Shown here: one piece after another, positions 1-64,000 of the stretch | Layout of the letters: each line of letters starts with the position of its first letter | Numbering within the stretch: position 1 is the stretch's first letter | Source of the DNA: a virus | Virus record (IMG/VR): IMGVR_UViG_3300032288_002811 | Location: 13,391 to 77,390 of that record | Direction: 5' to 3' (one strand) | DNA length: 64,000 nt | Translations under genes and position numbers: made by a program | The notes under the pieces: generated by a model | What the model was told of the DNA's origin: nothing | The model's database searches: none | Seen by the model: only the letters and a program-made list of their open reading frames with translations

Positions 1-445
1 TTGCATCATTAGAAATTCTATGTACAGTTATGGTATAAGTTTTGGTTGTAGTACCATCTTCAGCAGTCACCAAAACAGTAATGGTATTATCTCCTACGCT
101 TAAATTAATGGATGAAGAAGCCGAACCGGATGTTACAGTAACAGTATTAACTTTGACGGAAGCTAAAAAATAATTGAGTGTAGGTGTAACAGTTAATGTT
201 GATACTGCATTACCAACAGAAGCTGTATATGAAGTTGTGGAACTACCAAACGTTGGAGATAATGTACCACTAGAAAGAGAGAGTGCAGATAGAGTTGCAT
301 CATTAGAAATTCTATGTACAGTTATGGTATAAGTTTTGGTTGTAGTACCATCTTCAGCAGTTACTAAAACAGTAATAGTATTATCACCAACGCTCATTGA
401 AAGTGAACCAGAAGGTGAACCGGATGTTACAGTAACTGTATTAAC
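1..445. repeat. 294-bp-period direct repeat encoding cadherin-like domains
   Basis: Bases 1-67 are identical to 295-361, with similarity continuing; period 294 bp = 98 codons. Confidence 0.85.
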
Positions 446-1246
446 TTTAACTGATGCTAAAGAATAAAGTGTCGTTGGTGTTACTGTAACTGATGTTGTA
501 GAATTTGAAATTGTGGCTGTATATGATGTGGTTCCAGCACCAAATGTAGGAGTTAAAGTACCAGAAGATATTGTCAATGCAGATAAATCAACAGCATTAG
601 AAATTCTGTGTACAGTTATGGTATAAGTTTTAGTTGTATTATCTTGTGCAGTTACTGTTACATCTATTATGTTATCTCCAACAGCCATATAAATCGGATC
701 ACTTGCTGAACCAGATGAAACAATACTACCATTAACTTCAATTTGCGCTGGCGCAGTAACTCCGCTGGCTGCGGTGGGTGTGACTGTTATTGATGATGTA
801 ACATTCGTTATTGTGGCTGTATATGATGTTGTTCCACTACTGAATGTTGGTGTTAATGTACCACTAGATATGGCCAACGCAGTTAAATTGGCATTATTGG
901 AAAGTCTAGTTACTGTAATTGTATATGTTTTTGTAAAATAATTATCTCTATCAGTTACAGTTATAGTAACTGTGTTTGGTCCGATGTTCATACCAATAAA
1001 ACTAGATGTGGATCCTGACGCCACCACAGTATCATTAACTCTAATTGTTGATAGTATATCAACTGCTGTAGGTGTAAAACTTAAAGAAGTAACATTAGTG
1101 GCAATACTAAATGAATATTCTGTGGTTGAAGAATCCAAATCAGGATTAAGTAAATACCCGTTTGATATCGTTAAAGAAGTTAATTCTGTTGAAAGCCTTA
1201 CATCTTTAATTGTTATTCCACCAACTTGTAAACCTGAAATTTTCAT
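2..1246 (-). CDS. Cadherin-like beta-sandwich repeat protein, probable virion decoration/adhesin (3' end beyond window)
   Basis: Not in the ORF track because it runs off the window. Manual translation from ATG at 1246 (MKISGLQVGG...) stays open to base 2. It has four ~98-aa repeats of the type LSALxxSSGTLxPTFxxxTTSYTA...VTPT...VNxxxVxSG...VGDNTITVxVTAEDGTTTKTYTITVHR, typical of the cadherin-like beta-sandwich family. Confidence 0.8.
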   Translation of the reverse strand, partial: MKISGLQVGGITIKDVRLSTELTSLTISNGYLLNPDLDSSTTEYSFSIATNVTSLSFTPTAVDILSTIRVNDTVVASGSTSSFIGMNIGPNTVTITVTDRDNYFTKTYTITVTRLSNNANLTALAISSGTLTPTFSSGTTSYTATITNVTSSITVTPTAASGVTAPAQIEVNGSIVSSGSASDPIYMAVGDNIIDVTVTAQDNTTKTYTITVHRISNAVDLSALTISSGTLTPTFGAGTTSYTATISNSTTSVTVTPTTLYSLASVKVNTVTVTSGSPSGSLSMSVGDNTITVLVTAEDGTTTKTYTITVHRISNDATLSALSLSSGTLSPTFGSSTTSYTASVGNAVSTLTVTPTLNYFLASVKVNTVTVTSGSASSSINLSVGDNTITVLVTAEDGTTTKTYTITVHRISNDA

Positions 1247-1252
1247 TTTATA

Positions 1253-2233
1253 TTAAGGGTTTTCTGTTATGGTTTTTGTATACGTATACAAACTGTTTGC
1301 GTTTGCATTTGTTGGATTTGGCTGAACAACTATTTCTGACAAAACGGATGGTACTACCTGATATGATGTAAAATTATAATTTGCATTTGTTATCATACCG
1401 TACACTGGTTGTGATGATATGAAATTACCATTGATTGATGTTAGATGTAGTTTTGAATTACTCCAACTTAAAACTCTAGCTGTTGCTGTTGCGGTACCAG
1501 CAGAATAACCTTGATACACACCTTCACCAATCTGGTAATTACCGATACCTGTATTACCCATATTAAATACAACCACATCTTCTGCTGTAATATTGTTTAG
1601 AATATTTGTGATAGATGTTGTGATTAAACTGGCACTTGATACTGGACCAAAAATAAAACCTTTGACAGTAAAATTTAATGTCCAAATAACCAATCTTGGG
1701 TCTGAACTTCTATTACCTTCATACTGAACATCTTGTGTTACATTATTTAAGATGATAGGTATTTCTTTGACCATTCCCATTTCTGGAACCAAGTTCAATT
1801 TGATTGTATAGTCCGGAGTAAAGTATGGTAGAATGTGTTCTATAACTTGTGTACCATCTTCAATGTTACGGACATATAGATATAAATTGAAATCGAAATT
1901 ATAAGGTACTGGATTATATTGTCCTACAACTGTACCACCAGTTGATGTTGCATAATTTCTTATGTTTGTATTTTGTTTTCTACTTGCATCATATTGTAAA
2001 CCAGTCATTTCGAATGATAATCTTGGTAAAGTTATTTGAACTTTTTTGTCCAAATTATAATCTTCTTCCAATCTTAACACATAGTGTTCTTTGGCTGCAT
2101 ATGCGATTGGTACAATAAACCGTTCAGCTTCAGTCAGGTCTGTATTGTATCTGACCATTGTTATTTCATTAAACAAGTTGCCAAAACCGACAACCAATTT
2201 ACGAATGATACGATTATAGAATATGTTTGCCAT
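1253..2233 (-). CDS. gp15: T4-like tail sheath stabilizer / tail terminator
   Basis: FYNRIIRKLVVGFGNLFNEI, VPIAYA, LPRLSFEM, PVPYNFDFNL, QVIEHILPYFTP, IWTLNFTVKG motifs; follows gp13-gp14. Confidence 0.92.
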   Translation of the reverse strand: MANIFYNRIIRKLVVGFGNLFNEITMVRYNTDLTEAERFIVPIAYAAKEHYVLRLEEDYNLDKKVQITLPRLSFEMTGLQYDASRKQNTNIRNYATSTGGTVVGQYNPVPYNFDFNLYLYVRNIEDGTQVIEHILPYFTPDYTIKLNLVPEMGMVKEIPIILNNVTQDVQYEGNRSSDPRLVIWTLNFTVKGFIFGPVSSASLITTSITNILNNITAEDVVVFNMGNTGIGNYQIGEGVYQGYSAGTATATARVLSWSNSKLHLTSINGNFISSQPVYGMITNANYNFTSYQVVPSVLSEIVVQPNPTNANANSLYTYTKTITENP

Positions 2234-3120
2234 TAAATGTTACCAAAAGGATTTGTTTCACTAAAATCAGCAATAGAATTTGCTTGCTGTTGAATGTATA
2301 GGTTGTCATATTTTTCATTATTCAATTCAACAGCCAACGGATCAAATGATGTTATTGTATATCGTGCATTACTTGTTGCACCAATAACAAGTGAATTGTT
2401 TGCAAACTCACCTGCAATATTGGTTACCGATAGTATTCTATTTTCTGTATCCCAACCAGAAACGGTACCAACAACTGTTGCATTTGCTTGTGTGTTATCT
2501 GGAGAACGGAACACAAGTTCTTTACTTAGGTATATTCCTGAACCACTATTTGACCGCATAGTCAAATCAATTGTATAAGCTGAGTTATCAACCACAATAT
2601 CAATATCTGGTACACCAGTATCGATAACTTCTTGTGAGTATTTGAATTTTTCCATTTCCAATTCATAGAAAAATGGAATTTTACGACCTAAACTAAAGAA
2701 GTCTTTAGTCTGGTTAACAAACTTAATTTCAAATAGTTCACCTGTACCATTAAGGAATGGAACATACACCAAATCACCCTCACGTGGTCGTGTAAATGTT
2801 TCTTGAGGAACTCTTAATGAAAAGGAACGTTTTGAAATGATGACACTAACATTGTTTTTAATTTCAAGGCCAAACTTGGAAAAGAATTCTCTTTCACCAC
2901 CGTATTCTAATACATTTGACAGATAGAATTCAACAGGAAATGCCGTGTTGAATTTTTTAACTGGATCTTCTCCATACAACAAATCTCTGGCTTGGTCATT
3001 GTCGTTAGGTAAATACATACCATCGAAACCCATAATTTTAATGGATTCGACAATCAAATCTTCTACTACTCTCTGTTCACTAAGAGCATTATAGTTATTA
3101 AAATACTGCGAGGTTGCCAT
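2233..3120 (-). CDS. gp14: T4-like neck protein
   Basis: EQRVVEDLIVESIKIMG, LYGED, FFSKFGLEI, RPREGDLVY, FFSLG, C-terminal DFSETNPFG. Confidence 0.92.
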   Translation of the reverse strand: MATSQYFNNYNALSEQRVVEDLIVESIKIMGFDGMYLPNDNDQARDLLYGEDPVKKFNTAFPVEFYLSNVLEYGGEREFFSKFGLEIKNNVSVIISKRSFSLRVPQETFTRPREGDLVYVPFLNGTGELFEIKFVNQTKDFFSLGRKIPFFYELEMEKFKYSQEVIDTGVPDIDIVVDNSAYTIDLTMRSNSGSGIYLSKELVFRSPDNTQANATVVGTVSGWDTENRILSVTNIAGEFANNSLVIGATSNARYTITSFDPLAVELNNEKYDNLYIQQQANSIADFSETNPFGNI

Positions 3121-3121
3121 A

Positions 3122-3895
3122 TTAGTTCATGTACCATTCCAGAGGACCACCATAATTGGTAATCATCTCGGTTTCTAATCTTGTTTTCTCACTCAGGCCT
3201 TCTTCAAATATTTTATCACCATTTAATATCACTCCGCCTGGTAATTGAATGCCACCAAATTTCTTGAGGTTTGAACCCCATTGGATTTTAATAAGATTGG
3301 ATGTATATTCTTTTAACCAACGGTCTTCCCATACCCTACCATAAATATCGGCATCTATTATTGCATAACATTCCGCAATAACTGTGGTACCTACTGGTGC
3401 TTCCGATGCACCCCAAGACCAATCAATGAACAGCTTCTGCATATGTCTCTGGAAACGAATAGGAACCTCACCTGTGAATAGTAATTCAAGTGAACGAAGG
3501 TGTTGTTGCGTTAGGGTATAATTGATGTAGGACGCTGAGGTAAAGTCATACAATTCATTTAGACGCAACTGGTATCTCAAGTCAAACATATTAACTTGAG
3601 ACAATGAATCCGAGATTGGGAAAATACGGGTGACACCAACAATTTCCAATGCATTATTGGATGCATCTCTGGCTTCGGTTAAATCCAGAAACTTGTTATT
3701 TACATCTGTATTTGTTATTTGTTTGATGTAGTATACTTTTTGTAGACCGTCAAAGTGGTAGTCGTGCCAATATTGTAGGGCATCATCAATCCTGTCTTCC
3801 ACTTGGTCATCGTCTACGTTAATGTCAATAACTGGAAAACCCAATCTACGTAAACAATAATCCTTAAATTGTGCTCTGGTTCTTACTGTGGACAT
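3122..3895 (-). CDS. gp13: T4-like neck protein
   Basis: YCLRRLGFPVIDINVDDDQVEDRIDDALQY...YHFDG, WLKEY, QWGSNLKKFGGIQLPGGVILNG; SD TAAGGAG at 3903-3909. Confidence 0.93.
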   Translation of the reverse strand: MSTVRTRAQFKDYCLRRLGFPVIDINVDDDQVEDRIDDALQYWHDYHFDGLQKVYYIKQITNTDVNNKFLDLTEARDASNNALEIVGVTRIFPISDSLSQVNMFDLRYQLRLNELYDFTSASYINYTLTQQHLRSLELLFTGEVPIRFQRHMQKLFIDWSWGASEAPVGTTVIAECYAIIDADIYGRVWEDRWLKEYTSNLIKIQWGSNLKKFGGIQLPGGVILNGDKIFEEGLSEKTRLETEMITNYGGPLEWYMN

Positions 3896-3917
3896 TACTA
3901 AACTCCTTATATTAAGG

Positions 3918-3925
3918 TATTTAGT
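3918..3925 (-). promoter_or_regulatory. T4-type late promoter variant (ACTAAATA) upstream of gp13
   Basis: Matches the NNTAAATA motif seen upstream of most structural genes here; T4 gp55 consensus is TATAAATA. Confidence 0.65.
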
Positions 3926-3928
3926 TGA

Positions 3929-4645
3929 TTACCATTCCAATTTTTCATTCCTGTAAGATGCTCGTCCTGTGTCTGAACGATTGGAAATGGTGGTTTCTCC
4001 GTGTACATATGGATATGTTTCGGTCGCATATAAACCTTGGTGAGTAACATTAAATAAATCGATACGCATCATAATATCCAAAGAATTATTGATGCCGTGT
4101 TGAATCACATAACTGATTAAATTTTTGGCCACTACAGGATCAATTGCATATGCATGAGCTCTACACATAAACATCCAATTTGGTCCGTCTTGTGAATATG
4201 GCGGCAGAGGTTGCCTTGGCCAATTATGATTAACCCATTCACTTCCACCAAGATAAACAATACTATTATAACTATTCAATGTTTTCAAACGTTCAAGCAT
4301 TATGGCATCATGTTCAAGTATAACAATTGGTTTATCTATTACCGCACAATGAATCCATAAACTAAGGTGGCTTAGACAACATGCCACTTCTGCTTTGGTT
4401 AAATAATGGTCTGTAATTTTAACCATACTAATGATACTATCATTTTCCATATGTGGTGGTGCCACAATAAGACCAGGAGTTGAGTTGGTACCATCAAATG
4501 CGTCCCAAACTTTATAAGGCATGCCTACTTTTTCACAACTTTCTTGACAAACTTTTGAATATTTTTCACTTTTTTCATTATCTTTAATGGTAATGATGTA
4601 TGCAGATTCAACATCTATACTGTGACTACGAAATAAATTTAACAT
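3929..4645 (-). CDS. Glycosyltransferase, family 25-like
   Basis: AYIITI, WDAFDG, EVACCLSHLSLW, IVILEHDA, AHAYAI: the GT25 (LPS/LOS galactosyltransferase-like) motif series. Confidence 0.82.
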   Translation of the reverse strand: MLNLFRSHSIDVESAYIITIKDNEKSEKYSKVCQESCEKVGMPYKVWDAFDGTNSTPGLIVAPPHMENDSIISMVKITDHYLTKAEVACCLSHLSLWIHCAVIDKPIVILEHDAIMLERLKTLNSYNSIVYLGGSEWVNHNWPRQPLPPYSQDGPNWMFMCRAHAYAIDPVVAKNLISYVIQHGINNSLDIMMRIDLFNVTHQGLYATETYPYVHGETTISNRSDTGRASYRNEKLEW

Positions 4646-4650
4646 AATTT

Positions 4651-6408
4651 TTAATCCATTTTAATTGGTTCTATTTTCAACTTTGGCCAACTCAATCTTT
4701 CTTGAACTGCTTTATTTAATAATTTTTTATTAATACGTCCTGGTTTATATATTTGTAATATGTAAACAACAGAACTGGCTATATTATTGTATGTATTTAA
4801 TGCATAATCAATTTGTTGTGGATTCAGTCTTCTTTTGGTCATTTCTTCTTTAAAACTATCTGTAAAATGAAAATTGTAATTAAGAGTTTCTATATCAATA
4901 TCATGTTGAAATGCCAATAAACTATCGCTCCATCCTGTTTTTATTTTATCTAATGATTTTGGTTGATTAAACATATTAAACATTTCAAGTGTGATACTTC
5001 TTTTATGATCCGGATCATTAATAGCATTATCACATCTCCAATGTGGACATTGTATTTCCCATAAAGCATTATTTGAAGATATTCTATTCATTTCTTTTAG
5101 TACCGGAATAATATCGGCCGAGTTATTACCTAAATGTTCCAATATATCTTTTGCTACAATATGGTCAAATTCATCATCTTCAAACGGCCATGGAAATTTA
5201 TTAAAATCAACTAATAAATCTGGCTCAACTAAAGGATCGATATCTGCATTAATAAAATTTTCAATTTTTTTAAAACCACAACCCATATTTAATTTTTTAT
5301 ATTTTTTTATTTCAAAATTATGTTCTATATGTTTTAAATTAAATTTTTCTTCTAGTTCTTCATATAATAATTCAAATGGTGGTTTCCATTGACCTGCTTT
5401 TTTTTGTCTAAACAAACGAATATTTTTGTAATAAGGTGATCCACGGTTTTCTGGAGTTTTATATGCCCATGTATGATAACATAATACAGGAGTTATTATC
5501 CATGTTTCTTTACCCATTGCAGCTGCCATATGTGCAATGCTAGTACAAGCTGTAATTACAATATCTAAATTTTCAATGGCTGCCATGGTATCTTCCCAAT
5601 CAACCATTTTTTCATTTAAATCAATTATTTCTTTTGGTAATTCTATTAGATTGTCATCTCTTTGCAAACTATATATTTGTAATTCCGAATATTTTGATAA
5701 ATTTAAAAGAAATTTTTCTGGAAATATTCTATAACTCTGATGTTCAAATAAAGGACTTCCAGCCCATCGAATTCCAACTTTAATTTTTTCTGAATTGATT
5801 ATACTTTTCCACTTATTAACATATTCAGGTGAAGGTGACAAGTATGGTTCGTTGGGAAAATTATCAAAATCATGACCAGCCACATAACCTGCACTAAATG
5901 CAGGAATCCAATAATCATGTTCTACTGTATCAGCTTCAGTACGTAATATAACTTTATCTACACCTTCAATTCGACTGAATATATCAACAAACTCTGGTGA
6001 AGCCGCTAAGTATACATGTTTTGCACCTAAATTTTTGTAACTAGTAGCCCATCTAGAGTGTATAATTTCATCACCATAACCACCTTCTAATGATATAATT
6101 ATAGATTTGCCTTTGATATCATGTTCTTTTGGATTCCAAATTGGTGCGTCTGTTTTTAATCGTGGACTACCATAGGTTTCTATTAATCTACCTGATTCTA
6201 AAGCTTCTCCAGCTTCTTTATATTTACCTTCATATACAAGAAACCAACCACGATTGTATGTATGTCGTATCCAAATATCTTGTGTGTTTTTTCCATAGTC
6301 ATCCAAAATCTTTTTGGGACCAAGCATTTGCATTTTGTCACTTATTGCTTTAGCTTCTTTGTGTTTACCTTGATACTGAAGTATCAACATTTCATTCATT
6401 TCATGCAT
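4651..6408 (-). CDS. GT-B (GT9/heptosyltransferase-like) glycosyltransferase fused to a C-terminal class I SAM methyltransferase
   Basis: EGGYGDEI (EQGxGD-type motif), KVGIRWAGSP, DWEDTMAAIENLDIVITACTSIAHMAAAMGKETW; then KLNMGCG...NADIDP...FPWPFEDDEFDHIVAKDILEHL (Methyltransf_11-like). Confidence 0.8.
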   Translation of the reverse strand: MHEMNEMLILQYQGKHKEAKAISDKMQMLGPKKILDDYGKNTQDIWIRHTYNRGWFLVYEGKYKEAGEALESGRLIETYGSPRLKTDAPIWNPKEHDIKGKSIIISLEGGYGDEIIHSRWATSYKNLGAKHVYLAASPEFVDIFSRIEGVDKVILRTEADTVEHDYWIPAFSAGYVAGHDFDNFPNEPYLSPSPEYVNKWKSIINSEKIKVGIRWAGSPLFEHQSYRIFPEKFLLNLSKYSELQIYSLQRDDNLIELPKEIIDLNEKMVDWEDTMAAIENLDIVITACTSIAHMAAAMGKETWIITPVLCYHTWAYKTPENRGSPYYKNIRLFRQKKAGQWKPPFELLYEELEEKFNLKHIEHNFEIKKYKKLNMGCGFKKIENFINADIDPLVEPDLLVDFNKFPWPFEDDEFDHIVAKDILEHLGNNSADIIPVLKEMNRISSNNALWEIQCPHWRCDNAINDPDHKRSITLEMFNMFNQPKSLDKIKTGWSDSLLAFQHDIDIETLNYNFHFTDSFKEEMTKRRLNPQQIDYALNTYNNIASSVVYILQIYKPGRINKKLLNKAVQERLSWPKLKIEPIKMD

Positions 6409-6420
6409 AATATATTCTTT

Positions 6421-7800
6421 CTATTTTTTTCTAATATCAACTATCAAATCAAATTCTACTTCTTTAATATATATGTCATACTTAAAACGTATGGCTAAAC
6501 TTTCAAAAAGTTTTTTAGTAAAACCACATTTGTGTGACATATATTCATTGTTATTTTTATGTGTATGTGTGTTTGATCCATACAAAATATCCATAACTGT
6601 AATTGGTGTATTTGAATCTGCATAATACATAATATCCAATATATCACCTGTAGTTATTTTATGACCTAATCTGCTCATATTAGGTGTAACAAGTCGAACA
6701 AAACCACCTTCTTTTGTAATTCTTAATAATTCATTTATTACGGTTGGTACTTTGAAAAAATGAATATGTTCAATCATATGACTAGAAAAAACAACGTCCA
6801 CAAATTCATTTGGTATATGACTTAAATCATGTACACTAGCTATTATATCTGGATTATATTTTTTGTCAATATCAAGTGACAATTCTTTGTAATTTAATTT
6901 AACCAAATCTTCGGTAAATATTTGTTCAGAAATTTTTGATCCACCAAAACCCACATTTAATATTGTTTTTTCGATTGTTGGTTGTAATTTTTCTGGCCTA
7001 TCATATTTGTCCCACCATTCTCTCCAATTTATATATGGATCTCTTTCTGTTTCATATTGCATATGTAATGCCAGACTTGGCATAGGAACAAATAGATAAT
7101 AACCACGTTCTTGGAACAATCTATTGATGGTATTATCTTCCATCTTTTCTTCCACAGGATGGTCACCCATAGCTTCAAATAAATCCCACTCTTGTTGTAT
7201 AACAGCCCACCAAGTCATAAAACAACTAGCTGTAGCGATTTGAGTTCGCCAATGTTTTCCTTGAGATTGTATTATGTGACTTTGTATTGCTGTATTTTCT
7301 GGAATATAATAACGATAAGGATCATTAAATGGGTATATGCTAGTAAAGTTTCCTACTTTGTTTGTTGTATCTATCAAAGTTACTATCATGTCAAAAATAG
7401 CAGTAGTTTCATATAGATAATCATCTTGTGCAAAATAAACAATATCTATACCATGTTCTAAACCATGTTCATAACATTTTTTAATACTTGGCATAATACC
7501 ATAAGTATCTAATGGAATAAATTCTGTTGGAAATGTTGCAAGATTTAGGTTATTTTTTAACTCATCTATGGATGAATCATCACTATGGTCATCATATACT
7601 ACCAATTTAAATTTGGTACGGCCGTTGAATAGTTCTTTGGCATAAATTAATGATTCAATTAAACTACGTGTGCAACGTCTTTGTATTTCACCTTTAGATG
7701 CACCACAATATCTTTCCTCTTTTGTGATATCGAGATAATGTTGATTATCTCCTTTACTGTGTGTTTGTAATATCACAAGTACATTTAATATATTTTCCAT
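6421..7800 (-). CDS. GT-A (GT2-like) glycosyltransferase fused to a C-terminal class I SAM methyltransferase
   Basis: LVVYDDHS and YFAQDDYLY (DxD-type) in the N-terminal half; ILNVGFGG, LDID, VFSSHMIEH, LLRITKEGG in the C-terminal part. ATG at 7800 with GAGAG at 7811-7815 is preferred over the track's TTG at 7827. Confidence 0.75.
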   Translation of the reverse strand: MENILNVLVILQTHSKGDNQHYLDITKEERYCGASKGEIQRRCTRSLIESLIYAKELFNGRTKFKLVVYDDHSDDSSIDELKNNLNLATFPTEFIPLDTYGIMPSIKKCYEHGLEHGIDIVYFAQDDYLYETTAIFDMIVTLIDTTNKVGNFTSIYPFNDPYRYYIPENTAIQSHIIQSQGKHWRTQIATASCFMTWWAVIQQEWDLFEAMGDHPVEEKMEDNTINRLFQERGYYLFVPMPSLALHMQYETERDPYINWREWWDKYDRPEKLQPTIEKTILNVGFGGSKISEQIFTEDLVKLNYKELSLDIDKKYNPDIIASVHDLSHIPNEFVDVVFSSHMIEHIHFFKVPTVINELLRITKEGGFVRLVTPNMSRLGHKITTGDILDIMYYADSNTPITVMDILYGSNTHTHKNNNEYMSHKCGFTKKLFESLAIRFKYDIYIKEVEFDLIVDIRKK

Positions 7801-7833
7801 TTTATAATCACTCTCTATAATATACAATAATAT

Positions 7834-7841
7834 TATTTATA
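7834..7841 (-). promoter_or_regulatory. Perfect T4 late promoter TATAAATA heading the glycosyltransferase cassette
   Basis: tatttata on + strand at 7834-7841 in the intergenic gap. Confidence 0.75.
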
Positions 7842-7851
7842 TATGATAAAT

Positions 7852-9708
7852 TTAACAGTAAAATACTGTTTGGAAAGCTCCTAGTGTGAAAGATCCAGTG
7901 CCACTGGATGCTACATTAGTCATAATTTGTGTTGGGCTACTTCTTACTGTACTTGCAGCTGCCAGTTGACAACCATATAGTCCATCTCCCCAAGCATACA
8001 ATACTCCTCCAGTAGTTACAGCCATAGCATGTGATGAACCAGCATCAACTTTTGAAAAAGTTGTTCCTGGCATAAGTTGTACTGGACTACTTCTATTGAC
8101 TGTAGCTGTGTTTCCTCCATGATATGGTGCTAGACCCCAACCAAAAAGTCTTCCATTAATATCAATTGCAAATCCGGCATAACCGGCTGCTGCAATTTGA
8201 CTATAACTACTACCTGTCGGATAAAGCAAAGCAGCATTACTTTTGTTAACAGTAAGATTATCACCTAGATTTCCATAACCATTATAACCCATTGAAAATA
8301 CTCTACCTGTATTTTGTAACCAAGTTGTATGTGTAGCTCCACCAACCATTGCTACATAACTAGACGATACTAATACGGGAGTACTTGCATTTGCTATTGT
8401 TCCACTTCCTGTTTGACCATAAAGATTGTATCCCCAAGCATAAGATGCGCCAGCTGTTGTAATAGCATATGTAGTGCCTGCTGAACCTCTATTCAGATTA
8501 GTATATTGACATGCAGAACCAGTAAGATTACCTGCAATAATTTGTGGGTATATTCTGGTACCAGAATTGACACCTGTTCCACCGCCTGTTGAACCGTTAG
8601 CGTTATTTCCCCAAGTGTAACATAACAAATTACTATAACCTAATGCTATTGTATATTGATTGTATGCATCAGCTCCATAGTATAAATTACTAGGTGCGCC
8701 GGCAGTAGTTAATTGTACAGGACTACTTCGAGCACCGGCACCAGCGCTGGTATTATTACCCCACTGAGCGGCCGTGTTTACGCCCCATATCCATAGTGTA
8801 GCGTCCGATTTAAGTCCGTTGGTTACGACATTACCATAATAATTGTATGCCCATTGACCAAAAGTTGATATAGGTCCAACTAAATTTGCTCTATTTGTAC
8901 CAGAAGTAAATACTGCTGTTGATTTATTGACTGTTGTGTTGTCACCTAATTGGCCACCTGTATTTAATCCAAAAGCAACAGTAAAACGTTCATATAATGT
9001 TTGTGTGGCCGAAACACCAACTTGTGTTCCAAAGTTATCAGGTGAAACACCTACTGTAAAAGTCCGTTCATTACCACCAGAATCATAATTTGTTGTTGTT
9101 AAACTGATTGTACCAGTACCTGTAACAGAAGTAGTAAAAGAACCTGAACTAGTAGTAAAATGTGAAGATGATGTTCCACCATGATTAATTCGCCAATATA
9201 ATAATTGACTATTATAACCTGTACATGCAACTGCAAGGTTGAAAGTACCTAAGCCCGCTTGGCCACCTCTAAGACAAATGTTTGACTGCCCACGTATGGC
9301 CGCTGACCTAGTAACCGTTGCTGTTACAGTTGTAGAAGTATCATTAACTGTTACTGAAGCACTGGTTGCAATAACTGTTCCTGATATTGAATCTGTTCTA
9401 ATACTAACTGTAAATGTTTCTGCACCTTCAGTTGTAAAATCTGCAATTGGTGTAATAGAAAAAGTACCTGAAGAAGCTGAAACTGTAATTGTACCTGAAG
9501 TTGCAGAAAAATCTCCAGAAGATGTTGTTACATGATTGATTGTCCAATATAATGTACCACTAGCAAAATTCGTTGTTGTTATACCAAATGATCCAGCAGA
9601 ACCTTCGTTGATTGAAGATGGTGTAGTATTAAATGTGGCTGATGCACTTAATACACCACCTGCTGCACCAAAACCTAACGATTGACCTATACTAGAATAA
9701 CGAGGCAT
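7852..9708 (-). CDS. RCC1/BLIP-II beta-propeller protein with N-terminal Calx-beta/Ig-like domains; candidate fibre-tip adhesin
   Basis: SINEG...LYWTI...DFTTEGAETFTVSIR...VTVNDTS (Calx-beta-like, second degenerate copy follows); RCC1 repeats FGLNTGGQLGDNT, WGYNLYGQTGSG, GYNGYGNLGDNL, AGSSHAMAVTTGGVLYAWG. Confidence 0.8.
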   Translation of the reverse strand: MPRYSSIGQSLGFGAAGGVLSASATFNTTPSSINEGSAGSFGITTTNFASGTLYWTINHVTTSSGDFSATSGTITVSASSGTFSITPIADFTTEGAETFTVSIRTDSISGTVIATSASVTVNDTSTTVTATVTRSAAIRGQSNICLRGGQAGLGTFNLAVACTGYNSQLLYWRINHGGTSSSHFTTSSGSFTTSVTGTGTISLTTTNYDSGGNERTFTVGVSPDNFGTQVGVSATQTLYERFTVAFGLNTGGQLGDNTTVNKSTAVFTSGTNRANLVGPISTFGQWAYNYYGNVVTNGLKSDATLWIWGVNTAAQWGNNTSAGAGARSSPVQLTTAGAPSNLYYGADAYNQYTIALGYSNLLCYTWGNNANGSTGGGTGVNSGTRIYPQIIAGNLTGSACQYTNLNRGSAGTTYAITTAGASYAWGYNLYGQTGSGTIANASTPVLVSSSYVAMVGGATHTTWLQNTGRVFSMGYNGYGNLGDNLTVNKSNAALLYPTGSSYSQIAAAGYAGFAIDINGRLFGWGLAPYHGGNTATVNRSSPVQLMPGTTFSKVDAGSSHAMAVTTGGVLYAWGDGLYGCQLAAASTVRSSPTQIMTNVASSGTGSFTLGAFQTVFYC

Positions 9709-9711
9709 ATT

Positions 9712-12700
9712 TTATCCGTATGAGTTTAATTGGCCAAGAATTGTAAATGTACCGGAAACATTAATCAATGTAAATGTTATCACATCAACTCTATTTGCGA
9801 CACCAACACCCGTTGTAGCATTTAACCATTTAATAGTAGGTGTTGAACCATTAACTGATATACTATTAACAATATATGGTGTTGCGCCTTGTGCAATTAT
9901 ACAAACAAATGTTGATACACGACTTGAAGTATTATCTAAACCAGTAATTGTTGCGGTAATGTTACCACCAACGCCTGTATGATAAAATGTGGCACCTGTA
10001 GAGTAATCATATGTTGTTGCACCACTAGAACTTGATTTGGATTGAAAGTTTTCTTGTGATTGTTGGAAAACTGTGTTACTACTAAAGGTTACTAGACCAG
10101 ATACTGTACCACCAGCTTTTGGTAGTGCATTGTTAGCAGTTGTAAATGCAGAGTTGGCATATGAACCTGCACCTGTTGCATTTGTGCCAGCGGTATTAGC
10201 AATACCAAACGCTGCGTTAGCATATGAACCAGCAGACAATGCATTAGTTGCAGCAGTATTGGCTTGTGTGAAAGCACCATTAGCGTAACCAGCTGCAGCA
10301 GTTACATTATTAGCAGTTGAGAATGCGGCATTAGCATATGAACCAGCACTTGTTCCTTTGGCATCTGCTGTATTGGCTGCCGTGAAAGCACCGTTGGCAT
10401 ATGTACCAGCTGATACTGCCTTAGCATCAGCTGTGGAAGCATTAGTAGCTGCGGTATTTGATTGAGAGAAACTGGAATTGGCATATGATGCTGCAGAATT
10501 AGCTACGGCAAATCCAGAGTTGGCATATGAACTTGCTGAAGCAGATGAAGCAGCATTAGCTGCTGTGAATGCACCGTTAGCATACGATGCAGCTGAGTTA
10601 GCAACATAACTTGGAGTATTGGCCGATAGGAAAGCAGAGTTAGCATATGAACTAGCAGCAGTTACGTTATTGGCTTGAGTGAATGCACCGTTGGCATACA
10701 ACGCAGCTGAGTTGGCAACATTACTCGGAGTGTTAGCTGTTAAGAATGCTGAGTTGGCATATGAACTAGCAGCAGTTATGTTATTAGCAATACCAAATGC
10801 TGAGTTAGCATATACACCAGCAGAATTGGCAGAAATGAAGGCACCATTTGCATATGAACTTGCTGAAGCAGATGACGCTGCATTAGCAGCTGTAAAAGCA
10901 CCGTTAGCATATACACCAGCAGATGTTGCGGTATTGGCTTGTGTGAAGGCACCGTTAGCATACGATGCAGCTGAGTTGGCAGTATAACTTGGAGTATTAG
11001 CCTGTAAGAAGGCAGAGTTAGCATATGAACTTGCTGAAGCAGATGAAGCTGCATTAGCTGCTGCAAAGGCACCGTTAGCATACGATGCAGCTGAGTTGGC
11101 AGTATAACTTGGAGTATTAGCAGTTAAGAATGCTGAGTTGGCATATGAACTTGCTGAAGCAGATGAAGCTGCATTAGCTGCTGCAAAGGCACCGTTAGCA
11201 TATGAACCTGCACCTACTGCTTTAGAGTCTGCCGTATTAGCTGCAATGAAAGCACCATTAGCATATATTGCAGCAGGAACAACACTCTCAAAAGCACTAT
11301 TTGCAACATTAAAAGCGGATGTTGCATTCAAAGCAGCAGTATTGGCAACTGTAAATGCTGAATTGGCATATGATCCAGATGTTACTGCCTTAGCATCCGC
11401 TGTTGCAGCATTAGTTGTTGCGGTATTGGCTTGTGTGAAGGCACCATTCGCATACACACCAGCAGACGTTGCAGTATTAGCTTGAGTGAAGGCACCGTTA
11501 GCATATATGGCTGCCGAGTTAGCAACATAACTTGGAGTATTGGCCGCTAGGAATGCAGAGTTGGCATAAACACCTGCCGAAGATGCACCACTTGCTGAGT
11601 TAGCAGCCGCAAAGGCCGCATTTGCATATGAACTAGAAGAATTAGCAACAGTAAAAGCACCGTTAGCATATACACCTGCCGAAGCTGCACCACTTGCTGA
11701 GTTAGCAGCCGCAAATGCCGAGTTGGCATAAGAACCAGCAGTTACTGCCTTAGCATCGGCCGTGTTAGCACCAGCGAATGCTGAGTTGGCATAAACACCT
11801 GCTGGTGTTGCTGTGTTAGCCTGTAAGAAGGCCGCATTTGCATATGAACCAGCAGAGTTTGCACCAGCATATGCATTGATTAAGTCACTAGACCATCCTG
11901 TATCATAGTTTGTTGAACTGTTCTTAACTAATACTTGACCTGTAGTACCACCAGAAGCAACACCATTACCAGTTGCGCCTGTGGTACCAGTTGCACCAGT
12001 TGGTCCACGTGGACCTTGGCCACCAGTTACTGTTTGTTCAAGTGCAAAATAATCTATCTTGGATGCATGTCCTGTATTACCAGCATTGCTGTGATATAAA
12101 CGAGCTTGAACTGCACCAGCAGAAATATAAGATGTATAACCTAATACTTCAAGTGCATATTGTGCATAACCATTGGCACCAGAATATGAACCAATATTGT
12201 CCCATGAAGATGTGGAATTGTTATAAATTTGGAAATAAATTATATGACCAGATGCTGGTGTGTAATCAATATTTGCAACGATTCGGTTGAATGATGTTAT
12301 ACCACTAAATGTAAATGTAATAATCCACGCAGGACCACTACCATTACCATCAGTTATTTGATATGAATTGCCATCATTCAATGTTTGTGTATCGGTTACA
12401 GAACCAGAAACATAAACACCATTAGTTAATGACAAACTGTCCGCTGTATATGAAGTTGTTGCTGGAGCTTCAATATCTGCAAAACTCAATACACCCGTAC
12501 CATCAGTAATTAAATATTGACCTGGTGCACCACCATAAATGTGTAAGTTGTCAACTACACCAAGTGCAACATTGGCTCCAACAGAATTCACATTACCAGA
12601 AATCTTAAATGCATTGTTTGATGTGAAGTATTCTAAGTTGCTTGTGTTACTTAAATAACCATTATTGTTGGCAAAAATTATAGTATTTGCTTTCCAGCCA

Positions 12701-14274
12701 CTTACTTGTGTTGCGTTGTTTGATTGAGTAAAAGCTGCATTAGCATATGAACCCGCACTTGTTGCTTTAGTATCTGCTGTATTGGCTGCTGTAAATGCAC
12801 CATTCGCATAAACACCAGCAGCAGTTGCCGTGTTGGCTTGTGTGAAAGCACCATTTGCATATGCAGCTGCAGAATTTGCCGTGTAACTTGGTGTATTGGC
12901 TGCTAAGAATGCCGAGTTGGCATATGAACCAGATGCACCACCTGCTGTATTAGCAACAGCAAATGCTGAGTTTGCATACGAACCAGCAGTTACTGCTTTA
13001 GCATCTGCGGTATTGGCCACACCAAATGCCGTATTGGCATATGTGCCAGAATTTACTGCCTTGGTATCAGCAGTATTAGCAGCAGTAAAAGCGCCGTTGG
13101 CATAAGAACCTGCTGATACACTAGTATTAGCCGCACTAAATGCCGAATTGGCATATGAACCTGATGCTACTGATTTGGCATCGGCTGTATTGGCTGCCGT
13201 GAAAGCACCGTTGGCATAAGAAGCTGCTGAAGTGATATTGGTGTTTTGTGTTAAATCAATACCAACACCGTTATTAGCTGACAAGAATGCTGAGTTGGCA
13301 TATGAACCTGCTGAATTGGCTGTACCAAAAGCACCATTAGCATATACACCTGAAGATGTTCCACTTAATGAGGCTGTATTGGCTGTTGCAAATGCACCGT
13401 TGGCATATATCGCAGCTGAGTTAGCCACACCAAATGCCGTATTGGCATATGTGCCAGAATTTACTGCCTTAGTGTCAGCAGTATTAGCAGCAGTATAACC
13501 TGAATTGGCATATGAACTGGCTGCTAATCCATTTGTATAAGCTGTGTTTGCTTGAGTATATGCGGAGTTGGCATAAGAACCTGCGGTGTTTCCTTTGTCA
13601 TATGCATTTGCAATAACACCAGCAGTATCAACACCACCGATTGTTATCTTACTAGCAATTACATTTGCTTTGACCACATTTGCGGCCACATTTGCATACT
13701 TGAATGATGAGTCAGTAACAATAATATTATTATTTGGTAATACTTCAGGTGTATATTCTTCAAAGAACATCCATTCTTTGGTGCCTGCATCTCTAATAAT
13801 ACCTGTATGAGCATTTACACCATTATTATAATGTGCTGCAAAACCAATATCAATTACATCAGATGTATAATTACCAATACCCATAATAAACATCGAATCA
13901 TTTACAACAAATGAATTTGTATTGATGTTTGTAGTATTACCAAGAATGTTTAAGTTGCCGGTAACTGTTAGGTTTTGATTTACGTTTAAAGAACCTGTAA
14001 TTGTACCACCAGTTAATGGTAATGCATTGTTAGCTGCATCAAACGCTGATTGACCGGTAGTATCACTTTTTTGTACTAGGTCACCATCAGCAGTTCCAGA
14101 TTTCCACCAGTATTCAACAACTGGAGAAGAACCAATACCAACAGTCAAACCAAGATAACGATTTCCAACAGACACAGAACTCTTAGCAGTAGCTGTATCT
14201 GCATATGGACCGTACCTAGAATCGGTCGATAAAGGTGCTTGTATACTTAGATTGTCGTTTAGGGTAATTGCCAT
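9712..14274 (-). CDS. Fibre protein, 1520 aa: Ala/Asn heptad repeats, knob module, central beta-sandwich, short collagen-like stretch, C-terminal beta domain
   Basis: YAN(S/G/A)AF repeats; GGQGPRGPTGATGTTGATG followed by GGTTGQVLVKNSSTNYDTGW; C-terminal TIKWLN...DVITFTL. Confidence 0.75.
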   Translation of the reverse strand: MAITLNDNLSIQAPLSTDSRYGPYADTATAKSSVSVGNRYLGLTVGIGSSPVVEYWWKSGTADGDLVQKSDTTGQSAFDAANNALPLTGGTITGSLNVNQNLTVTGNLNILGNTTNINTNSFVVNDSMFIMGIGNYTSDVIDIGFAAHYNNGVNAHTGIIRDAGTKEWMFFEEYTPEVLPNNNIIVTDSSFKYANVAANVVKANVIASKITIGGVDTAGVIANAYDKGNTAGSYANSAYTQANTAYTNGLAASSYANSGYTAANTADTKAVNSGTYANTAFGVANSAAIYANGAFATANTASLSGTSSGVYANGAFGTANSAGSYANSAFLSANNGVGIDLTQNTNITSAASYANGAFTAANTADAKSVASGSYANSAFSAANTSVSAGSYANGAFTAANTADTKAVNSGTYANTAFGVANTADAKAVTAGSYANSAFAVANTAGGASGSYANSAFLAANTPSYTANSAAAYANGAFTQANTATAAGVYANGAFTAANTADTKATSAGSYANAAFTQSNNATQVSGWKANTIIFANNNGYLSNTSNLEYFTSNNAFKISGNVNSVGANVALGVVDNLHIYGGAPGQYLITDGTGVLSFADIEAPATTSYTADSLSLTNGVYVSGSVTDTQTLNDGNSYQITDGNGSGPAWIITFTFSGITSFNRIVANIDYTPASGHIIYFQIYNNSTSSWDNIGSYSGANGYAQYALEVLGYTSYISAGAVQARLYHSNAGNTGHASKIDYFALEQTVTGGQGPRGPTGATGTTGATGNGVASGGTTGQVLVKNSSTNYDTGWSSDLINAYAGANSAGSYANAAFLQANTATPAGVYANSAFAGANTADAKAVTAGSYANSAFAAANSASGAASAGVYANGAFTVANSSSSYANAAFAAANSASGASSAGVYANSAFLAANTPSYVANSAAIYANGAFTQANTATSAGVYANGAFTQANTATTNAATADAKAVTSGSYANSAFTVANTAALNATSAFNVANSAFESVVPAAIYANGAFIAANTADSKAVGAGSYANGAFAAANAASSASASSYANSAFLTANTPSYTANSAASYANGAFAAANAASSASASSYANSAFLQANTPSYTANSAASYANGAFTQANTATSAGVYANGAFTAANAASSASASSYANGAFISANSAGVYANSAFGIANNITAASSYANSAFLTANTPSNVANSAALYANGAFTQANNVTAASSYANSAFLSANTPSYVANSAASYANGAFTAANAASSASASSYANSGFAVANSAASYANSSFSQSNTAATNASTADAKAVSAGTYANGAFTAANTADAKGTSAGSYANAAFSTANNVTAAAGYANGAFTQANTAATNALSAGSYANAAFGIANTAGTNATGAGSYANSAFTTANNALPKAGGTVSGLVTFSSNTVFQQSQENFQSKSSSSGATTYDYSTGATFYHTGVGGNITATITGLDNTSSRVSTFVCIIAQGATPYIVNSISVNGSTPTIKWLNATTGVGVANRVDVITFTLINVSGTFTILGQLNSYG

Positions 14275-14277
14275 GTC

Positions 14278-15930
14278 TTAACTCAATGTTATTGAACCGC
14301 TAGTTGTTGTTGCGAAGCCTGATATGTATATCTTATATGATACTCCAGTCCAATATGAACTTGGTGAAGTAACGTTTTGTGTTACAGGTCCCAAAATGAA
14401 TTGGCCTGAACCGATACTACCATTATTTAGAGCAGTATTATACCAAGAAGTTTTGGTTGAATAACTAGCAGGTACTGCAAACCATACATATTGTCCACTA
14501 GCATTCCATGTGATTGATATTGAACCAGATGAATCGGAAACAACTTTGTTTGTTGTGCCTGCTTCAATTGCAGCTGCGATAGAAGAACCTGTTGGTTGCG
14601 ATGAGGCCACACCCCAGAAGTATGGATAAATTCCAGTAGTAGATGTACTACCACCAGAGAAAGAATTTTGTGCAGCTTGTGGATTGGTAGTTAACAATAC
14701 AGCAGCTGTATTACTATCAGTACCACCTTTGTTATTTAATTTTGCTACACCAGCACTATAGTTTCCATCACCAGCCCAAGTTGTTGTACCATTAACAATC
14801 GTAAATGTATCTGTATAAGAAGCTGTGTAAGAATAGTTTTGATTATTTGGATCTTCATAACCAAACTGAGAAGCAACATTAGATGTAGTAGAACTTGTTG
14901 GATTTGTACATGCAGAAATTTGACTTCCATCACGTGTGAAACGTAATTGTGTAAACGGTCCTGCATCATTCTTAATACCAGTCAACGTCATTGATTGATT
15001 GACAGAAACACCAATTTCATATGTACCAGAAACACTTGGTGAGAATGAAAGTGTTGGTACTGTGTAAGATGGTCCTAATGTTGGGAATAATATTGCGTCT
15101 AATGCTTGCACGATTGTATATGTTTTCCATGTTGATGCTGGCGTAGGAGCTGCACCACCAACTTGAATGCTTGTAACTGAATTGGCAATTGATGTATTAT
15201 ATGATAATGCATTATTGGCTTGCAAGAATGCTGCATTGGCTGTTTGTCTTGCAAAAGAATCTTGTGCAGTCGCCGCAGCTGAAGATGCTGAATTTGCCGC
15301 ATCAAAAGCTAAGTTAGCAAAAGTGCTGGCAGAGTTAGCTGCTTGGAATGCACCATTAGCATAATTGGTCGCAGCGATTACATTATTTGCAATTGCAAAA
15401 GCAGCATTGGCATATGTGCCGGAGTTTATTGCTCTAACATCAGCAGTATTAGCAGCTGTAAATGCACCATTGGCATAACCGGATGCTGAATTTGCCGTGT
15501 AACTTGGCGTGTTGGCTTGTAAGAATGCTGAGTTAGCATAATCACCAGAAGAATTCGCAGCCGTAAATGCTGAATTGGCTTGTGTTCTAACCCATAAATC
15601 AGTAGAATTATTTGCTTTATCGAATGCAGCATTAGCATACAATGCAGCCGAATTGGCGGTATAACTTGGTGTGTTGGCTTGTAAGAATGCTGAATTGGCA
15701 TATGAACCAGCTGCGCTACCTGAAGCAATATTAGCAACTGCAAAAGCAGAATTGGCATATACACCTGCAGAATTTGCTGTTGTGAATGCTGAATTGGATT
15801 GTGTTCTGGCAAAACTATCAAGTATAGTATTTGCTACTACTTTCCAAGCGTTATTGGCCTCATTGTAAATGTATGTTTTTCCATTTACAATTGTTGTTTC
15901 GTTATCTGAAGGTGATGTTGGGAATGCCAT
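14278..15930 (-). CDS. Fibre/connector protein, 550 aa
   Basis: N-terminal MAFPTSPS...NGKTYIYN...AWK, ~200 aa of heptad repeats, C-terminal Ig-like domain with YPYFWG/YVWFAVP. Confidence 0.7.
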   Translation of the reverse strand: MAFPTSPSDNETTIVNGKTYIYNEANNAWKVVANTILDSFARTQSNSAFTTANSAGVYANSAFAVANIASGSAAGSYANSAFLQANTPSYTANSAALYANAAFDKANNSTDLWVRTQANSAFTAANSSGDYANSAFLQANTPSYTANSASGYANGAFTAANTADVRAINSGTYANAAFAIANNVIAATNYANGAFQAANSASTFANLAFDAANSASSAAATAQDSFARQTANAAFLQANNALSYNTSIANSVTSIQVGGAAPTPASTWKTYTIVQALDAILFPTLGPSYTVPTLSFSPSVSGTYEIGVSVNQSMTLTGIKNDAGPFTQLRFTRDGSQISACTNPTSSTTSNVASQFGYEDPNNQNYSYTASYTDTFTIVNGTTTWAGDGNYSAGVAKLNNKGGTDSNTAAVLLTTNPQAAQNSFSGGSTSTTGIYPYFWGVASSQPTGSSIAAAIEAGTTNKVVSDSSGSISITWNASGQYVWFAVPASYSTKTSWYNTALNNGSIGSGQFILGPVTQNVTSPSSYWTGVSYKIYISGFATTTSGSITLS

Positions 15931-15950
15931 ATTGTTTTTTGCTTATTATT

Positions 15951-15958
15951 TATTTAGA
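15951..15958 (-). promoter_or_regulatory. Late promoter variant (TCTAAATA; overlapping AATAAATA at 15947-15954)
   Basis: TAAATA motif in the short intergenic gap upstream of 15930. Confidence 0.55.
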
Positions 15959-15962
15959 TAAT

Positions 15963-18900
15963 TCAATTATATTTCCAGCCTGAAGATGATATATCGATCC
16001 AAACATTTGATAATCCATCGTATATATATTCGTACAAAATATCATCATTTGAAGACCACCATTGGTCACCTGCCTTAGCAGAACCTGGTGAATTAATTGA
16101 AACAGTATATGTTATACCAGATGGTGTGTTGGCTTTTGCAAATGCGGAGTTAGCATATGAACCTGCTGAATTGGCAGCAATGAATGCGGAGTTTGCCTGA
16201 GTTCTAACCCATGCATCAGATGCATTGTTAGCAGCTGCAAATGCTGAGTTGGCATATACACCAGCAGAGTTGGCAGTAGTAAACGATCCATTAGCATACA
16301 ACGCAGCCGAATTGGCAACATCACTTGGAGTATTAGCAGTTAAGAATGCTGAGTTGGCAGTAGTAAACGATCCATTAGCATACAACGCAGCCGAATTGGC
16401 AACATCACTTGGAGTATTTGCGCTTAAGAAGGCAGAGTTGGCATATACACTAGCAGAATTTGCAGTAGTAAATGCACCATTAGCATATACACCTGCTGAT
16501 GTTGCACTGTTTGCAGTTGTAAATGCAGAGTTGGCATATACACCAGCAGAATTTGCAGAACTATAAGCAGAATTGGCATATACACCACTTGAGTTAGCAG
16601 CAATAAAGGATGCGTTTGCATATGCACCAGCACTTTCGGCCTTATCATTTGCGGTGTTAGCAATACTAAATGCGGAGTTGGCATAATCACCAGCAGTTAC
16701 TGCCTTTGGTTCACTATTAGCTTGTGTGAATGCACCATTTGCATATAAAGATGCAGAGTTAGCAACACCAAACGAAGAGTTGGCATAATCACCAGCAGTT
16801 ACTGCTTTAGCATCAGCAACATTGGCAGCAGTGAAGGCACCGTTAGCGTATAGTGATGATGAATTAGCAACACCGAATGATGAGTTAGCATAGTTACCGG
16901 CTGTGACTGCTTTGGCATCAGCAACATTAGCTGCTGAGAAAGCACCGTTAGCATATAGTGATGCTGAATTAGCGACTTCAAAACCAGAATTTGCTTGTAC
17001 AAAAGCACCATTTGCATAAAAAGATGCTGAGTTAGCAACTTTTGATACTAAACCCATATCTAATGTATCACCATTAGGTGAAGTAATTGATAATGAGCCT
17101 GAACCGGTGTTACTTAATTTGATACCATCAACATTAATAGAACCTGGACCAACATACAAATCTCGCCAAACATAATCTGCATTACCTAACTGATAAGTAT
17201 TTGTTACTGTTGGTAGGATATTTGCTGTCATCAGCAAGTCACCCGTCATTGTGTCACCAGATTTACTTAACTTTGTATTAGCTGTTGCAAATGCACCGTT
17301 AGCATATACCGCTGCTGAGTTGGCAGTATAGCTTGGTGTATTTGCTTGTAAGAAGGCAGCATTTGCGTACAGTGATGCAGAGTTAGCGACACCAAATGAA
17401 CTATTAGCATATGAACCTGCTGTAACTGCCTTAGCATCAGCAACATTAGCTGCTGAGAAAGCACCGTTGGCATATAAAGATGCGGAGTTAGCGACACCAA
17501 ATGAACTATTAGCATATGAACCAGCAGTTACTGCCTTGGCATCTGCTGTAGCAGCATTAATAGTCGCTGTATTTGCTTGGTCATATGCAGAGTTAGCATA
17601 TACACCAGCAGTTACTGCTTTAGCATCTGCTGTATTGGCTGCCGTGAATGCACCGTTGGCATATAAAGATGCTGAATTGGCAACACCAAATGAACTATTA
17701 GCATACGAACCTGCTGTAACTGCTTTAGAATCTGCCGTAGCAGCATTAGTGGTTGCTGTGTTTGCTTGGCCATATGCTGAATTGGCATAGACACCAGCTG
17801 TGACTGCTTTTGAATCTGCCGTAGCAGCATTAGTGGTTGCTGTGTTTGCTTGGCTATATGCAGAGTTAGCATATGAACCAGATGTTACTGCCTTGGCATC
17901 AGCGGTGTTGGAAGATATGAATGCTGAATTGGCATACGAAGCAGCAGAGGTTGCTCTATCAAGTGAAGAATTTGCGATAGAAAAAGCAGCATTCGCATAA
18001 CTTCCAGCATTTACTGCTTTAATATCAGCAGTATTAGCAGTTGCAAATGCACCATTGGCATAATCAGATGCTGAATTGGCCGTGTAACTTGGTGTATTTG
18101 CTTGTAAGAAAGCCGCATTGGCATAACTTCCAGCATTTACTGCATTGGTATCAGCAGTATTAGCAGTTGCAAATGCAGAGTTAGCATAAGAACCAGAAGT
18201 TACTGCCTTAGCATCAGCTGTTGCAGCATTAGTTGTTGCTGTATTCGCCTGAGTGAAACCTGAGTTGGCATAACTAGCAGCACTTGTTGATTTAGAATCT
18301 GCGGTATTGGCTGCACCAAAGGCTGCATTAGCATACGTGCCAGAATTTACTGCCTTGGTGTCTGCTGTATTGGCTGCATCAAATGCTGAGTTGGCATATT
18401 GAGAAGCACCAGCTGCATTGTTTGCTGCTGTGTTTGCTTGCGTGTATGCATTTCCAATATAAGAAGCTACATTGACCTGGCCAAGTGTAATATGGTCTGC
18501 TTCCAAATCACCTTTAAATCTCCATGCTTGAACGTTTGCAAGATGAAAACTAGCATCAAGAAGATTAATTAGATTATTTGATTGAATTTCAGGTGTATAA
18601 CCTTGGAAGAAAATCCATTCCTTTTCATTTGGATCTCTGAATATACCTGTGTGAGCACCAGAACTTGTATCAGTATCATAATAATGTCCAATAATACCAA
18701 TGTCAACTGCATCTGATGCATAATTACCATTTGCTAAGTATATTAAAGAATCACCTAATGTAATACTTTGTGTGCTAATTGTTGTTGTATTACCAAGAAC
18801 TGTTAAATTACCACTAATTGTTGCATCACCAGTAACACTTAAATTACCTGTAATTGTACCACCAGATGCAGATAATGCTGTATTGGCTGCATCAAAAGCT

Positions 18901-20510
18901 GCATTGGCATACGAACTTGCAGATAATGCATTGAGTACACCTGTGTTTGCTTTGGTATATGCAGAATTGGCATAACCGCCAGATGTTACTGCCTTAGCAT
19001 CAGCTGTTGCAGCATTTGTAGTTGCAGTATTCGCTTGTGTAAAACCTGAGTTAGCATATACACCAGCAGATGTTGCTTTATCATCAGCAGTATTAGCTGC
19101 AATGAATGCTGTGTTAGCGTATATACCAGACACAACTGCTTTAGCATCTGCTGTTGCAGCATCAGTTGTTGCTGTGTTTGCTTGGTCGTATGCAGAATTG
19201 GCGTATGATCCGGAACTGAATGAACTATTAGCTGCACCGAATGCAGAGTTGGCGTATGAACCAGCAGTTACTGCTTTAGCATCTGCTGTAGCAGCATTAG
19301 TAGTTGCTGTATTAGCCTTACTAAAACTAGAATTGGCATATGCAGCACCAGCAGATGCTTTGTTATCAGCCGTATTAGCTGCACTAAATGCAGAGTTGGC
19401 ATATACACCTGATGTTACTGCTTTAGCATCTGCGGTATTAGCTGCATCAAATGCTGAGTTAGCATACGCACCGGAATTTATTGCTTTAGCATCTGCGGTA
19501 TTAGCTGCATCAAATGCTGAGTTAGCATACGCACCGGAATTTATTGCCTTGGTGTCTGCCGTTGCAGCATTAGTTGTTGCTGTGTTTGCTTGGTCGTATG
19601 CAGAATTGGCGTATGAACCTGATGATACTCCAACAGTAGATGCCGAGTTGGCCGCATCAAAAGCACCATTAGCATATACACCAGAACTTGTTGCATAATC
19701 TGTGGCAGTATTTGCTTGGCCATATGCAGAGTTGGCATATGTACCAGAATTTACTGCCTTGGTGTCTGCTGTATTAGCTTTGCTAAAACCTGAATTGGCA
19801 TATGAACCGGCTGATACTGCCTTGGTGTCTGCCGTTGCAGCATTAGTTGTTGCTGTATTCGCCTGAGTGAAACCTGAGTTAGCATATACACCAGCAGATG
19901 TTGCTTTGGTGTCGGCAGTCGCAGCATTTGTAGTTGCGGTATTTGCTTGTCCATATGCTGAATTGGCATATGAACCGGATGTTACTGCTTTGGCATCAGC
20001 CGTAGCAGCATTTGTAGTTGCGGTATTTGCTTGTTCATATGCAGAATTGGCATATGATCCTGATGTTGTTCCACCAGCAGTTGCGGTATTAGCTAAATCA
20101 AATGCACTATTAGCGTATGAACCGGCAGAAGTTGCGTAATTTACTCCAGCATTGGCGGTAGTAAATGAGGAGTTGGCATAATCACCAGCAGAATTGGCTG
20201 TAATAAAAGCACTATTGGCATATAAGGCCGCAGAATTGGCTACACCTCTTGCCACACCATCGGTAGCAGAACCGGTAGACATGGCATTCGCAAACGAAAA
20301 TGCCGCATTGGCATATATGAATGCACCGTTTGCATAGGTGGCTGCACTTGAAGTGTCTCTAGCAGAAGCAACTGGAAAACCACCTGGAGTCGATCCATCA
20401 TGTACAACAAGAATTTTCTTGGTAGTATCAACCGTAACTTCAGCCACAGCACCCGTAAAGGTGCTTGTTGATGTGGTGTTACCTCTTCTTAATTGAAATT
20501 GTGTAGACAT
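15963..20510 (-). CDS. Fibre protein, 1515 aa, with Mtd_N-like N-terminal domain and Ala/Asn heptad repeats
   Basis: MSTQFQLRRGNT...FTGAVAEVTVDTTKKILVVHDGSTPGGFP (major tropism determinant N-terminal-like); knob module; ILPTVTNTYQLG...WRDLYV; C-terminal GDQWWSS...LYEYIYDG...WID. Confidence 0.78.
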   Translation of the reverse strand: MSTQFQLRRGNTTSTSTFTGAVAEVTVDTTKKILVVHDGSTPGGFPVASARDTSSAATYANGAFIYANAAFSFANAMSTGSATDGVARGVANSAALYANSAFITANSAGDYANSSFTTANAGVNYATSAGSYANSAFDLANTATAGGTTSGSYANSAYEQANTATTNAATADAKAVTSGSYANSAYGQANTATTNAATADTKATSAGVYANSGFTQANTATTNAATADTKAVSAGSYANSGFSKANTADTKAVNSGTYANSAYGQANTATDYATSSGVYANGAFDAANSASTVGVSSGSYANSAYDQANTATTNAATADTKAINSGAYANSAFDAANTADAKAINSGAYANSAFDAANTADAKAVTSGVYANSAFSAANTADNKASAGAAYANSSFSKANTATTNAATADAKAVTAGSYANSAFGAANSSFSSGSYANSAYDQANTATTDAATADAKAVVSGIYANTAFIAANTADDKATSAGVYANSGFTQANTATTNAATADAKAVTSGGYANSAYTKANTGVLNALSASSYANAAFDAANTALSASGGTITGNLSVTGDATISGNLTVLGNTTTISTQSITLGDSLIYLANGNYASDAVDIGIIGHYYDTDTSSGAHTGIFRDPNEKEWIFFQGYTPEIQSNNLINLLDASFHLANVQAWRFKGDLEADHITLGQVNVASYIGNAYTQANTAANNAAGASQYANSAFDAANTADTKAVNSGTYANAAFGAANTADSKSTSAASYANSGFTQANTATTNAATADAKAVTSGSYANSAFATANTADTNAVNAGSYANAAFLQANTPSYTANSASDYANGAFATANTADIKAVNAGSYANAAFSIANSSLDRATSAASYANSAFISSNTADAKAVTSGSYANSAYSQANTATTNAATADSKAVTAGVYANSAYGQANTATTNAATADSKAVTAGSYANSSFGVANSASLYANGAFTAANTADAKAVTAGVYANSAYDQANTATINAATADAKAVTAGSYANSSFGVANSASLYANGAFSAANVADAKAVTAGSYANSSFGVANSASLYANAAFLQANTPSYTANSAAVYANGAFATANTKLSKSGDTMTGDLLMTANILPTVTNTYQLGNADYVWRDLYVGPGSINVDGIKLSNTGSGSLSITSPNGDTLDMGLVSKVANSASFYANGAFVQANSGFEVANSASLYANGAFSAANVADAKAVTAGNYANSSFGVANSSSLYANGAFTAANVADAKAVTAGDYANSSFGVANSASLYANGAFTQANSEPKAVTAGDYANSAFSIANTANDKAESAGAYANASFIAANSSGVYANSAYSSANSAGVYANSAFTTANSATSAGVYANGAFTTANSASVYANSAFLSANTPSDVANSAALYANGSFTTANSAFLTANTPSDVANSAALYANGSFTTANSAGVYANSAFAAANNASDAWVRTQANSAFIAANSAGSYANSAFAKANTPSGITYTVSINSPGSAKAGDQWWSSNDDILYEYIYDGLSNVWIDISSSGWKYN
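19419..19547. repeat. Exact 63-bp tandem duplication (3 heptads)
   Basis: 19419-19481 is identical to 19482-19544. Confidence 0.9.
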
Positions 20511-20537
20511 GAATGCTTAATCCGTTATTTTATTATT

Positions 20538-20545
20538 TATTTATG
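20538..20545 (-). promoter_or_regulatory. Late promoter variant (CATAAATA; overlapping AATAAATA at 20534-20541)
   Basis: TAAATA motif overlapping the upstream stop codon, ahead of 20510. Confidence 0.55.
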
Positions 20546-23500
20546 TTAGTTCTCCGCAATCAACATAGAATCCTATGGTAACCGCATCATCTATTAGACC
20601 CATATCTAAGTATGGGAATCCTCCACCTGTGCCGCCACCAGAAGCTGTGTTGGCCGTAAAGAATGCCGCATTTGCCTTTTCGAATGCCGAATTAGCATAA
20701 GAACCAGAGGTTGTAGCATATTCCTGTGCGGTACATGCCGAGGTTATAGCGAAAGCTGCATCACTTGCTGCAGAATTTGCGTTGCCATCAGCAACTCCTG
20801 CAAGAGAGTATGCAGAGTTTGCAACACCGAATGCGGCATTAGCTTGATTTCTTGCCCATGAATCAGTAGATGTACCGCCAGTATTCGCAGCTGCAAAAGC
20901 CGCATTAGCATACGAACCAGCAGAAGTTGCTTTAGAGTCTGCTGTATTTGCTTTTATATATGCTGAGTTGGCATATGAACTTGCCGATACAATTGTATTG
21001 GCTACTAAGAAAGCCGCATTCGCATAACTTGCCGCAGAGTTAGCAACATAACTTGGAGTATTTGCTTGTAAGAAGGCAGCGTTTGCTTGAGTTCTTACCC
21101 ATGGGTCGGTTGCATTGTTAGCTGTTAAGAAGGCAGAATTGGCATAGGATCCTGCTGATGTTGCCTTGACATCCGCTGTATTGGCAACAACATATGCGGA
21201 ATTAGCGTATACACCAGATGAATTAGCAGTATCAAATGCACCGTTAGCATAAATGTCTGCTGAGTTGGCAGTATAACTTGGTGTATTGGCTGCTAAGAAC
21301 GCTGCGTTTGCATATTCACCTGCAGCAATTACGTTATTAGCTTGTGCAAAAGCACTATTTGCATACAACGCAGCTGAGTTAGCAACATTACTTGGAGTAT
21401 TAGCTGCCAAGAAGGCAGCGTTTGCTTGTATGAATGATGCGTTTGCTTTAGTGAAAGCACCATTTGCATATACTGCGGCTGAGTTGGCAGTATAACTTGG
21501 AGTATTAGCCTGTAAGAAGGCAGAGTTAGCATATGAACTTGCAGCAATTACGTTATTAGCTTGTGTGAATGCACCATTTGCATATAGTGATGCAGAATTA
21601 GCAACATTACTTGGTGTATTAGCAGTTAAGAACGCTGCGTTTGCTTTAGTGAAAGCACCATTCGCATATGATTCTGCGGAATCTGAACCAATATAGAATG
21701 AAGTATTTCCATTACTTGCGGACCATTTACCTGCAGTTTCAACCCAAAGTAATTGTGAATTTGGTTGAACGCCACGGTCAATTTCAATACCAGCATCAAC
21801 TAATGGTTCTCCGTTTTGGTCAACTCCTGCATTTAGTGTGATAATGTTATCAGCAATTAATACTACACTTGTATTTGTATATGTTGTTGTTCCTGTGACA
21901 ACTAAATTACCTGTAATAGAAACATCACCTGTAACTGTGCCGCCAGTATTTGCATTCAAAGCATTATTAGCAAGAGCATATGCTGAATTGGCATATGAAC
22001 CAGCAGTTACTGCCTTAGCATCAGCTGTTGCGGCATTGGTTGTTGCTGTGTTTGCTTTACTGAATCCAGAATTTGCATATACACCAGCAGATGTTGCCTT
22101 AGTATCAGCAGTATTGGCTGCCGTAAATGCACCATTTGCATAAGTTGCACCAGAATTTGCAGTATAACTTGGAGTATTAGCCTGTAAGAAGGCAGCGTTT
22201 GCATATACACCAGATGTTACTGCCTTAGCGTCAGCAACATTAGCTGAATCAAATGCAGAGTTAGCATACAACGCAGCTGAGTTGGCAACATCACTTGGAG
22301 TATTAGCTGCCAAGAAAGCAGCGTTTGCATACAACGCAGCTGAGTTAGCAACATTACTTGGAGTATTAGCTGCCAAGAAGGCAGCATTTGCTTGTACAAA
22401 AGCACCATTTGCATAACTTGCAGATGAATTAGCTCTGTAACTTGGTGTATTGGCTGCCAAGAAAGCAGAGTTTGCATATACACCAGCAGAATTTGCAGAT
22501 GAGAATGATGCATTAGCATATACACCAGAAGAATTGGCAGTTATAAATGCTGAGTTTGCATAATCACCAACAGTTACTGCTGTATTATAAGCTATATTAG
22601 ATGCACCAAATGCTGAGTTAGCATACGTACCAGCAGTTACTGCTTTACTGTCAGCTGTATTGGCTGAACTAAATGCTGAGTTGGCATATACACCAGCAGA
22701 TGTTGCCTTAGTATCAGCAGTATTAGCATTTGTGAATGCTGAGTTGGCATATGAACTAGCTGCATTAGCAGTTGTAAATCCTGAGTTGGCATAACTGCCA
22801 GATGTTACTGCCTTAGCATCTGCCGTATTAGCACCAGCAAATGCGGTGTTAGCATACTCACCAGAAGAATTGGCAGCAGTAAATGAACCGTTAGCATATA
22901 CACCAGCAGATGTTGCCTTAGTATCAGAAGTATTGGCTGCACCAAAGGCTGCATTAGCATACGTGCCAGAAGTTACTGCCTTAGCATCTGCTGTGTTAGC
23001 TGCGGTGAATGCTCCGTTAGCATATGAACCTGCACTAGTTGCTTTAGTATCTGCTGTATTAGCTGATGTGTATGCGGAATTAGCATATACACCAGAAGAA
23101 TTTGCCGAATCAAATGCACCGTTGGCGTATGAACCTGATGTTACTGCTTTGTTATCAGCGGTGTTAGCTGCGGTGAATGCTCCGTTAGCATATACACCTG
23201 CTGAAGTTGCACCACTTGCTGAGTTAGCAGCAGCATAAGCTGCATTAGCATATGCACCAGCTGTTACTGCCTTGGCATCAGCTGTTGCAGCATCAGTTGT
23301 TGCTGTATTTGCTTTATCAAATGCTGAGTTAGCATATGAACCAGCAGTTACTGCCTTTGTTTCACTATTTGCTGCAGCGAAAGCACCATTAGCATACAAC
23401 GCAGCTGAGTTAGCAACATTACTTGGTGTATTGGCTTGTAAGAACGCAGCGTTTGCTTGGATAAATGCACCATTAGCATATAGTGCTGCTGAAGTTACCG

Positions 23501-26500
23501 CATTAGGAACAAAGGCCGTATTTTGTGTAGTACCATCTGCAAACTGGATTAAATTAGGGAAAGTTGTTTTACCAGTAGTATCAAATAGAGTTATATAACC
23601 ATTTGTTGTTATTGTAGTATTTGCTAATGTACCAACAACATTGTCTGTGATAACATTACCAGTAACAGTAAGGCTACCTGTAATTGTACCACCAGTATTT
23701 GCATTAATGGAATTGTTGGCACGAACATATGCCGAGTTGGCATACACACCAGAAGAATTGGCTGCCGTAAAGGCACCGTTAGCATATACTGCTGCTGAAT
23801 TGGCAATGTAACTAGGAGTATTAGCCTGTAAGAAGGCTGCATTTGCATATGTACCAGCAGTTACTGCCTTCGTTTCACTATTTGCCACAGCAAACGCAGC
23901 GTTAGCATATGAACCTGCACTAGTTGCTTTAGTATCTGCTGTATTAGCTGATGTGTATGCTGAGTTGGCATAGACACCAGATGAGTTAGCTGCAACAAAT
24001 GCAGAGTTTGCTTGAGTTCTAACCCATGGGTCAGTTGCGTTATTGGCTGCTAAGAATGCTGCATTAGCATATACACCTGATGCATTAGCTGAAGTGTATG
24101 CTGAGTTGGCATAGACACTAGCACTTGTTGCCTTATCGTCTGCCGTGTTAGCACCAGCAAACGCAGAGTTGGCATACACACCAGAAGAATTGGCCGCATC
24201 AAATGCACCGTTGGCATACAGAGCAGCAGATGATGCACCAGCTGCCGAATTTGCAGCTGCATAAGCTGCATTAGCATATGCACCAGCTGTTACTGCCTTG
24301 GCATCAGCTGTGTTAGCTGTCGTAAACGAAGCATTAGCATAAATTGCAGCTGAGTTGGCAACATCACTTGGAGTATTTGCGCTTAAGAAGGCAGAGTTGG
24401 CATAAGATCCTGCTGATGTTGCCTTAGTGTCCGCTGTGTTAGCACCAGCAAATGCAGAGTTGGCATATGAACCTGAAGTTACTGCCTTAGCATCTGCGGT
24501 ATTAGATGCAGTGTATGCTGAGTTGGCATATACACCAGAAGAATTTGCGGCCGTAAATGCACCGTTAGCATACACACTAACCGATGCAACGGTATTAGCA
24601 ACAACAAACGATGCATTAGCATATGAACCTGCTGATGTTGCTTTGGCATCTGCTGTGTTTGCAGCTGCATAAGAATTGTTTACATACGGAAGTAAATCAA
24701 TTCCTTTAACTAAAATTGTTGTTGAATGTAAATTAGCATTAAGTGTTGCAATCTTAAATGATGCATCATTAATATCAATATTATTATTGGCAGTAATTTC
24801 TGGTGTGTAACCCTCAAACAATTGCCATTCTTTGGTACCAGCATCACGAATTAAACCAGCATGAGCATTTGTGCCATCATTATAATGTGATGCAAAACCA
24901 ATATCTAATATATCAGCCGTATAGTTGCCTGTACCAAGAATAATCAATGAATCGTTTGCAACAATAACTTGTGTGCTAATTGTTGTTGTATTACCAAGAA
25001 TATTTAAATTACCTGTTACACTTAGGTCACCTGTAATTGAACCACCAGATTTTGGTAACGCATTGTTTGCAGTTGTAAATGCTGAGTTAGCATATGAACT
25101 TGCAGAATTTGCAGTATAACTAGGAGTGTTTGCCTGTAAGAACGCACCGTTAGCATATGCACCAGCAGTTACTGCCTTAGCATCAGCTGTTGCAGCATTT
25201 GTAGTTGCTGTGTTTGCTTGGTCGTATGCTGAGTTGGCATACACACCAGAAGAATTAGCCGCAACAAATGCTGAATTGGCTTGTGTTCTAACCCATGGGT
25301 CAGTTGCATTATTGGCAGCAGCGAATGCTGAGTTGGCATACACACCAGAAGAATTGGCTGCAACGAATGCCGAGTTGGCTTGTGTTCTAACCCATGGATC
25401 AGTTGCATTATTGGCTGCAGCGAAAGCACCATTAGCATAAATTGCAGATGAGTTGGCAACATCACTTGGAGTATTTGCCTGTAAGAAGGCCGCATTTGCA
25501 TATGTACCAACAGTTATTGTAGTATTGTATGCAATATTTGATGCACCAAATGCTGAATTGGCATAAGAACCAGCAGTTACTGCCTTATCATCTGCTGTGT
25601 TAGCACCAGCAAATGCCGAGTTGGCATATACACCAGAAGAATTGGCTGCTGTAAATGCGGAGTTTGCCTGAGTTCTTACCCAAGGGTCTGTAGCGTTATT
25701 GGCTGCCAAGAAGGCAGAGTTGGCATAAGATCCTGCTGATGTTGCCTTAGTGTCAGCAGTATTGGCAGCAGTAAAGGCACCGTTAGCATATACAGAACCA
25801 GAATTTGCTGTGTAACTTGGAGTGTTTGCCTGTAAGAAGGCCGCATTTGCTTGTATGAATGCACCGTTAGCGTATGTTGATGCAGAGTTAGCAACATCAC
25901 TTGGAGTATTTGCTTGTACAAACGCAGCATTAGCATATAACGCAGCCGAATTGGCAACATCACTTGGAGTATTTGCGCTTAAGAAGGCAGAGTTGGCATA
26001 CGAACTTACTGATGCAATAGTATTAGCTACAACAAATGATGCATTGGCTTGTATAAAAGAAGCATTGGCATAAGTTGATGCTGATGACGCAATATCACTT
26101 GCTATATTTGCGGTTGTGAATGATGAATTGGCATATGATCCAGCAGACAACGCATTGGTTGCGGATGTATTGGCTTGATTGAAACCAGAATTAGCATAGA
26201 CACCAGAAGAATTGGCTGCAACGAAAGCACCGTTAGCATATAATGCAGCTGAGTTGGCAACATTGCTTGGTGTATTGGCTTGCAAGAAGGCCGCATTAGC
26301 ATATGAACCAGCTGTTACTGCCTTAGCATCTGCCGTGTTAGCACCAGCGAATGCAGAGTTGGCATATAAACCAGTTGTTGTCGTTTTCGCATCTGTTGCA
26401 TTTGCCGAAGCATATGCTGAGTTGGCATACAAAGAAGCACCAGATGCATTATTAGTTGCTGTGTTTGCTTGGTCATAAGCAGCATTAGCATATACACCGG

Positions 26501-29500
26501 ATGTTACTGCTTTAGCATCTGCCGTGTTAGCACCAGCGAATGAAGAGTTGGCATAGACACCAGCAGAATTGGCTACAACGAATGCCGAGTTGGCATATGT
26601 ACCAGATGTTACTGCCTTATCATCTGCTGTGTTAGCACCAGCAAATGCAGAGTTGGCATACACACCAGAAGAATTGGCAGAATCAAATGCTGAGTTGGCA
26701 TAAACAGATGCCGAGTTGGCAGTATAACTTGGTGTGTTTGCTTGTAAGAATGCACCGTTAGCATACACAGATGCAGAGTTAGCAACAATGAATGATGCAT
26801 TAGCATATACACCTGATGTTACTGCCTTAGTATCTGCGGTGTTAGCTGCACCAAATGCAGAGTTGGCATACACACCAGAAGAATTGGCAGAATCAAATGC
26901 TGAGTTGGCATATGAACCTGAAGTTACTGCCTTAGTATCTGCGGTGTTAGCTGCACCAAATGCAGAGTTGGCATACACACCAGAAGAATTGGCAGAATCA
27001 AATGCACCGTTGGCGTATGTGCCAGAATTTACTGCCTTAGTATCTGCTGTGTTAGCTGCGGTGAATGCTCCGTTAGCGTAACTAGATGCTGAATTGGCCA
27101 CATCACTTGGAGTATTTGCCTGTAAGAATGCAGCGTTAGCATATGTGCCAACAGTTACTGCTGTATTGTAAGCTATATTAGATGCATCAAATGCTGAGTT
27201 AGCATAAGAACCAGTTACATTCGCTTTACCATATGCAGAGTTGGCATATACACTAGAAGAATTGGCTGTTGTGAATGCACTGTTGGCATAATTGGAACTA
27301 CCACTTGCATTGTTTGTTGCTGTATTTGCTTGTGTATATGCTGAAGTGGTGTATGCATATAAATCTACACCATTACTTGTAATAGAATAACCAGATACGT
27401 TTGCAATCAATGTTGCTACGTTTGCAGCGTCTGCTGAACCTGCAGCTAATACATTACCGGAAGGGTCTTGTGATAGACCTTGGAACAATAGGAAATTATT
27501 TGAAGCTGCTTGTCTAACTAAACCATGATATGTTGGACCAGCAGAACCTGTTGTCTTTGAAACTCCGTAGAAACCAATATCAAAAGAATCACTTACGGTA
27601 TTATTTCCAGCAAGTTTGATTAATGAATCTGATGTTATAATTGTTTCAGCATTAACAGTAGTTGTTGTACCATTAATAACTAAACTACCAGTAATAGTTA
27701 CATCACCAACTACAGTACCACCAGATTTTGGTAACGCATTGTTTGCGGTTGTAAATGCAGAGTTAGCATATGAACCAGCAGTTACTGCTTTAGCATCCGC
27801 TGTATTGGCAGCAGTAAAGGCACCGTTGGCATATATTGCGGCTGAAGCTGCACCAGCTGCCGAGTTTGCAGCAGCAAACGCCGCATTAGCATATTCACCA
27901 GAAGAATTGGCTGCAACAAATGCACCGTTGGCATATAATGCTGCCGAGTTGGCAACATTACTTGGTGTATTGGCTTGCAAGAAAGCCGCATTGGCATATA
28001 CAGATGCTGAATTGGCACTAATAAATCCTGAGTTGGCGTATGAACTTGCTGATGCAACAGTATTTGCTACAATGAAAGCACCGTTAGCATAGACTGCGGC
28101 TGAATTTGCTACATAACTTGGTGTGTTGGCTTGTAAGAAAGCACCATTCGCATATGATGATGCAGAATTAGCAATACCAAATGAACTATTAGCATACGAC
28201 CCAGCAGTTACTGCTTTAGCATCTGCTATGTTAGAAGAAGTGAAAGCACCGTTAGCATATACAGATGCTGAATTAGCAACATTAAATCCAGAGTTAGCAT
28301 ATGAACCTGATGTAACTGCTTTAACATCTGCCGTATTGGCTGCACCGAATGCAGAGTTGGCATATGCACTAGAAGAATTGGCTGCATCAAATCCAGAATT
28401 AGCATACGCACCAGAATTTATTGCCTTAGTGTCAGCAGTATTGGCAGCAGTAAAGGCACCGTTAGCATACACAGCTGCCGAGTTTGCTACATAACTTGGT
28501 GTGTTTGCTTGTAAGAAGGCACCGTTAGCATATGCTGATGCCGAGTTTGCTACATAATCTGGTGTATTGGCTTTTAAGAAAGCTGCGTTTGCTTGTATGA
28601 AAGCACCATTTGCATATGTTGCAGCTGAAGTTGCTACACCAGGAACAAAAGCTGTATTTTGTGTGGTGCCATCGGCAAATTGTATCAGGTTAGGGAAAGT
28701 TGTTTTACCTGTTACATCAAATAGAGTTATATAACCATTTGTAACGAGTGTTGTATTAGCAACTGTACCTGCAATATTTCCTGTGATAACATTACCTGCA
28801 ACATACAAAGTACTATTTGATGTAATGTATGAGAAATCAGCAACACTAGTTAAATAACCAGTTGAGTTTGCATATAGTACAGAACCTGGTACATAACCGG
28901 ATGGTGTTGCAGCTGCGTTTGCTTTATCGAATGCAGAGTTGGCGTAAATGAATGCTGAATTAGCATACGCTGCAGCTGAATTAGCCGCACCAAAAGAACC
29001 ATTAGCATACGATGCAGCAGAGTTGGCAGTATAACTTGGTGTGTTTGCTTGCAAGAAGGCAGCGTTTGCTTGTATGGATGCACCGTTAGCATATACTGAG
29101 GCTGAGTTTGCTCTGTAACTTGGAGTGTTTGCCTGTAAGAACGCAGCGTTTGCTTTATCATATGCACTATTAGCATAGACTGACGCTGAGTTGGCAGTGT
29201 AACTAGGAGTGTTCGCTTGCAAGAAGGCAGCGTTAGCATATGTGCCAGAATTTACTGCCTTAGTATCTGCGGTGTTGGCTGCATCAAATGCACCATTAGC
29301 ATATACAGAAGCAGAATTTGCCGTATAGCTAGGTGTATTTGCCTGTAAGAAGGCAGCGTTAGCGTATGATGCTGTTACATTGGCTGCACCAAATCCAGAA
29401 TTAGCATATGCTGCGGCTGATGCAGCTGCATCTCTTGCTATACCATCTGTTGCAGAACCTGTTGATAATGTATTTGCAAAAGAAAACGCAGCGTTAGCGT

Positions 29501-31373
29501 ATGAACCTGATGTTACTGCTTTGTCATCTGCCGTGTTGGCTGCCGTAAAAGCACCGTTGGCATACGAAGAACCAGAATTTGCAGTATAACTTGGTGTGTT
29601 GGCTTGTAAGAAAGCAGAGTTGGCATATGAACCTACTGTATTTGCTTTATCATATGCTGAGTTTGCATATTCACCAGCTGAATTTGCTTTACTGTATCCG
29701 GAGTTAGCATATACACCAGCAGAATTGGCTGCAACGAAAGCACCATTAGCATAAATGTCTGCTGAGTTTGCTGTGTAACTTGGAGTATTAGCCTGTAAGA
29801 AGGCCGCATTTGCATAGACACCAGAAGTATTTGCAGTATCGAAAGCTGAATTGGCATATCTGCCAGCAGCTTCACTTAACAATGCTGTATTAGCTATTGC
29901 AAAGGCAGCATTAGCATATGAACTTGCTGAGTTTGCTGTGTAACTAGGAGTGTTTGCTTGTAAGAAGGCCGCATTTGCATATACAGATGCAGAATTTGCA
30001 ACATCAAATCCTGAATTAGCATATGAACTTGCTGAATTGGATGTGGTAAATGCACCGTTAGCATAAACAGATGCTGAATTAGCAACACTAAATCCAGAGT
30101 TAGCATATGAACCAGCAGTTACTGCTTTAGCATCAGCAACATTGGCAGCACCAAATGCACCATTAGCATATACAGAACCAGAATTTGCGGTATAACTAGG
30201 AGTATTGGCTTGTAAGAAGGCACCGTTTGCATATACATCAGCTGAGTTGGCAGTATAACTTGGTGTATTAGCTTGTAAGAACGCTACATTTGCGTGTCTA
30301 TAAGCAGAGTTAGCATACACATCAGCTGAATTTGCGGTGTAACTTGGAGTATTAGCTTGTAAATATGCAGCGTTAGAATTTGTGAACGCATTGGTTACAT
30401 AACCATATACATCAACACCATTGATAGTTACATAATTTGCAATTACATTTGATTTAATTGTGTTGGCATAAACGTTTGCATATTTAAAACTTGCATCAGT
30501 TATATCAATATTATTTCCAGGTCCAACTTCTGGAGTGTAATTTTCAAAGAACATCCATTCTTTGCGGTCAGAATCTCTGATAATACCTGTATGAGCATTA
30601 ACAGAATCTTTGTAATGTCCGATAAGACCAATGTCAACTACGTCAGAAGTGTAATTACCATTCGCTAAGTATATTAAAGGATCATTTAAAATGATACTAG
30701 TTGTATTGATTGTGGTAGTGTTACCCAATACAAGTAGGTTACCAGTAATTGTTGTGTCACGTGTAACAAATAAATCTCTACCAACAGTTAAATCATTGGT
30801 GATTGTACCGCCTACTATAGGCAACGCAGCATTAGCAACTGCAAAAGCACCGTTTGCATATGATGCAGCTGAATTGGCAGTATAACTTGGTGTATTGGCT
30901 TGCAAGAATGCTGAGTTGGCATAAGAACCAGCTGCATTTGCTTTATCGAATGCTGAGTTGGCGTATACACTTGCTGAGTTAGCATCAACATAAGCCGAAT
31001 TGGCATAAGAACCAGCAGCATTTGCTTTTACATATGCAGAATTGGCATATACACCTGCTGAGTTTGCGGTAGTGAAAGCACCGTTGGCATATCTGCCAGC
31101 AGCTTCACTCAACATTGCTGTGTTAGCTACAGAGAAAGCAGAATTGGCATAATCACCAGCAGAATTCGCTGCAATGAATGCAGAATTTGCTTGTACAAAT
31201 ACTTGACCTTGTTGGTCTACATAAAATTGGCCACCAATAGTGTGTACACCATTAACAGTATCACCAATGAATAATTTTTGAGATGTATTTGAATAGGCCG
31301 CTTCACCAACATTAAGTGATGGTGGTACATCTGTTGCATTGGACCATTTTAATTGAATTACTGTATTTGCCAT
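20541..31373 (-). CDS. Giant fibre protein, 3610 aa, mostly Ala/Asn heptad repeats interrupted by globular modules
   Basis: Single uninterrupted 10.8 kb ORF; N-terminus IQLKWS...PPSLNVGEAAYS...KLFIGD (gp37-N-like); four knob modules and two FADGTTQNTA modules; ends YVDCGELT. Confidence 0.8.
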   Translation of the reverse strand: MANTVIQLKWSNATDVPPSLNVGEAAYSNTSQKLFIGDTVNGVHTIGGQFYVDQQGQVFVQANSAFIAANSAGDYANSAFSVANTAMLSEAAGRYANGAFTTANSAGVYANSAYVKANAAGSYANSAYVDANSASVYANSAFDKANAAGSYANSAFLQANTPSYTANSAASYANGAFAVANAALPIVGGTITNDLTVGRDLFVTRDTTITGNLLVLGNTTTINTTSIILNDPLIYLANGNYTSDVVDIGLIGHYKDSVNAHTGIIRDSDRKEWMFFENYTPEVGPGNNIDITDASFKYANVYANTIKSNVIANYVTINGVDVYGYVTNAFTNSNAAYLQANTPSYTANSADVYANSAYRHANVAFLQANTPSYTANSADVYANGAFLQANTPSYTANSGSVYANGAFGAANVADAKAVTAGSYANSGFSVANSASVYANGAFTTSNSASSYANSGFDVANSASVYANAAFLQANTPSYTANSASSYANAAFAIANTALLSEAAGRYANSAFDTANTSGVYANAAFLQANTPSYTANSADIYANGAFVAANSAGVYANSGYSKANSAGEYANSAYDKANTVGSYANSAFLQANTPSYTANSGSSYANGAFTAANTADDKAVTSGSYANAAFSFANTLSTGSATDGIARDAAASAAAYANSGFGAANVTASYANAAFLQANTPSYTANSASVYANGAFDAANTADTKAVNSGTYANAAFLQANTPSYTANSASVYANSAYDKANAAFLQANTPSYRANSASVYANGASIQANAAFLQANTPSYTANSAASYANGSFGAANSAAAYANSAFIYANSAFDKANAAATPSGYVPGSVLYANSTGYLTSVADFSYITSNSTLYVAGNVITGNIAGTVANTTLVTNGYITLFDVTGKTTFPNLIQFADGTTQNTAFVPGVATSAATYANGAFIQANAAFLKANTPDYVANSASAYANGAFLQANTPSYVANSAAVYANGAFTAANTADTKAINSGAYANSGFDAANSSSAYANSAFGAANTADVKAVTSGSYANSGFNVANSASVYANGAFTSSNIADAKAVTAGSYANSSFGIANSASSYANGAFLQANTPSYVANSAAVYANGAFIVANTVASASSYANSGFISANSASVYANAAFLQANTPSNVANSAALYANGAFVAANSSGEYANAAFAAANSAAGAASAAIYANGAFTAANTADAKAVTAGSYANSAFTTANNALPKSGGTVVGDVTITGSLVINGTTTTVNAETIITSDSLIKLAGNNTVSDSFDIGFYGVSKTTGSAGPTYHGLVRQAASNNFLLFQGLSQDPSGNVLAAGSADAANVATLIANVSGYSITSNGVDLYAYTTSAYTQANTATNNASGSSNYANSAFTTANSSSVYANSAYGKANVTGSYANSAFDASNIAYNTAVTVGTYANAAFLQANTPSDVANSASSYANGAFTAANTADTKAVNSGTYANGAFDSANSSGVYANSAFGAANTADTKAVTSGSYANSAFDSANSSGVYANSAFGAANTADTKAVTSGVYANASFIVANSASVYANGAFLQANTPSYTANSASVYANSAFDSANSSGVYANSAFAGANTADDKAVTSGTYANSAFVVANSAGVYANSSFAGANTADAKAVTSGVYANAAYDQANTATNNASGASLYANSAYASANATDAKTTTTGLYANSAFAGANTADAKAVTAGSYANAAFLQANTPSNVANSAALYANGAFVAANSSGVYANSGFNQANTSATNALSAGSYANSSFTTANIASDIASSASTYANASFIQANASFVVANTIASVSSYANSAFLSANTPSDVANSAALYANAAFVQANTPSDVANSASTYANGAFIQANAAFLQANTPSYTANSGSVYANGAFTAANTADTKATSAGSYANSAFLAANNATDPWVRTQANSAFTAANSSGVYANSAFAGANTADDKAVTAGSYANSAFGASNIAYNTTITVGTYANAAFLQANTPSDVANSSAIYANGAFAAANNATDPWVRTQANSAFVAANSSGVYANSAFAAANNATDPWVRTQANSAFVAANSSGVYANSAYDQANTATTNAATADAKAVTAGAYANGAFLQANTPSYTANSASSYANSAFTTANNALPKSGGSITGDLSVTGNLNILGNTTTISTQVIVANDSLIILGTGNYTADILDIGFASHYNDGTNAHAGLIRDAGTKEWQLFEGYTPEITANNNIDINDASFKIATLNANLHSTTILVKGIDLLPYVNNSYAAANTADAKATSAGSYANASFVVANTVASVSVYANGAFTAANSSGVYANSAYTASNTADAKAVTSGSYANSAFAGANTADTKATSAGSYANSAFLSANTPSDVANSAAIYANASFTTANTADAKAVTAGAYANAAYAAANSAAGASSAALYANGAFDAANSSGVYANSAFAGANTADDKATSASVYANSAYTSANASGVYANAAFLAANNATDPWVRTQANSAFVAANSSGVYANSAYTSANTADTKATSAGSYANAAFAVANSETKAVTAGTYANAAFLQANTPSYIANSAAVYANGAFTAANSSGVYANSAYVRANNSINANTGGTITGSLTVTGNVITDNVVGTLANTTITTNGYITLFDTTGKTTFPNLIQFADGTTQNTAFVPNAVTSAALYANGAFIQANAAFLQANTPSNVANSAALYANGAFAAANSETKAVTAGSYANSAFDKANTATTDAATADAKAVTAGAYANAAYAAANSASGATSAGVYANGAFTAANTADNKAVTSGSYANGAFDSANSSGVYANSAYTSANTADTKATSAGSYANGAFTAANTADAKAVTSGTYANAAFGAANTSDTKATSAGVYANGSFTAANSSGEYANTAFAGANTADAKAVTSGSYANSGFTTANAASSYANSAFTNANTADTKATSAGVYANSAFSSANTADSKAVTAGTYANSAFGASNIAYNTAVTVGDYANSAFITANSSGVYANASFSSANSAGVYANSAFLAANTPSYRANSSASYANGAFVQANAAFLAANTPSNVANSAALYANAAFLAANTPSDVANSAALYANSAFDSANVADAKAVTSGVYANAAFLQANTPSYTANSGATYANGAFTAANTADTKATSAGVYANSGFSKANTATTNAATADAKAVTAGSYANSAYALANNALNANTGGTVTGDVSITGNLVVTGTTTYTNTSVVLIADNIITLNAGVDQNGEPLVDAGIEIDRGVQPNSQLLWVETAGKWSASNGNTSFYIGSDSAESYANGAFTKANAAFLTANTPSNVANSASLYANGAFTQANNVIAASSYANSAFLQANTPSYTANSAAVYANGAFTKANASFIQANAAFLAANTPSNVANSAALYANSAFAQANNVIAAGEYANAAFLAANTPSYTANSADIYANGAFDTANSSGVYANSAYVVANTADVKATSAGSYANSAFLTANNATDPWVRTQANAAFLQANTPSYVANSAASYANAAFLVANTIVSASSYANSAYIKANTADSKATSAGSYANAAFAAANTGGTSTDSWARNQANAAFGVANSAYSLAGVADGNANSAASDAAFAITSACTAQEYATTSGSYANSAFEKANAAFFTANTASGGGTGGGFPYLDMGLIDDAVTIGFYVDCGELT

Positions 31374-31399
31374 ATTTTATTTGTTCTGGTGCATTCTTT

Positions 31400-31407
31400 T
31401 ATTTATC
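31400..31407 (-). promoter_or_regulatory. Late promoter variant (GATAAATA)
   Basis: In the intergenic gap upstream of 31373. Confidence 0.55.
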
Positions 31408-31424
31408 TTATTTGGTGGCAACTA

Positions 31425-31982
31425 TTAGAAAGTTCCACCATTAATTACATTTAAACCAATTTCACCAATATATCTGTAACCAGTAATAAAAACTACTTTA
31501 CCAGTTAATGCTGATGGTATTGTACCACCAATAAAATTTAAAACTCCAGATTGATAATCAAAAAACCATTCACCTACACCCGCAATACCAGAATCAAACA
31601 TCTGTGTGCCTGTTGCAACAGGATTCGATGCACCAGAACTGTCTGCATACACAGAGACAAAGTATGATGAACCAAATTCTGGTGTGATCCAATCAGTCAG
31701 GTTAGTCTTCCATGTTGGATACACTCCACCAACAGCCGTAGATGTACCATCCGCAACACATTGTATTCTATCTGTGCCTTGATATCCTTGTACAATACCA
31801 ACTACAGATGATGCTGTGGCAGGTATAAAACTGGCTTGAGTCCAAATTTTATCACCACGATTAATTGTTGGACTGGCAATAGTTTCATTACTTGCACTCT
31901 TATTTGTTGATGTGTCTGTTTTAGTAACACCAAAAAGTTTTTTATAAAGTAAATCAACTTTTGAGGAATCTGATACTGCCAT
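31425..31982 (-). CDS. Hypothetical virion/connector protein, 185 aa
   Basis: Tightly packed between fibre genes; KVDLLYKK, EWFFDYQSGVLNF, GYRYIG; ends INGGTF. Confidence 0.7.
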   Translation of the reverse strand: MAVSDSSKVDLLYKKLFGVTKTDTSTNKSASNETIASPTINRGDKIWTQASFIPATASSVVGIVQGYQGTDRIQCVADGTSTAVGGVYPTWKTNLTDWITPEFGSSYFVSVYADSSGASNPVATGTQMFDSGIAGVGEWFFDYQSGVLNFIGGTIPSALTGKVVFITGYRYIGEIGLNVINGGTF

Positions 31983-34382
31983 TTAGTTACTCGCTGTCTG
32001 CAAAGATAATGCGGTCACAGTTTGACCACTTGTTAATTTAATTCTAACATAAATTTCATTGGTCAATCCTGGATCCGAACTAGATACAGTACCAAATGTA
32101 CAAGTTTTTCTGTGGTTAGTTACTGCTGAATTTAATGTGACTACACCACCCAATGCACAACCACTTGATGGTACACCTGCACCACTATATGCAGTTGCCA
32201 TACTGACCCAACCATTTGTTGCACCTGCAGATGTATCTATGGCACTACCTGGTACTGCAACCCAAAGGCCAGCAATCGTACCTGTAAATTGAATATCAAA
32301 TTTAGATACAGATGTTCTTATAAATCTAAATGTAAAGTATTGTGCAGAACTTCTTCCTGAACTTAGGTCTGGACCTGCAGGTAAATAACCTGTAGAATAG
32401 TTTGTCTGGTCATGTTTTAATATCGCAGCAACCATTGTTGCGTCATATACTTGTAATGTTCCATTTTGGCTATCGAACAATGTTGCATTTGGGAATTGTA
32501 CAGGATTGTCTGTAGAACCAGGATTAATAATTCTTGATGCCGTGCCGGAACCTGTACCAACAGTAGAACCAAAAGTAACAGCAGATTCTTCCATGGAATT
32601 GCCTGTTCCTGTTTTATAAAGAACTGTATTGGCCAATGCTGATGTGAATGCTTGTGTACCTGTTGCATAACTATTATCTACTGTAACACTTGGACCAGTT
32701 GATGATGAACCAAAACCAGATATAATTGTAGATGTTGTATTTACAGTAACGGAGCCAGAGGACACATATAAATTTTGTACCAAAGGAAATGTTATACCAA
32801 CAGTTGGATATGTGTTACTAGAAGGTGCAGCAAATGCACCACCAGCAGTACCGGTAAAAAATGTATTGCTTGTTGGGAACATATCACCACTCAATTTAGA
32901 TACGTTAACACCCAATCTAAATGTAGATGAACTATTATAGTGTGGTACTGTACTTGAATATGTCAATGATGGAGATAGAGGTACAATACTTGCTGAAGTA
33001 AATGTTGGTGTACCTGGAGATGATGCATCATAATACCAAGATGCAGTAGAAGTTGTACCTGCACCAGAATGTGTAAGATAAACTTCATTCCATCCAGATG
33101 ATACACTACCTGAACCTTGAACTGTAAATATTCTCCAAAAGCCTGCAGCACCACCAGAAACAGTAGAGTAATCTTTACTTTGTGAAATAACTAAATCACT
33201 ATAACTACCGTTAGCACTTGATGTTGTGAAACTTACACTACCTGATATCGTACTATTTTTATAGAGTCTGAGTGTACCAGAATCGCCTGGTCCAAAGTTA
33301 CTAAAAAGATTTGTTGAGTATGAAGCCGTTCTGAGAACTGTACTAACAGTTGCACCACCAGAAACATTTCTGGCACTTGAAGTTCTGTCCGTTTGTATAA
33401 AATTTGTCATACGATATGTTGACAAACTATTAATACTTAAAGATGTTCCAGTAGGGAATGCTGGCGGCGATGCAGGTACTAGTTTACCTAACACATTGTT
33501 TAATAGTGCTATACCATCTGTAATTTTTGTTGTTGTTGTAAGTGTCACCGCATTACTTACCAATTGACCAACTGTGTTTGAACCTAAATCAGCAGTAGCA
33601 CCAGTAATTGTTGCTGAAACTCCACTAGCTAAATCATAAGCAGTATTTGCAACATCAAAAGCCGAATTGGCATAAACACTACCAGAATTAGCAGTATCAA
33701 ATGCACCGTTAGCATAAATGTCTGCTGAGTTGGCAGTATAACTTGGAGTATTTGCTTGTAGAAAAGCATAAGCAGCTGATGTAAATGCAGAATTGGCTAC
33801 ACCAAATGCTGAGTTGGCATAACTAGATGCAGAGTTTGCTACATAATCTGGTGTATTGGCTTTTAAGAATGCAGCGTTTGCTTGTATAAATGCACCATTA
33901 GCATACAACGCAGCAGAGTTTGCTGTATAAATTGGTGTGTTGGCTTTTAAGAAAGCTGCATTAGCATAACTTGCAGCAGAATTGGATGTACTGAATGCTG
34001 TGTTGGCATACAGACTGGCACCAGCCGCATTGTTTGTTGCTGTGTTTGCTTGGTCATAAGCAGAATTAGCATACACGCCAGCAGAATTGGCTGCAATAAA
34101 AGAAGAATTTGCTTGTAAATAAGATGCATTTGAATATGCATATGGTGCAGCAGCAGTAAACTGTTTTGTTCCATCAGCCAAGAATGTAACATTTGAGAAT
34201 TCTCCATTGGCTGCAGCCTTGGATGCAACTAGACTTACTGCATTATTGGTGTCTAAGTAAAATAATTTACCATCAACAATATTAATAGCAACTTCACCGG
34301 CAACAAGCGAGCTCGCCAGAGGTAATGTACCTCCGGTATTAGAATAGAATAGTTGAATTGCTGTTGAATTGGCTTGTGCCAT
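31983..34382 (-). CDS. Fibre protein, 799 aa, with T4 gp37-like N-terminal domain and large Ser/Thr-rich beta C-terminal region
   Basis: IQLFYSNTGGTLPLASSLVAGEVAINIVDGKLFY resembles the T4 gp37 N-terminus (IQFKRSK.AG.RPAASVLAEGELAINL.D..IF); short heptad block follows. Confidence 0.75.
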   Translation of the reverse strand: MAQANSTAIQLFYSNTGGTLPLASSLVAGEVAINIVDGKLFYLDTNNAVSLVASKAAANGEFSNVTFLADGTKQFTAAAPYAYSNASYLQANSSFIAANSAGVYANSAYDQANTATNNAAGASLYANTAFSTSNSAASYANAAFLKANTPIYTANSAALYANGAFIQANAAFLKANTPDYVANSASSYANSAFGVANSAFTSAAYAFLQANTPSYTANSADIYANGAFDTANSGSVYANSAFDVANTAYDLASGVSATITGATADLGSNTVGQLVSNAVTLTTTTKITDGIALLNNVLGKLVPASPPAFPTGTSLSINSLSTYRMTNFIQTDRTSSARNVSGGATVSTVLRTASYSTNLFSNFGPGDSGTLRLYKNSTISGSVSFTTSSANGSYSDLVISQSKDYSTVSGGAAGFWRIFTVQGSGSVSSGWNEVYLTHSGAGTTSTASWYYDASSPGTPTFTSASIVPLSPSLTYSSTVPHYNSSSTFRLGVNVSKLSGDMFPTSNTFFTGTAGGAFAAPSSNTYPTVGITFPLVQNLYVSSGSVTVNTTSTIISGFGSSSTGPSVTVDNSYATGTQAFTSALANTVLYKTGTGNSMEESAVTFGSTVGTGSGTASRIINPGSTDNPVQFPNATLFDSQNGTLQVYDATMVAAILKHDQTNYSTGYLPAGPDLSSGRSSAQYFTFRFIRTSVSKFDIQFTGTIAGLWVAVPGSAIDTSAGATNGWVSMATAYSGAGVPSSGCALGGVVTLNSAVTNHRKTCTFGTVSSSDPGLTNEIYVRIKLTSGQTVTALSLQTASN

Positions 34383-34415
34383 TGTTACCTTACTCTTATA
34401 TAATTGTTATTTTAT

Positions 34416-34423
34416 TATTTAGA
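34416..34423 (-). promoter_or_regulatory. Late promoter variant (TCTAAATA)
   Basis: Overlaps the upstream stop codon, ahead of 34382. Confidence 0.5.
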
Positions 34424-36836
34424 ACGTGCCACCAGAAATCAGATTCGCTCGAAGTGTTCCACCCAATATTACATTACCCGATACACCAATACCACCAACT
34501 ATAACCATTGTACCTGTATCTGTTGCCGTTGAATTAACATTTGAATTTGCAATTAATTGTCCAAAATTACCTACACTTGCACCACCTGAACCAGATACAC
34601 TAAATGTTGCACCCGTATCACTTGTTAATGATATTGCACCACCTTCAGCAGAAATCTCTGCACCACCCAAATCAATAGTGTTACCAGCAAGAAACAGTTT
34701 ACGCCAACGTCTTGTTGGACTGCCTAAATCGTAACTGATATTTGCAGAAGGTAAGATATGACCGGCATATGTATTAGCCTGTATAATTACCTGACCTTGT
34801 AATGTTAAAGCACCACTAACTGTACCACCAGTTTTTGGTAAAGCAGCATCAGCAAGATTATAAGCAGAATTGGCTTGAAGAAATGATGAGTTGGCGTATG
34901 ATGCAGATGAGTTTGCTGTATAACTTGGTGTGTTAGCTTGAATGAAAGCTGCATTGGCTGTACTGAATGAAGCATTTGCTTGTCTGAATGCACCATTAGC
35001 ATAATTTGATGCCGAATTGGCCGAAACAAAAGCCCCGTTGGCATATGTTCCACCAGAAACTCCAGTGGATGAGGCTGCATTGGCTGCGTCAAATGCTGTG
35101 TTGGCTTGTGTTCGAACCCATGTATCTACAGCACTATTAGCAGCTGCAAAGGCCGCATTGGCGTATATGCCAGAAGAATTGGCTGCAACAAAAGCACCGT
35201 TAGCATATAATGCTGCTGAGTTGGCAACATTACTTGGTGTATTGGCTTGTAGGAAAGCCGCATTTGCTTGTACAAAAGCACCGTTAGCATAAACACTAGC
35301 TGCTGTAGTATTATTTGCTGCAATGAATGCCGCATTTGCTTGTACAAAAGCACCATTCGCATACAACGCAGCTGAGTTAGCAACATTACTTGGTGTGTTA
35401 GCAGTTAAGAAAGCACCGTTGGCGTATACACCAGCGGATGCAGCTGTATTAGCAACAACAAACGCAGCATTAGCATATGAACTTACTGAATTTGATGTAG
35501 TAAATGCACCATTAGCATATAATGCAGCCGAGTTAGCAACATTACTTGGAGTATTTGCTTGTAGGAAAGCGGCATTCGCTTGTACGAAAGCACCGTTAGC
35601 ATATAATGCAGCTGAGTTGGCAACATTGCTTGGTGTATTGGCTTGCAAGAAGGCCGCATTAGCATATACACCAGATGAATTAGCTGCATCAAATGCTGAA
35701 TTTGAATTTAAGAAAGCCGCATTAGCATAAACACCAGAAGAATTAGCAGCAACAAATGCAGAATTTGCTTTTATAAAAGCAAGATTGGCTGTATTAAAAG
35801 AGGATGTTATGTGTGAATATGCATTTATTCCATTTATAGTTGCATATTCAGCAATTAAATTACCTTTAAATACATTTGAATAAACGTTGGCATATGAAAA
35901 TGATGGATGAGCAAGGTCAATTAAGTTATTACCTTCAACTTCAGGTGTATATCCTTGAAAGAAAATCCATTCTTTTCTGTTTGGATCTCTAAAAATACCT
36001 GTGTGAGCATTAGATCCAGAATTATAATTACCAATAATACCAATGTCAACTGCATCACTGCTGTAATTATTACTACCCAAATATATTAAAGTATCGGTTA
36101 CTGTAACGCTTTGTGTACTAATTGTTGTACTATTACCAAAAACAATCAAGTTACCAGAAACTGTAAGGTCATTTGTTACATTTAATGAACCTGAAACTGT
36201 ACCACCAGTAGCTAATGATGTAGTATTTGCTTTATCAAACGCACCTTGTGCAAGGTTTGTTGCAGATGTAATATTGGTATTTTGTGTTGTATTAACACCT
36301 TGTAACAATATAATATTATTTGATGCGGTATTGGCTGTGTCAAACGCAGCGTTTGCTTGTGCAAAAGCAAAAACAGCCAAACCTGCACCGTTGGCAGTAT
36401 TGTATGCAGCTTGTGCTAATGCTGATGCTGAATTGGCCGCACCAAATGCAGAGTTGGCATATATGCCTACTGTTACAGAATTATTTGCATTCGTATTTGC
36501 TTGTAAGAAAGCTGCATTAGCTTTAGTAAATGCACCATTTGCTTGGTTGAAAGCAGCATTTGCGCCTGCCCATGCAAGACTTAAATTACCTGTAGAACCC
36601 GCTGAATTAGCAGTATTGAATGCAGCCTGTGCTAATGTAGTAGCAGTATTGGCCTGTGTATATGCATTTATACCAGTTGCCACCGCTGTGGCACCACCAA
36701 TGGTAATTACATTACCATATTGATTACCAATATAAAATGTATTTGCTAAAAATGAGTAAGCTAATGCGCCATCTTGTAAAAAAGTCGGTGCAGTATTAGC
36801 ATACGACCTTAATATCTGTACACTTGTATTTGACAT
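34419..36836 (-). CDS. Fibre protein, 805 aa
   Basis: N-terminal VQILRSY...PTFLQDGALAYS...FYIGN, heptad repeats, knob module, ILPSANISYDLGSPTRRWRKLFL; ends ISGGTF. Confidence 0.75.
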   Translation of the reverse strand: MSNTSVQILRSYANTAPTFLQDGALAYSFLANTFYIGNQYGNVITIGGATAVATGINAYTQANTATTLAQAAFNTANSAGSTGNLSLAWAGANAAFNQANGAFTKANAAFLQANTNANNSVTVGIYANSAFGAANSASALAQAAYNTANGAGLAVFAFAQANAAFDTANTASNNIILLQGVNTTQNTNITSATNLAQGAFDKANTTSLATGGTVSGSLNVTNDLTVSGNLIVFGNSTTISTQSVTVTDTLIYLGSNNYSSDAVDIGIIGNYNSGSNAHTGIFRDPNRKEWIFFQGYTPEVEGNNLIDLAHPSFSYANVYSNVFKGNLIAEYATINGINAYSHITSSFNTANLAFIKANSAFVAANSSGVYANAAFLNSNSAFDAANSSGVYANAAFLQANTPSNVANSAALYANGAFVQANAAFLQANTPSNVANSAALYANGAFTTSNSVSSYANAAFVVANTAASAGVYANGAFLTANTPSNVANSAALYANGAFVQANAAFIAANNTTAASVYANGAFVQANAAFLQANTPSNVANSAALYANGAFVAANSSGIYANAAFAAANSAVDTWVRTQANTAFDAANAASSTGVSGGTYANGAFVSANSASNYANGAFRQANASFSTANAAFIQANTPSYTANSSASYANSSFLQANSAYNLADAALPKTGGTVSGALTLQGQVIIQANTYAGHILPSANISYDLGSPTRRWRKLFLAGNTIDLGGAEISAEGGAISLTSDTGATFSVSGSGGASVGNFGQLIANSNVNSTATDTGTMVIVGGIGVSGNVILGGTLRANLISGGTF

Positions 36837-37054
36837 TAGAAAAACCCAACATCAACTACTACATCGGCTGCGGATGCTGGTGCAACAGCAAAACTGTTTG
36901 TGTTTGCTCTGTATACAATAGAATATCCATCCTGAGCACCAGCCAGACTTAAATCGGAAGCACTTTTGATTGTTCTGGTACCATATTGAATGGCTGTAAC
37001 AGATGGATTAGGTTGACCTACGGTTACTCTGATGTTTGCTGGTGATGTTGCCAT
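36836..37054 (-). CDS. Small hypothetical virion/connector protein, 72 aa
   Basis: Stop overlaps the next ATG (TAATG); ends VVVDVGFF. Confidence 0.65.
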   Translation of the reverse strand: MATSPANIRVTVGQPNPSVTAIQYGTRTIKSASDLSLAGAQDGYSIVYRANTNSFAVAPASAADVVVDVGFF

Positions 37055-37058
37055 TTTA

Positions 37059-37409
37059 TTACCTTGTTACACGTGGTAAAACATCAACAACACCTTCCAA
37101 AACTCTAACAACTGTATTTGCTTGTCCAGGTGCACCTTCATAAGACACTATAGTGTCATATACGTATCGACCTGTAGAAATATTAGCTGTTTGTCTGGAA
37201 TCCAATGATAATGTTATTGTGGATGTTCCTGTGTTTATTGATGTTACGAATGTTGCAGTTGCATTCGCAGAATAATAAGATTTTCTGATTTGACTAAAAC
37301 AAGACGCATTTGAGAGGTCGTAATTATCTCCATAAACGTCATCCAACGTCAACGAAATGTTGAAGGTCGTGCCTTGTTCTAAAAATAAATTCTGGTAACC
37401 TGCGGCCAT
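37059..37409 (-). CDS. Conserved T4-like virion adaptor protein (single beta-sandwich), 116 aa
   Basis: NLFLEQGTTF...YDLS...QIRKSY...TLSL...T...GRYVYD...RVLEG...PRVTR pattern familiar from T4-like phage structural modules. Confidence 0.7.
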   Translation of the reverse strand: MAAGYQNLFLEQGTTFNISLTLDDVYGDNYDLSNASCFSQIRKSYYSANATATFVTSINTGTSTITLSLDSRQTANISTGRYVYDTIVSYEGAPGQANTVVRVLEGVVDVLPRVTR

Positions 37410-37442
37410 AGTAATCTTCTTATTGTTATTCTATTATTTAGT

Positions 37443-37450
37443 TATTTATA
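37443..37450 (-). promoter_or_regulatory. Perfect T4 late promoter TATAAATA (second ACTAAATA at 37435-37442) heading the fibre array
   Basis: tatttata on + strand at 37443-37450. Confidence 0.75.
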
Positions 37451-37529
37451 CTGTAGGAGTGGATTCGCTTTTTGGAATCCAGAAGCTGTCGGAGAAAATT
37501 CTTGGGCCGGAACGCAAAATTTCGAATTT

Positions 37530-40310
37530 TTAGGATTTCTTCAAAGCATCTATTTCCGCCTTCAGTTCTTTGATAGACTCAATCAACAATGGTATCAATT
37601 TCTCATAATGTACAGTCAAATACTTATCATCAATTGGCGCAGGAACAACAATCTCTGGTAAAATCTTTTGTACTTCTTGTGCAGAAACACCAACCTCACG
37701 TTTTACTGTATATCCTAATGCCTGTGCGGTTTCATTTGCTTCGTAATAGAAACCATTAAGTGACATTACCTTTTCCAGAGCATTTTCAATATTACCTATT
37801 CTTGTTTTTAGGTTATCGTCTGAGTAATACGCAGTAATATTGTTAATAGCACGAATTTCACCAGCTGTTCCAGAAGCGGCTGTACCAACACCAAGACTGT
37901 TCATCCTGTAATTATTGCTTATATTGAGTGCGTTTGCACTATCAGATGTTGCAGCAGTTGTAGATGAACTTGCGCTGGTTGCGCTGGTTGCACTAGTTGC
38001 ATTGGAAACTGTAATACCGTAAGTAATTGTATTTGACAACTGTGTGGCAGCCATCGTACCAGTAATTTTAGTACTTGCCACACTAGCAAGTTGGTCACTT
38101 GTGACTGTACCAGTAAGTTTGGTTGTAGCTAAACTTGCAATTTGAGCATTCGTGATAGTACCATCTATCTTAGTATTGGCTATTGATGTAATCCATGAAG
38201 GATTGGCATAACTACCATAAGTATAAACACCACTAGTTACAGTACCTGCATTACCTGTAATACTATGTGTATATGCTGCATCTGTATTTGCCAATGCGTT
38301 ATAAACAAACGCTGTGGTCGCCATTGTGGTGTCATTATTAGATAATGTAGGAGTTAAACCAAATACACGACCAGTAAATGTTGTTCCAGACTTTAATGCA
38401 ACAATAGATGCCAAACCATCAACAGCTAATTGAATTGTATTTGCACTTCCACTAATTGTGGAGTTAATTGTGTATGGAATATTGTTTGCATAATATGGAT
38501 TCAGTATATAACCATCAACTTCAAGTAAAATCACTGCACCAGTTGCAGGTGCAGTATTAAATGTAACAGTTGTTCCGTTTGTTTCTGTATATGTTGATGC
38601 TGCTTGACGAATACCATTAATAAAGACTCTTAATTGATTTGCACCTGGAGTATATGTCGGTGCAGTAAATGCTGTAACAATTTGGTTACCTGTATATGTC
38701 AATCTAGTTGAATTGATTGATGTTCCTGGTGTTGCGCCACCTCCATCACCTGTACCACCTGCAGCCCAATAGTAAGAACCTGGACCACCCGTTGCTAAAA
38801 CATAACCAGATGTAACACCAGAAGCACTTGGTAACAAATTTGTTAGTGCATCTCCAGCTGAAGTTGCACCTGTACCACCGTTAGGTATTGATAATGCTGA
38901 AGTTAATGTTAAACCAGCAAAAGTTGGAGAAGCACTTGTTCTTAGGTCTTGTGATGTGCTAATTGCCAAAGTGTTTGCCGTTGTGGCCACAGCAGTCAGA
39001 CCATTATTACTTGTAAATCTAACACTTCCACTTGATGCAGTAATTGAACCTGTTGTACCAACAATTGTATTTGCAGATGTGTTGGCACGTGAGAATGCTG
39101 AATTTGCATAAGAACCAGAAGAACTCACTCCAGCTTGCAAGAAATTGTTTGCAGCTGTAAACGTTGTGTATATTGTATTGGCTAAATTTGCAGTTGCAAC
39201 ATTTGATGTGCTTGTGTCGGATAAAGAGCTACTGAGATATTCATCTGTAAGAATTCTATTATAATTATTTGAAGTAACGTTTATTATATCAAAATATTTT
39301 GATGTTTCATTCCAACGAATTGATGCATTAGAACCACCAGAAGAACCTCTATTTACACTAATAGAGCTAATTTGTGCAGTTTCTGAACCAGCATTCAATG
39401 TAAATGTATTTGAGTTGTATACTGTAGTTCCATTAATAACAAAATTGCCACCGACACTTAATTGTCCAACTGTTTGTAAAGAACCTATGTAACCAGCTGC
39501 TGAATTTGCATCTAAAAGTGATGATATTGTTACAGTTGGTGCTGTTAAGCTTGTATTGGCTGCTAAAGTGTTTGTATATGCACCACCCGTTACGGATACA
39601 GAAGATGTATTAACAGATGTATTTGCTTGTACTATGCCAGTAGTAACTTTAGTAAATGCATTTAGTGTGCCGGTAGTTGTTGTTGTTGAAACTGTTAATG
39701 CTGCAGTGTTAACATAATTGTTTGATTGTAGATATGGTGTAATTACACCTGTATTTGCTTGAATATTACTCACATAAACATCACCAGAAAAACTACCAAC
39801 GGCGCCTATTACACTACCATTAGCGTTTAATACATTTGTGTATGTTGTTCCTGTAATACTGGCTGTTGCTGTGTTTATTGATATGTTTGCTTGTACCGTA
39901 TTGGCTGTTACTCCATATCGTATCGTGGTGTTTCCACCCATGTTTGTATTATTTGCAACCGATAAACTAAGTCCGGAAGCTTGTGCTATCAACAAACCAT
40001 TGATGTTTGCTTGTCCTGCGTTTGTTAAACCTAATGTTGTATTTGAGAAATAAACTTGGCCGCCGACACCTAAATTATTGTCTACGTTAGCTGAAGAACC
40101 AACACCTTGCACAAGAAGTTGTTTCTGTATAACAATATTACCATTTGATTGTAAAGCATTTTTTGTGTTTTCACTTAGATATAATGTGCCAGAATCTTTA
40201 ATGTAGTCGCCTGTTGCTATTGTATTGTTTTCCGCAATAAGAGCATCGGTCGCAACCATCCATTGACCAAATGTATTGGCATAACTTATAGTTGATACTG
40301 TATTTGCCAT
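37530..40310 (-). CDS. Tail fibre with C-terminal intramolecular chaperone (peptidase S74-like)
   Basis: YSDDNLKT...NALEKVMSLNGFYY...VGVSAQEVQKILPEIV...TVHYEKLIPLLIESIKELKAEI; also a NGGTGATSA..ALTNL fibre motif and ~17-aa TK(I/L)xGT repeats. Confidence 0.85.
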   Translation of the reverse strand: MANTVSTISYANTFGQWMVATDALIAENNTIATGDYIKDSGTLYLSENTKNALQSNGNIVIQKQLLVQGVGSSANVDNNLGVGGQVYFSNTTLGLTNAGQANINGLLIAQASGLSLSVANNTNMGGNTTIRYGVTANTVQANISINTATASITGTTYTNVLNANGSVIGAVGSFSGDVYVSNIQANTGVITPYLQSNNYVNTAALTVSTTTTTGTLNAFTKVTTGIVQANTSVNTSSVSVTGGAYTNTLAANTSLTAPTVTISSLLDANSAAGYIGSLQTVGQLSVGGNFVINGTTVYNSNTFTLNAGSETAQISSISVNRGSSGGSNASIRWNETSKYFDIINVTSNNYNRILTDEYLSSSLSDTSTSNVATANLANTIYTTFTAANNFLQAGVSSSGSYANSAFSRANTSANTIVGTTGSITASSGSVRFTSNNGLTAVATTANTLAISTSQDLRTSASPTFAGLTLTSALSIPNGGTGATSAGDALTNLLPSASGVTSGYVLATGGPGSYYWAAGGTGDGGGATPGTSINSTRLTYTGNQIVTAFTAPTYTPGANQLRVFINGIRQAASTYTETNGTTVTFNTAPATGAVILLEVDGYILNPYYANNIPYTINSTISGSANTIQLAVDGLASIVALKSGTTFTGRVFGLTPTLSNNDTTMATTAFVYNALANTDAAYTHSITGNAGTVTSGVYTYGSYANPSWITSIANTKIDGTITNAQIASLATTKLTGTVTSDQLASVASTKITGTMAATQLSNTITYGITVSNATSATSATSASSSTTAATSDSANALNISNNYRMNSLGVGTAASGTAGEIRAINNITAYYSDDNLKTRIGNIENALEKVMSLNGFYYEANETAQALGYTVKREVGVSAQEVQKILPEIVVPAPIDDKYLTVHYEKLIPLLIESIKELKAEIDALKKS

Positions 40311-40311
40311 T

Positions 40312-40533
40312 TTAACCTTTTTCTAATAGTTTTACCATCAGTTTTTTAATATCTGATATGTCGTTTTTGATGTTGTTCATTTCTGCTCTAACATTATTTA
40401 TTTGCTGAGCTTGAGTTTCAGCAAATTTGCGTTTAACTTTATAATCTTCTGCACCAGATAAATCTTTGTTAATCAAGGCCATACTCTCCGTATCACGATA
40501 CAGATTTGTTCCGTTTATTGGTAATAAAGCCAT
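40312..40533 (-). CDS. Small conserved coiled-coil protein, 73 aa
   Basis: LYRDTESMALINKD then heptad-rich INNVRAEMNNIKNDISDIKKLM; directly downstream of the VrlC-like gene. Confidence 0.7.
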   Translation of the reverse strand: MALLPINGTNLYRDTESMALINKDLSGAEDYKVKRKFAETQAQQINNVRAEMNNIKNDISDIKKLMVKLLEKG

Positions 40534-40535
40534 AA

Positions 40536-43500
40536 TTAGAATGTTGTATTAACGTTTGATGGAAGAGCAATTACACGTAAATCGGTAGCAAATGGTACAT
40601 ATGTGTTATCCGAACTTGTCATAACCACTTTGATAGCAAATTGACTAAATGTTGTATATGTTTGTCCATTTTGACTTGTATAGGTTACATAACCTTGGTC
40701 AACACCTGAAGTTCCTGGTGCAAATACAAATTCATATTTGTCATCTCTTGTATTTGAATATAATGAACCGGAACTTTTAATCTTTGTCATTAATTGCCAT
40801 GAACTGTCATCAAATGTTTGTGTATCATTTCTGTTCAAAATCTTGTAATATACATGAATGTCAGTATTTACAGGACGATAAGCAGTTAAGTAAACATTTA
40901 GGTCACCAGAATCAAATGTCGGATCCAGAACAACCTTCTTACTTACATATTTAGCCAACATGTTACCGCCGTTTTTGGATGTTTCACCTGTAACGATTGC
41001 GGTTGCACCTGTACCAGGTGTATTATTGGCGTCTGTAATTGTAATTGTCGGTGTTGTAATATAACCAGAACCATTACTTGTTAAGTAAACTGATTGAATT
41101 ATACCACCAACAATATTAGCAGCAGCTTGTGCTGTTACACCACCCAAACCTGTAGGTGCAGAAACTGTAACAGATGTACAACTTGCATTATAACCTGTTC
41201 CGGCCGCTGTTAATGTGATAACAGAATTGGACAACTCACCATTGTTGATATTCCATTTAATTCCATATACGGAAAGACCAGCATCAGAAATTATTGGACT
41301 TACTGCATTATCACTCGTTCTCAATTGGCTGTATAAGGAGAATGATGTATCTGAATTTGCAAGCAATATACGTTCACCTAGACCGTCAGACAAATAAATG
41401 TCATCTTGAGTTGGTGTTCCAAATTTACCAGGATTAATATATTTTGTTCCTGCAGCAGTACCACCAACTAATGTTGCATTGTATGAATATCCAACTGATG
41501 TTGTAGAAGGCAAGAAATCGGTTGTTGTAATATTAAATGCATCAATCAGAGAATCTGTTGTAGAGAATGTATCTGTTGTGCTTGAGAGATTGTTTGCATT
41601 CAAATAGTAATTAATACTTTGGTCAATAAATGTTCTTTCTGGTAATTTATTTGGAACCACATATTGAATAGTTGGACTTGCAGCTGTATCAAACACACAA
41701 CGGTCAGCCACAAACATTAAACTCTGATTTTGGTCAGCTGTCCATGTTTGTGAATTTTGTGATGTAAATAATCCACCAGTATATGGTGCACCACTAATTT
41801 TTGTAATTGTTGTTGGTAATGGATCATTTGGTAAGTTCTTCACAGAAGAAGAAAGTGCTGTATCTCCATTTGATGCGGTCCACATTGTGTATTCATTTGA
41901 ATTAGATTTTAATATGAATGCATACAATACACCAGGTTGAATATAAACTGGCGCAGAGAAGGCAAATTGCGTGGATGTATTTGAATCCAAGTATTGTGGA
42001 GAACTAGAAGTTTTTACCATATCAGGTGTCAATGAAACAACTGAATGATCTAATGTATTACCATCTGGATAACCATTTTGTGTACCAACAATAGTCAATC
42101 TAATTGGTGAATTATCTGATGTTGGTTTTGAAGCAAAGAAGAATGATGCTGAGCTCAAGAACATACCATTAGGGAAATTAGTTTTATCAACAATAAATGT
42201 TTGTGCAACTGGATCCCAAGGATCATAATTATCAGCAATCAATACATTATGTCTATAATTTGTGGATGTAAATGTTCCCTTGGCACTTGCCGGTGAAGAT
42301 GAATAATCTACTGTTTGTGCAGTTGTTTGTAAACCTTCTGCATAATAGACGCCTTCAGCATAAGTTGTCTCTGTTCCTGGATTATTATTAATTCTATTAT
42401 CAATACGAAGTGTTCTTTGACCATTATGGAAAGAATTTTCAGGTAAATTAAATACACCATAGATTGAACCAGATTCATCTGTTTTGAATGAACCTATAGA
42501 ATATATGTCATCTTCTGCACAAGTAATTGCTGTTGATAGTGTTATAGTTTTTGAGGATCCATTGTATGAAGCAATATTTGCTGATTGTCCTGCGCCTGTA
42601 CCAGCACAAACATAAAATGTATTTCCGTTATAATATTGATTTGTACTAGAAGCTAAAGCACTTATTTGTATTGATGTTGTATTTGCAACAGTATCAATCC
42701 TTCCACCAAAGTGAGATGTGGTTGATAGTGTACCTGATGCTGATGTGGATGTATATGATCCTGCCGCATTAAAGAAAGCATTCTGTATTGTTCCGTTACT
42801 TGTATATGTTCCAGAATATTGGTCAGCTGCAACATACAATCTAACACTATGTGTTCCAATATATGTGTTTATGAGTGATGAAGTAATCTGTACACCCATG
42901 ACACGACCTGTAGGTGTAAATGAACCACTTGCATAGTAACCAATGATATCACCTTCTTTGAACATACCAGTAACACCAGTCAACTCAATCATGTTGGCTT
43001 TACGAATATAATTGTTTACGTTTATACCATCAAAGTAATAATTTACTGTGGCATTGAACAACATGTTTTTTCCACGTGTAACAATTTGTTGTGGACGCAT
43101 CCATGGTAATATAGAGATATCAGTAATATAACCGTTATTCAATGCATATGCACCAACTTTGTCGTATGCACCAAATGTGTTTGTTTGCACTTGGTCAGCA
43201 TATGTCTTTGTTTCAGTATAACCAATATTTGTTGTACCATAACCATAACTTCCTTGAGGAACAAATGTATTTACAAACCGGCCATGATTTTCCACATTAG
43301 TAACTGTGCTATATGTAGTTCCTGGAATAGTTTTCCAGTCACCATTAGTCATTTGATTGATGTTATTACTTGCTTGGAAAACTTGCAAGTTTGGATCGAC
43401 AACTAGTAAAGCTGGAGAGTAATTGGTATCTACCCAATTATCTACGTTTGGTGATAATGAAACATAACCATCTCTTACAGAGAATGAGAATGGATTAACA

Positions 43501-46500
43501 TTAACTGTTCTGGATGCAAATTTTTGTGAAATTACATTTGATGTTGTGTATGGTAAACTAAAATAATTTATGTCACCATCTGTGTTGATTCCATAACCTA
43601 ATGAAATAGAAGAATCTATTTTACCCATATTATATGCTGTTGCAATAGATTTTAACGGATAGTTTTTCACACTTTGTGTGGCAGTCATTATACGGTCACG
43701 TTTATTGATTGTGGCCTTAAAGTCTCCGTTATATGTATCTCCAGTAGCAAAACTAGAAAAGTCATCAACAAGAATACCGTTTTTGAATCTATTCAAACCA
43801 TATGCATCGGATATCTGAAGTGATGTTGTTTTTTGTTCTAACAAATTTAATGATGTATAATACTCAATGCCATTAATTCTATTTTCCAAGCCAGCAATGT
43901 CTTGCATTGTATATCGCTTGTGTTTAACTTTATCGATTGATAAATCAGCAATTGTTCCTGATGGAGCTTCAGTTGGAATATAACCTGTATATGGATTATG
44001 AGTTAGATTGGCAATTACCAAAGAACCATCTGGTTCAGAAGGGAACAATGGATTAATAGAAGGTGATCCTTCAATAATTTTGAAACTTCTATCTTTGGTT
44101 AAAACTAATTTATCTTTTCTACCAAGATAGTATTCATAATTTGTTGTGAATGTTGTAAGGTCTGATGGAATAAAAATACCTGGTCTATTATCACCGATAT
44201 TATTGTATTTAAATCCAAAAGTTGCCGTTGCATTTGTACGAGCAGGCCTAAAATCTAAAGAATCACGTAGTTGATATGTGGTACCATGTTTACTTGTATA
44301 TGTTGGTATATTTGTATATGCTGATGGTAATGTTGAATCGATATAAGAACTCAAAGCAAAATAACCATCACCACCAGTATGTTGATAATAATTGACCAAC
44401 ACAAGAATGTTACCTTTTGGTTGAGCTGCACCAGGAATTAAAGTAATTGATGCGTGGTCATAGTAACTATCTCTTTGTCCATTATCAAAAGAATAACGAT
44501 TTGTAACATCATAAGAAGAATTTGTCAACATAGCCAATGTTGGTGTAGTACCAACATCTTTTGTATCAATAATCTTAACGATTGATTGAACGTCAGACAA
44601 ATATAAGGATTGTTTACTTCTAGGTGTAACCAATCCGGCTTGTTGAATATATATTTGGCCAGTTGAAGTTAGTGATGCATCATCAACAAAAGTATATGTT
44701 GCAACAGTAGTGCCGTTTGTTTTAATTGTTGTTGTATTAGCGGTAATTAAATTTTTGAATTTTAAGAAATGACTTGAGTTATCAGCATTTGTAGCATATA
44801 CTTTTTCTAATACAGTTGCTGTAAATCCGCCACCAATACTTGCTACTGGAATACTTAATGTAGCTGTTGCGCCAGTGATGTTTATTGTTCCACCTAAAGC
44901 TGCCCAAGGTATAGTTTGGCCAACTACCATGTTTGAGGTACCAGCACTAGTGACAACAAATAACCAATTTTGTGTAATAGCATCAGAACTTAAATTGCCA
45001 TTACCTAAATGTGAAACAACACCGGCATAGTCATTACTGGAATATACAATTTGTTGTACCGCATCACTTCCAGTAACGTTAAAGTTGACGCCTGTAGTTA
45101 ATTGTTGTGTAGTATAAGAAGCACTTGACAACGATGCAACATAAGGTGAACCAATAGTATACAATAATTCTGGTGCACCTGGATTTTCTAAAATAGTGGC
45201 ACCAGTAGAAACACCACCAACACGACCTGATGCATTATTAATACTTGCATAAGCAGTGATTGCAAAAGTTGCGTTTGCTGATACAATAGTATCAACATCT
45301 TTGATATCAAAATTTAATTCAAATACCGATGTTGTATCAGGTGTAACTGTCCAGTTTTGATTAACGGTTGCAACTCTAGTTACACCATTATATGAAGTGA
45401 TTGTGCGGAAATCACCAGCACTTGTACCTTTTTTGATAGAAATATTTACACCAACATATGAGGTGTTAGATTGTGAGTATGTACCAGGTAAAGTAATTGT
45501 ACTTGCCGTAGCAGCAATCGCATTGGCTGTCAATACAGCATTTTGAATGTCATGTACATATGCTTTATACACATATGTATTTGCATCATTACTATTTGTA
45601 TTATAATCATAAATAAAATTTCGAAGATATGCAGTACCAACAACGGTAGAATTATATGTTGCGGTATTGGTACTAATAATGTTTGCTGTTGTAACACAAT
45701 GTAGGTCAACTGATTGTCCTGTAGTTACACCAAAAAATGATCCAGCTGCACCACCACGCACGGTATCAACATAGAAGTATGAACCGTAGTCAATGAATGC
45801 AGGTGTGTTATCCTGTGAACCTGTAGTTCTGGCACGATTAGATACCAAATCTACATTTTTAGAATTTTGAATGCGATAACCATGTACATATGCCAAACCT
45901 TTACCAACAGTTAATGTATATAATTCTGTATTGGCATTTGTTCTTGGTGTTAATTTGTAATCTTCAACGACATAATCGCCATTTGTTTCATAATCACGTT
46001 TTGCAAAATAATCATCAATAACATTATATACAGAACTTTCAACTAGATTTGAAACAACACCGGCTTCAACACGAACTAATTCCACAAATTTATCATCATC
46101 ACCTAATGTAATTGGACGTGTATCCAATTCTAATGATATAACATAACGGTCAGCTCCTGGTGCCTGATAGTTTGATGCACCAATTGCTGGATCCAATAAA
46201 GATGCGTCATTGATGTAATCGTAAATTGTTTCTGTAATTGTAAGACCAACACGTTTTGTTGGTGTATTACTATATTTGTCTAATATTGTTGTAGATGGAG
46301 AAATTTGTACAAAATTACCCAAAATGTAAAACACACCTTGTGCAATAGAAGCAACAGATGCTAAACCAGTTGCATCAGCGACAATTGCTGTTGCTGCCAA
46401 ATTAGATACAGTATCAAATATTGTATCACCATCTTGAAATTGATTACCAGATTTATAAGAAAGTATCAGAGTTGGTGGATCTCCACCAGTCGCTGTAGCC

Positions 46501-46829
46501 ACAGCAACAACACGGGCAACGATTGTACCGGATGAGTCTGAAACTAACAAACCATTAAAATCTGTTACATCAACAGCAGCATTATTGTATGATGTTTGTA
46601 TTTTTACATAATATACATTTAAATTTGTTGTTACTTGCCCACCAGTGACTGGTGAATTTTGTTTGAAGATATTATCAGCAAACTTTGTAACTTGATCCTG
46701 CAGGATGGTTTGAGCCTGAGTTAATTCTCTGGCTTGAACCGCACGACCTGGTTTAAATAAAATACGATGGAAGTTTTTTGTTCCGTCAAAATCATCGTAA
46801 TATGGATCAACGTTAAAATTCAGAGACAT
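40536..46829 (-). CDS. Large virion structural protein, VrlC/DUF4815-like, 2097 aa
   Basis: NFNVDPYYDDFD..KNFHRILFKPGRAVQARELTQAQTILQDQ, APGADRY, RYTMQDI..LENRI..IEYYTSLNLLE, RFKNGILVDDF, DPVAQTF. Confidence 0.85.
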   Translation of the reverse strand: MSLNFNVDPYYDDFDGTKNFHRILFKPGRAVQARELTQAQTILQDQVTKFADNIFKQNSPVTGGQVTTNLNVYYVKIQTSYNNAAVDVTDFNGLLVSDSSGTIVARVVAVATATGGDPPTLILSYKSGNQFQDGDTIFDTVSNLAATAIVADATGLASVASIAQGVFYILGNFVQISPSTTILDKYSNTPTKRVGLTITETIYDYINDASLLDPAIGASNYQAPGADRYVISLELDTRPITLGDDDKFVELVRVEAGVVSNLVESSVYNVIDDYFAKRDYETNGDYVVEDYKLTPRTNANTELYTLTVGKGLAYVHGYRIQNSKNVDLVSNRARTTGSQDNTPAFIDYGSYFYVDTVRGGAAGSFFGVTTGQSVDLHCVTTANIISTNTATYNSTVVGTAYLRNFIYDYNTNSNDANTYVYKAYVHDIQNAVLTANAIAATASTITLPGTYSQSNTSYVGVNISIKKGTSAGDFRTITSYNGVTRVATVNQNWTVTPDTTSVFELNFDIKDVDTIVSANATFAITAYASINNASGRVGGVSTGATILENPGAPELLYTIGSPYVASLSSASYTTQQLTTGVNFNVTGSDAVQQIVYSSNDYAGVVSHLGNGNLSSDAITQNWLFVVTSAGTSNMVVGQTIPWAALGGTINITGATATLSIPVASIGGGFTATVLEKVYATNADNSSHFLKFKNLITANTTTIKTNGTTVATYTFVDDASLTSTGQIYIQQAGLVTPRSKQSLYLSDVQSIVKIIDTKDVGTTPTLAMLTNSSYDVTNRYSFDNGQRDSYYDHASITLIPGAAQPKGNILVLVNYYQHTGGDGYFALSSYIDSTLPSAYTNIPTYTSKHGTTYQLRDSLDFRPARTNATATFGFKYNNIGDNRPGIFIPSDLTTFTTNYEYYLGRKDKLVLTKDRSFKIIEGSPSINPLFPSEPDGSLVIANLTHNPYTGYIPTEAPSGTIADLSIDKVKHKRYTMQDIAGLENRINGIEYYTSLNLLEQKTTSLQISDAYGLNRFKNGILVDDFSSFATGDTYNGDFKATINKRDRIMTATQSVKNYPLKSIATAYNMGKIDSSISLGYGINTDGDINYFSLPYTTSNVISQKFASRTVNVNPFSFSVRDGYVSLSPNVDNWVDTNYSPALLVVDPNLQVFQASNNINQMTNGDWKTIPGTTYSTVTNVENHGRFVNTFVPQGSYGYGTTNIGYTETKTYADQVQTNTFGAYDKVGAYALNNGYITDISILPWMRPQQIVTRGKNMLFNATVNYYFDGINVNNYIRKANMIELTGVTGMFKEGDIIGYYASGSFTPTGRVMGVQITSSLINTYIGTHSVRLYVAADQYSGTYTSNGTIQNAFFNAAGSYTSTSASGTLSTTSHFGGRIDTVANTTSIQISALASSTNQYYNGNTFYVCAGTGAGQSANIASYNGSSKTITLSTAITCAEDDIYSIGSFKTDESGSIYGVFNLPENSFHNGQRTLRIDNRINNNPGTETTYAEGVYYAEGLQTTAQTVDYSSSPASAKGTFTSTNYRHNVLIADNYDPWDPVAQTFIVDKTNFPNGMFLSSASFFFASKPTSDNSPIRLTIVGTQNGYPDGNTLDHSVVSLTPDMVKTSSSPQYLDSNTSTQFAFSAPVYIQPGVLYAFILKSNSNEYTMWTASNGDTALSSSVKNLPNDPLPTTITKISGAPYTGGLFTSQNSQTWTADQNQSLMFVADRCVFDTAASPTIQYVVPNKLPERTFIDQSINYYLNANNLSSTTDTFSTTDSLIDAFNITTTDFLPSTTSVGYSYNATLVGGTAAGTKYINPGKFGTPTQDDIYLSDGLGERILLANSDTSFSLYSQLRTSDNAVSPIISDAGLSVYGIKWNINNGELSNSVITLTAAGTGYNASCTSVTVSAPTGLGGVTAQAAANIVGGIIQSVYLTSNGSGYITTPTITITDANNTPGTGATAIVTGETSKNGGNMLAKYVSKKVVLDPTFDSGDLNVYLTAYRPVNTDIHVYYKILNRNDTQTFDDSSWQLMTKIKSSGSLYSNTRDDKYEFVFAPGTSGVDQGYVTYTSQNGQTYTTFSQFAIKVVMTSSDNTYVPFATDLRVIALPSNVNTTF

Positions 46830-46839
46830 TTTTTTCCTT

Positions 46840-48264
46840 TTAGTAACCTAGTACTATTCTTATTTGTTCTATACCATCAGGACTTCTTTGCACACCAGTT
46901 CTGTTTTCAAGAAAAGCAATATAACCTGAAAACGGAGAAAAATCTGGAGTCGTGTAGGACAACAAAGTTCTATTAGTTTTTGTATCATTTCTGATAGTAT
47001 CATTGTTAGTCGGCGTTCCTGTTGTATTTATTAGTCTTAAAACATTGGTTGCTGGATCAAAAGATAAAACTCTTGCAGTAAATGTTGCAGTTACAATATC
47101 TTCGGATGGACCTTGATAAACAATCTCATCAGGAACATATACACCAAATCCAGGTGCAACTGTTAGGTCTGTAGTTGTATTGTATATTGCGCCGTTTGCT
47201 GGATAAGGATAAGAAAATCCATCATTTTGTGCTTGCAACCATCTTTTTGATGATGTTGGATTAATAACCAAACCAATTTGATGGTAGTCAATATCAGTAG
47301 GTATTACACCACCTTCAGAACCATTAAATTCTGTTGTGAACATAACATGATTGCAACCCAATTCAGAAACGGGATCGAATCCGTGGCCACCAATAGGTGA
47401 CGTAGGTGCAAACGCTACGGCACCTCCACCCAAAGATGATTCGATTACAACATTTGCGTATGTGTAGTTTGAGCCTGGATTTGTGACTATAATATCACCA
47501 ATTGTGCCAAGACTTACGTTTGCCACACCTGTTGCACCGGTGCCATCACCTGTAACTGTGATTGAAATGACTGCATTTGCTGAATCATAATCGGCACCAC
47601 CGTTTGTTACATTGATAACATCAATACTTCCACGACCAGCCGTATTATTAAAAGGATTTGCTGTATTGTTTCCAATACCAACAGGAATCCATGCTTTATC
47701 CATGAATTTAACTTTTAGTCCAGTATCAATAGTGTAAATGTATTTCCATTTGTAATTATCTGCACCTTGAAATATATTATTTGTATTATATGTTCCTGGT
47801 TGGAAGTATGGTTCTACTGTTGATGCGTTAAGAACCGAATTATCATATTCATCTAATGTTGTGTTATTCCAAAGACATTTAAAAACTTGGTCATATTTGT
47901 TTTTGACATAAAAATTGCGAATCAAATAACCATTACTATCTTGTTCCATCATATTAACATCATCTCGATAATAATCATAAATTACACCAGATTGCCAATC
48001 TATTCTCTGAACTACTGGTGAAATTTCACTTGTTGTAAGCAATTTTGCCACAAACATATTTTTCATCACTTGTTTCATGTACTTCTGGTCGGAAGTTGGA
48101 ACAGGAGGATTAGCTTCGTCTGTCCAAGGATCAGCTTTAGCTAAGAAACAGTATGTTGTGCCAATTGGAGTATTATATTCAGGAATAACGAGTACCGGTG
48201 AAAGGTACTGTTGTTCCACTAAAGCAATTTTAGCTGATGGTGGTATGATATTTTTATTTGCCAT
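46840..48264 (-). CDS. gp8: Baseplate wedge subunit
   Basis: VVQRIDWQSG..YDYY, FYVKN..DQVFKCLWNN, DNYKWKYIYTI, PIGGHGFDPVSELG, ENR..VQRS.DGIEQIRIVLGY. Confidence 0.85.
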   Translation of the reverse strand: MANKNIIPPSAKIALVEQQYLSPVLVIPEYNTPIGTTYCFLAKADPWTDEANPPVPTSDQKYMKQVMKNMFVAKLLTTSEISPVVQRIDWQSGVIYDYYRDDVNMMEQDSNGYLIRNFYVKNKYDQVFKCLWNNTTLDEYDNSVLNASTVEPYFQPGTYNTNNIFQGADNYKWKYIYTIDTGLKVKFMDKAWIPVGIGNNTANPFNNTAGRGSIDVINVTNGGADYDSANAVISITVTGDGTGATGVANVSLGTIGDIIVTNPGSNYTYANVVIESSLGGGAVAFAPTSPIGGHGFDPVSELGCNHVMFTTEFNGSEGGVIPTDIDYHQIGLVINPTSSKRWLQAQNDGFSYPYPANGAIYNTTTDLTVAPGFGVYVPDEIVYQGPSEDIVTATFTARVLSFDPATNVLRLINTTGTPTNNDTIRNDTKTNRTLLSYTTPDFSPFSGYIAFLENRTGVQRSPDGIEQIRIVLGY

Positions 48265-48268
48265 GATT

Positions 48269-48276
48269 TATTTATT
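48269..48276 (-). promoter_or_regulatory. Late promoter variant (AATAAATA), 4 nt upstream of the gp8 ATG
   Basis: AATAAATA-AATC-ATG on the minus strand. Confidence 0.55.
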
Positions 48277-49759
48277 ATGGTTTAGACACTTTTACAAATG
48301 TATTTGCAAGATCCGAATTAATATTAAAGAACCTCAAATGAGCAGAACTTGTTGCTGCCATGGTAAATGTAAGTGAATTGACTGTTGAATTCATTTCTGA
48401 TATACCATGTGTTATTGTACGGCTATTAGTATCAGCATTCACCAACCAAACCTCAACAGCTTTGCCTGTATTAAAATTTGAGTGGGTGATTGTTAAATCG
48501 GCAACCAAGTTTGCTTTAATTACGGTGTCTGTTGAATAATCAATTGCTAGTGTAGTTTGATTGCCCTCTGGTATTCTTACTGTTGGATATATTTGTAAAA
48601 GTGCATTATTTGCTGCCGTAAATGCACCGTTAGCATATAGTGCGGCTGAGTTAGCAACATAACTTGGTGTATTAGCTTGTAAGAATGCACCGTTAGCATA
48701 TACGCCAGCTGGTGTTGCTGTGTTAGCAACTAAGAAAGCCGCATTAGCATACGCTGCAGATGAATTGGCAGTATAACTTGGTGTATTAGCCTGTAAGAAG
48801 GCTGAATTGGCATAACTGGCAGCTGAATTAGCAACATAACTTGGTGTATTAGCTTGTAAGAATGCTGAGTTAGCAAATTCGGCAGCAGAATTGGCTGTAA
48901 GGCTTGGTGTATTCGCTGCAAGAAATGCACCGTTAGCGTATATACTTGCCGCATTTGCTGTACTAAATGCTGAGTTAGCATATCTACCTGATGTTACAGC
49001 TTTAGTGTCCGCAACACCAGCATTAATCAATCCAGAAGATGCGGAATCAGCAGCTGCATTGGCAAATGCACCAGCAGAATTTGCAGCACCAAAGGCTGAA
49101 TTAGCATATTGACCAGCAGAATTTGCTTTTGCATATGCTGAGTTGGCATATGTACCAGCTGAACCACTTGATGTGTTTTGTGAAGAACCATCTGCAAAAA
49201 CTACGTTACGATTGAGTGTCAAAGCACTTGAACTCATTTTTGCAACTACAGCATTGGCTGCACCGCCACCTGCAATAAAACGAATTTCTTTATTTGTTGA
49301 TACAGCACCAACAACCAAGTTTCCACCCCATGTATTACTTGTACTACCTTGTGTATAGATATAACCATCTAAACGATTGATAGAGGTGTCTAAACTATTG
49401 GTTTCTGAACCAGGATTAAAATCTTTGTTTGCATATCCCATGTCAATGAAATATGTTGTGTCTGTACCAGAATTAGCAGTAACAACAAAATCAGCAGAAC
49501 CACCATCATCGGTATTAACCAAATTAGTCTGAATGTAAGAAGCAGAATTCAAAGAGAATTGAGCAATTGTGTCTGGTAAATCAACTATTCTTGCACCAAC
49601 ATTCAATACTTCATTAGAATACAAACCTTGAGCCAAAGTATGTGCTGTGAATTTACCTGTCACACCAGTTGGAATATCCACACCAACCAATAGTGTATTG
49701 GATGTGTTGGAATTAATTGTTGCTATCGCAACTAAGTCTGAAATTTTTACTGTTGACAT
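48275..49759 (-). CDS. Short baseplate-associated fibre, 494 aa, with the same Ala/Asn heptad repeats
   Basis: MSTVKISDL N-terminus, FADGSSQNT module, ~190 aa of YANSAF repeats, C-terminal beta domain; lies between gp7 and gp8. Confidence 0.7.
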   Translation of the reverse strand: MSTVKISDLVAIATINSNTSNTLLVGVDIPTGVTGKFTAHTLAQGLYSNEVLNVGARIVDLPDTIAQFSLNSASYIQTNLVNTDDGGSADFVVTANSGTDTTYFIDMGYANKDFNPGSETNSLDTSINRLDGYIYTQGSTSNTWGGNLVVGAVSTNKEIRFIAGGGAANAVVAKMSSSALTLNRNVVFADGSSQNTSSGSAGTYANSAYAKANSAGQYANSAFGAANSAGAFANAAADSASSGLINAGVADTKAVTSGRYANSAFSTANAASIYANGAFLAANTPSLTANSAAEFANSAFLQANTPSYVANSAASYANSAFLQANTPSYTANSSAAYANAAFLVANTATPAGVYANGAFLQANTPSYVANSAALYANGAFTAANNALLQIYPTVRIPEGNQTTLAIDYSTDTVIKANLVADLTITHSNFNTGKAVEVWLVNADTNSRTITHGISEMNSTVNSLTFTMAATSSAHLRFFNINSDLANTFVKVSKP

Positions 49760-49762
49760 TGT

Positions 49763-52543
49763 TTATCCTATTATTAGAACTCTTCCATCTTCCGTTGTTA
49801 TTAATGTACCATCTTCTGTTGCCATTTCTGGAATATATTGTAAACCGACTGGTCCGTAAATTATTATATCTGCACCGTTTGCTGTGAATGTTCTGTTAAC
49901 AGACAAGTAAGAGTTTGCAGCTGCACTTAAATTACTCGTCAAGTAAATTTTACCACCAGTATAATCTACATAATTAACTGTCTTACTTGTATTATTGCCA
50001 ACAAGAACTTTATCACCAGCATATACAATATCTTTTAATGGATATGCAGTATTACTATACACACCATTATTAACAATATTATATGAATTTGTTATAGTAG
50101 TAATATTTATGACGTTAGAACCAGAGTTACCTGTTACTGTTGCCACATTGGCGAATGTTAACCAAACATTACTCGCAAGTGTAATTGTATCTGCGACCGG
50201 ATCAACTGATAATACTTCTGAACGTATTGTTGGTCCATGTTGTGGAACAATTACTATTTCAGATGATGGTATTCCTGGCACATAACCGTATATAAAATCA
50301 GACAACTCAGCACCAACTAGATTGGTGAAATGTATAACATTATTACTTGGATTGTCAAAATCGGATAATATTTCAAGACCAGATGCTGTATAACCCGTAT
50401 AATACTCTAATGTTTTTCCTTGAAACAAAGCTTCCAATCCACGATAATTAATACTATTATTGGATTTCATTACATTACGACCAATCAGATTTGTTCCTGA
50501 TGGATGCAAAAGTTTCAACAATATGTCTTTATATTTTGAAATTTCTTTTTCAACTGTAATTTGATATGTAAAGTTATTATAAATCAAACTTTGTAATACG
50601 TCAAATGAACTTGGTTGGCCTTGTGATGTTAAATATTGACCTTGACTTACAACCAATCCATTTAAGAATGATGCAGTACCTTTTGCATTACCGTCACCAT
50701 AATTTTCGTGACTGTATACATTATAATTAATATCTTTGTTGTCAATCGTTAAAACTTTTGTTGGATCAGGATTAGAATTATAGTTAAAAACTCTTAAATT
50801 GAATCTTGATAAATCTGGTGTAACACCAACAGAAATGTTTGTTATCGAATCAACAAATGCAATATATGTTGCTGTGTTTATGTTTTCACCTTGATATATT
50901 AAATCTCCAGACAATGGAAAATTACTAATTGAAACATTAGAAACAACAATATCTTGAATCTTTAAAGAAACATTTGGTGTTGAAATATAATCTTCACCTG
51001 GATTTGTTAATTTAATTGTCGTGACTGAACCAGCTCTGTCCACAACAACACCAAGTTCTGCACCTAAACCTAAAATACCAGGAACAATAAGATTTGCACC
51101 AGATGCTTGATTGTTGGCTGAATTTACTGTTAGTGTCGGTAAATTATTAATGTTATAACCCATGCCACCCAAAGGATAATCCACAATTGGACCAGAAACA
51201 TATTCAATGTCTGTAATAGCACCGTTGGCTGCGACTGTTCTAACATTCGCTCTTGCACCAACACCTGGACCACCAGTAAACACAATTGTATCGTTTGCTA
51301 CATATCCATTACCACCATTTACTATTTGTATTGGTGCTAAAATTCCAAGAGAATCTAAACTTTCATAAGTTAAAATATCTGTTAGATACCTAGATTCCAA
51401 ACTAATTTCTGGTATCTGTCGAATACCACCACCGCCGTTAGTGACAGAAATTGCGGCAACTGGATATGTTGAAAAAGAACTAAATGTAAATGCGTTTGCC
51501 AATGTAGTATTGGCATTTGATGTTGCAATATTACTAAAATTATAATTGGTATTACCAATTGTTATATCTTTCTTTAAACCTATTGAATCTGTAGGTATAA
51601 ACGCAACATTTGCGGTTTTAAATGTATCCGGATTAACTGAACCTACTTGTGCTGTTGCGCCTTGTGCGTTTGTTATTGAAACAATTGTGTTTGGATTGTA
51701 TCTGTATCCATAACCACCATCGATAACGTTAATACTTTTGATAGAACCTGTAGTTATTTCTGATACTTCAGCTACTGCACCAACGACACCTGTGTTTGAT
51801 GTTAGACCACCATAAACAACAACCGGATCACCAACTTCATATAAAAGACCCCTATTATTAGGATCAATTTTAACTTGACTGATTTGACCTACAATTTTTG
51901 CTCTGAGTACTTCACCACCAAACAAAACATCTTGGTTATAATTATCAACCACACGAACAAATTCTCCAGATTGAAATAACCTTTCAATATTTGAAATGAA
52001 AACTTCTGTTTTTGTTCCAGCTACAACAGAATTTTCTACTGTTGCTATAGATTTGGTTGTTTCACCAAATAATCTAAGATTGTTAATACTCAATAGATTT
52101 GTATCTAATGAATTTAATTTCAAACTCTTTGCAACATACCACGAACCAGCAGAAGCTTTTAATACTGCATCTTTGGTATAAAAGATTTCAATATCGGTAT
52201 TGTATAGTAATCTAAAAAGGAATTGATAAGAGGCTGGTATACCTTTAGTTTGATATAGCTCTTTGGCAATTTTTATTGCTTTATGTTTATCAACTAGAAT
52301 ATCTTGTGGAAAATATGGTAAAAAATCATTTGTAAAATAATCTATAAATTCTTCGGTTGTTGTATCAACATCTTTGTAATTTAAGAGATTTTTTACTCTG
52401 TTTGTTACTTTACCTTCTTGTTCCATCCACTCATAATATGCTTGTATAAACAATCTGAAATTGGCATAGTCCGGGTTATCCCGAACAAATTCAGGGAGTT
52501 GTGAATCTACTAATAGAGAAGTGTTTTGACCGCTTGTTATCAT
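49763..52543 (-). CDS. gp7: Baseplate wedge initiator
   Basis: SQLPEFVR...FIQAYYEWME, ELYQTKG...SYQFLFRLLYN, YNNFTYQI...LLHPSGT; position after gp6. Confidence 0.75.
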   Translation of the reverse strand: MITSGQNTSLLVDSQLPEFVRDNPDYANFRLFIQAYYEWMEQEGKVTNRVKNLLNYKDVDTTTEEFIDYFTNDFLPYFPQDILVDKHKAIKIAKELYQTKGIPASYQFLFRLLYNTDIEIFYTKDAVLKASAGSWYVAKSLKLNSLDTNLLSINNLRLFGETTKSIATVENSVVAGTKTEVFISNIERLFQSGEFVRVVDNYNQDVLFGGEVLRAKIVGQISQVKIDPNNRGLLYEVGDPVVVYGGLTSNTGVVGAVAEVSEITTGSIKSINVIDGGYGYRYNPNTIVSITNAQGATAQVGSVNPDTFKTANVAFIPTDSIGLKKDITIGNTNYNFSNIATSNANTTLANAFTFSSFSTYPVAAISVTNGGGGIRQIPEISLESRYLTDILTYESLDSLGILAPIQIVNGGNGYVANDTIVFTGGPGVGARANVRTVAANGAITDIEYVSGPIVDYPLGGMGYNINNLPTLTVNSANNQASGANLIVPGILGLGAELGVVVDRAGSVTTIKLTNPGEDYISTPNVSLKIQDIVVSNVSISNFPLSGDLIYQGENINTATYIAFVDSITNISVGVTPDLSRFNLRVFNYNSNPDPTKVLTIDNKDINYNVYSHENYGDGNAKGTASFLNGLVVSQGQYLTSQGQPSSFDVLQSLIYNNFTYQITVEKEISKYKDILLKLLHPSGTNLIGRNVMKSNNSINYRGLEALFQGKTLEYYTGYTASGLEILSDFDNPSNNVIHFTNLVGAELSDFIYGYVPGIPSSEIVIVPQHGPTIRSEVLSVDPVADTITLASNVWLTFANVATVTGNSGSNVINITTITNSYNIVNNGVYSNTAYPLKDIVYAGDKVLVGNNTSKTVNYVDYTGGKIYLTSNLSAAANSYLSVNRTFTANGADIIIYGPVGLQYIPEMATEDGTLITTEDGRVLIIG

Positions 52544-54627
52544 GTTGATTTGGCTGTAACATTGACGATGATTGCGTTTGGATCAAACGGATCAACTGTA
52601 ATAATTCTATTATATGAAGATGAAATAATTGTTGTTGTTGGGCTTGCTGTTACTGTTAATTGTCCCAATGGATTATCAATATCTATTGGATTAAATGCAT
52701 TTAATGTTACAATACCCATTGTATAATCAATTGTACCAATGTTTGCTTCAAATACAGTTTTTGCATTTTGTGAATTATAATAATATGTTCTTAGTGTACC
52801 ATAACGACCTTCTAGGTTTGGTACAGCAGCACCTAAAGCACCAGTTGTTGTTCCTTCTGCTGGTGTTATAGTAATAATAGCACTTGTATATCCGGTACCT
52901 TTAGTTAATACATTAATTTTTTGTATTGAACCATCACCAGTTACAACAGCTTCAGCGGTTGCGCCAGTACCATCACCAGAAATAGTAACAGTTGGTGCGC
53001 TTTGATAACCAAAACCTGGATTCAAAACAGAGATTGTTTCAACACCACCAGTTGACGATGGCACCTCTTCAATATAAACTCCTGGAATTAGCTGAGCAAG
53101 ATTTAATGGATTTCTATATGTTATAGAAGGTGTGGTGGTTACACCACTCTGAAACATACCTCTAATTAATGGTGCACCATAGTATAGATTATATGTTGAT
53201 GGTGTAGTTAAATTTGGTGTAAACTTTTTCTGTAACTGTAATGATATTTCGTTTGTAATTATTGATGTACTTACACCAGCAATAGCTTGACTAAAATCTG
53301 TAACAGAAAATGTTGAATTGAATGTATTTAAATTAGTTGTTGCCAAATTACTAATTGTTGTTTTAACTGCATCTTTAATTTGTGATGCTGTTAAATTTGT
53401 CTTTTTTGGATCATAAAATACATTAGCCGTTAATTGAATATATGTATAATCTGGATCAACAATTGTTGGTTCAACTGTCATAATAGAGACAGGTCTGATA
53501 ACATCTGCAATCAATCTTTCTTTTTGTGTAGCAGATAACACATATGCACCGGATGGTTTAATAGCAACAAACACTTGACCATAAACAGGTGGATCATTTT
53601 CTTGGCCACCCCAAACATTTACTGCATCAAAAGTATATCCTAAATTATTTTGTTGTATAACTGTGATATAATCTTCTTTAGTGACTGCACGCTTTTGTGC
53701 TGAGTATGATTTTGGTGCTTGATACTTAATTGAATCAATAGATTCACGCAAAGAACCTTTTGTTGTTGATGTTACAGGAGTTATCGTAGAACTTGAATAA
53801 CCACCAATTGATGCCATCAATACAAAATTATTTGCACCATAAGCATCTGAACCAGATGTTGTGATGTAAGAAAGTATAACAATATTTCCGTCCGTTATTT
53901 TTTTACCCAAAATACCATCACCAAAAGAAACATCATAACTACCAGAAACATTTTCTTCTAAGAAATAAACTAAAGAGTTTTCATCTAATGTTAGATAATT
54001 TTCAGCTGCTGTGAATATTTCAACGGATGTATTTGTTGATGATTGTTGTACTAATACTTGTAATGTTGTATTATCGATGTTTTCTGCCGGCAAAGAAAAT
54101 ACATATTTTGGATTATTTGTTGAATTTACTGTATATGATAATGTTGCTGGAATACCTTGTTTCAATACAACATTTGTAAATTCTGCTTGATTGGTACCTA
54201 AATTTACGGTACTTGTATAAGAATCGGTTGTTACAAAAGTATAGTTTATACCATCAATTGCTTCCGACATAAACGGTGTAAATTTAGGTAGAGTTAATGT
54301 TGGATCAAAAACCTGATTCACCATTAGATTTATAGTTGCCGTTGGTGCTAATGCAGATTTTGGTACATAATTCATTAATTTGGCTTGAGATACAACCGAA
54401 CTTCTTTGTAACGCAGTATCTAAAAACATTTCATTGGCAACCATATTTAAATAATATGCATTATATTGAGTATTGTATGCAAGAACATCCAAAAGAACAG
54501 ACAAAGCTGAACCTTCATAGTTATAATCTTTTAATGTGTCTTGTGACTGTAAGTATGTTTTCAGATTGTTTTTAATTGTATTAAAATCCAAATCTGTCAT
54601 TTGAATGTTTGAATTAGCACCAGCCAT
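52540..54627 (-). CDS. gp6: Baseplate wedge subunit
   Basis: LDFNTIKNNLKTYL, DYNYEGSALSVLLDVLAYNTQYNAYY.NM..NEMFLDTA, FGDGILGK, ESIDSIKY.AP..YSAQKRAVT.EDY, WGGQENDPPVYG. Confidence 0.93.
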   Translation of the reverse strand: MAGANSNIQMTDLDFNTIKNNLKTYLQSQDTLKDYNYEGSALSVLLDVLAYNTQYNAYYLNMVANEMFLDTALQRSSVVSQAKLMNYVPKSALAPTATINLMVNQVFDPTLTLPKFTPFMSEAIDGINYTFVTTDSYTSTVNLGTNQAEFTNVVLKQGIPATLSYTVNSTNNPKYVFSLPAENIDNTTLQVLVQQSSTNTSVEIFTAAENYLTLDENSLVYFLEENVSGSYDVSFGDGILGKKITDGNIVILSYITTSGSDAYGANNFVLMASIGGYSSSTITPVTSTTKGSLRESIDSIKYQAPKSYSAQKRAVTKEDYITVIQQNNLGYTFDAVNVWGGQENDPPVYGQVFVAIKPSGAYVLSATQKERLIADVIRPVSIMTVEPTIVDPDYTYIQLTANVFYDPKKTNLTASQIKDAVKTTISNLATTNLNTFNSTFSVTDFSQAIAGVSTSIITNEISLQLQKKFTPNLTTPSTYNLYYGAPLIRGMFQSGVTTTPSITYRNPLNLAQLIPGVYIEEVPSSTGGVETISVLNPGFGYQSAPTVTISGDGTGATAEAVVTGDGSIQKINVLTKGTGYTSAIITITPAEGTTTGALGAAVPNLEGRYGTLRTYYYNSQNAKTVFEANIGTIDYTMGIVTLNAFNPIDIDNPLGQLTVTASPTTTIISSSYNRIITVDPFDPNAIIVNVTAKST

Positions 54628-54628
54628 T

Positions 54629-55021
54629 TTATCTGTTTCTCTCTAAAAGAATTGTTGTTGTCGTTGGTTGCGTTGCATTTTCTATATAAAATGTTATTGT
54701 AACTTTGTATGCATTTGTGTCTGGCATAGCGTTTACAGTAACACTTTGTACATTTGCTCTAGGTTCATACGCCTTAATTAAGTTTTTTACAAGGCCTTCC
54801 ATTGTTACAGCAACAATTGGAGATATGTTTTCAAACAACAAACCAGTAATCTGAGAACCTAGGTCAGGATTAAAAAGACGGTCATAATTCTGAGTATTCA
54901 ATAGATTTCTAATAGAACGTGTTACCGCTTGTACATCATAACTCAATGCAATATCAGCCGTCACAGGTTTCTTTGTGAAGGTGAAATCTATGTCGGAATA
55001 TATTCGGTTTATGGTTGCCAT
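54629..55021 (-). CDS. gp25: Baseplate wedge subunit (GPW/gp25 family)
   Basis: YSDIDFTF, AVTRSIRNLL.T...RLFNPDLGS...LLFE, YEPRA, LERNR. Confidence 0.9.
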   Translation of the reverse strand: MATINRIYSDIDFTFTKKPVTADIALSYDVQAVTRSIRNLLNTQNYDRLFNPDLGSQITGLLFENISPIVAVTMEGLVKNLIKAYEPRANVQSVTVNAMPDTNAYKVTITFYIENATQPTTTTILLERNR

Positions 55022-55025
55022 CTTT

Positions 55026-55033
55026 TATTTATG
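55026..55033 (-). promoter_or_regulatory. Late promoter variant (CATAAATA), 4 nt upstream of the gp25 ATG
   Basis: CATAAATA-AAAG-ATG on the minus strand. Confidence 0.55.
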
Positions 55034-55844
55034 AGTTTATCCTAGACTTCAGTTTATCTGAACCTATGTAATTGTTGAATAGGTATGATTCCGTCTGTCC
55101 TATAGTCGAAAACTGGTCTACTTTATTATAATCATCAATAACCGCTCGAGAATTGTTATAAAAAGTAACATCAGAAGTTCTGCGGCCATTCATTAAGTCA
55201 GCAATCGGTTGTAACCCATTGACCATTGTTGACACCTGTGTTGGTGTCAAATTGGTGGTATATGAATATGTTGTCTCAAAAGTTTCTGGATCCACGGTCG
55301 TAGTAACATTGATACTATTTGCGACCAAACCACGATAGGTCTGAATTGTTGTATTTTGTGTGGTTAATGTATTTGCAACCGTCAAACTGGTGAAATTACC
55401 CATCATAGGTGCATTATTTTGTATTCCGTCAGACTGGAAGGTGATGTACATAAGTATTTTACTTGCAGACATTGCAGAAAAATAATGTGGTAATGTTGCT
55501 GTACTTTCGTTTGGCTGTGTTATTCCTGAGATTCTATCCGTATGCAATAAAAAATTATTACTAGCAGCTCTCACATTGTTTGTGGCTGTAACTAGAGTGG
55601 TCATGTTAGACACACTAGTAACTCCTGTAACAGCAATAATAGAATTTGCAGTATTCCATATACCTTGAGTCACATTTGCAACGGGATTAGTAAAATAACC
55701 ACTTGTACTAGAATTTGCCAAGTCTGCGGTTTGCCACTCATTCAACAATGGTGGCATCGTATTCATTGTTGTAATTGCCGTATTCGACAAACTCATGGTT
55801 ATTGTGTTTGCTGAATCGTATCCTAGTCTACTAAAAATGCTCAT
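55029..55844 (-). CDS. Hypothetical protein, 271 aa, downstream of the spike genes
   Basis: Clean ORF with AAGGA SD; Thr/Asn/Ser-rich; no recognised motif. Confidence 0.7.
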   Translation of the reverse strand: MSIFSRLGYDSANTITMSLSNTAITTMNTMPPLLNEWQTADLANSSTSGYFTNPVANVTQGIWNTANSIIAVTGVTSVSNMTTLVTATNNVRAASNNFLLHTDRISGITQPNESTATLPHYFSAMSASKILMYITFQSDGIQNNAPMMGNFTSLTVANTLTTQNTTIQTYRGLVANSINVTTTVDPETFETTYSYTTNLTPTQVSTMVNGLQPIADLMNGRRTSDVTFYNNSRAVIDDYNKVDQFSTIGQTESYLFNNYIGSDKLKSRINS

Positions 55845-55853
55845 AATATATCC

Positions 55854-56750
55854 TTAGACCATTGGTGTTAGTGGTGAACTTGTTGGAAAACCTTTATTTC
55901 CAATATGCGTATGTAAATTCAAAATGTTCTTGTTTATGGTGTCTGTCATCAAACCAGCTTTCATTATTTGGAAAGTACCTAACGGTGCGGTGACAACTGA
56001 TGCAGAAGCAATAAATGACCCAGCACTTATACTACCAACGCAAAGTATATTACCTGGTACTGCAATTGGTGCACCAAGAGGCACACCTATAGACAAACCA
56101 CCTAAAGCAGTAACAAAACCCATCGCACCTGCGCCAATGCCACCAGTCGGACCTGTGTCTATACGACCAAAAGAGAATATCTTATCAGCTGCAACTTCTC
56201 CTTTAACCCTTAGTGTTCCATCAATAGCAACACCTCTTAAACCTGTAGTGATGCTTAATCTACCTAATGGTCCTGAACCTGCCTCTACATACATGTTGCC
56301 TTGTGAAGCAATAGTTGACATACCTTCTACCGTCTGAGTGTAGTTGCCTTTAATATGTTGTGTTACATTACCATCAATTGTTTCTGTTTTGTCACCTGTT
56401 ACGTGCATATTAACATCACCATAAACTGTAATGTTTAATTTACATGGTATATTTCCATCAGTACCTGGTTTTCCACCTTCTACACCAATTGAAATATTAT
56501 GGTCACCAAGTGTAATAACATAACCGTCACCCCAAATTTTATGCACCTCGTCACCGTTAGGATGCATTTCGAGGAATGTGTTTGCACGGTGTTGTAGACG
56601 AACTCTTTCACGGGTTTTGGTGTCATCCAGTTCGAATAGGTGACCTGAATCGGTTCTTGTTACTTTATTATATGGATATACCGGTTGGAAATCCGTATTG
56701 GCTGCGGATTCCGGCTCATTCCATCCAAAATATCTATCTGGTTTGTTCAT
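55854..56750 (-). CDS. gp5: Baseplate central spike, C-terminal part (gp5C-like beta-helix)
   Basis: YPYNKVTRTDSGHLFELDDT..RERVRLQH...FLEMHPNG, VxGD/GN beta-helix repeats, terminal LHTH. ATG at 56750 overlaps the upstream stop (ATGA); the track starts it at 56756. Confidence 0.82.
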   Translation of the reverse strand: MNKPDRYFGWNEPESAANTDFQPVYPYNKVTRTDSGHLFELDDTKTRERVRLQHRANTFLEMHPNGDEVHKIWGDGYVITLGDHNISIGVEGGKPGTDGNIPCKLNITVYGDVNMHVTGDKTETIDGNVTQHIKGNYTQTVEGMSTIASQGNMYVEAGSGPLGRLSITTGLRGVAIDGTLRVKGEVAADKIFSFGRIDTGPTGGIGAGAMGFVTALGGLSIGVPLGAPIAVPGNILCVGSISAGSFIASASVVTAPLGTFQIMKAGLMTDTINKNILNLHTHIGNKGFPTSSPLTPMV

Positions 56751-57916
56751 GCCCATTGCACCTTTGTTGGATCATAATGATTATCTGTTACTGTTGTCAT
56801 CACATTCGCTGTGTTTGCAATTGTGGTAATGTATGTTGTAATTGTGTTACTGTGATCCAAAAGCGGATCCGTGAATACACCTTTTAATGCATCTGGTATT
56901 GTAATTGAATTAACATCAGCTGTTAGGCCTGCAAGAATAGAATCTGCACCAGATTGAATCTGTGATGCAAGTGAATCTACTGTTGCACCTACTTGACCTG
57001 GCACAGCAGCAATAGCCGCACCAAACGCTTTTGCACCAGCCAAAAACCTTGCTATACAATCTTGTACGATAGCTAAAAATCTTGCTGGTAAACTTTGTAA
57101 GTATGTAATTATTTGATTAATATCTTGAACCAAATAATATACAGTAGAGGCCATTGCAACGTACTTGGCAATTTTTTCAATATAATCGTTAATATCTTCA
57201 AGCTTAAATTTTAATGTGGCATAAATTGATGAAATTTGACCAGATGGATCCAGATTCATGGATGTAACGAGTGCTTTTAATGCCAACTTAATTCCATCAT
57301 TCAACTTTTCAATTAAAAATCTAATGAAATTTGCTGCGTTATTTTTACCAGTTTTAATTGCATTTTGTATGGCAGTTATTGGATTTGTTAGACCAGCCAA
57401 ACCAATATCAAAGTTAAATTGATATCTAAAATCACACACGTGTGCTAAATTTGCATTTGTGAGTCCAACACCAGAACCTGTAACAATACCTCTGGCTGTT
57501 AATGGTGTGTCTGGTTCTCCAATTTTCTTTTCTTGTATGTTTGGTGGTAATACAGGTTTTGCTTTTTCTGCTTCAGTTGGTGATGAATGTGGAAATAAAG
57601 GTTGAGGGGAAAATCCAATTGACGTATCTGGTGCTGCTGCTTGAATTCCTGGTAAAATAGCAGCAATATATGGATTCTGTGTTGATTCACCATCTGCAAA
57701 ATAACCAGTAACATAGGCACCGGCTTCAGGCACATTAAAACTACCAGCTGCATTTGGTCCAGTCATCAATGTACACCAAGGCAACGCAGCCGTAGGTAAT
57801 GCTATAAGTTCTTCGGTGTGATGACCAAATATGCGAACCTTAACACGGCCTTGTTTTAACGGATCTTCGGTGTTTTCTACAACACCAATCCATGATTGAC
57901 CAATAAAATTATTCAT
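56747..57916 (-). CDS. gp5: Baseplate hub/spike, N-terminal part (gp5 OB-fold) plus a helical domain
   Basis: WIGVVENTEDPLKQGRVKVRIFGHH...LPW...V.GYFADGESTQNP; no T4-lysozyme domain recognisable. Confidence 0.82.
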   Translation of the reverse strand: MNNFIGQSWIGVVENTEDPLKQGRVKVRIFGHHTEELIALPTAALPWCTLMTGPNAAGSFNVPEAGAYVTGYFADGESTQNPYIAAILPGIQAAAPDTSIGFSPQPLFPHSSPTEAEKAKPVLPPNIQEKKIGEPDTPLTARGIVTGSGVGLTNANLAHVCDFRYQFNFDIGLAGLTNPITAIQNAIKTGKNNAANFIRFLIEKLNDGIKLALKALVTSMNLDPSGQISSIYATLKFKLEDINDYIEKIAKYVAMASTVYYLVQDINQIITYLQSLPARFLAIVQDCIARFLAGAKAFGAAIAAVPGQVGATVDSLASQIQSGADSILAGLTADVNSITIPDALKGVFTDPLLDHSNTITTYITTIANTANVMTTVTDNHYDPTKVQWA

Positions 57917-59264
57917 TTTTCGCTTCTGTTAAATTCTTACTACTACCAGAACTTAATGGTGTCTGATAACTTTCTTTTGCTAACTCCATAACTGTTTGAT
58001 ATGCACCTTGTGATTGTAGTACATGACGAACAGCATTTACCAAATATTTACCTGAATAAAAAGGATCCAATTCTCTATTATTACCTGATGCTAAAGTATA
58101 TAAATTAAAATTAACAGTTATACCAGCAGTAATTCCTGGATCACCAGGAACAACAACTTTTAATAAAGTAAAGTTTGCTAATGAAATTTGAGCCGTTCTA
58201 TTTGGTATATAATTTTCAACATAAACGTCATTAGTTACCGAATCTGGCCGTTCTTTTATATAAGGTACTCTATATTGTTCTGAATTACCCACTACAACTT
58301 TTACCACACTCTGTGGATTCTGTGTATTTTTTAATCCAAATCTATTAGTGTTATCAAGTGAAATGCCATTGTTTTTACCATTCATCGGCGCCGAGGTGCC
58401 TTTATATGTATCATAATTAAAATCCGTTATTTTAAATGACCTTGTTAATGGATCAACCGAAATTAATCTATTTGCATATGTACCTGAGGTAATATCATTT
58501 AACACATCAAAAGATTTAACAAATTCATAATCTATAACAGTTCTTGTTTTTTCTTCCATTGAAGCTTCAACATTTATTTGTTGAACTTTATATGTATTAT
58601 ATGGATTTTGTGCCATTAGACTTCTTAATGACCTAAAATGAAAACCATTTTTGTTTTCATAAAATATCATATCGGCACCAGCCAAATTTTGTGTGGCTGG
58701 CCTTGCATAGGTAGACAACCAACTAATAGCTTCAAATGGTTTTAATGTATTGATGTTGAAATTGTAATTTCCTGTGGTCGGTTCAATATGAAGTCTTTTA
58801 CTAATCTTTAAATCATTTTTCAATATTCTATTTACGGTTACACTTATTAACTCACCGTTTGGATTTGCACCTTTTTGAAGTTTTTTTGATTCAGATAACA
58901 ACATTTCTTCAGAACAAAAATGTAGTGTTATTTCTTCCGATTTGTGGTTACCAGAAGGTATTCTATCACTTTTATATATTCTAAAACTTCTGGATATATT
59001 TGACGAAGCTGTTTTTGTTCTACCAAAATTCACTCTTAAAAATTCTTGTCCTAAAATTTGAAATTTTTGTAATAATCCTTGGCCATCTTGCAATATAACA
59101 AATCCTGAAGTAACAAAACTATATAAATCTTCAAAATAGGAAAGTTCAATCATCAGTTTTTTAACTGGTATTTCTTGACCTGTGTTTGTTATAATTGTTA
59201 AATCATTTATACTTGCACTTTGTGCATAATATAATCGATTACCAGTATCTGTTGTGTCGGCCAT
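57909..59264 (-). CDS. Baseplate hub / tail protein (gp27-like)
   Basis: LSYFEDL, FRIYK, LHFCSEE, PFEAISWL, FYENKNGFHFRSL, VPGDPGITAG, YSGKYLV.AVRH; located between gp53 and gp5. Confidence 0.7.
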   Translation of the reverse strand: MADTTDTGNRLYYAQSASINDLTIITNTGQEIPVKKLMIELSYFEDLYSFVTSGFVILQDGQGLLQKFQILGQEFLRVNFGRTKTASSNISRSFRIYKSDRIPSGNHKSEEITLHFCSEEMLLSESKKLQKGANPNGELISVTVNRILKNDLKISKRLHIEPTTGNYNFNINTLKPFEAISWLSTYARPATQNLAGADMIFYENKNGFHFRSLRSLMAQNPYNTYKVQQINVEASMEEKTRTVIDYEFVKSFDVLNDITSGTYANRLISVDPLTRSFKITDFNYDTYKGTSAPMNGKNNGISLDNTNRFGLKNTQNPQSVVKVVVGNSEQYRVPYIKERPDSVTNDVYVENYIPNRTAQISLANFTLLKVVVPGDPGITAGITVNFNLYTLASGNNRELDPFYSGKYLVNAVRHVLQSQGAYQTVMELAKESYQTPLSSGSSKNLTEAKNE

Positions 59265-59265
59265 T

Positions 59266-59868
59266 TTAACTCATCAATCGTTTAAGTTCTGATTCAAACT
59301 CATCTACATAAGATTTATTTAATAATTTAATATTTCTTTTAGATTCATTCAATTCTTCTTCATAGGTATAATAAGAAACACCTCTTATTGATGTAGTAAC
59401 AGTAACATCACCCGTTGGTAATGTATATGTGGATGTTCCTGGTACTTCCGCAAGAAATTGGTCTAATCCAATTGTTACTGAATTTTTTGTAATTGTTTTT
59501 GTTGCTAGGTCAGTTTGTGTGATAATTTTTTCGAAATTGTATACATCACTATACACATTTATACCTGTTCCCGTATATTTCTTAATTACATACTTTTCAA
59601 ATATAGATGAAGACATTGGCCAATCCCATTGTGGGTCAGTAATCTGATTGGTGAATAATACTATCCAATAACGATATGGATCATCATAATATTTGTGTGC
59701 AATAATTTCAGGTGTATCACCTTCTTGTATATCATATGTGTAATATAATACTGGATTTTTTAAAGCCTCTGGAATAACACTGGCACGAGCCATAATATTG
59801 GTTAATAGAATACCATTGGAATTATTATCCGATGTTAATATTCTTGGTAACGTATTAAAATATTTCAT
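59266..59868 (-). CDS. gp53: Baseplate wedge protein (LysM-like)
   Basis: MKYFNTLP, YDIQEGDTPEIIAHKYY....YWIVLFTN.I.DPQWDWP, YEEELNESKRNIKLL. Confidence 0.9.
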   Translation of the reverse strand: MKYFNTLPRILTSDNNSNGILLTNIMARASVIPEALKNPVLYYTYDIQEGDTPEIIAHKYYDDPYRYWIVLFTNQITDPQWDWPMSSSIFEKYVIKKYTGTGINVYSDVYNFEKIITQTDLATKTITKNSVTIGLDQFLAEVPGTSTYTLPTGDVTVTTSIRGVSYYTYEEELNESKRNIKLLNKSYVDEFESELKRLMS

Positions 59869-59869
59869 A

Positions 59870-61015
59870 TTAATAACCTTGTTCTATCTTAGCTCTATCT
59901 ACAAGCACAGTTTCTTTGAAGCTTAAGTCCATTGTCATTTGAGTTGGTTGACCGTCTTTGTGTGATGACCAACCATTTGGTGCATAATTTACTGTCACAC
60001 TTTCCAAAACACAATCGGTTAGTTTATTGATATTTGGATTTTCCGCACCGTCTTTCTTAAATGATAAATTAAAAACTCCAGGTGGTGTATAAAAGAAACC
60101 AGCAACACCTGTAACGATAGTTGGCGCAGCATAAGACCTAAACAGTTTTACTATTTGTTGAACCTTTGATGATTCGTTTGCTGACCGTGGTGAAAATGTA
60201 AATGACATTTCAAATGTTCTAAAACTTATGCCTTGAAATAAAACTTGTTCTTGTGGGTTAAAAGCATAACCAAGTTTATTTAATGCCAATTTAACTGCCT
60301 GATTATCCATCACACTATTTACAAAACTTGCAGGTTTACCCAAAAGACCGGGTAATGAGGCAGCTGCACCAATTATAGATTCTTCACCATAAGATGTGGT
60401 ATAATTAAAACTTAAAGTTTCTGGCATATACAAAGAAACAGTTGCTCTTAAATCTTTTTTCATTTCTAAAAATTGAGCAGCCGTTTGACCTGTACCCATA
60501 TCATTGAAATTTTGTTCTAAAAACGAAACTGTTTTTTCACCTGCGGATATAATACCTGCTTTGACTTGATTGAGATAATCGGTTTGGCCACTAGCAATAT
60601 TGTAAGCTCCAACAGCTGCCGAACCAACTCCTGAAGCAACTGCGGCACCTCCGGATGCAAGTGCTGATCCAGCCACTGCCACCACACCTCCTGCCGCTTC
60701 TACTTCATCAACTTTGCTTTTTACTACATCTTTAACGGCATTAAGAACCTGATTTTTAGCTACTTCTACCGATGCCGATTGAGGTTGATAAATATCAAAA
60801 ACAATTGCATGACCCTTACCAGAGGAAGTTAAATCTGATGGATATTGTATTGCATTGTAGTTATATTTCGACTTAAATAGTGACGCTAGGGGACCATTAG
60901 CAAAATCGGTTTGCGTTTTTACTTGGTCACTTTGTAAGTCAGCACCATTTACGTTATTGTAACCAGCTTCAACAGAACTAAATGATCCATCTGGATTTTG
61001 AGTTTGTAATTGCAT
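59870..61015 (-). CDS. gp48: Baseplate tail-tube cap
   Basis: QYPSDL, VSLYMP, AFNPQEQVLFQGISFRTFEMSFTFSPRS..ES, CVLESVTVNYAPNG, MDLSFKET. Confidence 0.85.
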   Translation of the reverse strand: MQLQTQNPDGSFSSVEAGYNNVNGADLQSDQVKTQTDFANGPLASLFKSKYNYNAIQYPSDLTSSGKGHAIVFDIYQPQSASVEVAKNQVLNAVKDVVKSKVDEVEAAGGVVAVAGSALASGGAAVASGVGSAAVGAYNIASGQTDYLNQVKAGIISAGEKTVSFLEQNFNDMGTGQTAAQFLEMKKDLRATVSLYMPETLSFNYTTSYGEESIIGAAASLPGLLGKPASFVNSVMDNQAVKLALNKLGYAFNPQEQVLFQGISFRTFEMSFTFSPRSANESSKVQQIVKLFRSYAAPTIVTGVAGFFYTPPGVFNLSFKKDGAENPNINKLTDCVLESVTVNYAPNGWSSHKDGQPTQMTMDLSFKETVLVDRAKIEQGY

Positions 61016-61045
61016 TGAATCTATCTTAAAAAAAGTTATATATAT

Positions 61046-61053
61046 TATTTATG
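61046..61053 (-). promoter_or_regulatory. Late promoter variant (CATAAATA) for gp48 at the strand-switch point
   Basis: Lies in the 35-bp divergent gap and overlaps the gp4 ATG on the opposite strand. Confidence 0.55.
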
Positions 61054-61485
61054 GCATATTCAGGAACGTTTAGACCCACAAATCCTCAGAAATACGTTGG
61101 GGACCACACAAAAATCATATACCGCTCTTCATGGGAATGCAGAGTGATGAATTGGCTCGACAAAAATCCAAGCATTTTGTCTTGGGCTTCAGAAGAGGTT
61201 ATCATTCCTTACAAATCTCCAGTAGATGGCAAATTCCACAGATATTTTCCTGATTTTGTTGTTAAATCACGTGGAAAAGATGGTTCTTTGAAAACTATGA
61301 TGCTTGAAGTTAAACCAAAAAAACAAACACAACCACCAGTACAACAAAGACGGGTAACAAAACAATACATTACTGAAGTCACAACTTGGGGTGTCAACCA
61401 AGCCAAATGGAAAGCTGCAACCGAATACTGTCTTGACCGTGGTTGGCAGTTTATGTTGGTAACAGAAGACCACCTAGGTCTGTAA
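61051..61485 (+). CDS. gp4: Head completion protein (TnsA-like nuclease fold)
   Basis: YSGTFRPTNPQKYVGD...IIYRSSWE, WASEE..IPY.SP.D...HRYFPDF, EVKPKKQT, NQAKWKAA..YC. Confidence 0.92.
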   Translation: MAYSGTFRPTNPQKYVGDHTKIIYRSSWECRVMNWLDKNPSILSWASEEVIIPYKSPVDGKFHRYFPDFVVKSRGKDGSLKTMMLEVKPKKQTQPPVQQRRVTKQYITEVTTWGVNQAKWKAATEYCLDRGWQFMLVTEDHLGL

Positions 61486-61492
61486 CTAAATA
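61485..61492 (+). promoter_or_regulatory. Late promoter variant (ACTAAATA), 4 nt upstream of the gp2 ATG
   Basis: ACTAAATA-ACCA-ATG. Confidence 0.6.
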
Positions 61493-61496
61493 ACCA

Positions 61497-62117
61497 ATGA
61501 CAATAAAACCATCAATACTTACATCATTATCCGAACAGAAGGCCTCTGCTGATTATCAAACAAACAGTAAAGAATCTTATAAATGGTTAATGACAAAGAT
61601 AGCTGAATTGAGAAATCCAGGTCGTTTGGCTATTCCAATGACCAAAGAAAAGCAAAGATTTACACGACCATCAGACAGACAGAAGTTTTTAATGGGTGGT
61701 TTATACTTCTTTGTATATGATCCAAAAACAAAAAATGATTTGCCATATTATGACAGGTTTCCATTAGTTATACCACTTAAACGAACACCTGATGGTTTTA
61801 TAGGTTTAAATTTACATTACTTACCACTTAGATATAGGTTAATTTTTCTGAGGAAACTGTTACCATTTGCTATCTACAATGACGAGGACGAGATTAAGCG
61901 CCTCCGAATCACGTATCCGATGTTGGATGCGTCATCCAAGTTCAAAGAATTCAAACCTTGTATCAAACAGTACCTGTACCCCCATATTAAGTCCAGGATT
62001 CTTGCGGTTCAACATAATGAATGGGATATTGCGGTATTCTTACCAATCCAACAATTCAAAAAGGCTCAGCCTAGAGAAGTGTGGAAAGATTCAATAGAAG
62101 AAATAAGGAAGTCATAA
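61497..62117 (+). CDS. gp2: DNA end protector protein
   Basis: YFFVYDPKTK..LPYYDRFPLV, GFIGLNLHYLP, PCIKQYL..H, W.IAVFLP.QQF. Confidence 0.9.
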   Translation: MTIKPSILTSLSEQKASADYQTNSKESYKWLMTKIAELRNPGRLAIPMTKEKQRFTRPSDRQKFLMGGLYFFVYDPKTKNDLPYYDRFPLVIPLKRTPDGFIGLNLHYLPLRYRLIFLRKLLPFAIYNDEDEIKRLRITYPMLDASSKFKEFKPCIKQYLYPHIKSRILAVQHNEWDIAVFLPIQQFKKAQPREVWKDSIEEIRKS

Positions 62118-62648
62118 ATGGCAGGCTCGATTAGCGATTTCAAATCCAGTTTTAGGACAGATTTAGCAAGACCAAGTAGGTTTGATGTTATCATTCCTAT
62201 TCCTGTTGTATTGTTTCAATCACCTTTGGTTACAAGCAAAAGCCTTACATATCGTTGTGAAGCCGCAGTTTTACCAGGCCGTACATTTGAAACACATGAA
62301 CAGAAAACTTATGGACCAATTGAAAAATTTCCACACCTAACGTCATACACAGATGTTGACCTAACAATTTTGATGGATGATGATATGAAACAGAAATATG
62401 CATTTGATGCATGGCTGAATAGTATCAATTCACCAATTGACAATAATTATAGTTATAAAGATAGTTATTCAACAACAATTACAATCAATCAATATGATGT
62501 TACAAATAAAATGTCATACTCGGTTGATTTGTATGAAGCATTTCCAATTTCTATGAATCAATTGGATTTAGATTGGAATAATGACGGTGTACATAAACTG
62601 TCTGTTACATTCGCATATACTTATTGGAGAAACAATTCTCTATTTTGA
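62118..62648 (+). CDS. gp54: Tail-tube-fold protein (gp54 tail tube initiator / gp19-like)
   Basis: LARPSRFDV, CEAAVLPGR, FDAW, ITINQYD, LYEAFPI...LDW...LSVTFAYTYW. Confidence 0.7.
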   Translation: MAGSISDFKSSFRTDLARPSRFDVIIPIPVVLFQSPLVTSKSLTYRCEAAVLPGRTFETHEQKTYGPIEKFPHLTSYTDVDLTILMDDDMKQKYAFDAWLNSINSPIDNNYSYKDSYSTTITINQYDVTNKMSYSVDLYEAFPISMNQLDLDWNNDGVHKLSVTFAYTYWRNNSLF

Positions 62649-62666
62649 TTTAATTAAGGAGTTATT

Positions 62667-63392
62667 ATGGCTTTACCAAAAATTGATGTACCAACATACG
62701 ACATTACATTACCAGTTTCAAAGAAAGAGATTAGATATAGACCTTTCCTTGTAAAAGAACAAAGAAATCTATTGATGGCCATGGAATCAGATGATTCGTC
62801 ATCTGTGCATACGGCAATCCGAGACATTCTTTATAATTGTACCTTGACAGAAGGTGTTGATATTGAGAAGTTACCTATTGTTGACGTTGAGTTCTATTTT
62901 ATTAATCTGAGAGCCAAATCGGTTGGTGAAGTGGTTGATTCGAAATATCGTTGTAACAATATTGTAGAAGATAAAGAGTGTGGCAATTTAATGGATTCTA
63001 ATATGAATCTGTTAGAGGTTAAGGTTGAGATGGATGAAAATGTTTCACCTGATATACAACTAACTGAAAAGTTGATGGTAAAAATGAAATACCCTGAGTT
63101 TGGTATTGTTAAAGATTCTATCAATATGGAAAATGATACTGATATCACCTTTAATATGTTGGCTCGTAGTATTGAACACATTTACGATGGTGAACAATTT
63201 TACTATGCACACGAAACACCAATTGAAGAATTGGTACAGTTCGTTGAAGGTATGAACCAAGAACAGTTTATGAAGATTGAAAACTTCTTTAATAACTTAC
63301 CAAAGTTACAACAGAAGCTTGAGATGACCTGTTCTAAGTGTGCATTCCACCACGTTATTAATGTGGAGGGACTTGAAAGTTTTTTCGTATAA
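62667..63392 (+). CDS. gp26: Baseplate hub assembly chaperone
   Basis: MALPKIDVPTY...LP..KKEIRYRPFLVKEQ..LLMA.ES, DVEFYFINLRAKSVGE, MKYP, FFNNLPKL, CSKC, EGLESFF; SD AAGGAG at 62656-62661. Confidence 0.9.
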   Translation: MALPKIDVPTYDITLPVSKKEIRYRPFLVKEQRNLLMAMESDDSSSVHTAIRDILYNCTLTEGVDIEKLPIVDVEFYFINLRAKSVGEVVDSKYRCNNIVEDKECGNLMDSNMNLLEVKVEMDENVSPDIQLTEKLMVKMKYPEFGIVKDSINMENDTDITFNMLARSIEHIYDGEQFYYAHETPIEELVQFVEGMNQEQFMKIENFFNNLPKLQQKLEMTCSKCAFHHVINVEGLESFFV

Positions 63393-63574
63393 CCTTTCGC
63401 CATGATAACCTGAAAAATTATTATAGAACTAATTTTTCATTGATGCAACATCATAAGTACAGTTTAACCGAACTTGACAATATGATGCCATGGGAAAGGG
63501 ACATATATGTTGCAATGTTGATTCAGTATATTGAGGAAGAAAACCAAAAAATAAAAGAACGAATGAAAAAGTAA
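63377..63574 (+). CDS. gp51: Baseplate hub assembly catalyst (gp51-like); frame open from 63377, first ATG at 63443
   Basis: Not in the track (43 aa from ATG). Manual translation: ...HDNLKNYYRTNFSLMQHHKYSLTELDNMMPWERDIYVAMLIQYIEEEN...*, the gp51-like motif of T4-like phages. Confidence 0.75.
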   Translation, partial: KFFRITFRHDNLKNYYRTNFSLMQHHKYSLTELDNMMPWERDIYVAMLIQYIEEENQKIKERMKK

Positions 63575-64000
63575 ATGGCACAACCATCAGAAGAAACAAA
63601 AAAGTCGGCAGCAAGTATGGCGTTTGGTCGCCTTAGTAAACTTGCGCTTACAGGTGCCAAAAAAACAATTTCAACTGTTGGTAAACTGTTTACTAAAAAG
63701 CCAGAAAATCTTGTTGATGAATCCTCACCACCGACCAAGATTATGGGTGAAATATATAAGATGATGAAACTCATGGATTTAGATAGAAAACTAAATCAAG
63801 AGGCTGCCAACTCTCATATTGAAGAACAAAGTCATATGAGAGATAAACGCAATAAAGAAATAATCAAAGCATTAACTACTCCTAAAATTAAAAAACCAAG
63901 AGTAGTAAAACCTAAAAAAGTAAAAACACAGGAAACAGAGACAACACCTTTACCTCCTGTTAATAAAACTCCTGGTCAAACAACAACACAACCAGCCACA
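63575..64000 (+). CDS. 5' part of a protein following gp26/gp51, candidate hub/tape-measure (gp29-like)
   Basis: ATG immediately after the gp51 stop (TAAATG); MAQPSEETKKSAASMAFG... open for 142 codons to the window end. Function is inferred from position only. Confidence 0.6.
   Translation, partial: MAQPSEETKKSAASMAFGRLSKLALTGAKKTISTVGKLFTKKPENLVDESSPPTKIMGEIYKMMKLMDLDRKLNQEAANSHIEEQSHMRDKRNKEIIKALTTPKIKKPRVVKPKKVKTQETETTPLPPVNKTPGQTTTQPAT

Follow-up and report, generated by a model that had tools for sequence, protein, structure and literature searches.

A T4-like phage from an aquatic source, not in culture, has a cassette of three enzymes that transfer and methylate sugars; its central gene, ORF-B, specifies a glycosyltransferase predicted to have a GT9 fold. 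In both phages and predatory bacteria, homologues of ORF-B adjoin genes for RCC1-repeat propeller proteins and, for this reason, the cassette may well decorate the propeller protein with a chain of methylated sugars. This RCC1-GT9 gene linkage is the new result. The cassette and its neighbours are arranged as follows in the window (the whole 64-kb stretch of DNA that was analysed):

1253-2233, minus strand: gp15 tail-sheath stabiliser (T4-gp15_tss, E 6e-65)
2233-3120, minus strand: gp14 neck protein (Pfam T4_neck-protein, E 3e-28)
3122-3895, minus strand: gp13-like protein (PHROG 211, E 5e-36)
3929-4645, minus strand: ORF-C, 238 aa, family 25 glycosyltransferase (GT25)
4651-6408, minus strand: ORF-B, 585 aa, predicted helical domain, GT9-fold glycosyltransferase and methyltransferase
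4654-5310, minus strand: predicted class I SAM methyltransferase domain of ORF-B (aa 367-585)
5335-6159, minus strand: predicted GT9-fold GT-B glycosyltransferase domain of ORF-B (aa 84-358)
6169-6408, minus strand: helical TPR-like N-terminus of ORF-B (aa 1-80)
6421-7800, minus strand: ORF-A, 459 aa, GT-A (GT2-like) glycosyltransferase and class I SAM methyltransferase
6424-6978, minus strand: class I SAM methyltransferase domain of ORF-A (aa 275-459)
6991-7800, minus strand: GT-A domain of ORF-A (aa 1-270)
7834-7841, minus strand: TATAAATA, a late promoter motif of the T4 type, 33 nt 5' of the ORF-A ATG
7852-9708, minus strand: RCC1-repeat protein, 618 aa, whose gene ends the late fibre block (Pfam RCC1, E 2.7e-19)

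The start of ORF-A was taken as the ATG at 7800, at which a 98%-identical homologue starts, instead of the TTG at 7827 given in the open reading frame list. The three enzymes are encoded with tight spacing, and all are soluble and acidic, without a transmembrane segment. An initial annotation of the window had proposed three enzymes with five catalytic domains, lying on one strand between the last fibre gene and gp13. The enzymes and their domains were borne out by profile matches and by structure comparison of the predicted folds. Position and strand were also confirmed: on one side of the cassette is the gene at 7852-9708, with which the fibre block ends, and on the other are gp13/14/15. However, this 'last fibre gene' encodes a beta-propeller of RCC1 repeats and not a heptad fibre.

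ORF-A has the GT-A Rossmann fold and the DXD motif of GT2-like inverting glycosyltransferases. Comparison of its predicted structure (AF2 model, pLDDT 86) gave Z scores of 15.7 with GnT-I, 15.1 with TarP and 15.0 with SpsA, while D70, D71 and Q125-D126-D127 (DXD) are invariant among 25 homologues; PF00535 is recorded on some ORF-A homologues and is absent from the profile matches of the window protein. The second domain is a class I SAM-dependent methyltransferase, with a Rossmann fold (Z ∼14), a Gly-rich motif I, G284 and G286 invariant among 25 homologues, and a Pfam Methyltransf_11 score of 30.4 bits against a cut-off of 21.2. By profile and family motifs, ORF-C is assigned to CAZy GT25 (Pfam Glyco_transf_25, PF01755; E 2.2e-14, 54.2 bits against a curated cut-off of 24); E86, S92-H93, W97, E111-H112-D113 and R162-A-H-A-Y166 are conserved among 41 distinct sequences, and the gene lies 3' of ORF-B in 62 of 80 related loci.

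The GT-B fold modelled for ORF-B (AF2, pLDDT 85.5) is closest to solved members of GT9 (Foldseek E 6e-8), with Z scores (Foldseek, VIA-align) of 17.9 for 3tov, 16.8 for WaaF (1psw), 16.8 for TibC and 16.1 for WaaC, against ∼11 for other GT-B folds. No match to PF01075 (Glyco_transf_9) was found on ORF-B at E<=0.01; this profile is carried by just 10-15% of the members of the nearest viral clusters and by the longer TPR-GT9 relatives. ORF-B is a divergent branch of GT9. Residues G109-G110 and G112-D113-E114, which follow strand 102-106 of the model, are invariant among 25 homologues; judged by position, and not by residue-level superposition, this Gly-Asp loop may hold the counterpart of the catalytic Asp of WaaC (D13) and TibC (D110). 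In the model, the C-terminal domain is of the class I SAM methyltransferase type (Z 12.6), its Pfam score being below threshold (17.1 versus 21.2) and its N374, G376 and G378 invariant among the 25 homologues.

An RCC1 gene was found directly upstream of the ORF-B homologue, within 1.5 kb, in 69 of 70 phage loci, the median distance from the end of the RCC1 match to the start of ORF-B being 178 nt. In the cultured cyanophage BUCT-ZZ01 the upstream 'BNR' protein is an RCC1 protein (E 2e-130), and in S-SRM01, also cultured, three RCC1 genes surround the TPR-GT9 gene. The cellular relatives of ORF-B are TPR-GT9 fusions. The gene order in B. bacteriovorus is GT9, methyltransferase and two RCC1 proteins; in a planctomycete it is RCC1, GT9 and a GT-A homologue, with overlapping stops and starts. 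The sole RCC1 gene adjoins the sole GT9 homologue in the 7.2-Mb genome of this planctomycete, as it does in a Bdellovibrionales genome of 3.8 Mb, and in Bdellovibrionota (a 301-genome sample plus loci found earlier) RCC1 lies beside 11 of 16 GT9 sites, two of the GT9-RCC1 units standing in tandem. Two results speak against an enzyme-substrate pair: a search for proteins in which GT9 and RCC1 are fused found none, and blades linked to GT9 do not differ in consensus from unlinked RCC1 blades. Since the linkage is conserved from phages to Bdellovibrionota and Planctomycetota, gene neighbourhood makes the adjacent RCC1-repeat protein a better-supported candidate partner of the cassette than either the capsid or the heptad fibres with their Ala/Asn repeats. 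In the window phage this protein has a seven-blade propeller preceded by two N-terminal repeats rich in Ser/Thr, and its Lys+Glu content (1.4%) is like that of the fibres. Its position and composition suggest that it belongs to the virion, probably as a fibre-tip or adhesin module.

The perfect late promoter motif previously noted before the cassette was confirmed. The window has only two copies of it, where nine would be expected; each is intergenic and lies on the coding strand. The shorter ATAAATA was found just 5' of most late genes in the window. No further ATAAATA occurs on the minus strand from the cassette promoter to gp15, the intergenic gaps over this distance are of at most 33 nt, and no convincing terminator was found between the cassette and gp15. 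The cassette and gp13-15 probably form a single late transcription unit. Late expression, as first proposed, is thus retained for the window phage in the form of a putative unit shared with the neck genes, but timing is not uniform across relatives: in about half of the relatives ORF-B is not preceded by the late motif, and in several its place is taken by a sigma-70-like promoter. In addition, ORF-A contains a perfect sigma-70 consensus 434 nt 5' of ORF-B. Both observations weigh against the reading favoured below.

We tentatively favour the view, quite possible if short of probable, that the RCC1 fibre-module protein is glycosylated in the cytoplasm with a heptose-containing, methyl-capped glycan. 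The cassette would be a soluble, cytoplasmic, stepwise glycosylation pathway, expressed in the window phage at a late stage, together with the neck genes and directly after those for the fibres. ORF-B resembles the heptosyltransferases of GT9 and begins with a short TPR-like domain; it would recognise the RCC1 beta-propeller protein encoded directly upstream of the cassette and attach heptose, with ADP-heptose as the presumed donor. ORF-A (GT-A) and ORF-C (GT25) would then lengthen the chain, sugars being O-methylated or capped by the methyltransferase domains of the two fusion proteins. The product might serve stability, resistance to proteases or decoys, or the tuning of receptor binding. 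Genes for ADP-heptose synthesis are present in 12-13 related cassettes, in the form of rfaE domain I (heptose-7-P kinase, E 5e-42), rfaE domain II (heptose-1-P adenylyltransferase, E 1e-32), a cupin and an NAD epimerase; rfaE-II-like genes occur in three of five long related contigs. On the other side, the 77-kb contig to which the window belongs has no ADP-heptose genes. The pathway is unlikely to use a lipid carrier, because no multi-transmembrane flippase, polymerase or ligase is among the recurrent gene clusters 3' of ORF-B (those present in at least 3 of 80 related loci). Of the O-methylated oligosaccharide initially envisaged on fibres or capsid, what stands is a set of soluble enzymes predicted to be able to build one; the favoured partner is now the RCC1 protein.

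Enzymes of the TibC/AAH group (BAHT family) have an N-terminal beta-barrel and a four-cysteine iron finger, and the GT9-fold TibC attaches heptose to serines of the adhesin encoded beside it (PMC4358343). TibC/AAH with their adhesins TibA/AIDA-I resemble the present case in the GT9-like GT-B fold of ORF-B (Z 16.8, rmsd 2.9 over 247 residues) and, by analogy, in a soluble cytoplasmic enzyme encoded beside the gene for a large repetitive Ser/Thr-rich surface protein, with ADP-heptose the likely donor. In contrast, ORF-B has a helical TPR-like front and no beta-barrel, lacks the four-cysteine iron finger (C288 is its sole invariant cysteine among 25 homologues) and bears a fused methyltransferase, while its neighbour is an RCC1 propeller and not a beta-helix autotransporter. 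FlmG, a protein-directed TPR-glycosyltransferase, transfers pseudaminic acid to flagellins (PMC7591256). Compared by architecture, the likeness lies in an N-terminal substrate-binding TPR joined to a C-terminal GT-B and, presumably, in cytoplasmic action on a structural protein that is still to be assembled, although ORF-B has only about two helical hairpins (residues 1-76, entirely helical in the model). In chlorovirus PBCV-1, the A064R protein combines two glycosyltransferase domains with a methyltransferase and builds methylated capsid glycans. The glycosyltransferase-methyltransferase fusions of the cassette would similarly make O-methylated sugars on a virion protein, a resemblance of domain logic only; the A064R structure was not among the matches listed for ORF-A.

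Gene linkage may also mean shared specificity and not an enzyme-substrate pair. The enzymes could act in envelope remodelling. At the inner membrane they would modify lipid A-core/LOS or some other glycan of the host surface, and in Bdellovibrio the cell's own envelope; the modified glycan would be the target of the RCC1 adhesin or receptor-binding protein, and the benefit would be superinfection exclusion, no adsorption of progeny to debris, or a predator spared self-binding. We regard this, the main rival reading, as rather unlikely. Known GT9 and GT25 enzymes are mostly LPS/LOS core enzymes and ORF-B lacks the defining modules of TibC, both of which count against glycosylation of the RCC1 protein; the characterised WaaC and WaaF, with 3tov, are the best structural matches of ORF-B (Z 16-18), whose conserved Gly-Asp loop after the first strand may be equivalent to theirs. 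A role at the envelope has also been assumed for the glycosyltransferases in the host-recognition clusters of pelagimyophages and cyanomyophages (PMC7029224; PMC12801897). Zaragoza-Solas et al. 2020 (PMC7029224) interpreted them as modifying the host O-chain; their clusters, like the present one, embed glycosyltransferases among tail-fibre genes of aquatic T4-like phages, although the GT9-methyltransferase fusion and the RCC1 linkage are not described there. The sigma-70-like promoters 5' of ORF-B in several relatives would permit early expression, and relatives' cassettes include accessory genes of the kind that usually diversify surface polysaccharides (for Glf, a sulfotransferase and heptose-modifying enzymes). 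However, the window cassette lies behind a late promoter motif in a probable late operon, and a lytic phage would gain little from remodelling LPS at so late a stage. Unlike WaaC and WaaF, ORF-B carries additional domains (helical and methyltransferase); it is acidic without a membrane-binding feature, and has bacterial homologues that adjoin RCC1 genes and not waa/LPS clusters; its TPR-like front domain and its TPR-GT9 relatives suggest a protein partner.

It seems improbable that RCC1 is a mere neighbour and that glycans are placed elsewhere on the virion, on the fibre shafts with their Ala/Asn heptads, on the neck proteins or on the capsid. The cassette is putatively co-transcribed with gp13-15 and lies beside ∼30 kb of Ser/Thr/Asn-rich fibre genes, and glycans have been demonstrated in mycobacteriophages on the capsid and on tail-tube C-termini, subunits modified by phage glycosyltransferases (Freeman et al. 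2023, as cited in PMC12619734). Those glycosyltransferases are likewise encoded beside structural genes, but the glycosyltransferase families, host and phage type are different. Neighbouring fibres are indeed, as the initial annotation held, rich in Ser, Thr, Asn and Tyr (37-42%). Their N-x-S/T sequons, offered as a sign of fibre glycosylation, do not serve this argument, because in the large fibres they are rarer than composition predicts: against same-composition shuffles, z was -2.6, -4.0 and -3.7 for the proteins of 1520, 1515 and 3610 aa, respectively, and 0.0 for the RCC1 protein. The expected co-occurrence of cassette and heptad fibre family likewise failed, these fibres being matched in just 1-6 of 80 related loci against 72 of 80 for RCC1, and bacterial loci retain RCC1 without phage structural genes. 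Modification of DNA (bases both glycosylated and methylated, on the T-even model) or of a small molecule such as a secondary metabolite is highly improbable: phage glycosyltransferases are classically DNA-modifying, and the methyltransferase domains match small-molecule methyltransferases, generically only, but no T4 alpha- or beta-glucosyltransferase structure was among the matches listed, no base-hydroxymethylation gene is present in the window cassette or those of relatives, and the cassette lies in a late structural operon with bacterial homologues linked to RCC1 proteins.

When glycosyltransferase genes lie within the fibre modules of abundant aquatic myophages, they tend to be dismissed as auxiliary genes that modify host LPS. 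Were the phage's own receptor-binding propeller glycosylated instead, virion glycosylation would reach beyond mycobacteriophages to a large environmental phage group, with a bearing on host-range prediction, and GT9/RCC1 would be a new enzyme-substrate pair that predatory bacteria have too. It is possible, if somewhat doubtful, that a widespread and hitherto undescribed cytoplasmic protein-glycosylation system is dedicated to RCC1 beta-propeller adhesins, consisting of a TPR-GT9 (heptosyl)transferase with GT-A, GT25 and methyltransferases, the propellers being phage fibre tips or, in predatory Bdellovibrionota and other bacteria, exported (Tat-signal) surface proteins; phages and predators would then have in common one way to glyco-armour or tune prey-recognition proteins. 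The question can be tested now, because cyanophages S-SRM01 and BUCT-ZZ01 are cultured and the genetically tractable Bdellovibrio bacteriovorus also carries the gene pair. More than 1,130 homologues of ORF-B were found and, since the cassette is conserved in at least 176 IMG/VR loci and the two cultured cyanophages, it is not, as had been supposed, unusual for T4-like phages, at least aquatic ones.

The cassette lies within a late block of a T4-like myophage, directly downstream of a gene encoding an RCC1-repeat beta-propeller protein (hereafter, the RCC1 protein), with the following arrangement:

9708-7852, minus strand, RCC1-repeat protein upstream of the cassette, 618 aa
7800-6421, minus strand, ORF-A (GT-A glycosyltransferase plus methyltransferase), 459 aa
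6408-4651, minus strand, ORF-B (helical TPR-like N-terminus, GT9-fold glycosyltransferase and methyltransferase), 585 aa
4645-3929, minus strand, ORF-C (GT25 glycosyltransferase), 238 aa
downstream of ORF-C, minus strand, gp13-like, gp14 and gp15 genes

The gaps are short (12 nt between ORF-A and ORF-B, 5 nt between ORF-B and ORF-C, 33 nt between ORF-C and gp13), and the minus strand carries every gene from 1 to 61015. The source is a 77-kb IMG/VR viral contig estimated to be ∼46% complete; its gp15 shares ∼46% identity with the cyanomyophage proteins and with that of Pelagibacter phage Mosig, and a megablast search of phage records turned up no close relative. A psbA gene was absent from this contig and from five long relatives, of which one is 100% complete, and the host of most of the clade is probably not a cyanobacterium; the two cultured carriers, S-SRM01 and BUCT-ZZ01, are both cyanophages. 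The G+C content of the cassette (26-33% at 4500-7500) is below that of the adjacent fibre genes (37-48% at 10000-13500), for which the Ala/Gly-rich composition of the fibres may be the sole cause; a mobile module would fit as well.

ORF-C was assigned to glycosyltransferase family 25 by Pfam (54.2 bits; cut-off 24), and its GT25 motifs are kept in 41 distinct relatives. Searching the PDB by sequence alone gave no useful match for any of the three proteins, and NCBIfam no specific one. ORF-A and ORF-B were modelled from 25-sequence alignments (pLDDT 86 and 85.5, respectively). The ORF-A model has a GT-A fold (Z = 15.7 with GnT-I, 15.1 with TarP and 15.0 with SpsA), in which D70-D71 and Q125-D126-D127 are invariant, followed by a class I methyltransferase. 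ORF-B comprises ∼80 helical residues, a GT-B domain and a class I methyltransferase; its GT-B domain matches GT9 structures (Z = 17.9 with 3tov, 16.8 with WaaF, 16.8 with TibC and 16.1 with WaaC), while other GT-B enzymes score Z ∼11, and the loop after its first strand (G109-G110, G112-D113-E114) is invariant. Neither chlorovirus A064R nor the T4 alpha- and beta-glucosyltransferases were among the structural matches in the non-exhaustive lists for ORF-A and ORF-B. The five catalytic domains counted in the initial annotation were thereby confirmed, by Pfam for ORF-C and by the model folds for the other two. The two methyltransferase domains share 24% identity (E = 0.002) and are not recent duplicates. 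All three proteins are acidic, and none contains a hydrophobic segment.

The late promoter motif that had been reported ahead of the cassette is indeed present, and its core and two perfect sigma-70 consensus sites were located as follows:

7834-7841, minus strand, late promoter motif TATAAATA, 33 nt before the ORF-A ATG
15947, 20534, 31400, 37443, 40395, 48269, 55026 and 61046, minus strand, ATAAATA core upstream of most late structural genes
6869-6842, minus strand, perfect sigma-70 consensus TTGACA-N16-TATAAT inside ORF-A, 434 nt upstream of ORF-B
about 36022-36049, minus strand, perfect sigma-70 consensus inside an 805-aa fibre gene

TATAAATA occurs twice in the 64 kb (9.0 expected), both times in intergenic DNA and on the coding strand. 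The ATAAATA core is likewise depleted (15 copies versus 33 expected), and 12 of the 15 lie on the minus strand, mostly just upstream of late genes; these positions can serve to map the late promoters of the structural module. Since the minus strand carries no further ATAAATA, and no convincing terminator, between ORF-A and gp15, the three cassette genes and gp13-15 look, from their layout, like one late unit. Perfect sigma-70 matches (TTGACA-N16-18-TATAAT) number two, both on the coding strand, against 0.16 expected under a first-order Markov model of the whole window, and the one inside ORF-A could act as a promoter outside the late programme. In only 28 of 75 relatives does ATAAATA lie in the 120 nt before ORF-B; some others, inspected by eye, carry the variant ATAAGTA or what is clearly a sigma-70-like promoter there, so that expression timing may differ between phages.

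The virion glycosylation read from the cassette had been called unusual for a T4-like phage; the cassette itself is widespread. Homologues of ORF-B (>1,130) and ORF-A (∼300) were found in a large protein collection, and an IMG/VR scan with ORF-B yielded 176 loci, 80 of which were kept for gene-content counts. An RCC1 gene stands upstream in 72 of these 80, a GT25 gene downstream in 62, and a GT-A homologue is present in 50, with gp13-15 further downstream wherever the contig extends far enough. For pelagimyophages and cyanomyophages, moreover, glycosyltransferases within the host-recognition cluster have already been reported and were read, without tests, as modifiers of the host O-chain (PMC7029224; see also PMC12801897). 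A large group of aquatic phages has thus conserved the cassette, which as such is a known kind of feature in aquatic T4-like phages. ORF-A precedes ORF-B in the window; in most relatives it is downstream or absent. Among cultured phages, a homologue of ORF-B over its full length (46% identity) occurs only in the Synechococcus phage BUCT-ZZ01; S-SRM01 has the TPR-GT9 part.

The key linkage of ORF-B is to the RCC1 gene. Across the phage loci, a median of 178 nt separates the end of the RCC1 match from ORF-B (within 1.5 kb in 69 of 70). In BUCT-ZZ01 (ON615601; L001 6131-8233) the upstream gene, deposited as a 'BNR repeat domain protein', encodes an RCC1 protein with 13 repeats (Pfam E = 2e-130), and three RCC1 genes deposited as 'hypothetical proteins' surround the TPR-GT9 gene of S-SRM01. 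The linkage extends to bacteria: Bdellovibrio bacteriovorus encodes a GT9 enzyme and a methyltransferase in separate genes, followed by two RCC1 proteins of ∼1,080 aa, and one planctomycete has genes for RCC1, GT9 and a GT-A homologue in this order, their stop and start codons overlapping. In this 7.2-Mb planctomycete genome and a 3.8-Mb Bdellovibrionales genome, the sole RCC1 gene adjoins the sole GT9 homologue. Such a homologue was found in 12 of a sample of 301 Bdellovibrionota genomes; when these carriers were joined with Bdellovibrionota loci found earlier, RCC1 adjoined GT9 at 11 of 16 sites (among them a tandem pair of GT9-RCC1 units), four sites lacked it and one contig was too short to tell. 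In one Bdellovibrio genome, the gene paired with GT9 is a GT25 homologue rather than RCC1. The GT9-neighbouring RCC1 protein of B. bacteriovorus Bd16 (L091 9511-12786) begins, by eye, with a twin-arginine (Tat-like) signal, SRRAFL and then an Ala-rich stretch, which suggests export of an already folded protein and would possibly fit its prior modification in the cytoplasm.

Giant frames of up to ∼4,500 aa with dozens of RCC1 repeats were also seen in the fibre block just upstream of some relatives' cassettes, and RCC1 propellers are predicted to be a major fibre building block of these three phages:

G304:C1:112000-132000, giant RCC1 frame, record of L018
G307:C1:20000-39000, giant RCC1 frame, record of L056
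G306:C1:80000-98000, giant RCC1 frame, record of L076

The RCC1 protein of the window is probably an outer virion part, since its gene closes the late fibre block and its composition is nearly uncharged, as in the fibres (Lys+Glu 1.4%). The richness of the fibres in Ser, Thr, Asn and Tyr noted in the initial annotation was borne out (37-42% of their residues). The argument it built on N-x-S/T sequons was not, and was dropped: against 300 same-composition shuffles per protein, sequons were depleted in the three largest fibres (z = -2.6, -4.0 and -3.7) and at expectation in the RCC1 protein (z = 0.0). Apart from that argument, its observations were largely right.

The cross-phylum RCC1-GT9 linkage makes one reading the most economical, although we hold it tentatively, at a little short of an even chance: the GT9 enzyme would have the RCC1 propeller protein as its acceptor, or at least as an obligate partner, the glycan would be lengthened by GT-A and GT25, and capping would fall to the methyltransferase domains. 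The virion glycosylation originally proposed is partly supported, and the RCC1 protein can now be named as its candidate acceptor. Relatives of ORF-B in cellular genomes are TPR-GT9 fusions, a layout like that of FlmG, a protein-directed flagellin glycosyltransferase (TPR plus glycosyltransferase), and the adjacency of ORF-B to the RCC1 gene recalls TibC, a GT9-fold enzyme that heptosylates the adhesin encoded next door. ORF-B is not itself a member of the TibC/BAHT autotransporter heptosyltransferase family, whose N-terminal beta-barrel and iron finger it lacks, its own N-terminus being helical. Two tests able to favour RCC1 as the substrate were uninformative: the blade consensus was almost equal in 133 blades from GT9-linked RCC1 genes and 114 from unlinked Bdellovibrio RCC1 genes, and the longer ORF-B homologues included no GT9-RCC1 fusion (only TPR-multi-GT9 fusions and FkbM-methyltransferase fusions), a lack that argues only weakly against an enzyme-substrate pair.

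The main rival, remodelling of the LPS core or of another envelope glycan recognised by an RCC1 adhesin, would equally explain the linkage, and it fits both the known biochemistry of GT9 and GT25 enzymes and the sigma-70-like promoters of some relatives; we consider it unlikely, if a serious contender. Glycosylation of other virion proteins is improbable: no co-occurrence of the heptad fibres (large Ala/Asn-repeat proteins of the same late block) and the cassette is seen in relatives, where RCC1 occupies the upstream position (72/80). Modification of DNA or of a small molecule seems very improbable indeed.

For the GT9 enzyme, a donor is suggested by split HldE genes in 12-13 loci, encoding rfaE domain I (heptose-7-phosphate kinase, E = 5e-42) and domain II (heptose-1-phosphate adenylyltransferase, E = 1e-32), together with a WbuC-like cupin and, in most, an NAD-dependent epimerase:

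L017, L020, L027, L028, L037, L055, L072 and L074, split HldE sets, ∼1.5-8 kb downstream of the ORF-B homologue

These genes constitute a putative phage-encoded route for making and modifying ADP-heptose and, with an rfaE-II-like gene in three of five long related contigs, support the idea that the GT9 enzyme takes ADP-heptose as its donor. No ADP-heptose genes are present in the contig of the window itself (∼46% complete), so its phage would need them supplied by the host or by the half of the genome that the contig lacks. Neither the GT9-methyltransferase fusion nor its conserved pairing with RCC1 propellers, seen in phages and predatory bacteria, appears to have been described in the literature searched, which also yielded no publication on virion proteomics of S-SRM01 or BUCT-ZZ01; both features are directly testable in cultured systems.

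In many relatives the cassette is larger, with its genes packed closely together, and includes additional methyltransferases, sulfotransferases, a UDP-galactopyranose mutase and a large methyltransferase-GT32-GT2-TPR protein; collagen-repeat proteins also occur in some. Among the gene clusters recurring in at least three loci downstream of ORF-B, none encodes a multi-transmembrane protein and no flippase, polymerase or ligase is evident; the pathway would therefore act in the cytoplasm, passing sugars directly to the final acceptor. Contigs binned as Nomurabacteria or Saccharibacteria carry an RCC1, GT9 and GT-A set and may be bacterial or phage. Two loci binned as Ferruginibacter/Bacteroidetes MAGs, L083 (with an RCC1, ORF-B and GT25 cassette) and L084 (with gp13-gp15), look like mis-binned T4-like phage contigs; L085, L088 and L090 fall among these two groups of contigs.

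What the first reader, a model, noticed from the sequence alone, without database searches (positions are those of the whole stretch)
7852..37409. Colinear 'daisy-chain' giant fibre: C-terminal GGxF-like plugs paired with N-terminal gp37/Mtd-type sockets
Seen: in transcription order, all four genes ending in a short D/N/S-x-G-x-F/L peptide (72 aa ...VDVGFF; 805 aa ...ISGGTF; 185 aa ...INGGTF; 3610 aa ...VDCGELT) are immediately followed by a gene starting with a related domain (VQILRS..P..L.DG.LAY; IQLFYS..P...L..GEVAIN; IQLKWS..P.L..GEAAY; FQLRRG...G..AEV.VD). No other gene in the window starts this way. The other junctions show different end/start types (799->185, 1515->550, 550->1520, 1520->RCC1 protein). 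Known: the T4 gp37 N-terminal domain joins the distal fibre to gp36, and T4 fibre genes are colinear with the fibre. Inference: ten proteins (9,790 aa) may polymerise head-to-tail in gene order via cognate plug/socket pairs, from the 116-aa adaptor to an RCC1 propeller tip. At ~0.15 nm per coiled-coil residue this would give an appendage many hundreds of nm long (rough estimate), well beyond T4 fibres.
Basis: partly seen in the sequence, partly recalled or inferred. Interest (0 to 1): 0.9.

Follow-up and report, generated by a model that had tools for sequence, protein, structure and literature searches.

The report
Plug-and-socket joints link phage tail-fibre proteins
Ten neighbouring late genes of an uncultured T4-like phage encode tail-fibre segments, and a short C-terminal "plug" on one protein followed by an N-terminal "socket" on the next (as in T4 gp36/gp37) looks like a widespread sequence rule for reading fibre assembly order from a genome.

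Summary
Among 31 same-strand gene junctions in the window, exactly four genes end in a plug ([D/N/S]-x-G-x-hydrophobic). Exactly four start with a gp37-N/Mtd_N-like socket, and all four sockets directly follow the four plugs.

The pairing is general:
- T4 gp36 (…DFGYY) precedes gp37.
- BPP-1 bbp9 (…DLGGIA) precedes Mtd.
- Seven other named phages show it at eight joints; three named phages do not.
- Across 1,022 dereplicated junctions from 160 viral contigs plus the window, a plug precedes 74% of socket genes and 7% of other genes.
- Plug subtype tracks socket subtype.
- The socket starts within the first ten residues in 148 of the 150 best database matches.

The four joints give two three-protein rods, 72→805→799 and 185→3610→1515. 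These are probably coupled through a second conserved pair, the 799 C-domain and the 185 N-domain. The junctions 550→1520 and, less surely, 1520→618 are conserved pairings of other kinds. 1515→550 is not conserved, so one ten-protein chain is unlikely.

The coiled-coil length estimate is probably too high, because Gly or Pro occurs about every 10 residues. This is a new multi-joint variant of the T4 long-fibre joint.

The parts
37443..37450 (-). T4-type late promoter TATAAATA, 34 nt upstream of the p116 start; probable start of the ten-gene unit
   Evidence: Only two exact copies occur in the 64 kb window, against 9 expected. Both are on the minus strand and they bracket the block.
37059..37409 (-). 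p116, a small non-fibrous protein and possible fibre anchor or assembly factor
   Evidence: phrog_1084 (E 7e-19) and phrog_3304, labelled 'L-shaped tail fiber protein assembly' (E 1e-14). It is positionally equivalent to HTVC008M gp061 (112 aa, given the same phrog_3304-type label in its record), but the two were not compared directly. It has no plug. Matches to it occur in 21-26 relatives.
36836..37054 (-). p72, a mini-protein ending in the plug ...VDVGFF (plug codons 36839-36856)
   Evidence: Relatives carry 71-100 aa proteins ending ...NGGSF...DGGRY or ...DNGFF directly before a socket gene.
34419..36836 (-). p805, a rod segment with a socket at its N-terminus (about 36702-36836) and the plug ...ISGGTF at its C-terminus (34422-34439)
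   Evidence: Socket HMM E 5e-26. Plug. Tail-fibre PHROGs.
31983..34382 (-). p799, with an N-terminal socket (about 34248-34382), a short rod, then a conserved 545-aa C-terminal module (31986-33620) of beta-sandwich domains ending in a CBM/MAM-like jelly roll
   Evidence: Socket HMM E 4e-23. phrog_8578 E 1e-87. AF2 pLDDT 84.6. Fold searches.
31425..31982 (-). p185, a connector with a conserved N-terminal domain that always follows the p799-type C-module, and the plug ...INGGTF (31428-31445)
   Evidence: Present in 80/80 related contigs and in the same 53 cultured phage genomes as the p799 module. Gly-Gly-x-Phe at the end is invariant in 14 homologues.
20541..31373 (-). p3610, a giant rod segment with a socket (about 31239-31373), 150 Ala/Asn-rich 7/14-residue repeat motifs with a few non-repeat nodules, and the plug ...VDCGELT (20544-20564)
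   Evidence: The gene at this position in relatives is 490-918 aa where it is a socket gene. The longest homologue found elsewhere is 3,011 aa.
15963..20510 (-). p1515, a rod segment starting with a bona fide Mtd_N socket (residues 6-41; about 20376-20510), with no plug at its end
   Evidence: PF18454, 41 bits against a cut-off of 26.3..
14278..15930 (-). p550, probably the first segment of a separate fibre. Its N-terminal MAFPTSPSD-type module follows diverse genes elsewhere. Its C-terminal domain pairs with the p1520 N-domain.
9712..14274 (-). p1520, a rod segment. Its N-terminal domain is preceded by a p550-like C-domain in 11/11 contigs. Its C-terminal domain (...LGQLNSYG) is a conserved fibre end.
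7852..9708 (-). p618, a candidate tip protein with Calx-beta-like domains and an RCC1 beta-propeller
   Evidence: PF00415, 69.9 bits. Genes that follow p1520-type C-domains in other contigs mostly start with a similar short Gly-containing peptide and carry varied cargo.
7834..7841 (-). Second TATAAATA, directly after the p618 stop; start of the next late unit (glycosyltransferase genes)

Best explanation
The ten genes form one late transcription unit of a T4-like myovirus related to pelagiphage HTVC008M and cyanomyoviruses. They encode modular tail fibres built from separate trimeric segments.

Segments are joined head to tail by the joint T4 uses between gp36 and gp37. The extreme C-terminus of the proximal protein is the plug: Gly-Gly-x-Phe, or Asp-x-Gly-x-hydrophobic with 0-2 further residues. 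It docks onto the N-terminal beta-prism of the next protein, the socket, which is gp37-N/Mtd_N-like. The downstream protein is encoded by the next gene.

Four such joints give two rods, p72->p805->p799 and p185->p3610->p1515. The two rods are probably coupled through a second, different conserved pair, the p799 C-terminal beta-sandwich module and the p185 N-terminal domain. That would make a knee-like arrangement in the same gene order as T4 gp34-gp35-gp36-gp37. p550->p1520(->p618) is most likely a further fibre that uses other conserved end/start pairs, with the RCC1 propeller as an exchangeable tip.

Shown here: the motifs, their adjacency, their conservation, the subtype covariation and the homology of the sockets. 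Inferred: physical binding, the geometry of the joint and the overall shape.
For: Within the window:
- 4 plugs and 4 sockets among 31 junctions are paired 4/4.

Named phages:
- T4 gp36 ends ...DFGYY and gp37 starts with the socket. Trimeric gp36 is known to bind the N-terminal region of gp37 (PMC3004832).
- The socket profile matches T4 gp37-N at 98.5% and the Mtd_N type at 81%.
- Nine joints in eight other named phages of differing taxonomy obey the rule: BPP-1 bbp9->Mtd, HTVC008M gp063->gp064, CRP-3, Minorna (two joints), S-TIP37, Vibrio 1.021.B, Vibrio D69 and a gut Syntrophomonadaceae phage.

Uncultured contigs:
- In 67 dereplicated Mtd_N-type genes fetched by the socket alone, 57 have an upstream ORF ending in a plug.
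- Over 1,022 dereplicated junctions, a plug precedes 74% of socket genes against 7.2% of other genes. The odds ratio is 37 and Fisher p is 2e-80, but relatedness inflates this p-value.
- Subtypes covary. E.AYS-type sockets follow GG.F plugs in 40 of 43 cases. Mtd_N-type sockets follow D.G.h plugs in 58 of 86.

Position of the socket:
- It starts within the first ten residues in 148 of the 150 best of 11,427 matching cluster representatives.
- No internal socket was found in the first 80 related contigs (L004-L083) or the window.
- Rare natural fusions place a plug-like motif 0-6 residues before an internal socket: qdvp001 gp169 and P0003, with P0002 (GGTL directly before the socket) a looser case.

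Other junctions:
- The p799 C-module and p185 occur in the same count of cultured phage records (53, with 79 places each and identical breakdowns by organism). They are adjacent in those inspected, and serial in Atu_ph07.
- A p550-like C-domain precedes the p1520-like N-domain in 11/11 contigs.

Transcription:
- The block is bracketed by the only two TATAAATA motifs in the window.
Against:
- The T4 gp36-gp37 joint has no atomic model: a profile search of PDB sequences found only the free Mtd trimer, and the 2026 T4 preprint lists an EM map but no PDB entry for the distal rod.
- p185 is not homologous to T4 gp36 (hhalign probability 0.3%).
- There are exceptions. S-SSM7, S-CAM1 and Vibrio K385 sockets have no plug upstream. 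phiCbK gp074 has a plug but no socket gene follows it.
- Many contigs insert a small helical protein between the plug gene and the socket gene.
- The adjacency statistics come from related phages and are not independent events.
- The last p799 domain is CBM-like, which would also fit a receptor-binding fibre end.
- The contig is a metagenome assembly. The length of the highly repetitive p3610 could not be checked against reads or found as an exact sequence elsewhere.
Confidence: 0.62

Rival explanations
1. One reading: all ten proteins polymerise in gene order into one giant fibre, from p116 to the RCC1 tip.
For: - The block is a single late unit.
- Seven of nine junctions show a conserved end/start pairing of some kind.
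- Two contigs (L197, L181) have a p1515-like C-end just before a p550-like start.
Against: - 1515->550 is not conserved. The p550-type N-terminus follows diverse genes in 11 of 13 dereplicated contigs.
- The only relatives of the p1515 C-end are followed by a different gene.
- p116 has no fibre features.
- p799 ends in globular beta-sandwich and CBM-like domains.
Confidence: 0.12
2. The motifs are not a physical joint. The conserved gene ends and starts would instead be recombination linkers for swapping fibre modules, or signals for a folding chaperone, and each socket protein is an independent fibre.
For: - Fibre genes here share repeats and recent tandem expansions.
- Small helical, chaperone-like proteins sit between the plug gene and the socket gene in many contigs.
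- There are plug-less sockets and socket-less plugs.
Against: - Conservation is at the protein level, across phages with no DNA similarity and with intergenic gaps from -4 to +77 nt.
- In T4 the two ends are known to belong to proteins that bind each other.
- Plug and socket subtypes covary.
- Natural fusions keep the plug next to the socket.
Confidence: 0.1
3. The sockets all dock on a common hub such as a baseplate or collar protein, giving a branched bouquet of separate fibres. The plug would then be a trimerisation or termination cap of each fibre.
For: - The Mtd beta-prism is described only as 'presumably' attaching to the tail fibre (PMC10743442).
- Branched receptor-binding complexes exist in other phages (own knowledge: CBA120, RaK2).
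Against: - A hub model does not explain why the plug sits on the gene immediately upstream.
- It does not explain why plug type matches socket type.
- Short plug-bearing proteins such as p72 and p185 would have no role.
Confidence: 0.1

Closest known systems
T4 long tail fibre, gp36-gp37 joint (distal half-fibre)
   Same: - The upstream protein ends in Asp-x-Gly-x-aromatic.
- The next gene starts with a homologous N-terminal domain (hhalign 98.5%).
- Gene order equals fibre order.
- A small connector (p185, 185 aa, against gp36, 221 aa) precedes the long distal rod.
   Different: - There are four joints in series instead of one.
- p185 is not a Phage_T4_gp36 family member.
- No gp34 or gp35 homologues are present.
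- The rod segments are Ala/Asn-rich 7/14-residue repeats, and one segment is 3,610 aa against 1,026 aa for gp37.
Bordetella phage BPP-1 Mtd (Pfam Mtd_N, PDB 1YU0)
   Same: - p1515 starts with a bona fide Mtd_N beta-prism.
- In BPP-1 the upstream fibre gene bbp9 ends ...DLGGIA, which is the same plug class as p3610.
   Different: - Mtd is a 381-aa C-type-lectin receptor binder diversified by a retroelement.
- p1515 is a 1,515-aa repeat rod with no lectin domain and no DGR nearby.
Pelagibacter phage HTVC008M fibre cluster (gp061-gp064)
   Same: - The nearest cultured relative by DNA.
- It has a 112-aa gp061 at the position of p116, carrying the same kind of PHROG-type label.
- It has one plug->Mtd_N joint (gp063 ...VDLGSVA -> gp064).
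   Different: - Only one joint.
- No p799/p185 module was seen in the region read.
- Fibre proteins are about 600-1,070 aa.
phiCbK-like and Atu_ph07-like phages, gp073/gp074-type pair
   Same: The p799 C-module is followed by a p185-type protein. In phiCbK that protein also ends ...DGGTF.
   Different: - phiCbK belongs to the Dolichocephalovirinae, unlike the T4-like window phage.
- In phiCbK the pair lies beside head genes.
- No socket gene follows.
- The function of the pair is unknown in all of these phages.

Membership tests
T4 gp36-gp37-type fibre joint | The downstream protein starts with a gp37-N-like domain | tested here: met
   Profile A6, which includes the p3610, p799 and p805 N-termini, matches T4 gp37 residues 6-51 at hhalign probability 98.5%, E 1.6e-15.
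T4 gp36-gp37-type fibre joint | The upstream protein ends in the gp36-like C-terminal motif (T4: ...DFGYY) | tested here: met
   p72 ...DVGFF, p805 ...SGGTF, p185 ...NGGTF and p3610 ...DCGELT.
T4 gp36-gp37-type fibre joint | The upstream connector belongs to Pfam Phage_T4_gp36 (PF03903) | tested here: not met
   T4 gp36 hits PF03903 at 178 bits. p185 and p72 have no Pfam hit. p185 profile against gp36 gives hhalign probability 0.3%.
T4 gp36-gp37-type fibre joint | The two proteins bind physically, end to start | not testable with these tools
Only the free Mtd trimer is in the PDB. The T4 distal rod exists only as a map.
Pfam Mtd_N (PF18454) | Score above the gathering cut-off (26.3 bits) | tested here: met
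   p1515 scores 41 bits as a whole protein and 47 bits as the N-terminal 60 aa. This holds for p1515 only.
Pfam Mtd_N (PF18454) | The same cut-off applied to p3610, p805 and p799 | tested here: not met
   p3610 scores 18.3 bits (E 0.002). p805 and p799 give no hit. Profile-profile comparison with the Mtd_N type gives 81% probability, so they are remote relatives rather than family members by Pfam's criterion.
T4 knee (gp34 C-end / gp35 kneecap) | Fold similarity of the p799 C-module to gp35 or the gp34 tower | tested here: inconclusive
   The last ~200 aa are a CBM/MAM-like jelly roll, Z 6-8, and CBM22 and CBM16 are among the hits. The T4 kneecap is also described as having a CBM-like domain. 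The fold is common, and no T4 kneecap chain appeared among the fold-search hits.
Alpha-helical coiled-coil fibre (basis of the length estimate) | Long uninterrupted heptad runs | tested here: inconclusive
   7/14/21-residue periodicity is real. However, Gly or Pro occurs at a median spacing of 10 residues, and only 8% of p3610 lies in Gly/Pro-free runs of 28 or more. No fold of the repeat was obtained.
RCC1 repeat propeller (p618) | Pfam RCC1 above the cut-off | tested here: met
   PF00415 scores 69.9 bits against 21.7. PF13540 scores 41.6 against 22.

The most novel reading that the evidence does not exclude
A short C-terminal plug (GG-x-F, or D-x-G-x-hydrophobic at the very end) together with an N-terminal gp37-N/Mtd_N beta-prism may be a general, subtype-matched connector code of tailed phages, so far undescribed as a sequence rule. 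If so, fibre assembly order could be read from gene order in thousands of uncultured genomes. This phage would use it four times, plus a second joint type, to build a six-protein fibre of 6,986 residues per strand, including one 3,610-aa link. Such a fibre would be several times longer than a T4 long tail fibre.
Probability: 0.35. Interest if true: 0.8.

Novelty: new variant of a known kind. Interest (0 to 1): 0.62.

Why it matters
Tail fibres decide host range, yet for almost all uncultured phages nobody can say which fibre-like genes belong to one fibre or in what order.

- A sequence rule for head-to-tail joints would let assembly order and fibre composition be predicted from genomes. The rule is anchored in the T4 gp36-gp37 joint and extends to Mtd and to about 11,000 protein clusters that carry the socket.
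- It would point to natural breakpoints for modular fibre swaps in laboratory phages.
- It gives a concrete, testable hypothesis for the T4 gp36-gp37 joint, which still has no atomic model.
- The window also shows an extreme case: a link of 3,610 aa carrying both a socket and a plug. None of the 38 giant homologues found has both.

Tried and rejected
An exact-sequence look-up of p3610, p1515 and p805 found nothing.
- **AF2 of p185:** low confidence (pLDDT 51), so it was not used for fold search.
- **p72 against the HTVC008M gp062 N-terminus:** no BLASTP similarity. The idea that p72 is a split-off anchor domain was dropped.
- **p185 against T4 gp36:** no similarity.
- **p116 against PDB sequences:** nothing significant.
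- **First 500 aa of p3610 against PDB sequences:** nothing.
- **Pfam on the p799 C-module and on two 1,200-aa pieces of p3610:** nothing.
- **Foldseek of the p799 C-module against the PDB:** only generic Ig-like chains.
- **Socket alignment A3:** too diverse for a collection scan. The subclass alignment A4 was used instead.
- **Literature:** six searches found statements that gp36 binds the gp37 N-terminal region and that the Mtd prism 'presumably' attaches to the fibre. None described the C-terminal plug motif. Absence from this library does not prove it is unpublished.
- **1515->550 as a conserved joint:** rejected.

Full report
**What the window is.** The window is part of a 77-kb IMG/VR viral contig estimated to be 46% complete. 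The nearest cultured relatives by DNA are Pelagibacter phage HTVC008M and T4-like cyanophages. The finding covers ten tightly packed minus-strand genes:
- p116 (37409-37059)
- p72 (37054-36836)
- p805 (36836-34419)
- p799 (34382-31983)
- p185 (31982-31425)
- p3610 (31373-20541)
- p1515 (20510-15963)
- p550 (15930-14278)
- p1520 (14274-9712)
- p618 (9708-7852)

The only two exact T4-type late promoter motifs (TATAAATA) in the 64 kb lie on the minus strand at 37443-37450 and 7834-7841. About nine would be expected by chance. They bracket the block exactly, so the ten genes look like one late transcription unit.

**Checking the observation.**
- An HMM built from the four N-termini plus T4 gp37 finds sockets in only four window genes.
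- A plug regex finds only four plug ends.
- Among 31 same-strand junctions, all four sockets directly follow the four plugs. The chance of that placement is 1/C(31,4) = 3e-5.
- Pfam's Mtd_N passes its threshold only for p1515. p3610 is sub-threshold, and p805 and p799 are not hit.
- Profile-profile comparison does connect them. The type I/II socket profile matches the T4 gp37 N-terminus at 98.5% probability and the Mtd_N-type profile at 81%.

**The T4 anchor.** In T4, read from the GenBank record, gp36 ends ...DFGYY. gp37, the next gene, starts with the same kind of domain. Trimeric gp36 is known to bind the N-terminal region of gp37 (PMC3004832). That joint has no atomic model:
- A profile search of PDB sequences finds the socket only in the free Mtd trimer.
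- A 2026 T4 preprint lists the distal rod as an EM map with no PDB entry.

**How general the pairing is.**

*Relatives fetched with p185 as bait (80 contigs).* These show the rule repeatedly and at non-homologous positions. A typical chain is an 82-aa protein (...NGGSF), then a 928-aa socket protein, then, after the p185 homologue, 186 aa -> 543 aa -> 163 aa -> 346 aa -> 623 aa. Each boundary but one is a plug followed by a socket; the 163-aa protein follows a plug but starts with a helical N-terminus rather than a socket.

*Contigs fetched with the Mtd_N-type socket alone.* This second sample was chosen independently of p185. Of 67 dereplicated socket genes, 57 have an upstream ORF ending in a plug, mostly D-[YFLCW]-G-[STGA]-[LIV] with 0-2 further residues.

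*Pooled statistics.* Over 1,022 dereplicated junctions, a plug precedes 74% of socket genes and 7.2% of other genes. The odds ratio is 37 and Fisher p is 2e-80. Relatedness inflates this p-value.

*Apparent exceptions.* Many have a small helical protein of 80-125 aa wedged between a plug gene and the socket gene.

*Named phages with a plug before the socket gene*:
- BPP-1 (bbp9 ...DLGGIA -> Mtd)
- HTVC008M
- roseophage CRP-3
- coliphage Minorna (two joints in series)
- cyanopodovirus S-TIP37
- Vibrio phages 1.021.B and D69
- a gut Syntrophomonadaceae phage

*Named phages without one:* S-SSM7, S-CAM1 and Vibrio K385.

**Evidence that the pairing is a contact, not mere synteny.**
1. Subtypes covary. 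Sockets of the E.AYS type follow GG.F plugs in 40 of 43 cases. Mtd_N-type sockets follow D.G.h plugs in 58 of 86.
2. The socket is essentially always at the free N-terminus. It starts within the first ten residues in 148 of the 150 best of 11,427 matching cluster representatives. No internal socket was found in the first 80 related contigs or the window.
3. Rare natural fusions keep a plug-like motif 0-6 residues before an internal socket. Examples are Vibrio phage qdvp001 gp169 (...DYGAV, then four residues, then the socket) and P0003 (...DFGTF, then six residues, then the socket). P0002 (...GGTL directly before the socket) is a looser case, since Leu lies outside the GG-x-Phe/Tyr definition.
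4. Conservation is at the protein level, with intergenic gaps from -4 to +77 nt.

Binding itself therefore remains an inference from T4.

**The other junctions.**

*799->185.* This is a second conserved pair.
- The 545-aa C-module of p799 folds confidently (pLDDT 84.6). It is a string of beta-sandwich domains ending in a CBM/MAM-like jelly roll, Z 6-8.
- It lies directly upstream of a p185-type N-domain in 80/80 contigs.
- The two occur in the same number of cultured phage records (53, with 79 places each and identical breakdowns by organism). They are adjacent in those inspected.
- In Atu_ph07 the pair is serial: gp326 -> gp325 -> gp324.
- Proteins with the p185 N-domain range from 185 to 2,106 aa. 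The pairing is therefore between termini, not whole genes.
- The gene order (rod, globular module with a CBM-like domain, small plug-bearing connector, long socket-bearing rod) parallels T4 gp34-gp35-gp36-gp37. p185 is not a gp36 homologue, however, and the fold evidence is generic.

*550->1520.* In 11/11 contigs fetched with the p1520 N-domain, the upstream ORF ends in a p550-like C-domain, 1-13 nt away in ten of them and overlapping by one base in the eleventh.

*1520->618.* Relatives of the p1520 C-domain mostly precede genes that start with a similar short Gly-containing peptide but carry varied cargo. This is moderate support for an exchangeable tip.

*1515->550.* This is not conserved. 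The p550-type start follows diverse genes. The p1515 C-end has only two identical relatives, and a different gene follows them.

*116->72.* p116 matches PHROGs 1084 and 3304, the latter labelled 'L-shaped tail fiber protein assembly'. It has no fibre features.

**Size and shape.**
- p3610 carries 150 ANxA[FYWL] motifs spaced 7, 14 or 21 residues apart, interrupted by a few non-repeat nodules.
- Where the corresponding gene in relatives is a socket gene, it is 490-918 aa. In one relative (L014) the next called ORF is not a socket gene.
- 38 giant homologues of 1,988-3,011 aa exist in independent assemblies. None has both a socket and a plug. p3610 is thus the longest found and the only one that is an internal link.
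- Gly or Pro occurs at a median spacing of 10 residues, and only 8% of residues lie in Gly/Pro-free runs of 28 or more. A continuous coiled coil at 0.15 nm/residue is therefore doubtful.
- Scaling by T4 gives a different figure. From my own knowledge, about 2,500 residues per strand span roughly 145 nm. On that scale p185+p3610+p1515 would be roughly 300 nm, still far longer than a T4 fibre. This is a rough inference.
- The assembly of this repetitive gene could not be verified.

**Verdict.** It overreaches in extent, because the evidence supports two or three assemblies rather than one ten-protein chain, and the length estimate is uncertain. I file this as a new multi-joint variant of the T4 gp36-gp37 joint. 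I found no description of the plug motif in six literature searches, which does not prove it is unpublished.

Noticed in passing
L030, L049, L057, L103, L112, L116, L121, L128, L131, L167 (related viral contigs): A small helical protein of 80-125 aa, with an N-terminus such as MDQTKFINSYI... or MEDQSKFFNVII..., is often wedged between a plug-ending gene (...IDGGTY, ...DCGTF) and the socket gene. Longer versions of 159-190 aa (L010, L012, L019, L045, L047) carry their own plug and are followed by a socket. It could be a chaperone or an extra link with a different kind of socket.
   Followed up: partly
L168 (phiCbK 34386-37037: gp073, gp074): In phiCbK the pair of p799-type module and p185-type protein sits directly after the head genes and before a giant lectin-like protein. 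gp074 ends ...IDGGTF, but no socket gene follows. It might relate to the phiCbK head filament (own knowledge), which was not tested.
   Followed up: no
L246 (Vibrio phage qdvp001 gp169, residues ~150-225): A natural single-chain fusion. A plug-like ...DYGAV is followed after four residues by an internal Mtd_N-like socket. It would be a good target for a single-chain fold of the joint.
   Followed up: partly
window 37530-40310 (-) and 40536-46829 (-): Just upstream of the block lie a 926-aa fibre with a C-terminal Peptidase_S74 intramolecular chaperone domain and a 2,097-aa DUF4815 (VrlC-like) protein. The phage therefore has at least one further fibre or spike type.
   Followed up: partly
window, whole: TATAAATA is strongly depleted, with 2 copies against 9 expected. 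Both copies sit at operon boundaries on the coding strand.
   Followed up: partly
L181-L199; window 15811-15930 (-): The p550 N-terminus (MAFPTSPSD..., followed by a Y-x-Y...W hairpin-like motif) is a widespread start of fibre-like proteins of many lengths and follows unrelated upstream genes. It is probably an independent attachment module.
   Followed up: partly
L004, L006, L008, L010, L011, L013, L047 and others: In relatives the last protein of the chain, which starts with an Mtd_N socket, ends in a conserved ...[SA]IALG motif. p1515 lacks this motif.
   Followed up: no
L244, L245 (cyanophages S-SSM7, S-CAM1): A 152-aa protein starting with Mtd_N follows a giant gene that ends without a plug (...TYVVII, ...TYGWII). 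These are clear exceptions to the rule.
   Followed up: no
window 31982-31983 and relatives: The p799 stop codon is immediately followed by the p185 ATG. Relatives have gaps of -4 to +3 nt. This suggests translational coupling of the two partners.
   Followed up: no

Follow-up and report, generated by a model that had tools for sequence, protein, structure and literature searches.

Organization of the locus

The window analyzed here, meaning the whole stretch of 64,000 nt, comes from an uncultured lake-water T4-like phage. Toward its end lies a gp26-like ORF, preceded by a gene of the tail-tube type and followed, in another reading frame, by a short extension related to the C terminus of T4 gp51 (Table 1). 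The ORF scores 191.1 bits against PF12322 (cut-off, 24.5 bits), with residues 9 to 240 in the match, and so passes the curated threshold; its alignment with T4 gp26 extends over the full length and takes in the C-terminal GLKEFF of the T4 protein. Its body of 240 aa has four conserved Cys residues.

Table 1. Features at the end of the gp26-like gene (window coordinates)
Feature	Positions	Strand	Basis
Tail-tube-like gene, adjoining the gp26-like ORF upstream	62118..62648	+	phrog_45 'tail tube', E 4.9e-39; PF06841 Phage_T4_gp19, E 4.1e-07
gp26-like ORF (short form), 241 aa, C-terminus ...GLESFFV	62667..63392	+	PF12322 T4_baseplate, E 2.7e-56; phrog_150, E 2.5e-61
SD-like GGAGGG, ~9-10 nt 5' of the heptamer; possible 5' stimulator	63365..63370	+	Sequence
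TGA closing the -1 frame upstream	63374..63376	+	Sequence
Slippery heptamer T TTT TTC, X XXY YYZ phase	63380..63386	+	Sequence; conserved in 172/173 loci
Zero-frame stop TAA, one codon past the heptamer	63390..63392	+	Sequence, ORF list
-1 frame extension, 62 codons plus stop; gp51-type C-terminal domain	63386..63574	+	phrog_634, T4 gp51 alignment
First canonical starts in the -1 frame, TTG 63440 and ATG 63443; rival start site	63440..63445	+	Sequence
Next gene, 5' part; the rest is cut by the contig end	63575..64000	+	ORF list

In the zero frame the gp26-like ORF ends in the codons GAA AGT TTT TTC GTA TAA. The -1 frame opens at 63377, reads KFFRITFRHDNLKNYYRTNFSLMQHHKYSL... from there and runs to its stop at 63572 to 63574; its 65 aa match phrog_634, 'baseplate hub assembly catalyst' (E = 2.2e-29, residues 2 to 64). 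The ORF list holds only a 44-aa ORF in this frame (63440 to 63574), and no GGAG-like run is found in the sequence ahead of ATG 63443. The two frames overlap at 63377 to 63389, 13 nt with the heptamer inside. Because the -1 frame is closed just upstream and the zero frame just downstream, entry to the extension needs a crossing within these 13 nt; joining the 240-residue body to the 62-residue extension gives a long form of 302 aa. The original prediction had located the heptamer in this phase at the end of gp26, and its coordinates proved exact on recheck, as did those of the GGAGGG, the TGA and the ATG, together with the absence of an SD at the ATG.

Conservation of the heptamer

Loci were sampled from the clade of the window (gp26 66 to 100% identical), from a diverse set (31 to 49% identical to P0135) and from 13 named phages: S-PM2, DSL-LC03, KVP40, phiM7, Astolliot, Melnitz, Desulfovibrio phage 7757, S-B68, MC09, P-HM1, S-CAM4, ACG-2014d and Ah1. 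Searches for loci with T4 gp26 and KVP40 gp26 gave 7 and 2 close loci, respectively. An in-phase T TTT TTN stands no more than three codons from the ORF stop in 172 of 173 related loci, the window counted, a figure that overstates the number of events, since the loci share kinship and are not independent. The ORF of the sole locus lacking the heptamer, L144, runs off its contig; heptamer and -1 phase, for which the original prediction had proposed an alignment check, are conserved in all evaluable homologues. Of the 79 diverse loci, 71 have one codon between heptamer and stop, 6 have none and 2 have two.

The loci reduce to 142 unique ORFs. Every one of these has T as the wobble base before the Phe codons of the heptamer (background share of T, 0.76) and TTT as its first Phe codon (background, 0.72). 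At the end of the heptamer, 122 of the 142 have the codon TTC, 18 have TTT and 2 have TTA, against a background share of 0.28 for TTC, and the ORFs whose protein ends in Phe-Leu (FL) retain T TTT TTA. Judged by these codon frequencies, the heptamer is conserved beyond the protein constraint. The best 150 cluster representatives, at 50% identity, are all 134 to 266 aa long, and 125 of them end in FF plus zero to three residues.

One could suppose that a fused gene has decayed through a one-base deletion, or only seems broken through a homopolymer error in assembly, and that the downstream part is not expressed. Homopolymer runs are indeed error-prone in sequencing, but this arrangement of frames is shared by 172 independent contigs and genomes, which stem from many studies and sequencing platforms, and the extension is under purifying selection (see below). 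Nor is there an in-frame fusion among the best 150 of ~3,900 cluster representatives or the best 120 of ~7,000 homologues. The chance that a remnant or an error accounts for the arrangement is, in our estimate, negligible. A match of the -1 frame to phrog_150 might suggest that fused gp26-type genes exist in nature; the presence of T4-type gp51 in phrog_150 accounts for it.

The T run might also be a site at which RNA polymerase adds one U within the U6 run, after which normal translation would give the same 302-aa protein. As the product is identical, such transcriptional slippage would fit equally well with the conserved run, with an open -1 frame and with the collinearity to T4 gp51 described below, and longer runs do occur among the relatives: 15 of the 79 diverse loci read TTTTTTT, and L190 and L191 have eight or nine T. 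Known bacterial and phage sites of transcriptional slippage, however, generally require some nine A or T or more, and the run is only six T long in 122 of the 142 unique ORFs, with C at the seventh position in 86% against a background of 28%. This preference for C limits the run, which argues against slippage by the polymerase, where selection should lengthen it. In a lake-water RNA library, one contig spans 63305 to 63609 and carries the T run without an indel, and an inserted base at 63380 to 63386 is absent from the contigs, which is weak counterevidence because contigs drop rare variants. These RNA data consist of contigs from four runs, possibly including DNA; they are blind to rare U7 transcripts, to starts and ends and to expression levels, and are uninformative for the parts they leave uncovered. 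Taken together, we consider transcriptional slippage very improbable.

Coding constraint in the -1 extension

Nineteen codons separate the heptamer from ATG 63443. In 50 unique clade sequences, the variable columns of this stretch number 7, 4 and 16 of 19 at codon positions 1, 2 and 3, and the 42 codons past the ATG have a like pattern in the same sequences (16, 8 and 40 of 42). The stretch contains neither ATG nor GTG in any of 51 unique clade junctions; TTG is found at codon +8 in 10 of the 51 and at +18 in most. This distribution of variable positions shows that the start-less stretch is under coding constraint and argues that it is translated, and it bears out the claim that gp51-like residues lie upstream of the ATG. 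A tblastn search with the 65-aa -1 frame gave 555 phage records, 543 of them at a coverage of at least 80%, and among the 60 matches listed the alignment begins at residue 1 or 2 in 57 and at residue 5 or 9 in the other 3.

Across the lineages the first canonical start falls between codons +1 and +19 or still later, with no position conserved; the equivalent of ATG 63443 is ATA (Ile) in several relatives (e.g., L028 and L034); and codon 2 past the slip site reads ATA, TTA or CTA, so that no near-cognate start is conserved either. Four lineages (S-PM2, KVP40, S-B68 and MC09) have an ATG 2 to 3 codons past the slip site, and in these a separately initiated small protein might conceivably be made.

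Those four lineages would suit an account with no recoding at all, in which the -1 ORF would be a small gene in its own right, entered through TTG 63440, ATG 63443, reinitiation after termination or a non-canonical start close to the end of gp26, and the heptamer a by-product of a conserved C-terminal Phe-Phe. Conservation of the FF dipeptide at the protein level, T4 gp26 included, would suit it too, and it is how 8 of 12 annotated GenBank records treat the domain. Yet it leaves coding-like third-position variation in 19 codons that offer no ATG or GTG, and the candidate starts themselves give way to ATA, TTA or CTA near the slip site and to Ile at ATG 63443. It would also have to accommodate the fixation of both synonymous heptamer positions in 142 of 142 unique ORFs, the TTTTTTA kept by the FL variants, the spelling of FF as TTC TTT in phages that do have a separate gene 51, and the fact that the homologous T4 domain is always joined to a gp26-type body. 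An independent small gene seems to us very improbable.

In the 12 annotated records that we opened, the -1 domain is either called as a 'gp51' of 47 to 62 aa with an arbitrary start, chosen at +2 to +19 (8 records), or omitted, the stretch being unannotated (4 records); a joined CDS is found in none of the 12. As a result, the true gp51 orthologue of ~300 aa would be missing from these proteomes and from the tables of 'core genes'.

Relation to T4 gp26 and gp51

Leiman et al. 2010 (PMC3004832) list T4 gp26 (208 aa) and gp51 (249 aa) in their Table 2 under 'hub assembly chaperones' and describe gp51 as required for assembly yet absent from the particle. Both proteins belong to PF12322, gp51 matching over residues 1 to 201 (E = 3.9e-52), and residues 200 to 249 of gp51 align to the -1 extension from the second Phe onward (E = 3e-06; 2.1e-05 in a second run). 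The extension is collinear with the body, as it is in T4 gp51, only when one base is re-read. By these alignments, T4 gp51 is a full paralogue of gp26 that carries this C-terminal tail. Because gp51 itself consists of a gp26-type body plus a tail, the long frameshift product is best regarded as a gp51 orthologue rather than as a gp26-gp51 fusion; the original prediction of a fusion is therefore modified, in that the shift would indeed give the long form but the long form would correspond to gp51 as a whole.

The short form stops where T4 gp26 stops (...GL.EFF), and the long form of the window shares the architecture of gp51. T4, however, makes the two proteins from separate genes, paralogues that have diverged to ~20% identity where they align, lie on opposite strands and lack a slippery site, whereas here a single gene would supply both forms with the same 240-residue body. 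One PF12322 gene is present in each of the complete genomes of S-PM2, KVP40, phiM7, Astolliot and Ah1, and two are present in T4. None of seven T4-type phages in which 26 and 51 are separate genes has an in-phase heptamer; Phe-Phe is retained in four of the seven, as TTC TTT in three and as TTT TTT after A in one, and in the two-gene phages examined the gp51 tail domain is without exception attached to a gp26-type body. The TTC TTT of T4 amounts to a natural synonymous knock-out of the slip site, and the same two products would be obtained by slippage in most lineages and from two paralogous genes in the T-even phages.

A tree of 36 hand-picked rows (22 frameshift-type bodies, 7 gp26 and 7 gp51 trimmed to 205 residues, the other loci being left out) separates the frameshift type (support, 100/99), gp51 (100/100) and gp26 (66/50). 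The tree is unrooted; a duplication in the T-even branch would agree with it but is not demonstrated by it. We suggest, tentatively and as the less probable side of the question, that the -1 frameshift is ancestral to the T4-like assemblage (Kyanoviridae and freshwater relatives, KVP40- and Ah1-type Straboviridae, the phiM7 type and others), where it would be the functional counterpart of lambda G/GT, and that the T-even branch later replaced recoding by a gene duplication, with 26 for the short form and 51 for the long one. If the frameshift is ancestral, the textbook exception 'except T4' would be removed, and the T-even phages would be among the few documented examples in which two paralogous genes have taken the place of a conserved programmed frameshift.

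Proposed mechanism

The reading that we favor, and hold to be highly probable on the comparisons given above, is that the gp26-like gene makes proteins of 241 and 302 aa by programmed -1 ribosomal frameshifting at TTTTTTC. Most ribosomes would read 62667 to 63392 and produce the 241-aa counterpart of T4 gp26. In a fraction of them, with tRNA-Phe on UUU (63381 to 63383) and on UUC (63384 to 63386), both tRNAs would slip back by one base on U UUU UUC and re-pair on UUU UUU, after which CGU (63386 to 63388) and 61 further codons would be read up to the stop at 63572 to 63574. The resulting 302-aa protein, the 240-residue body followed by the 62-residue C-terminal domain, would be the counterpart of full-length T4 gp51. 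The anatomy and conservation of the site, the coding constraint on the start-less stretch, the collinearity with gp51 and the use of one gene where T4 has two are shown by the comparisons above; the ribosomal nature of the shift, its occurrence in vivo and its efficiency are inferred.

The two forms would act jointly as non-structural chaperones in the assembly of the hub and the initiation of the tail tube, in a ratio set by the efficiency of slippage, as for lambda gpG and gpGT; we infer the chaperone role from what has been written on T4 gp26 and gp51. Such a pair suggests a model for gp26 and gp51 in general, with a shared body for binding, an extra tail that recruits a partner, and a fixed ratio between the two. 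The central claim of the original prediction, a programmed -1 shift that yields short and long forms of a tail-assembly protein, is well supported by the computational tests named here. A search of the full-text literature, with subscription journals and supplementary files outside its scope, found no paper reporting this frameshift; papers on genes 26 and 51 of other phages appeared unrelated by title or abstract.

Comparison with lambda G and GT

For the lambda-type G/GT frameshift of tail-chaperone genes, Xu, Hendrix and Duda 2004 is reportedly the relevant work. The present system is like it in several respects. The short and long forms share an N-terminal body to which the long form adds a small domain, and the gene in the window directly follows a gene of the tail-tube type. 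T4 gp51 is absent from the particle according to PMC3004832, as are gpG and gpGT in lambda according to PMC5009743. The differences are that the body here is larger (240 aa) and has its four conserved cysteines, that the heptamer is T TTT TTC with the zero-frame stop 0 to 2 codons on, and that the gene after the site is no recognizable tape measure.

The last point was followed in L001, a relative whose gp26 is identical to that of the window. There the next gene encodes 520 aa, with a Pro/Thr/Ala-rich linker and a match to phrog_37890 (function unknown), and the gene after it encodes 457 aa and has only a weak tape-measure match (phrog_58, E = 1.5e-05). A place directly upstream of the tape-measure gene is thus not apparent: the 520-aa gene intervenes, and the 457-aa gene, only weakly tape-measure-like, may or may not be the tape measure.

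A link to the lambda chaperones by sequence was rejected. No tail-assembly-chaperone Pfam family matched at E values up to 10, no relatives were found in the PDB by sequence or by profile, the ESM Atlas gave nothing, and hhalign, with probabilities of 0.4% for lambda G and of 0.08% for lambda T, gave no similarity. The likeness to lambda G/GT seems to be one of logic and gene order, and it is in this sense that the proposed equivalence would stand, not in any resemblance to the sequences of lambda G or T.

Possible stimulatory elements

In dnaX, an SD-like element at its characteristic spacing upstream of the site stimulates the -1 frameshift. The window is similar in having a GGAGG-type word ~9-10 nt ahead of its heptamer; it differs in the heptamer, in the absence of a 3' hairpin and in that the SD-like word is not conserved. 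Among the 142 unique ORFs, GGAGG is present in 44, only AAGG in 47 and no SD-like word at all in 7. The GGAGGG overlaps conserved Glu-Gly codons. Of 124 ORFs, 58 have GAG as the Glu codon there, compared with a GAG share of 0.21 within gene bodies; the Gly codon is depleted of GGT, and synonymous choice at both codons leans to purines. The proposed SD-like stimulator accordingly survives in part: the word is present in the window and is enriched, but it is not universal and is confounded with Glu-Gly conservation, and we regard it as a possible 5' stimulator.

The E. coli dnaX site is A AAA AAG, and PMC5009743 gives both U UUU UUA and U UUU UUU as far less shift-prone in E. coli than that heptamer. 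The efficiency of the site described here may therefore be low.

The suggestion of a 3' stimulator, expected as an RNA structure 5 to 9 nt past the heptamer, did not hold up for the clade of the window, for which it was rejected on folds of 63387 to 63440, 63387 to 63470, 63360 to 63480 and 63392 to 63430; the stretch from 63387 to 63470 gave no credible structure in the window or in the clade. In the window, the 50 nt 3' of the heptamer have a folding energy of -0.9 kcal/mol (z = +0.78), a fold of -8 kcal/mol or lower 3' of the heptamer is found in none of 35 unique clade sequences, and the RNAalifold consensus of 45 unique clade sequences is at -1.12 kcal/mol. Family-wide fold z-scores are no better than the internal control (-0.13 versus -0.39). 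A stem around the slip site, pairing GUGGAGGG (63363 to 63370) with CCUUUCGC (63393 to 63400), appeared in one minimum-free-energy fold and was also rejected: it was not recovered by RNAalifold and is broken, by eye, in relatives that read GTAGAAGG and CATTTCGT. The only hairpin 3' of the site in the window, at 63411 to 63439, consists of A-U pairs and one G-C pair, folds at -5.6 kcal/mol and lies 24 nt past the heptamer. Some other lineages, namely S-PM2, L150 and L179, do have a stable 3' hairpin.

Probable slip site and its conservation

The gp26-like ORF of the window encodes a 241-residue protein that matches PF12322 (T4_baseplate, 191 bits) and phrog_150 (E = 2.5e-61). Its last codons are GAA AGT TTT TTC GTA TAA, which therefore place the heptamer T TTT TTC in X XXY YYZ phase. 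Every base quoted for this 3' end in the original prediction, which proposed a -1 ribosomal frameshift joining gp26 to gp51, matched on rereading. Passage from the zero frame to the open -1 frame is possible only within the 13 bases 63377 to 63389, which include the heptamer, and a one-base backward slip at the heptamer would yield a long form of 302 residues (240 + 62) in addition to the 241-residue short form. Read from 63377, the -1 frame gives 65 residues, of which residues 2 to 64 match phrog_634 ("baseplate hub assembly catalyst"; E = 2.2e-29). The parent IMG/VR record has 77,390 bases, of which the window forms the 3' end, and an estimated completeness of 46%.

Features of the gp26-type cassette and related loci
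Feature	Location	Strand	Basis or remark
gp26-like ORF, short form, 241 aa	62667-63392	+	ORF list, PF12322, phrog_150
Heptamer T TTT TTC, X XXY YYZ phase	63380-63386	+	window sequence
GGAGGG, SD-like	63365-63370	+	window sequence
TGA closing -1 frame upstream	63374-63376	+	window sequence
TAA ending -1 frame	63572-63574	+	window sequence
First canonical starts in -1 frame	TTG 63440, ATG 63443	+	window sequence
Hairpins 3' of heptamer in relatives	L081:2517-2580 (S-PM2); L150:1444-1510; L179:1405-1470		z -3.8 to -4.8
Gene for 520-aa protein, first after cassette	63575-64000 (cut by contig end); whole in L001:3909-5471
Gene for 457-aa protein, second after cassette	L111:1605-2978		weak tape-measure PHROG matches

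The comparison covered 173 loci: the window itself, 80 IMG/VR loci whose gp26 is 66 to 100% identical to that of the window (the window's clade), the 79 evaluable members of a diverse set of 80 IMG/VR loci 31 to 49% identical to query P0135 (L144 runs off its contig), and 13 named phages (S-PM2, DSL-LC03, KVP40, phiM7, Astolliot, Melnitz, Desulfovibrio phage 7757, S-B68, MC09, P-HM1, S-CAM4, ACG-2014d, and Ah1). An in-phase T TTT TTN lies three or fewer codons from the zero-frame stop in 172 of 172 evaluable loci, a count that does not represent independent trials, because the loci are related; the predicted conservation of heptamer and -1 phase is thus borne out among homologues. The loci extend to gp26 identities as low as about 30%, where the alignment has other synonymous sites scrambled. 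The zero-frame stop falls 0 to 2 codons past the heptamer in all 79 diverse loci, and wherever the contig permits, the -1 frame of every evaluable locus runs on into a conserved domain.

Synonymous sites are fixed across the 142 unique ORFs. The codon before the Phe pair (AGT, AAT, GAT, or TCT) has a wobble T in all 142, versus 0.76 in gene bodies, and the first Phe codon is always TTT (background, 0.72). At the last heptamer codon, 122 ORFs have TTC (background share, 0.28), 18 have TTT, and 2 have TTA. TTA occurs in three loci, two with proteins ending Phe-Leu rather than Phe-Phe; in these two the protein has changed, yet the run of nucleotides persists.

We favor, as very probably correct, a mechanism in which two tRNA-Phe would slip in tandem on U UUU UUC into the -1 frame. 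Insertion of one U during transcription would give the same long protein. However, most ORFs have a run of only six T, the seventh position shows selection for C, and RNA-library contigs lack an indel (one contig of run X4 spans 63305 to 63609), although contigs hide rare variants; for these reasons we consider transcriptional insertion improbable. For tandem slippage, a 2016 review (PMC5009743) describes U-run heptamers as far less shifty in E. coli than A AAA AAG, which would fit a low long-to-short ratio by analogy with lambda, where gpG:gpGT is given as 30:1.

Coding ahead of the first start codon

No conserved start codon was found after the slip site: the position of the first ATG, GTG, or TTG ranges from codon +1 to +19, and several relatives have an Ile codon in place of ATG 63443. 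Ahead of the heptamer, a -1 frame start is present in only 2 of the 62 unique junctions tabulated. Among 50 unique clade sequences, the 19 codons from heptamer to ATG have 7, 4, and 16 variable columns at codon positions 1, 2, and 3, and the 42 codons past the ATG have 16, 8, and 40. This third-position pattern indicates that the stretch is translated. The phrog_634 match takes in 20-odd residues ahead of ATG 63443, in line with the claim that gp51-like residues lie upstream of that ATG. Independent initiation alone would leave unexplained this coding constraint, the fixed synonymous sites, and the T4 control described below, and we regard it as slightly less probable still than transcriptional insertion. 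An assembly error or dead gene has a negligible probability, being excluded by the recurring arrangement and by purifying selection.

A tblastn search with the 65-residue frame matched 555 phage records, covering at least 80% of it in 543; among the 60 rows listed, 57 alignments begin at residue 1 or 2 and 3 begin at residue 5 or 9. The GenBank records behind L081 to L093 and L110 are not consistent in how they annotate the small "gp51" ORF. Eight start it 2, 3, 3, 3, 6, 9, 12, and 19 codons past the slip site, and four (DSL-LC03, S-CAM4, ACG-2014d, and Ah1) leave it unannotated; a joined CDS is absent from all 12 annotated records.

Comparison with two-gene phages

T4 genes 26 and 51 are on opposite strands, and T4 therefore cannot use a frameshift here. 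T4 gp26 (208 residues) aligns end to end with the short form, ending GLKEFF versus GLESFF. T4 gp51 (249 residues) matches PF12322 over residues 1 to 201 (E = 3.9e-52) and phrog_150 over 3 to 248, and its tail, residues 200 to 249, aligns with the window's -1 extension from the heptamer-encoded Phe (BLASTP E = 3e-06; E = 2.1e-05 with a profile built from 82 extensions). By these matches, gp51 is a gp26 paralogue with an added tail and not a small protein. From the two alignments, the short form is the counterpart of gp26 and the predicted long form that of full-length gp51, which T4 makes from a separate, opposite-strand gene, whereas the window would make it by frameshifting in one gene. The predicted long form would thus be the gp51 orthologue itself, a gp26-type body plus a gp51-type tail, rather than the proposed fusion of gp26 to gp51. 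One paper (PMC3004832) lists T4 gp26 and gp51 as hub assembly chaperones, with gp51 needed for assembly and absent from the particle.

Seven Straboviridae with separate genes 26 and 51 (T4, HX01, QL01, Konradin-v2, PspYZU05, AS-gz, and RB49) serve as a natural control, and none has an in-phase heptamer. The Phe pair is retained as TTC TTT in T4, HX01, and QL01, is TTT TTT preceded by A in PspYZU05, and is lost in the other three. PspYZU05 gene 26 (L108:2017-2052) ends GAA TTT TTT AAA TTA ATG TAG, with a T6 run at the place of the slip site but an A where the heptamer would begin with T, and this phage has a separate gene 51; the run may be a relic of a slip site. The complete genomes of S-PM2, KVP40, phiM7, Astolliot, and Ah1 have one PF12322 gene each and T4 has two; one is also present in four large incomplete IMG/VR contigs and in the window's own record.

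An unrooted 36-row tree separates the frameshift type, gp26, and gp51 from one another as three groups. The frameshift type spans Kyanoviridae, Emdodecavirus, Otagovirus, and the Straboviridae genera Schizotequatrovirus and Cinqassovirus. Its far wider spread than that of the two-gene type suggests, as our inference and not a result, an ancestral frameshift and a duplication of the gene in the T-even branch. Likeness to lambda G/GT lies in the logic of a short and a predicted long form that share a body; we found no sequence evidence that the gp26-type protein belongs to the lambda chaperone family. Searches of openly accessible full-text articles yielded no report of a frameshift in gp26/gp51-type genes, and the 2016 review (PMC5009743) keeps the wording "except T4."

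Candidate stimulators

The 3' stimulator for which folding had been suggested is absent from the window, where folding of the 50 nt past the heptamer gives -0.9 kcal/mol (z +0.78), and from its clade, where none of 35 unique sequences folds at -8 kcal/mol or below over 55 nt (versus 21% of internal control segments) and RNAalifold found no consensus structure 3' of the heptamer. Among diverse-set sequences, 28% fold at -10 kcal/mol or below, versus 19% of controls. Clear hairpins begin 5 to 9 nt after the heptamer in S-PM2 (-14 kcal/mol), L150 (-17.7), and L179 (-19.6), joining codons of about +2 to +6 with +10 to +15 of the extension, with sequences that differ between lineages. The window retains the 3' arm (AAUUAUUAUAGAAC of the NYYRT codons) and not the 5' arm. 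Given its absence from the window's clade, the hairpin is a lineage-specific addition outside the core signal. A stem enclosing the slip site (63363 to 63400) forms by pairing of GUGGAGGG and CCUUUCGC in the minimum free energy fold of 63360 to 63480 (total, -21.1 kcal/mol; z -1.44); relatives lack it, and we thus read it as chance.

The proposed internal SD-like stimulator is only partly conserved: GGAGGG is present in the window and synonymous choices in relatives lean toward purines, but the word is not universal and coincides with Glu-Gly codons that are themselves conserved. The Glu codon is GAG in 58 of 124 ORFs (0.21 in gene bodies) and the Gly codon is GGT in 29 of 141 (613 of 1,027 in gene bodies); of the 142 unique ORFs, 47 have AAGG alone and 7 have no such word. 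A purine-rich word 9 to 10 nt upstream of the heptamer may be mildly preferred.

Gene neighborhood and other observations

Neighboring genes encode T4-type head-completion (gp4-like), DNA-end-protector (gp2-like), and tail-tube-like proteins, and the closest isolates at the DNA level are Kyanoviridae cyanophages (~70% identity, confined to the junction region). No recognizable tape-measure gene lies directly downstream, as judged from L001, which carries a gp26 identical to that of the window. The first gene there gives a 520-residue product in which a long, low-complexity linker rich in Pro, Thr, and Ala is joined by a C-terminal domain with matches solely to PHROGs of unknown function (phrog_37890 and phrog_30077) and no Pfam match. 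The 457-residue protein encoded next has tape-measure PHROG matches (phrog_58, E = 1.5e-05; phrog_8462, E = 0.006) that are weak, and the tape measure is therefore not securely identified in this phage group. Beyond that gene, in L111, the strand switches to replication genes (a gp32-like SSB, a halogenase-like gene, and a helicase loader).

Four Cys, at window residues 58, 105, 222, and 225, are invariant or nearly so in an alignment of 145 gp26-type proteins and include a CxxC near the C terminus, just ahead of the GL.xFF end. They suggest that the chaperone body has a zinc-binding site; weak zinc-ribbon Pfam matches (E = 0.12 to 0.2) occur in T4 gp51.

Contigs of four lake-water RNA libraries (runs X1 to X4, year 2025) match pieces of 62600 to 63876 at 90 to 100% identity. 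This places the phage or near relatives in lake water, where they are possibly transcribed, DNA carry-over being an alternative source of the contigs.
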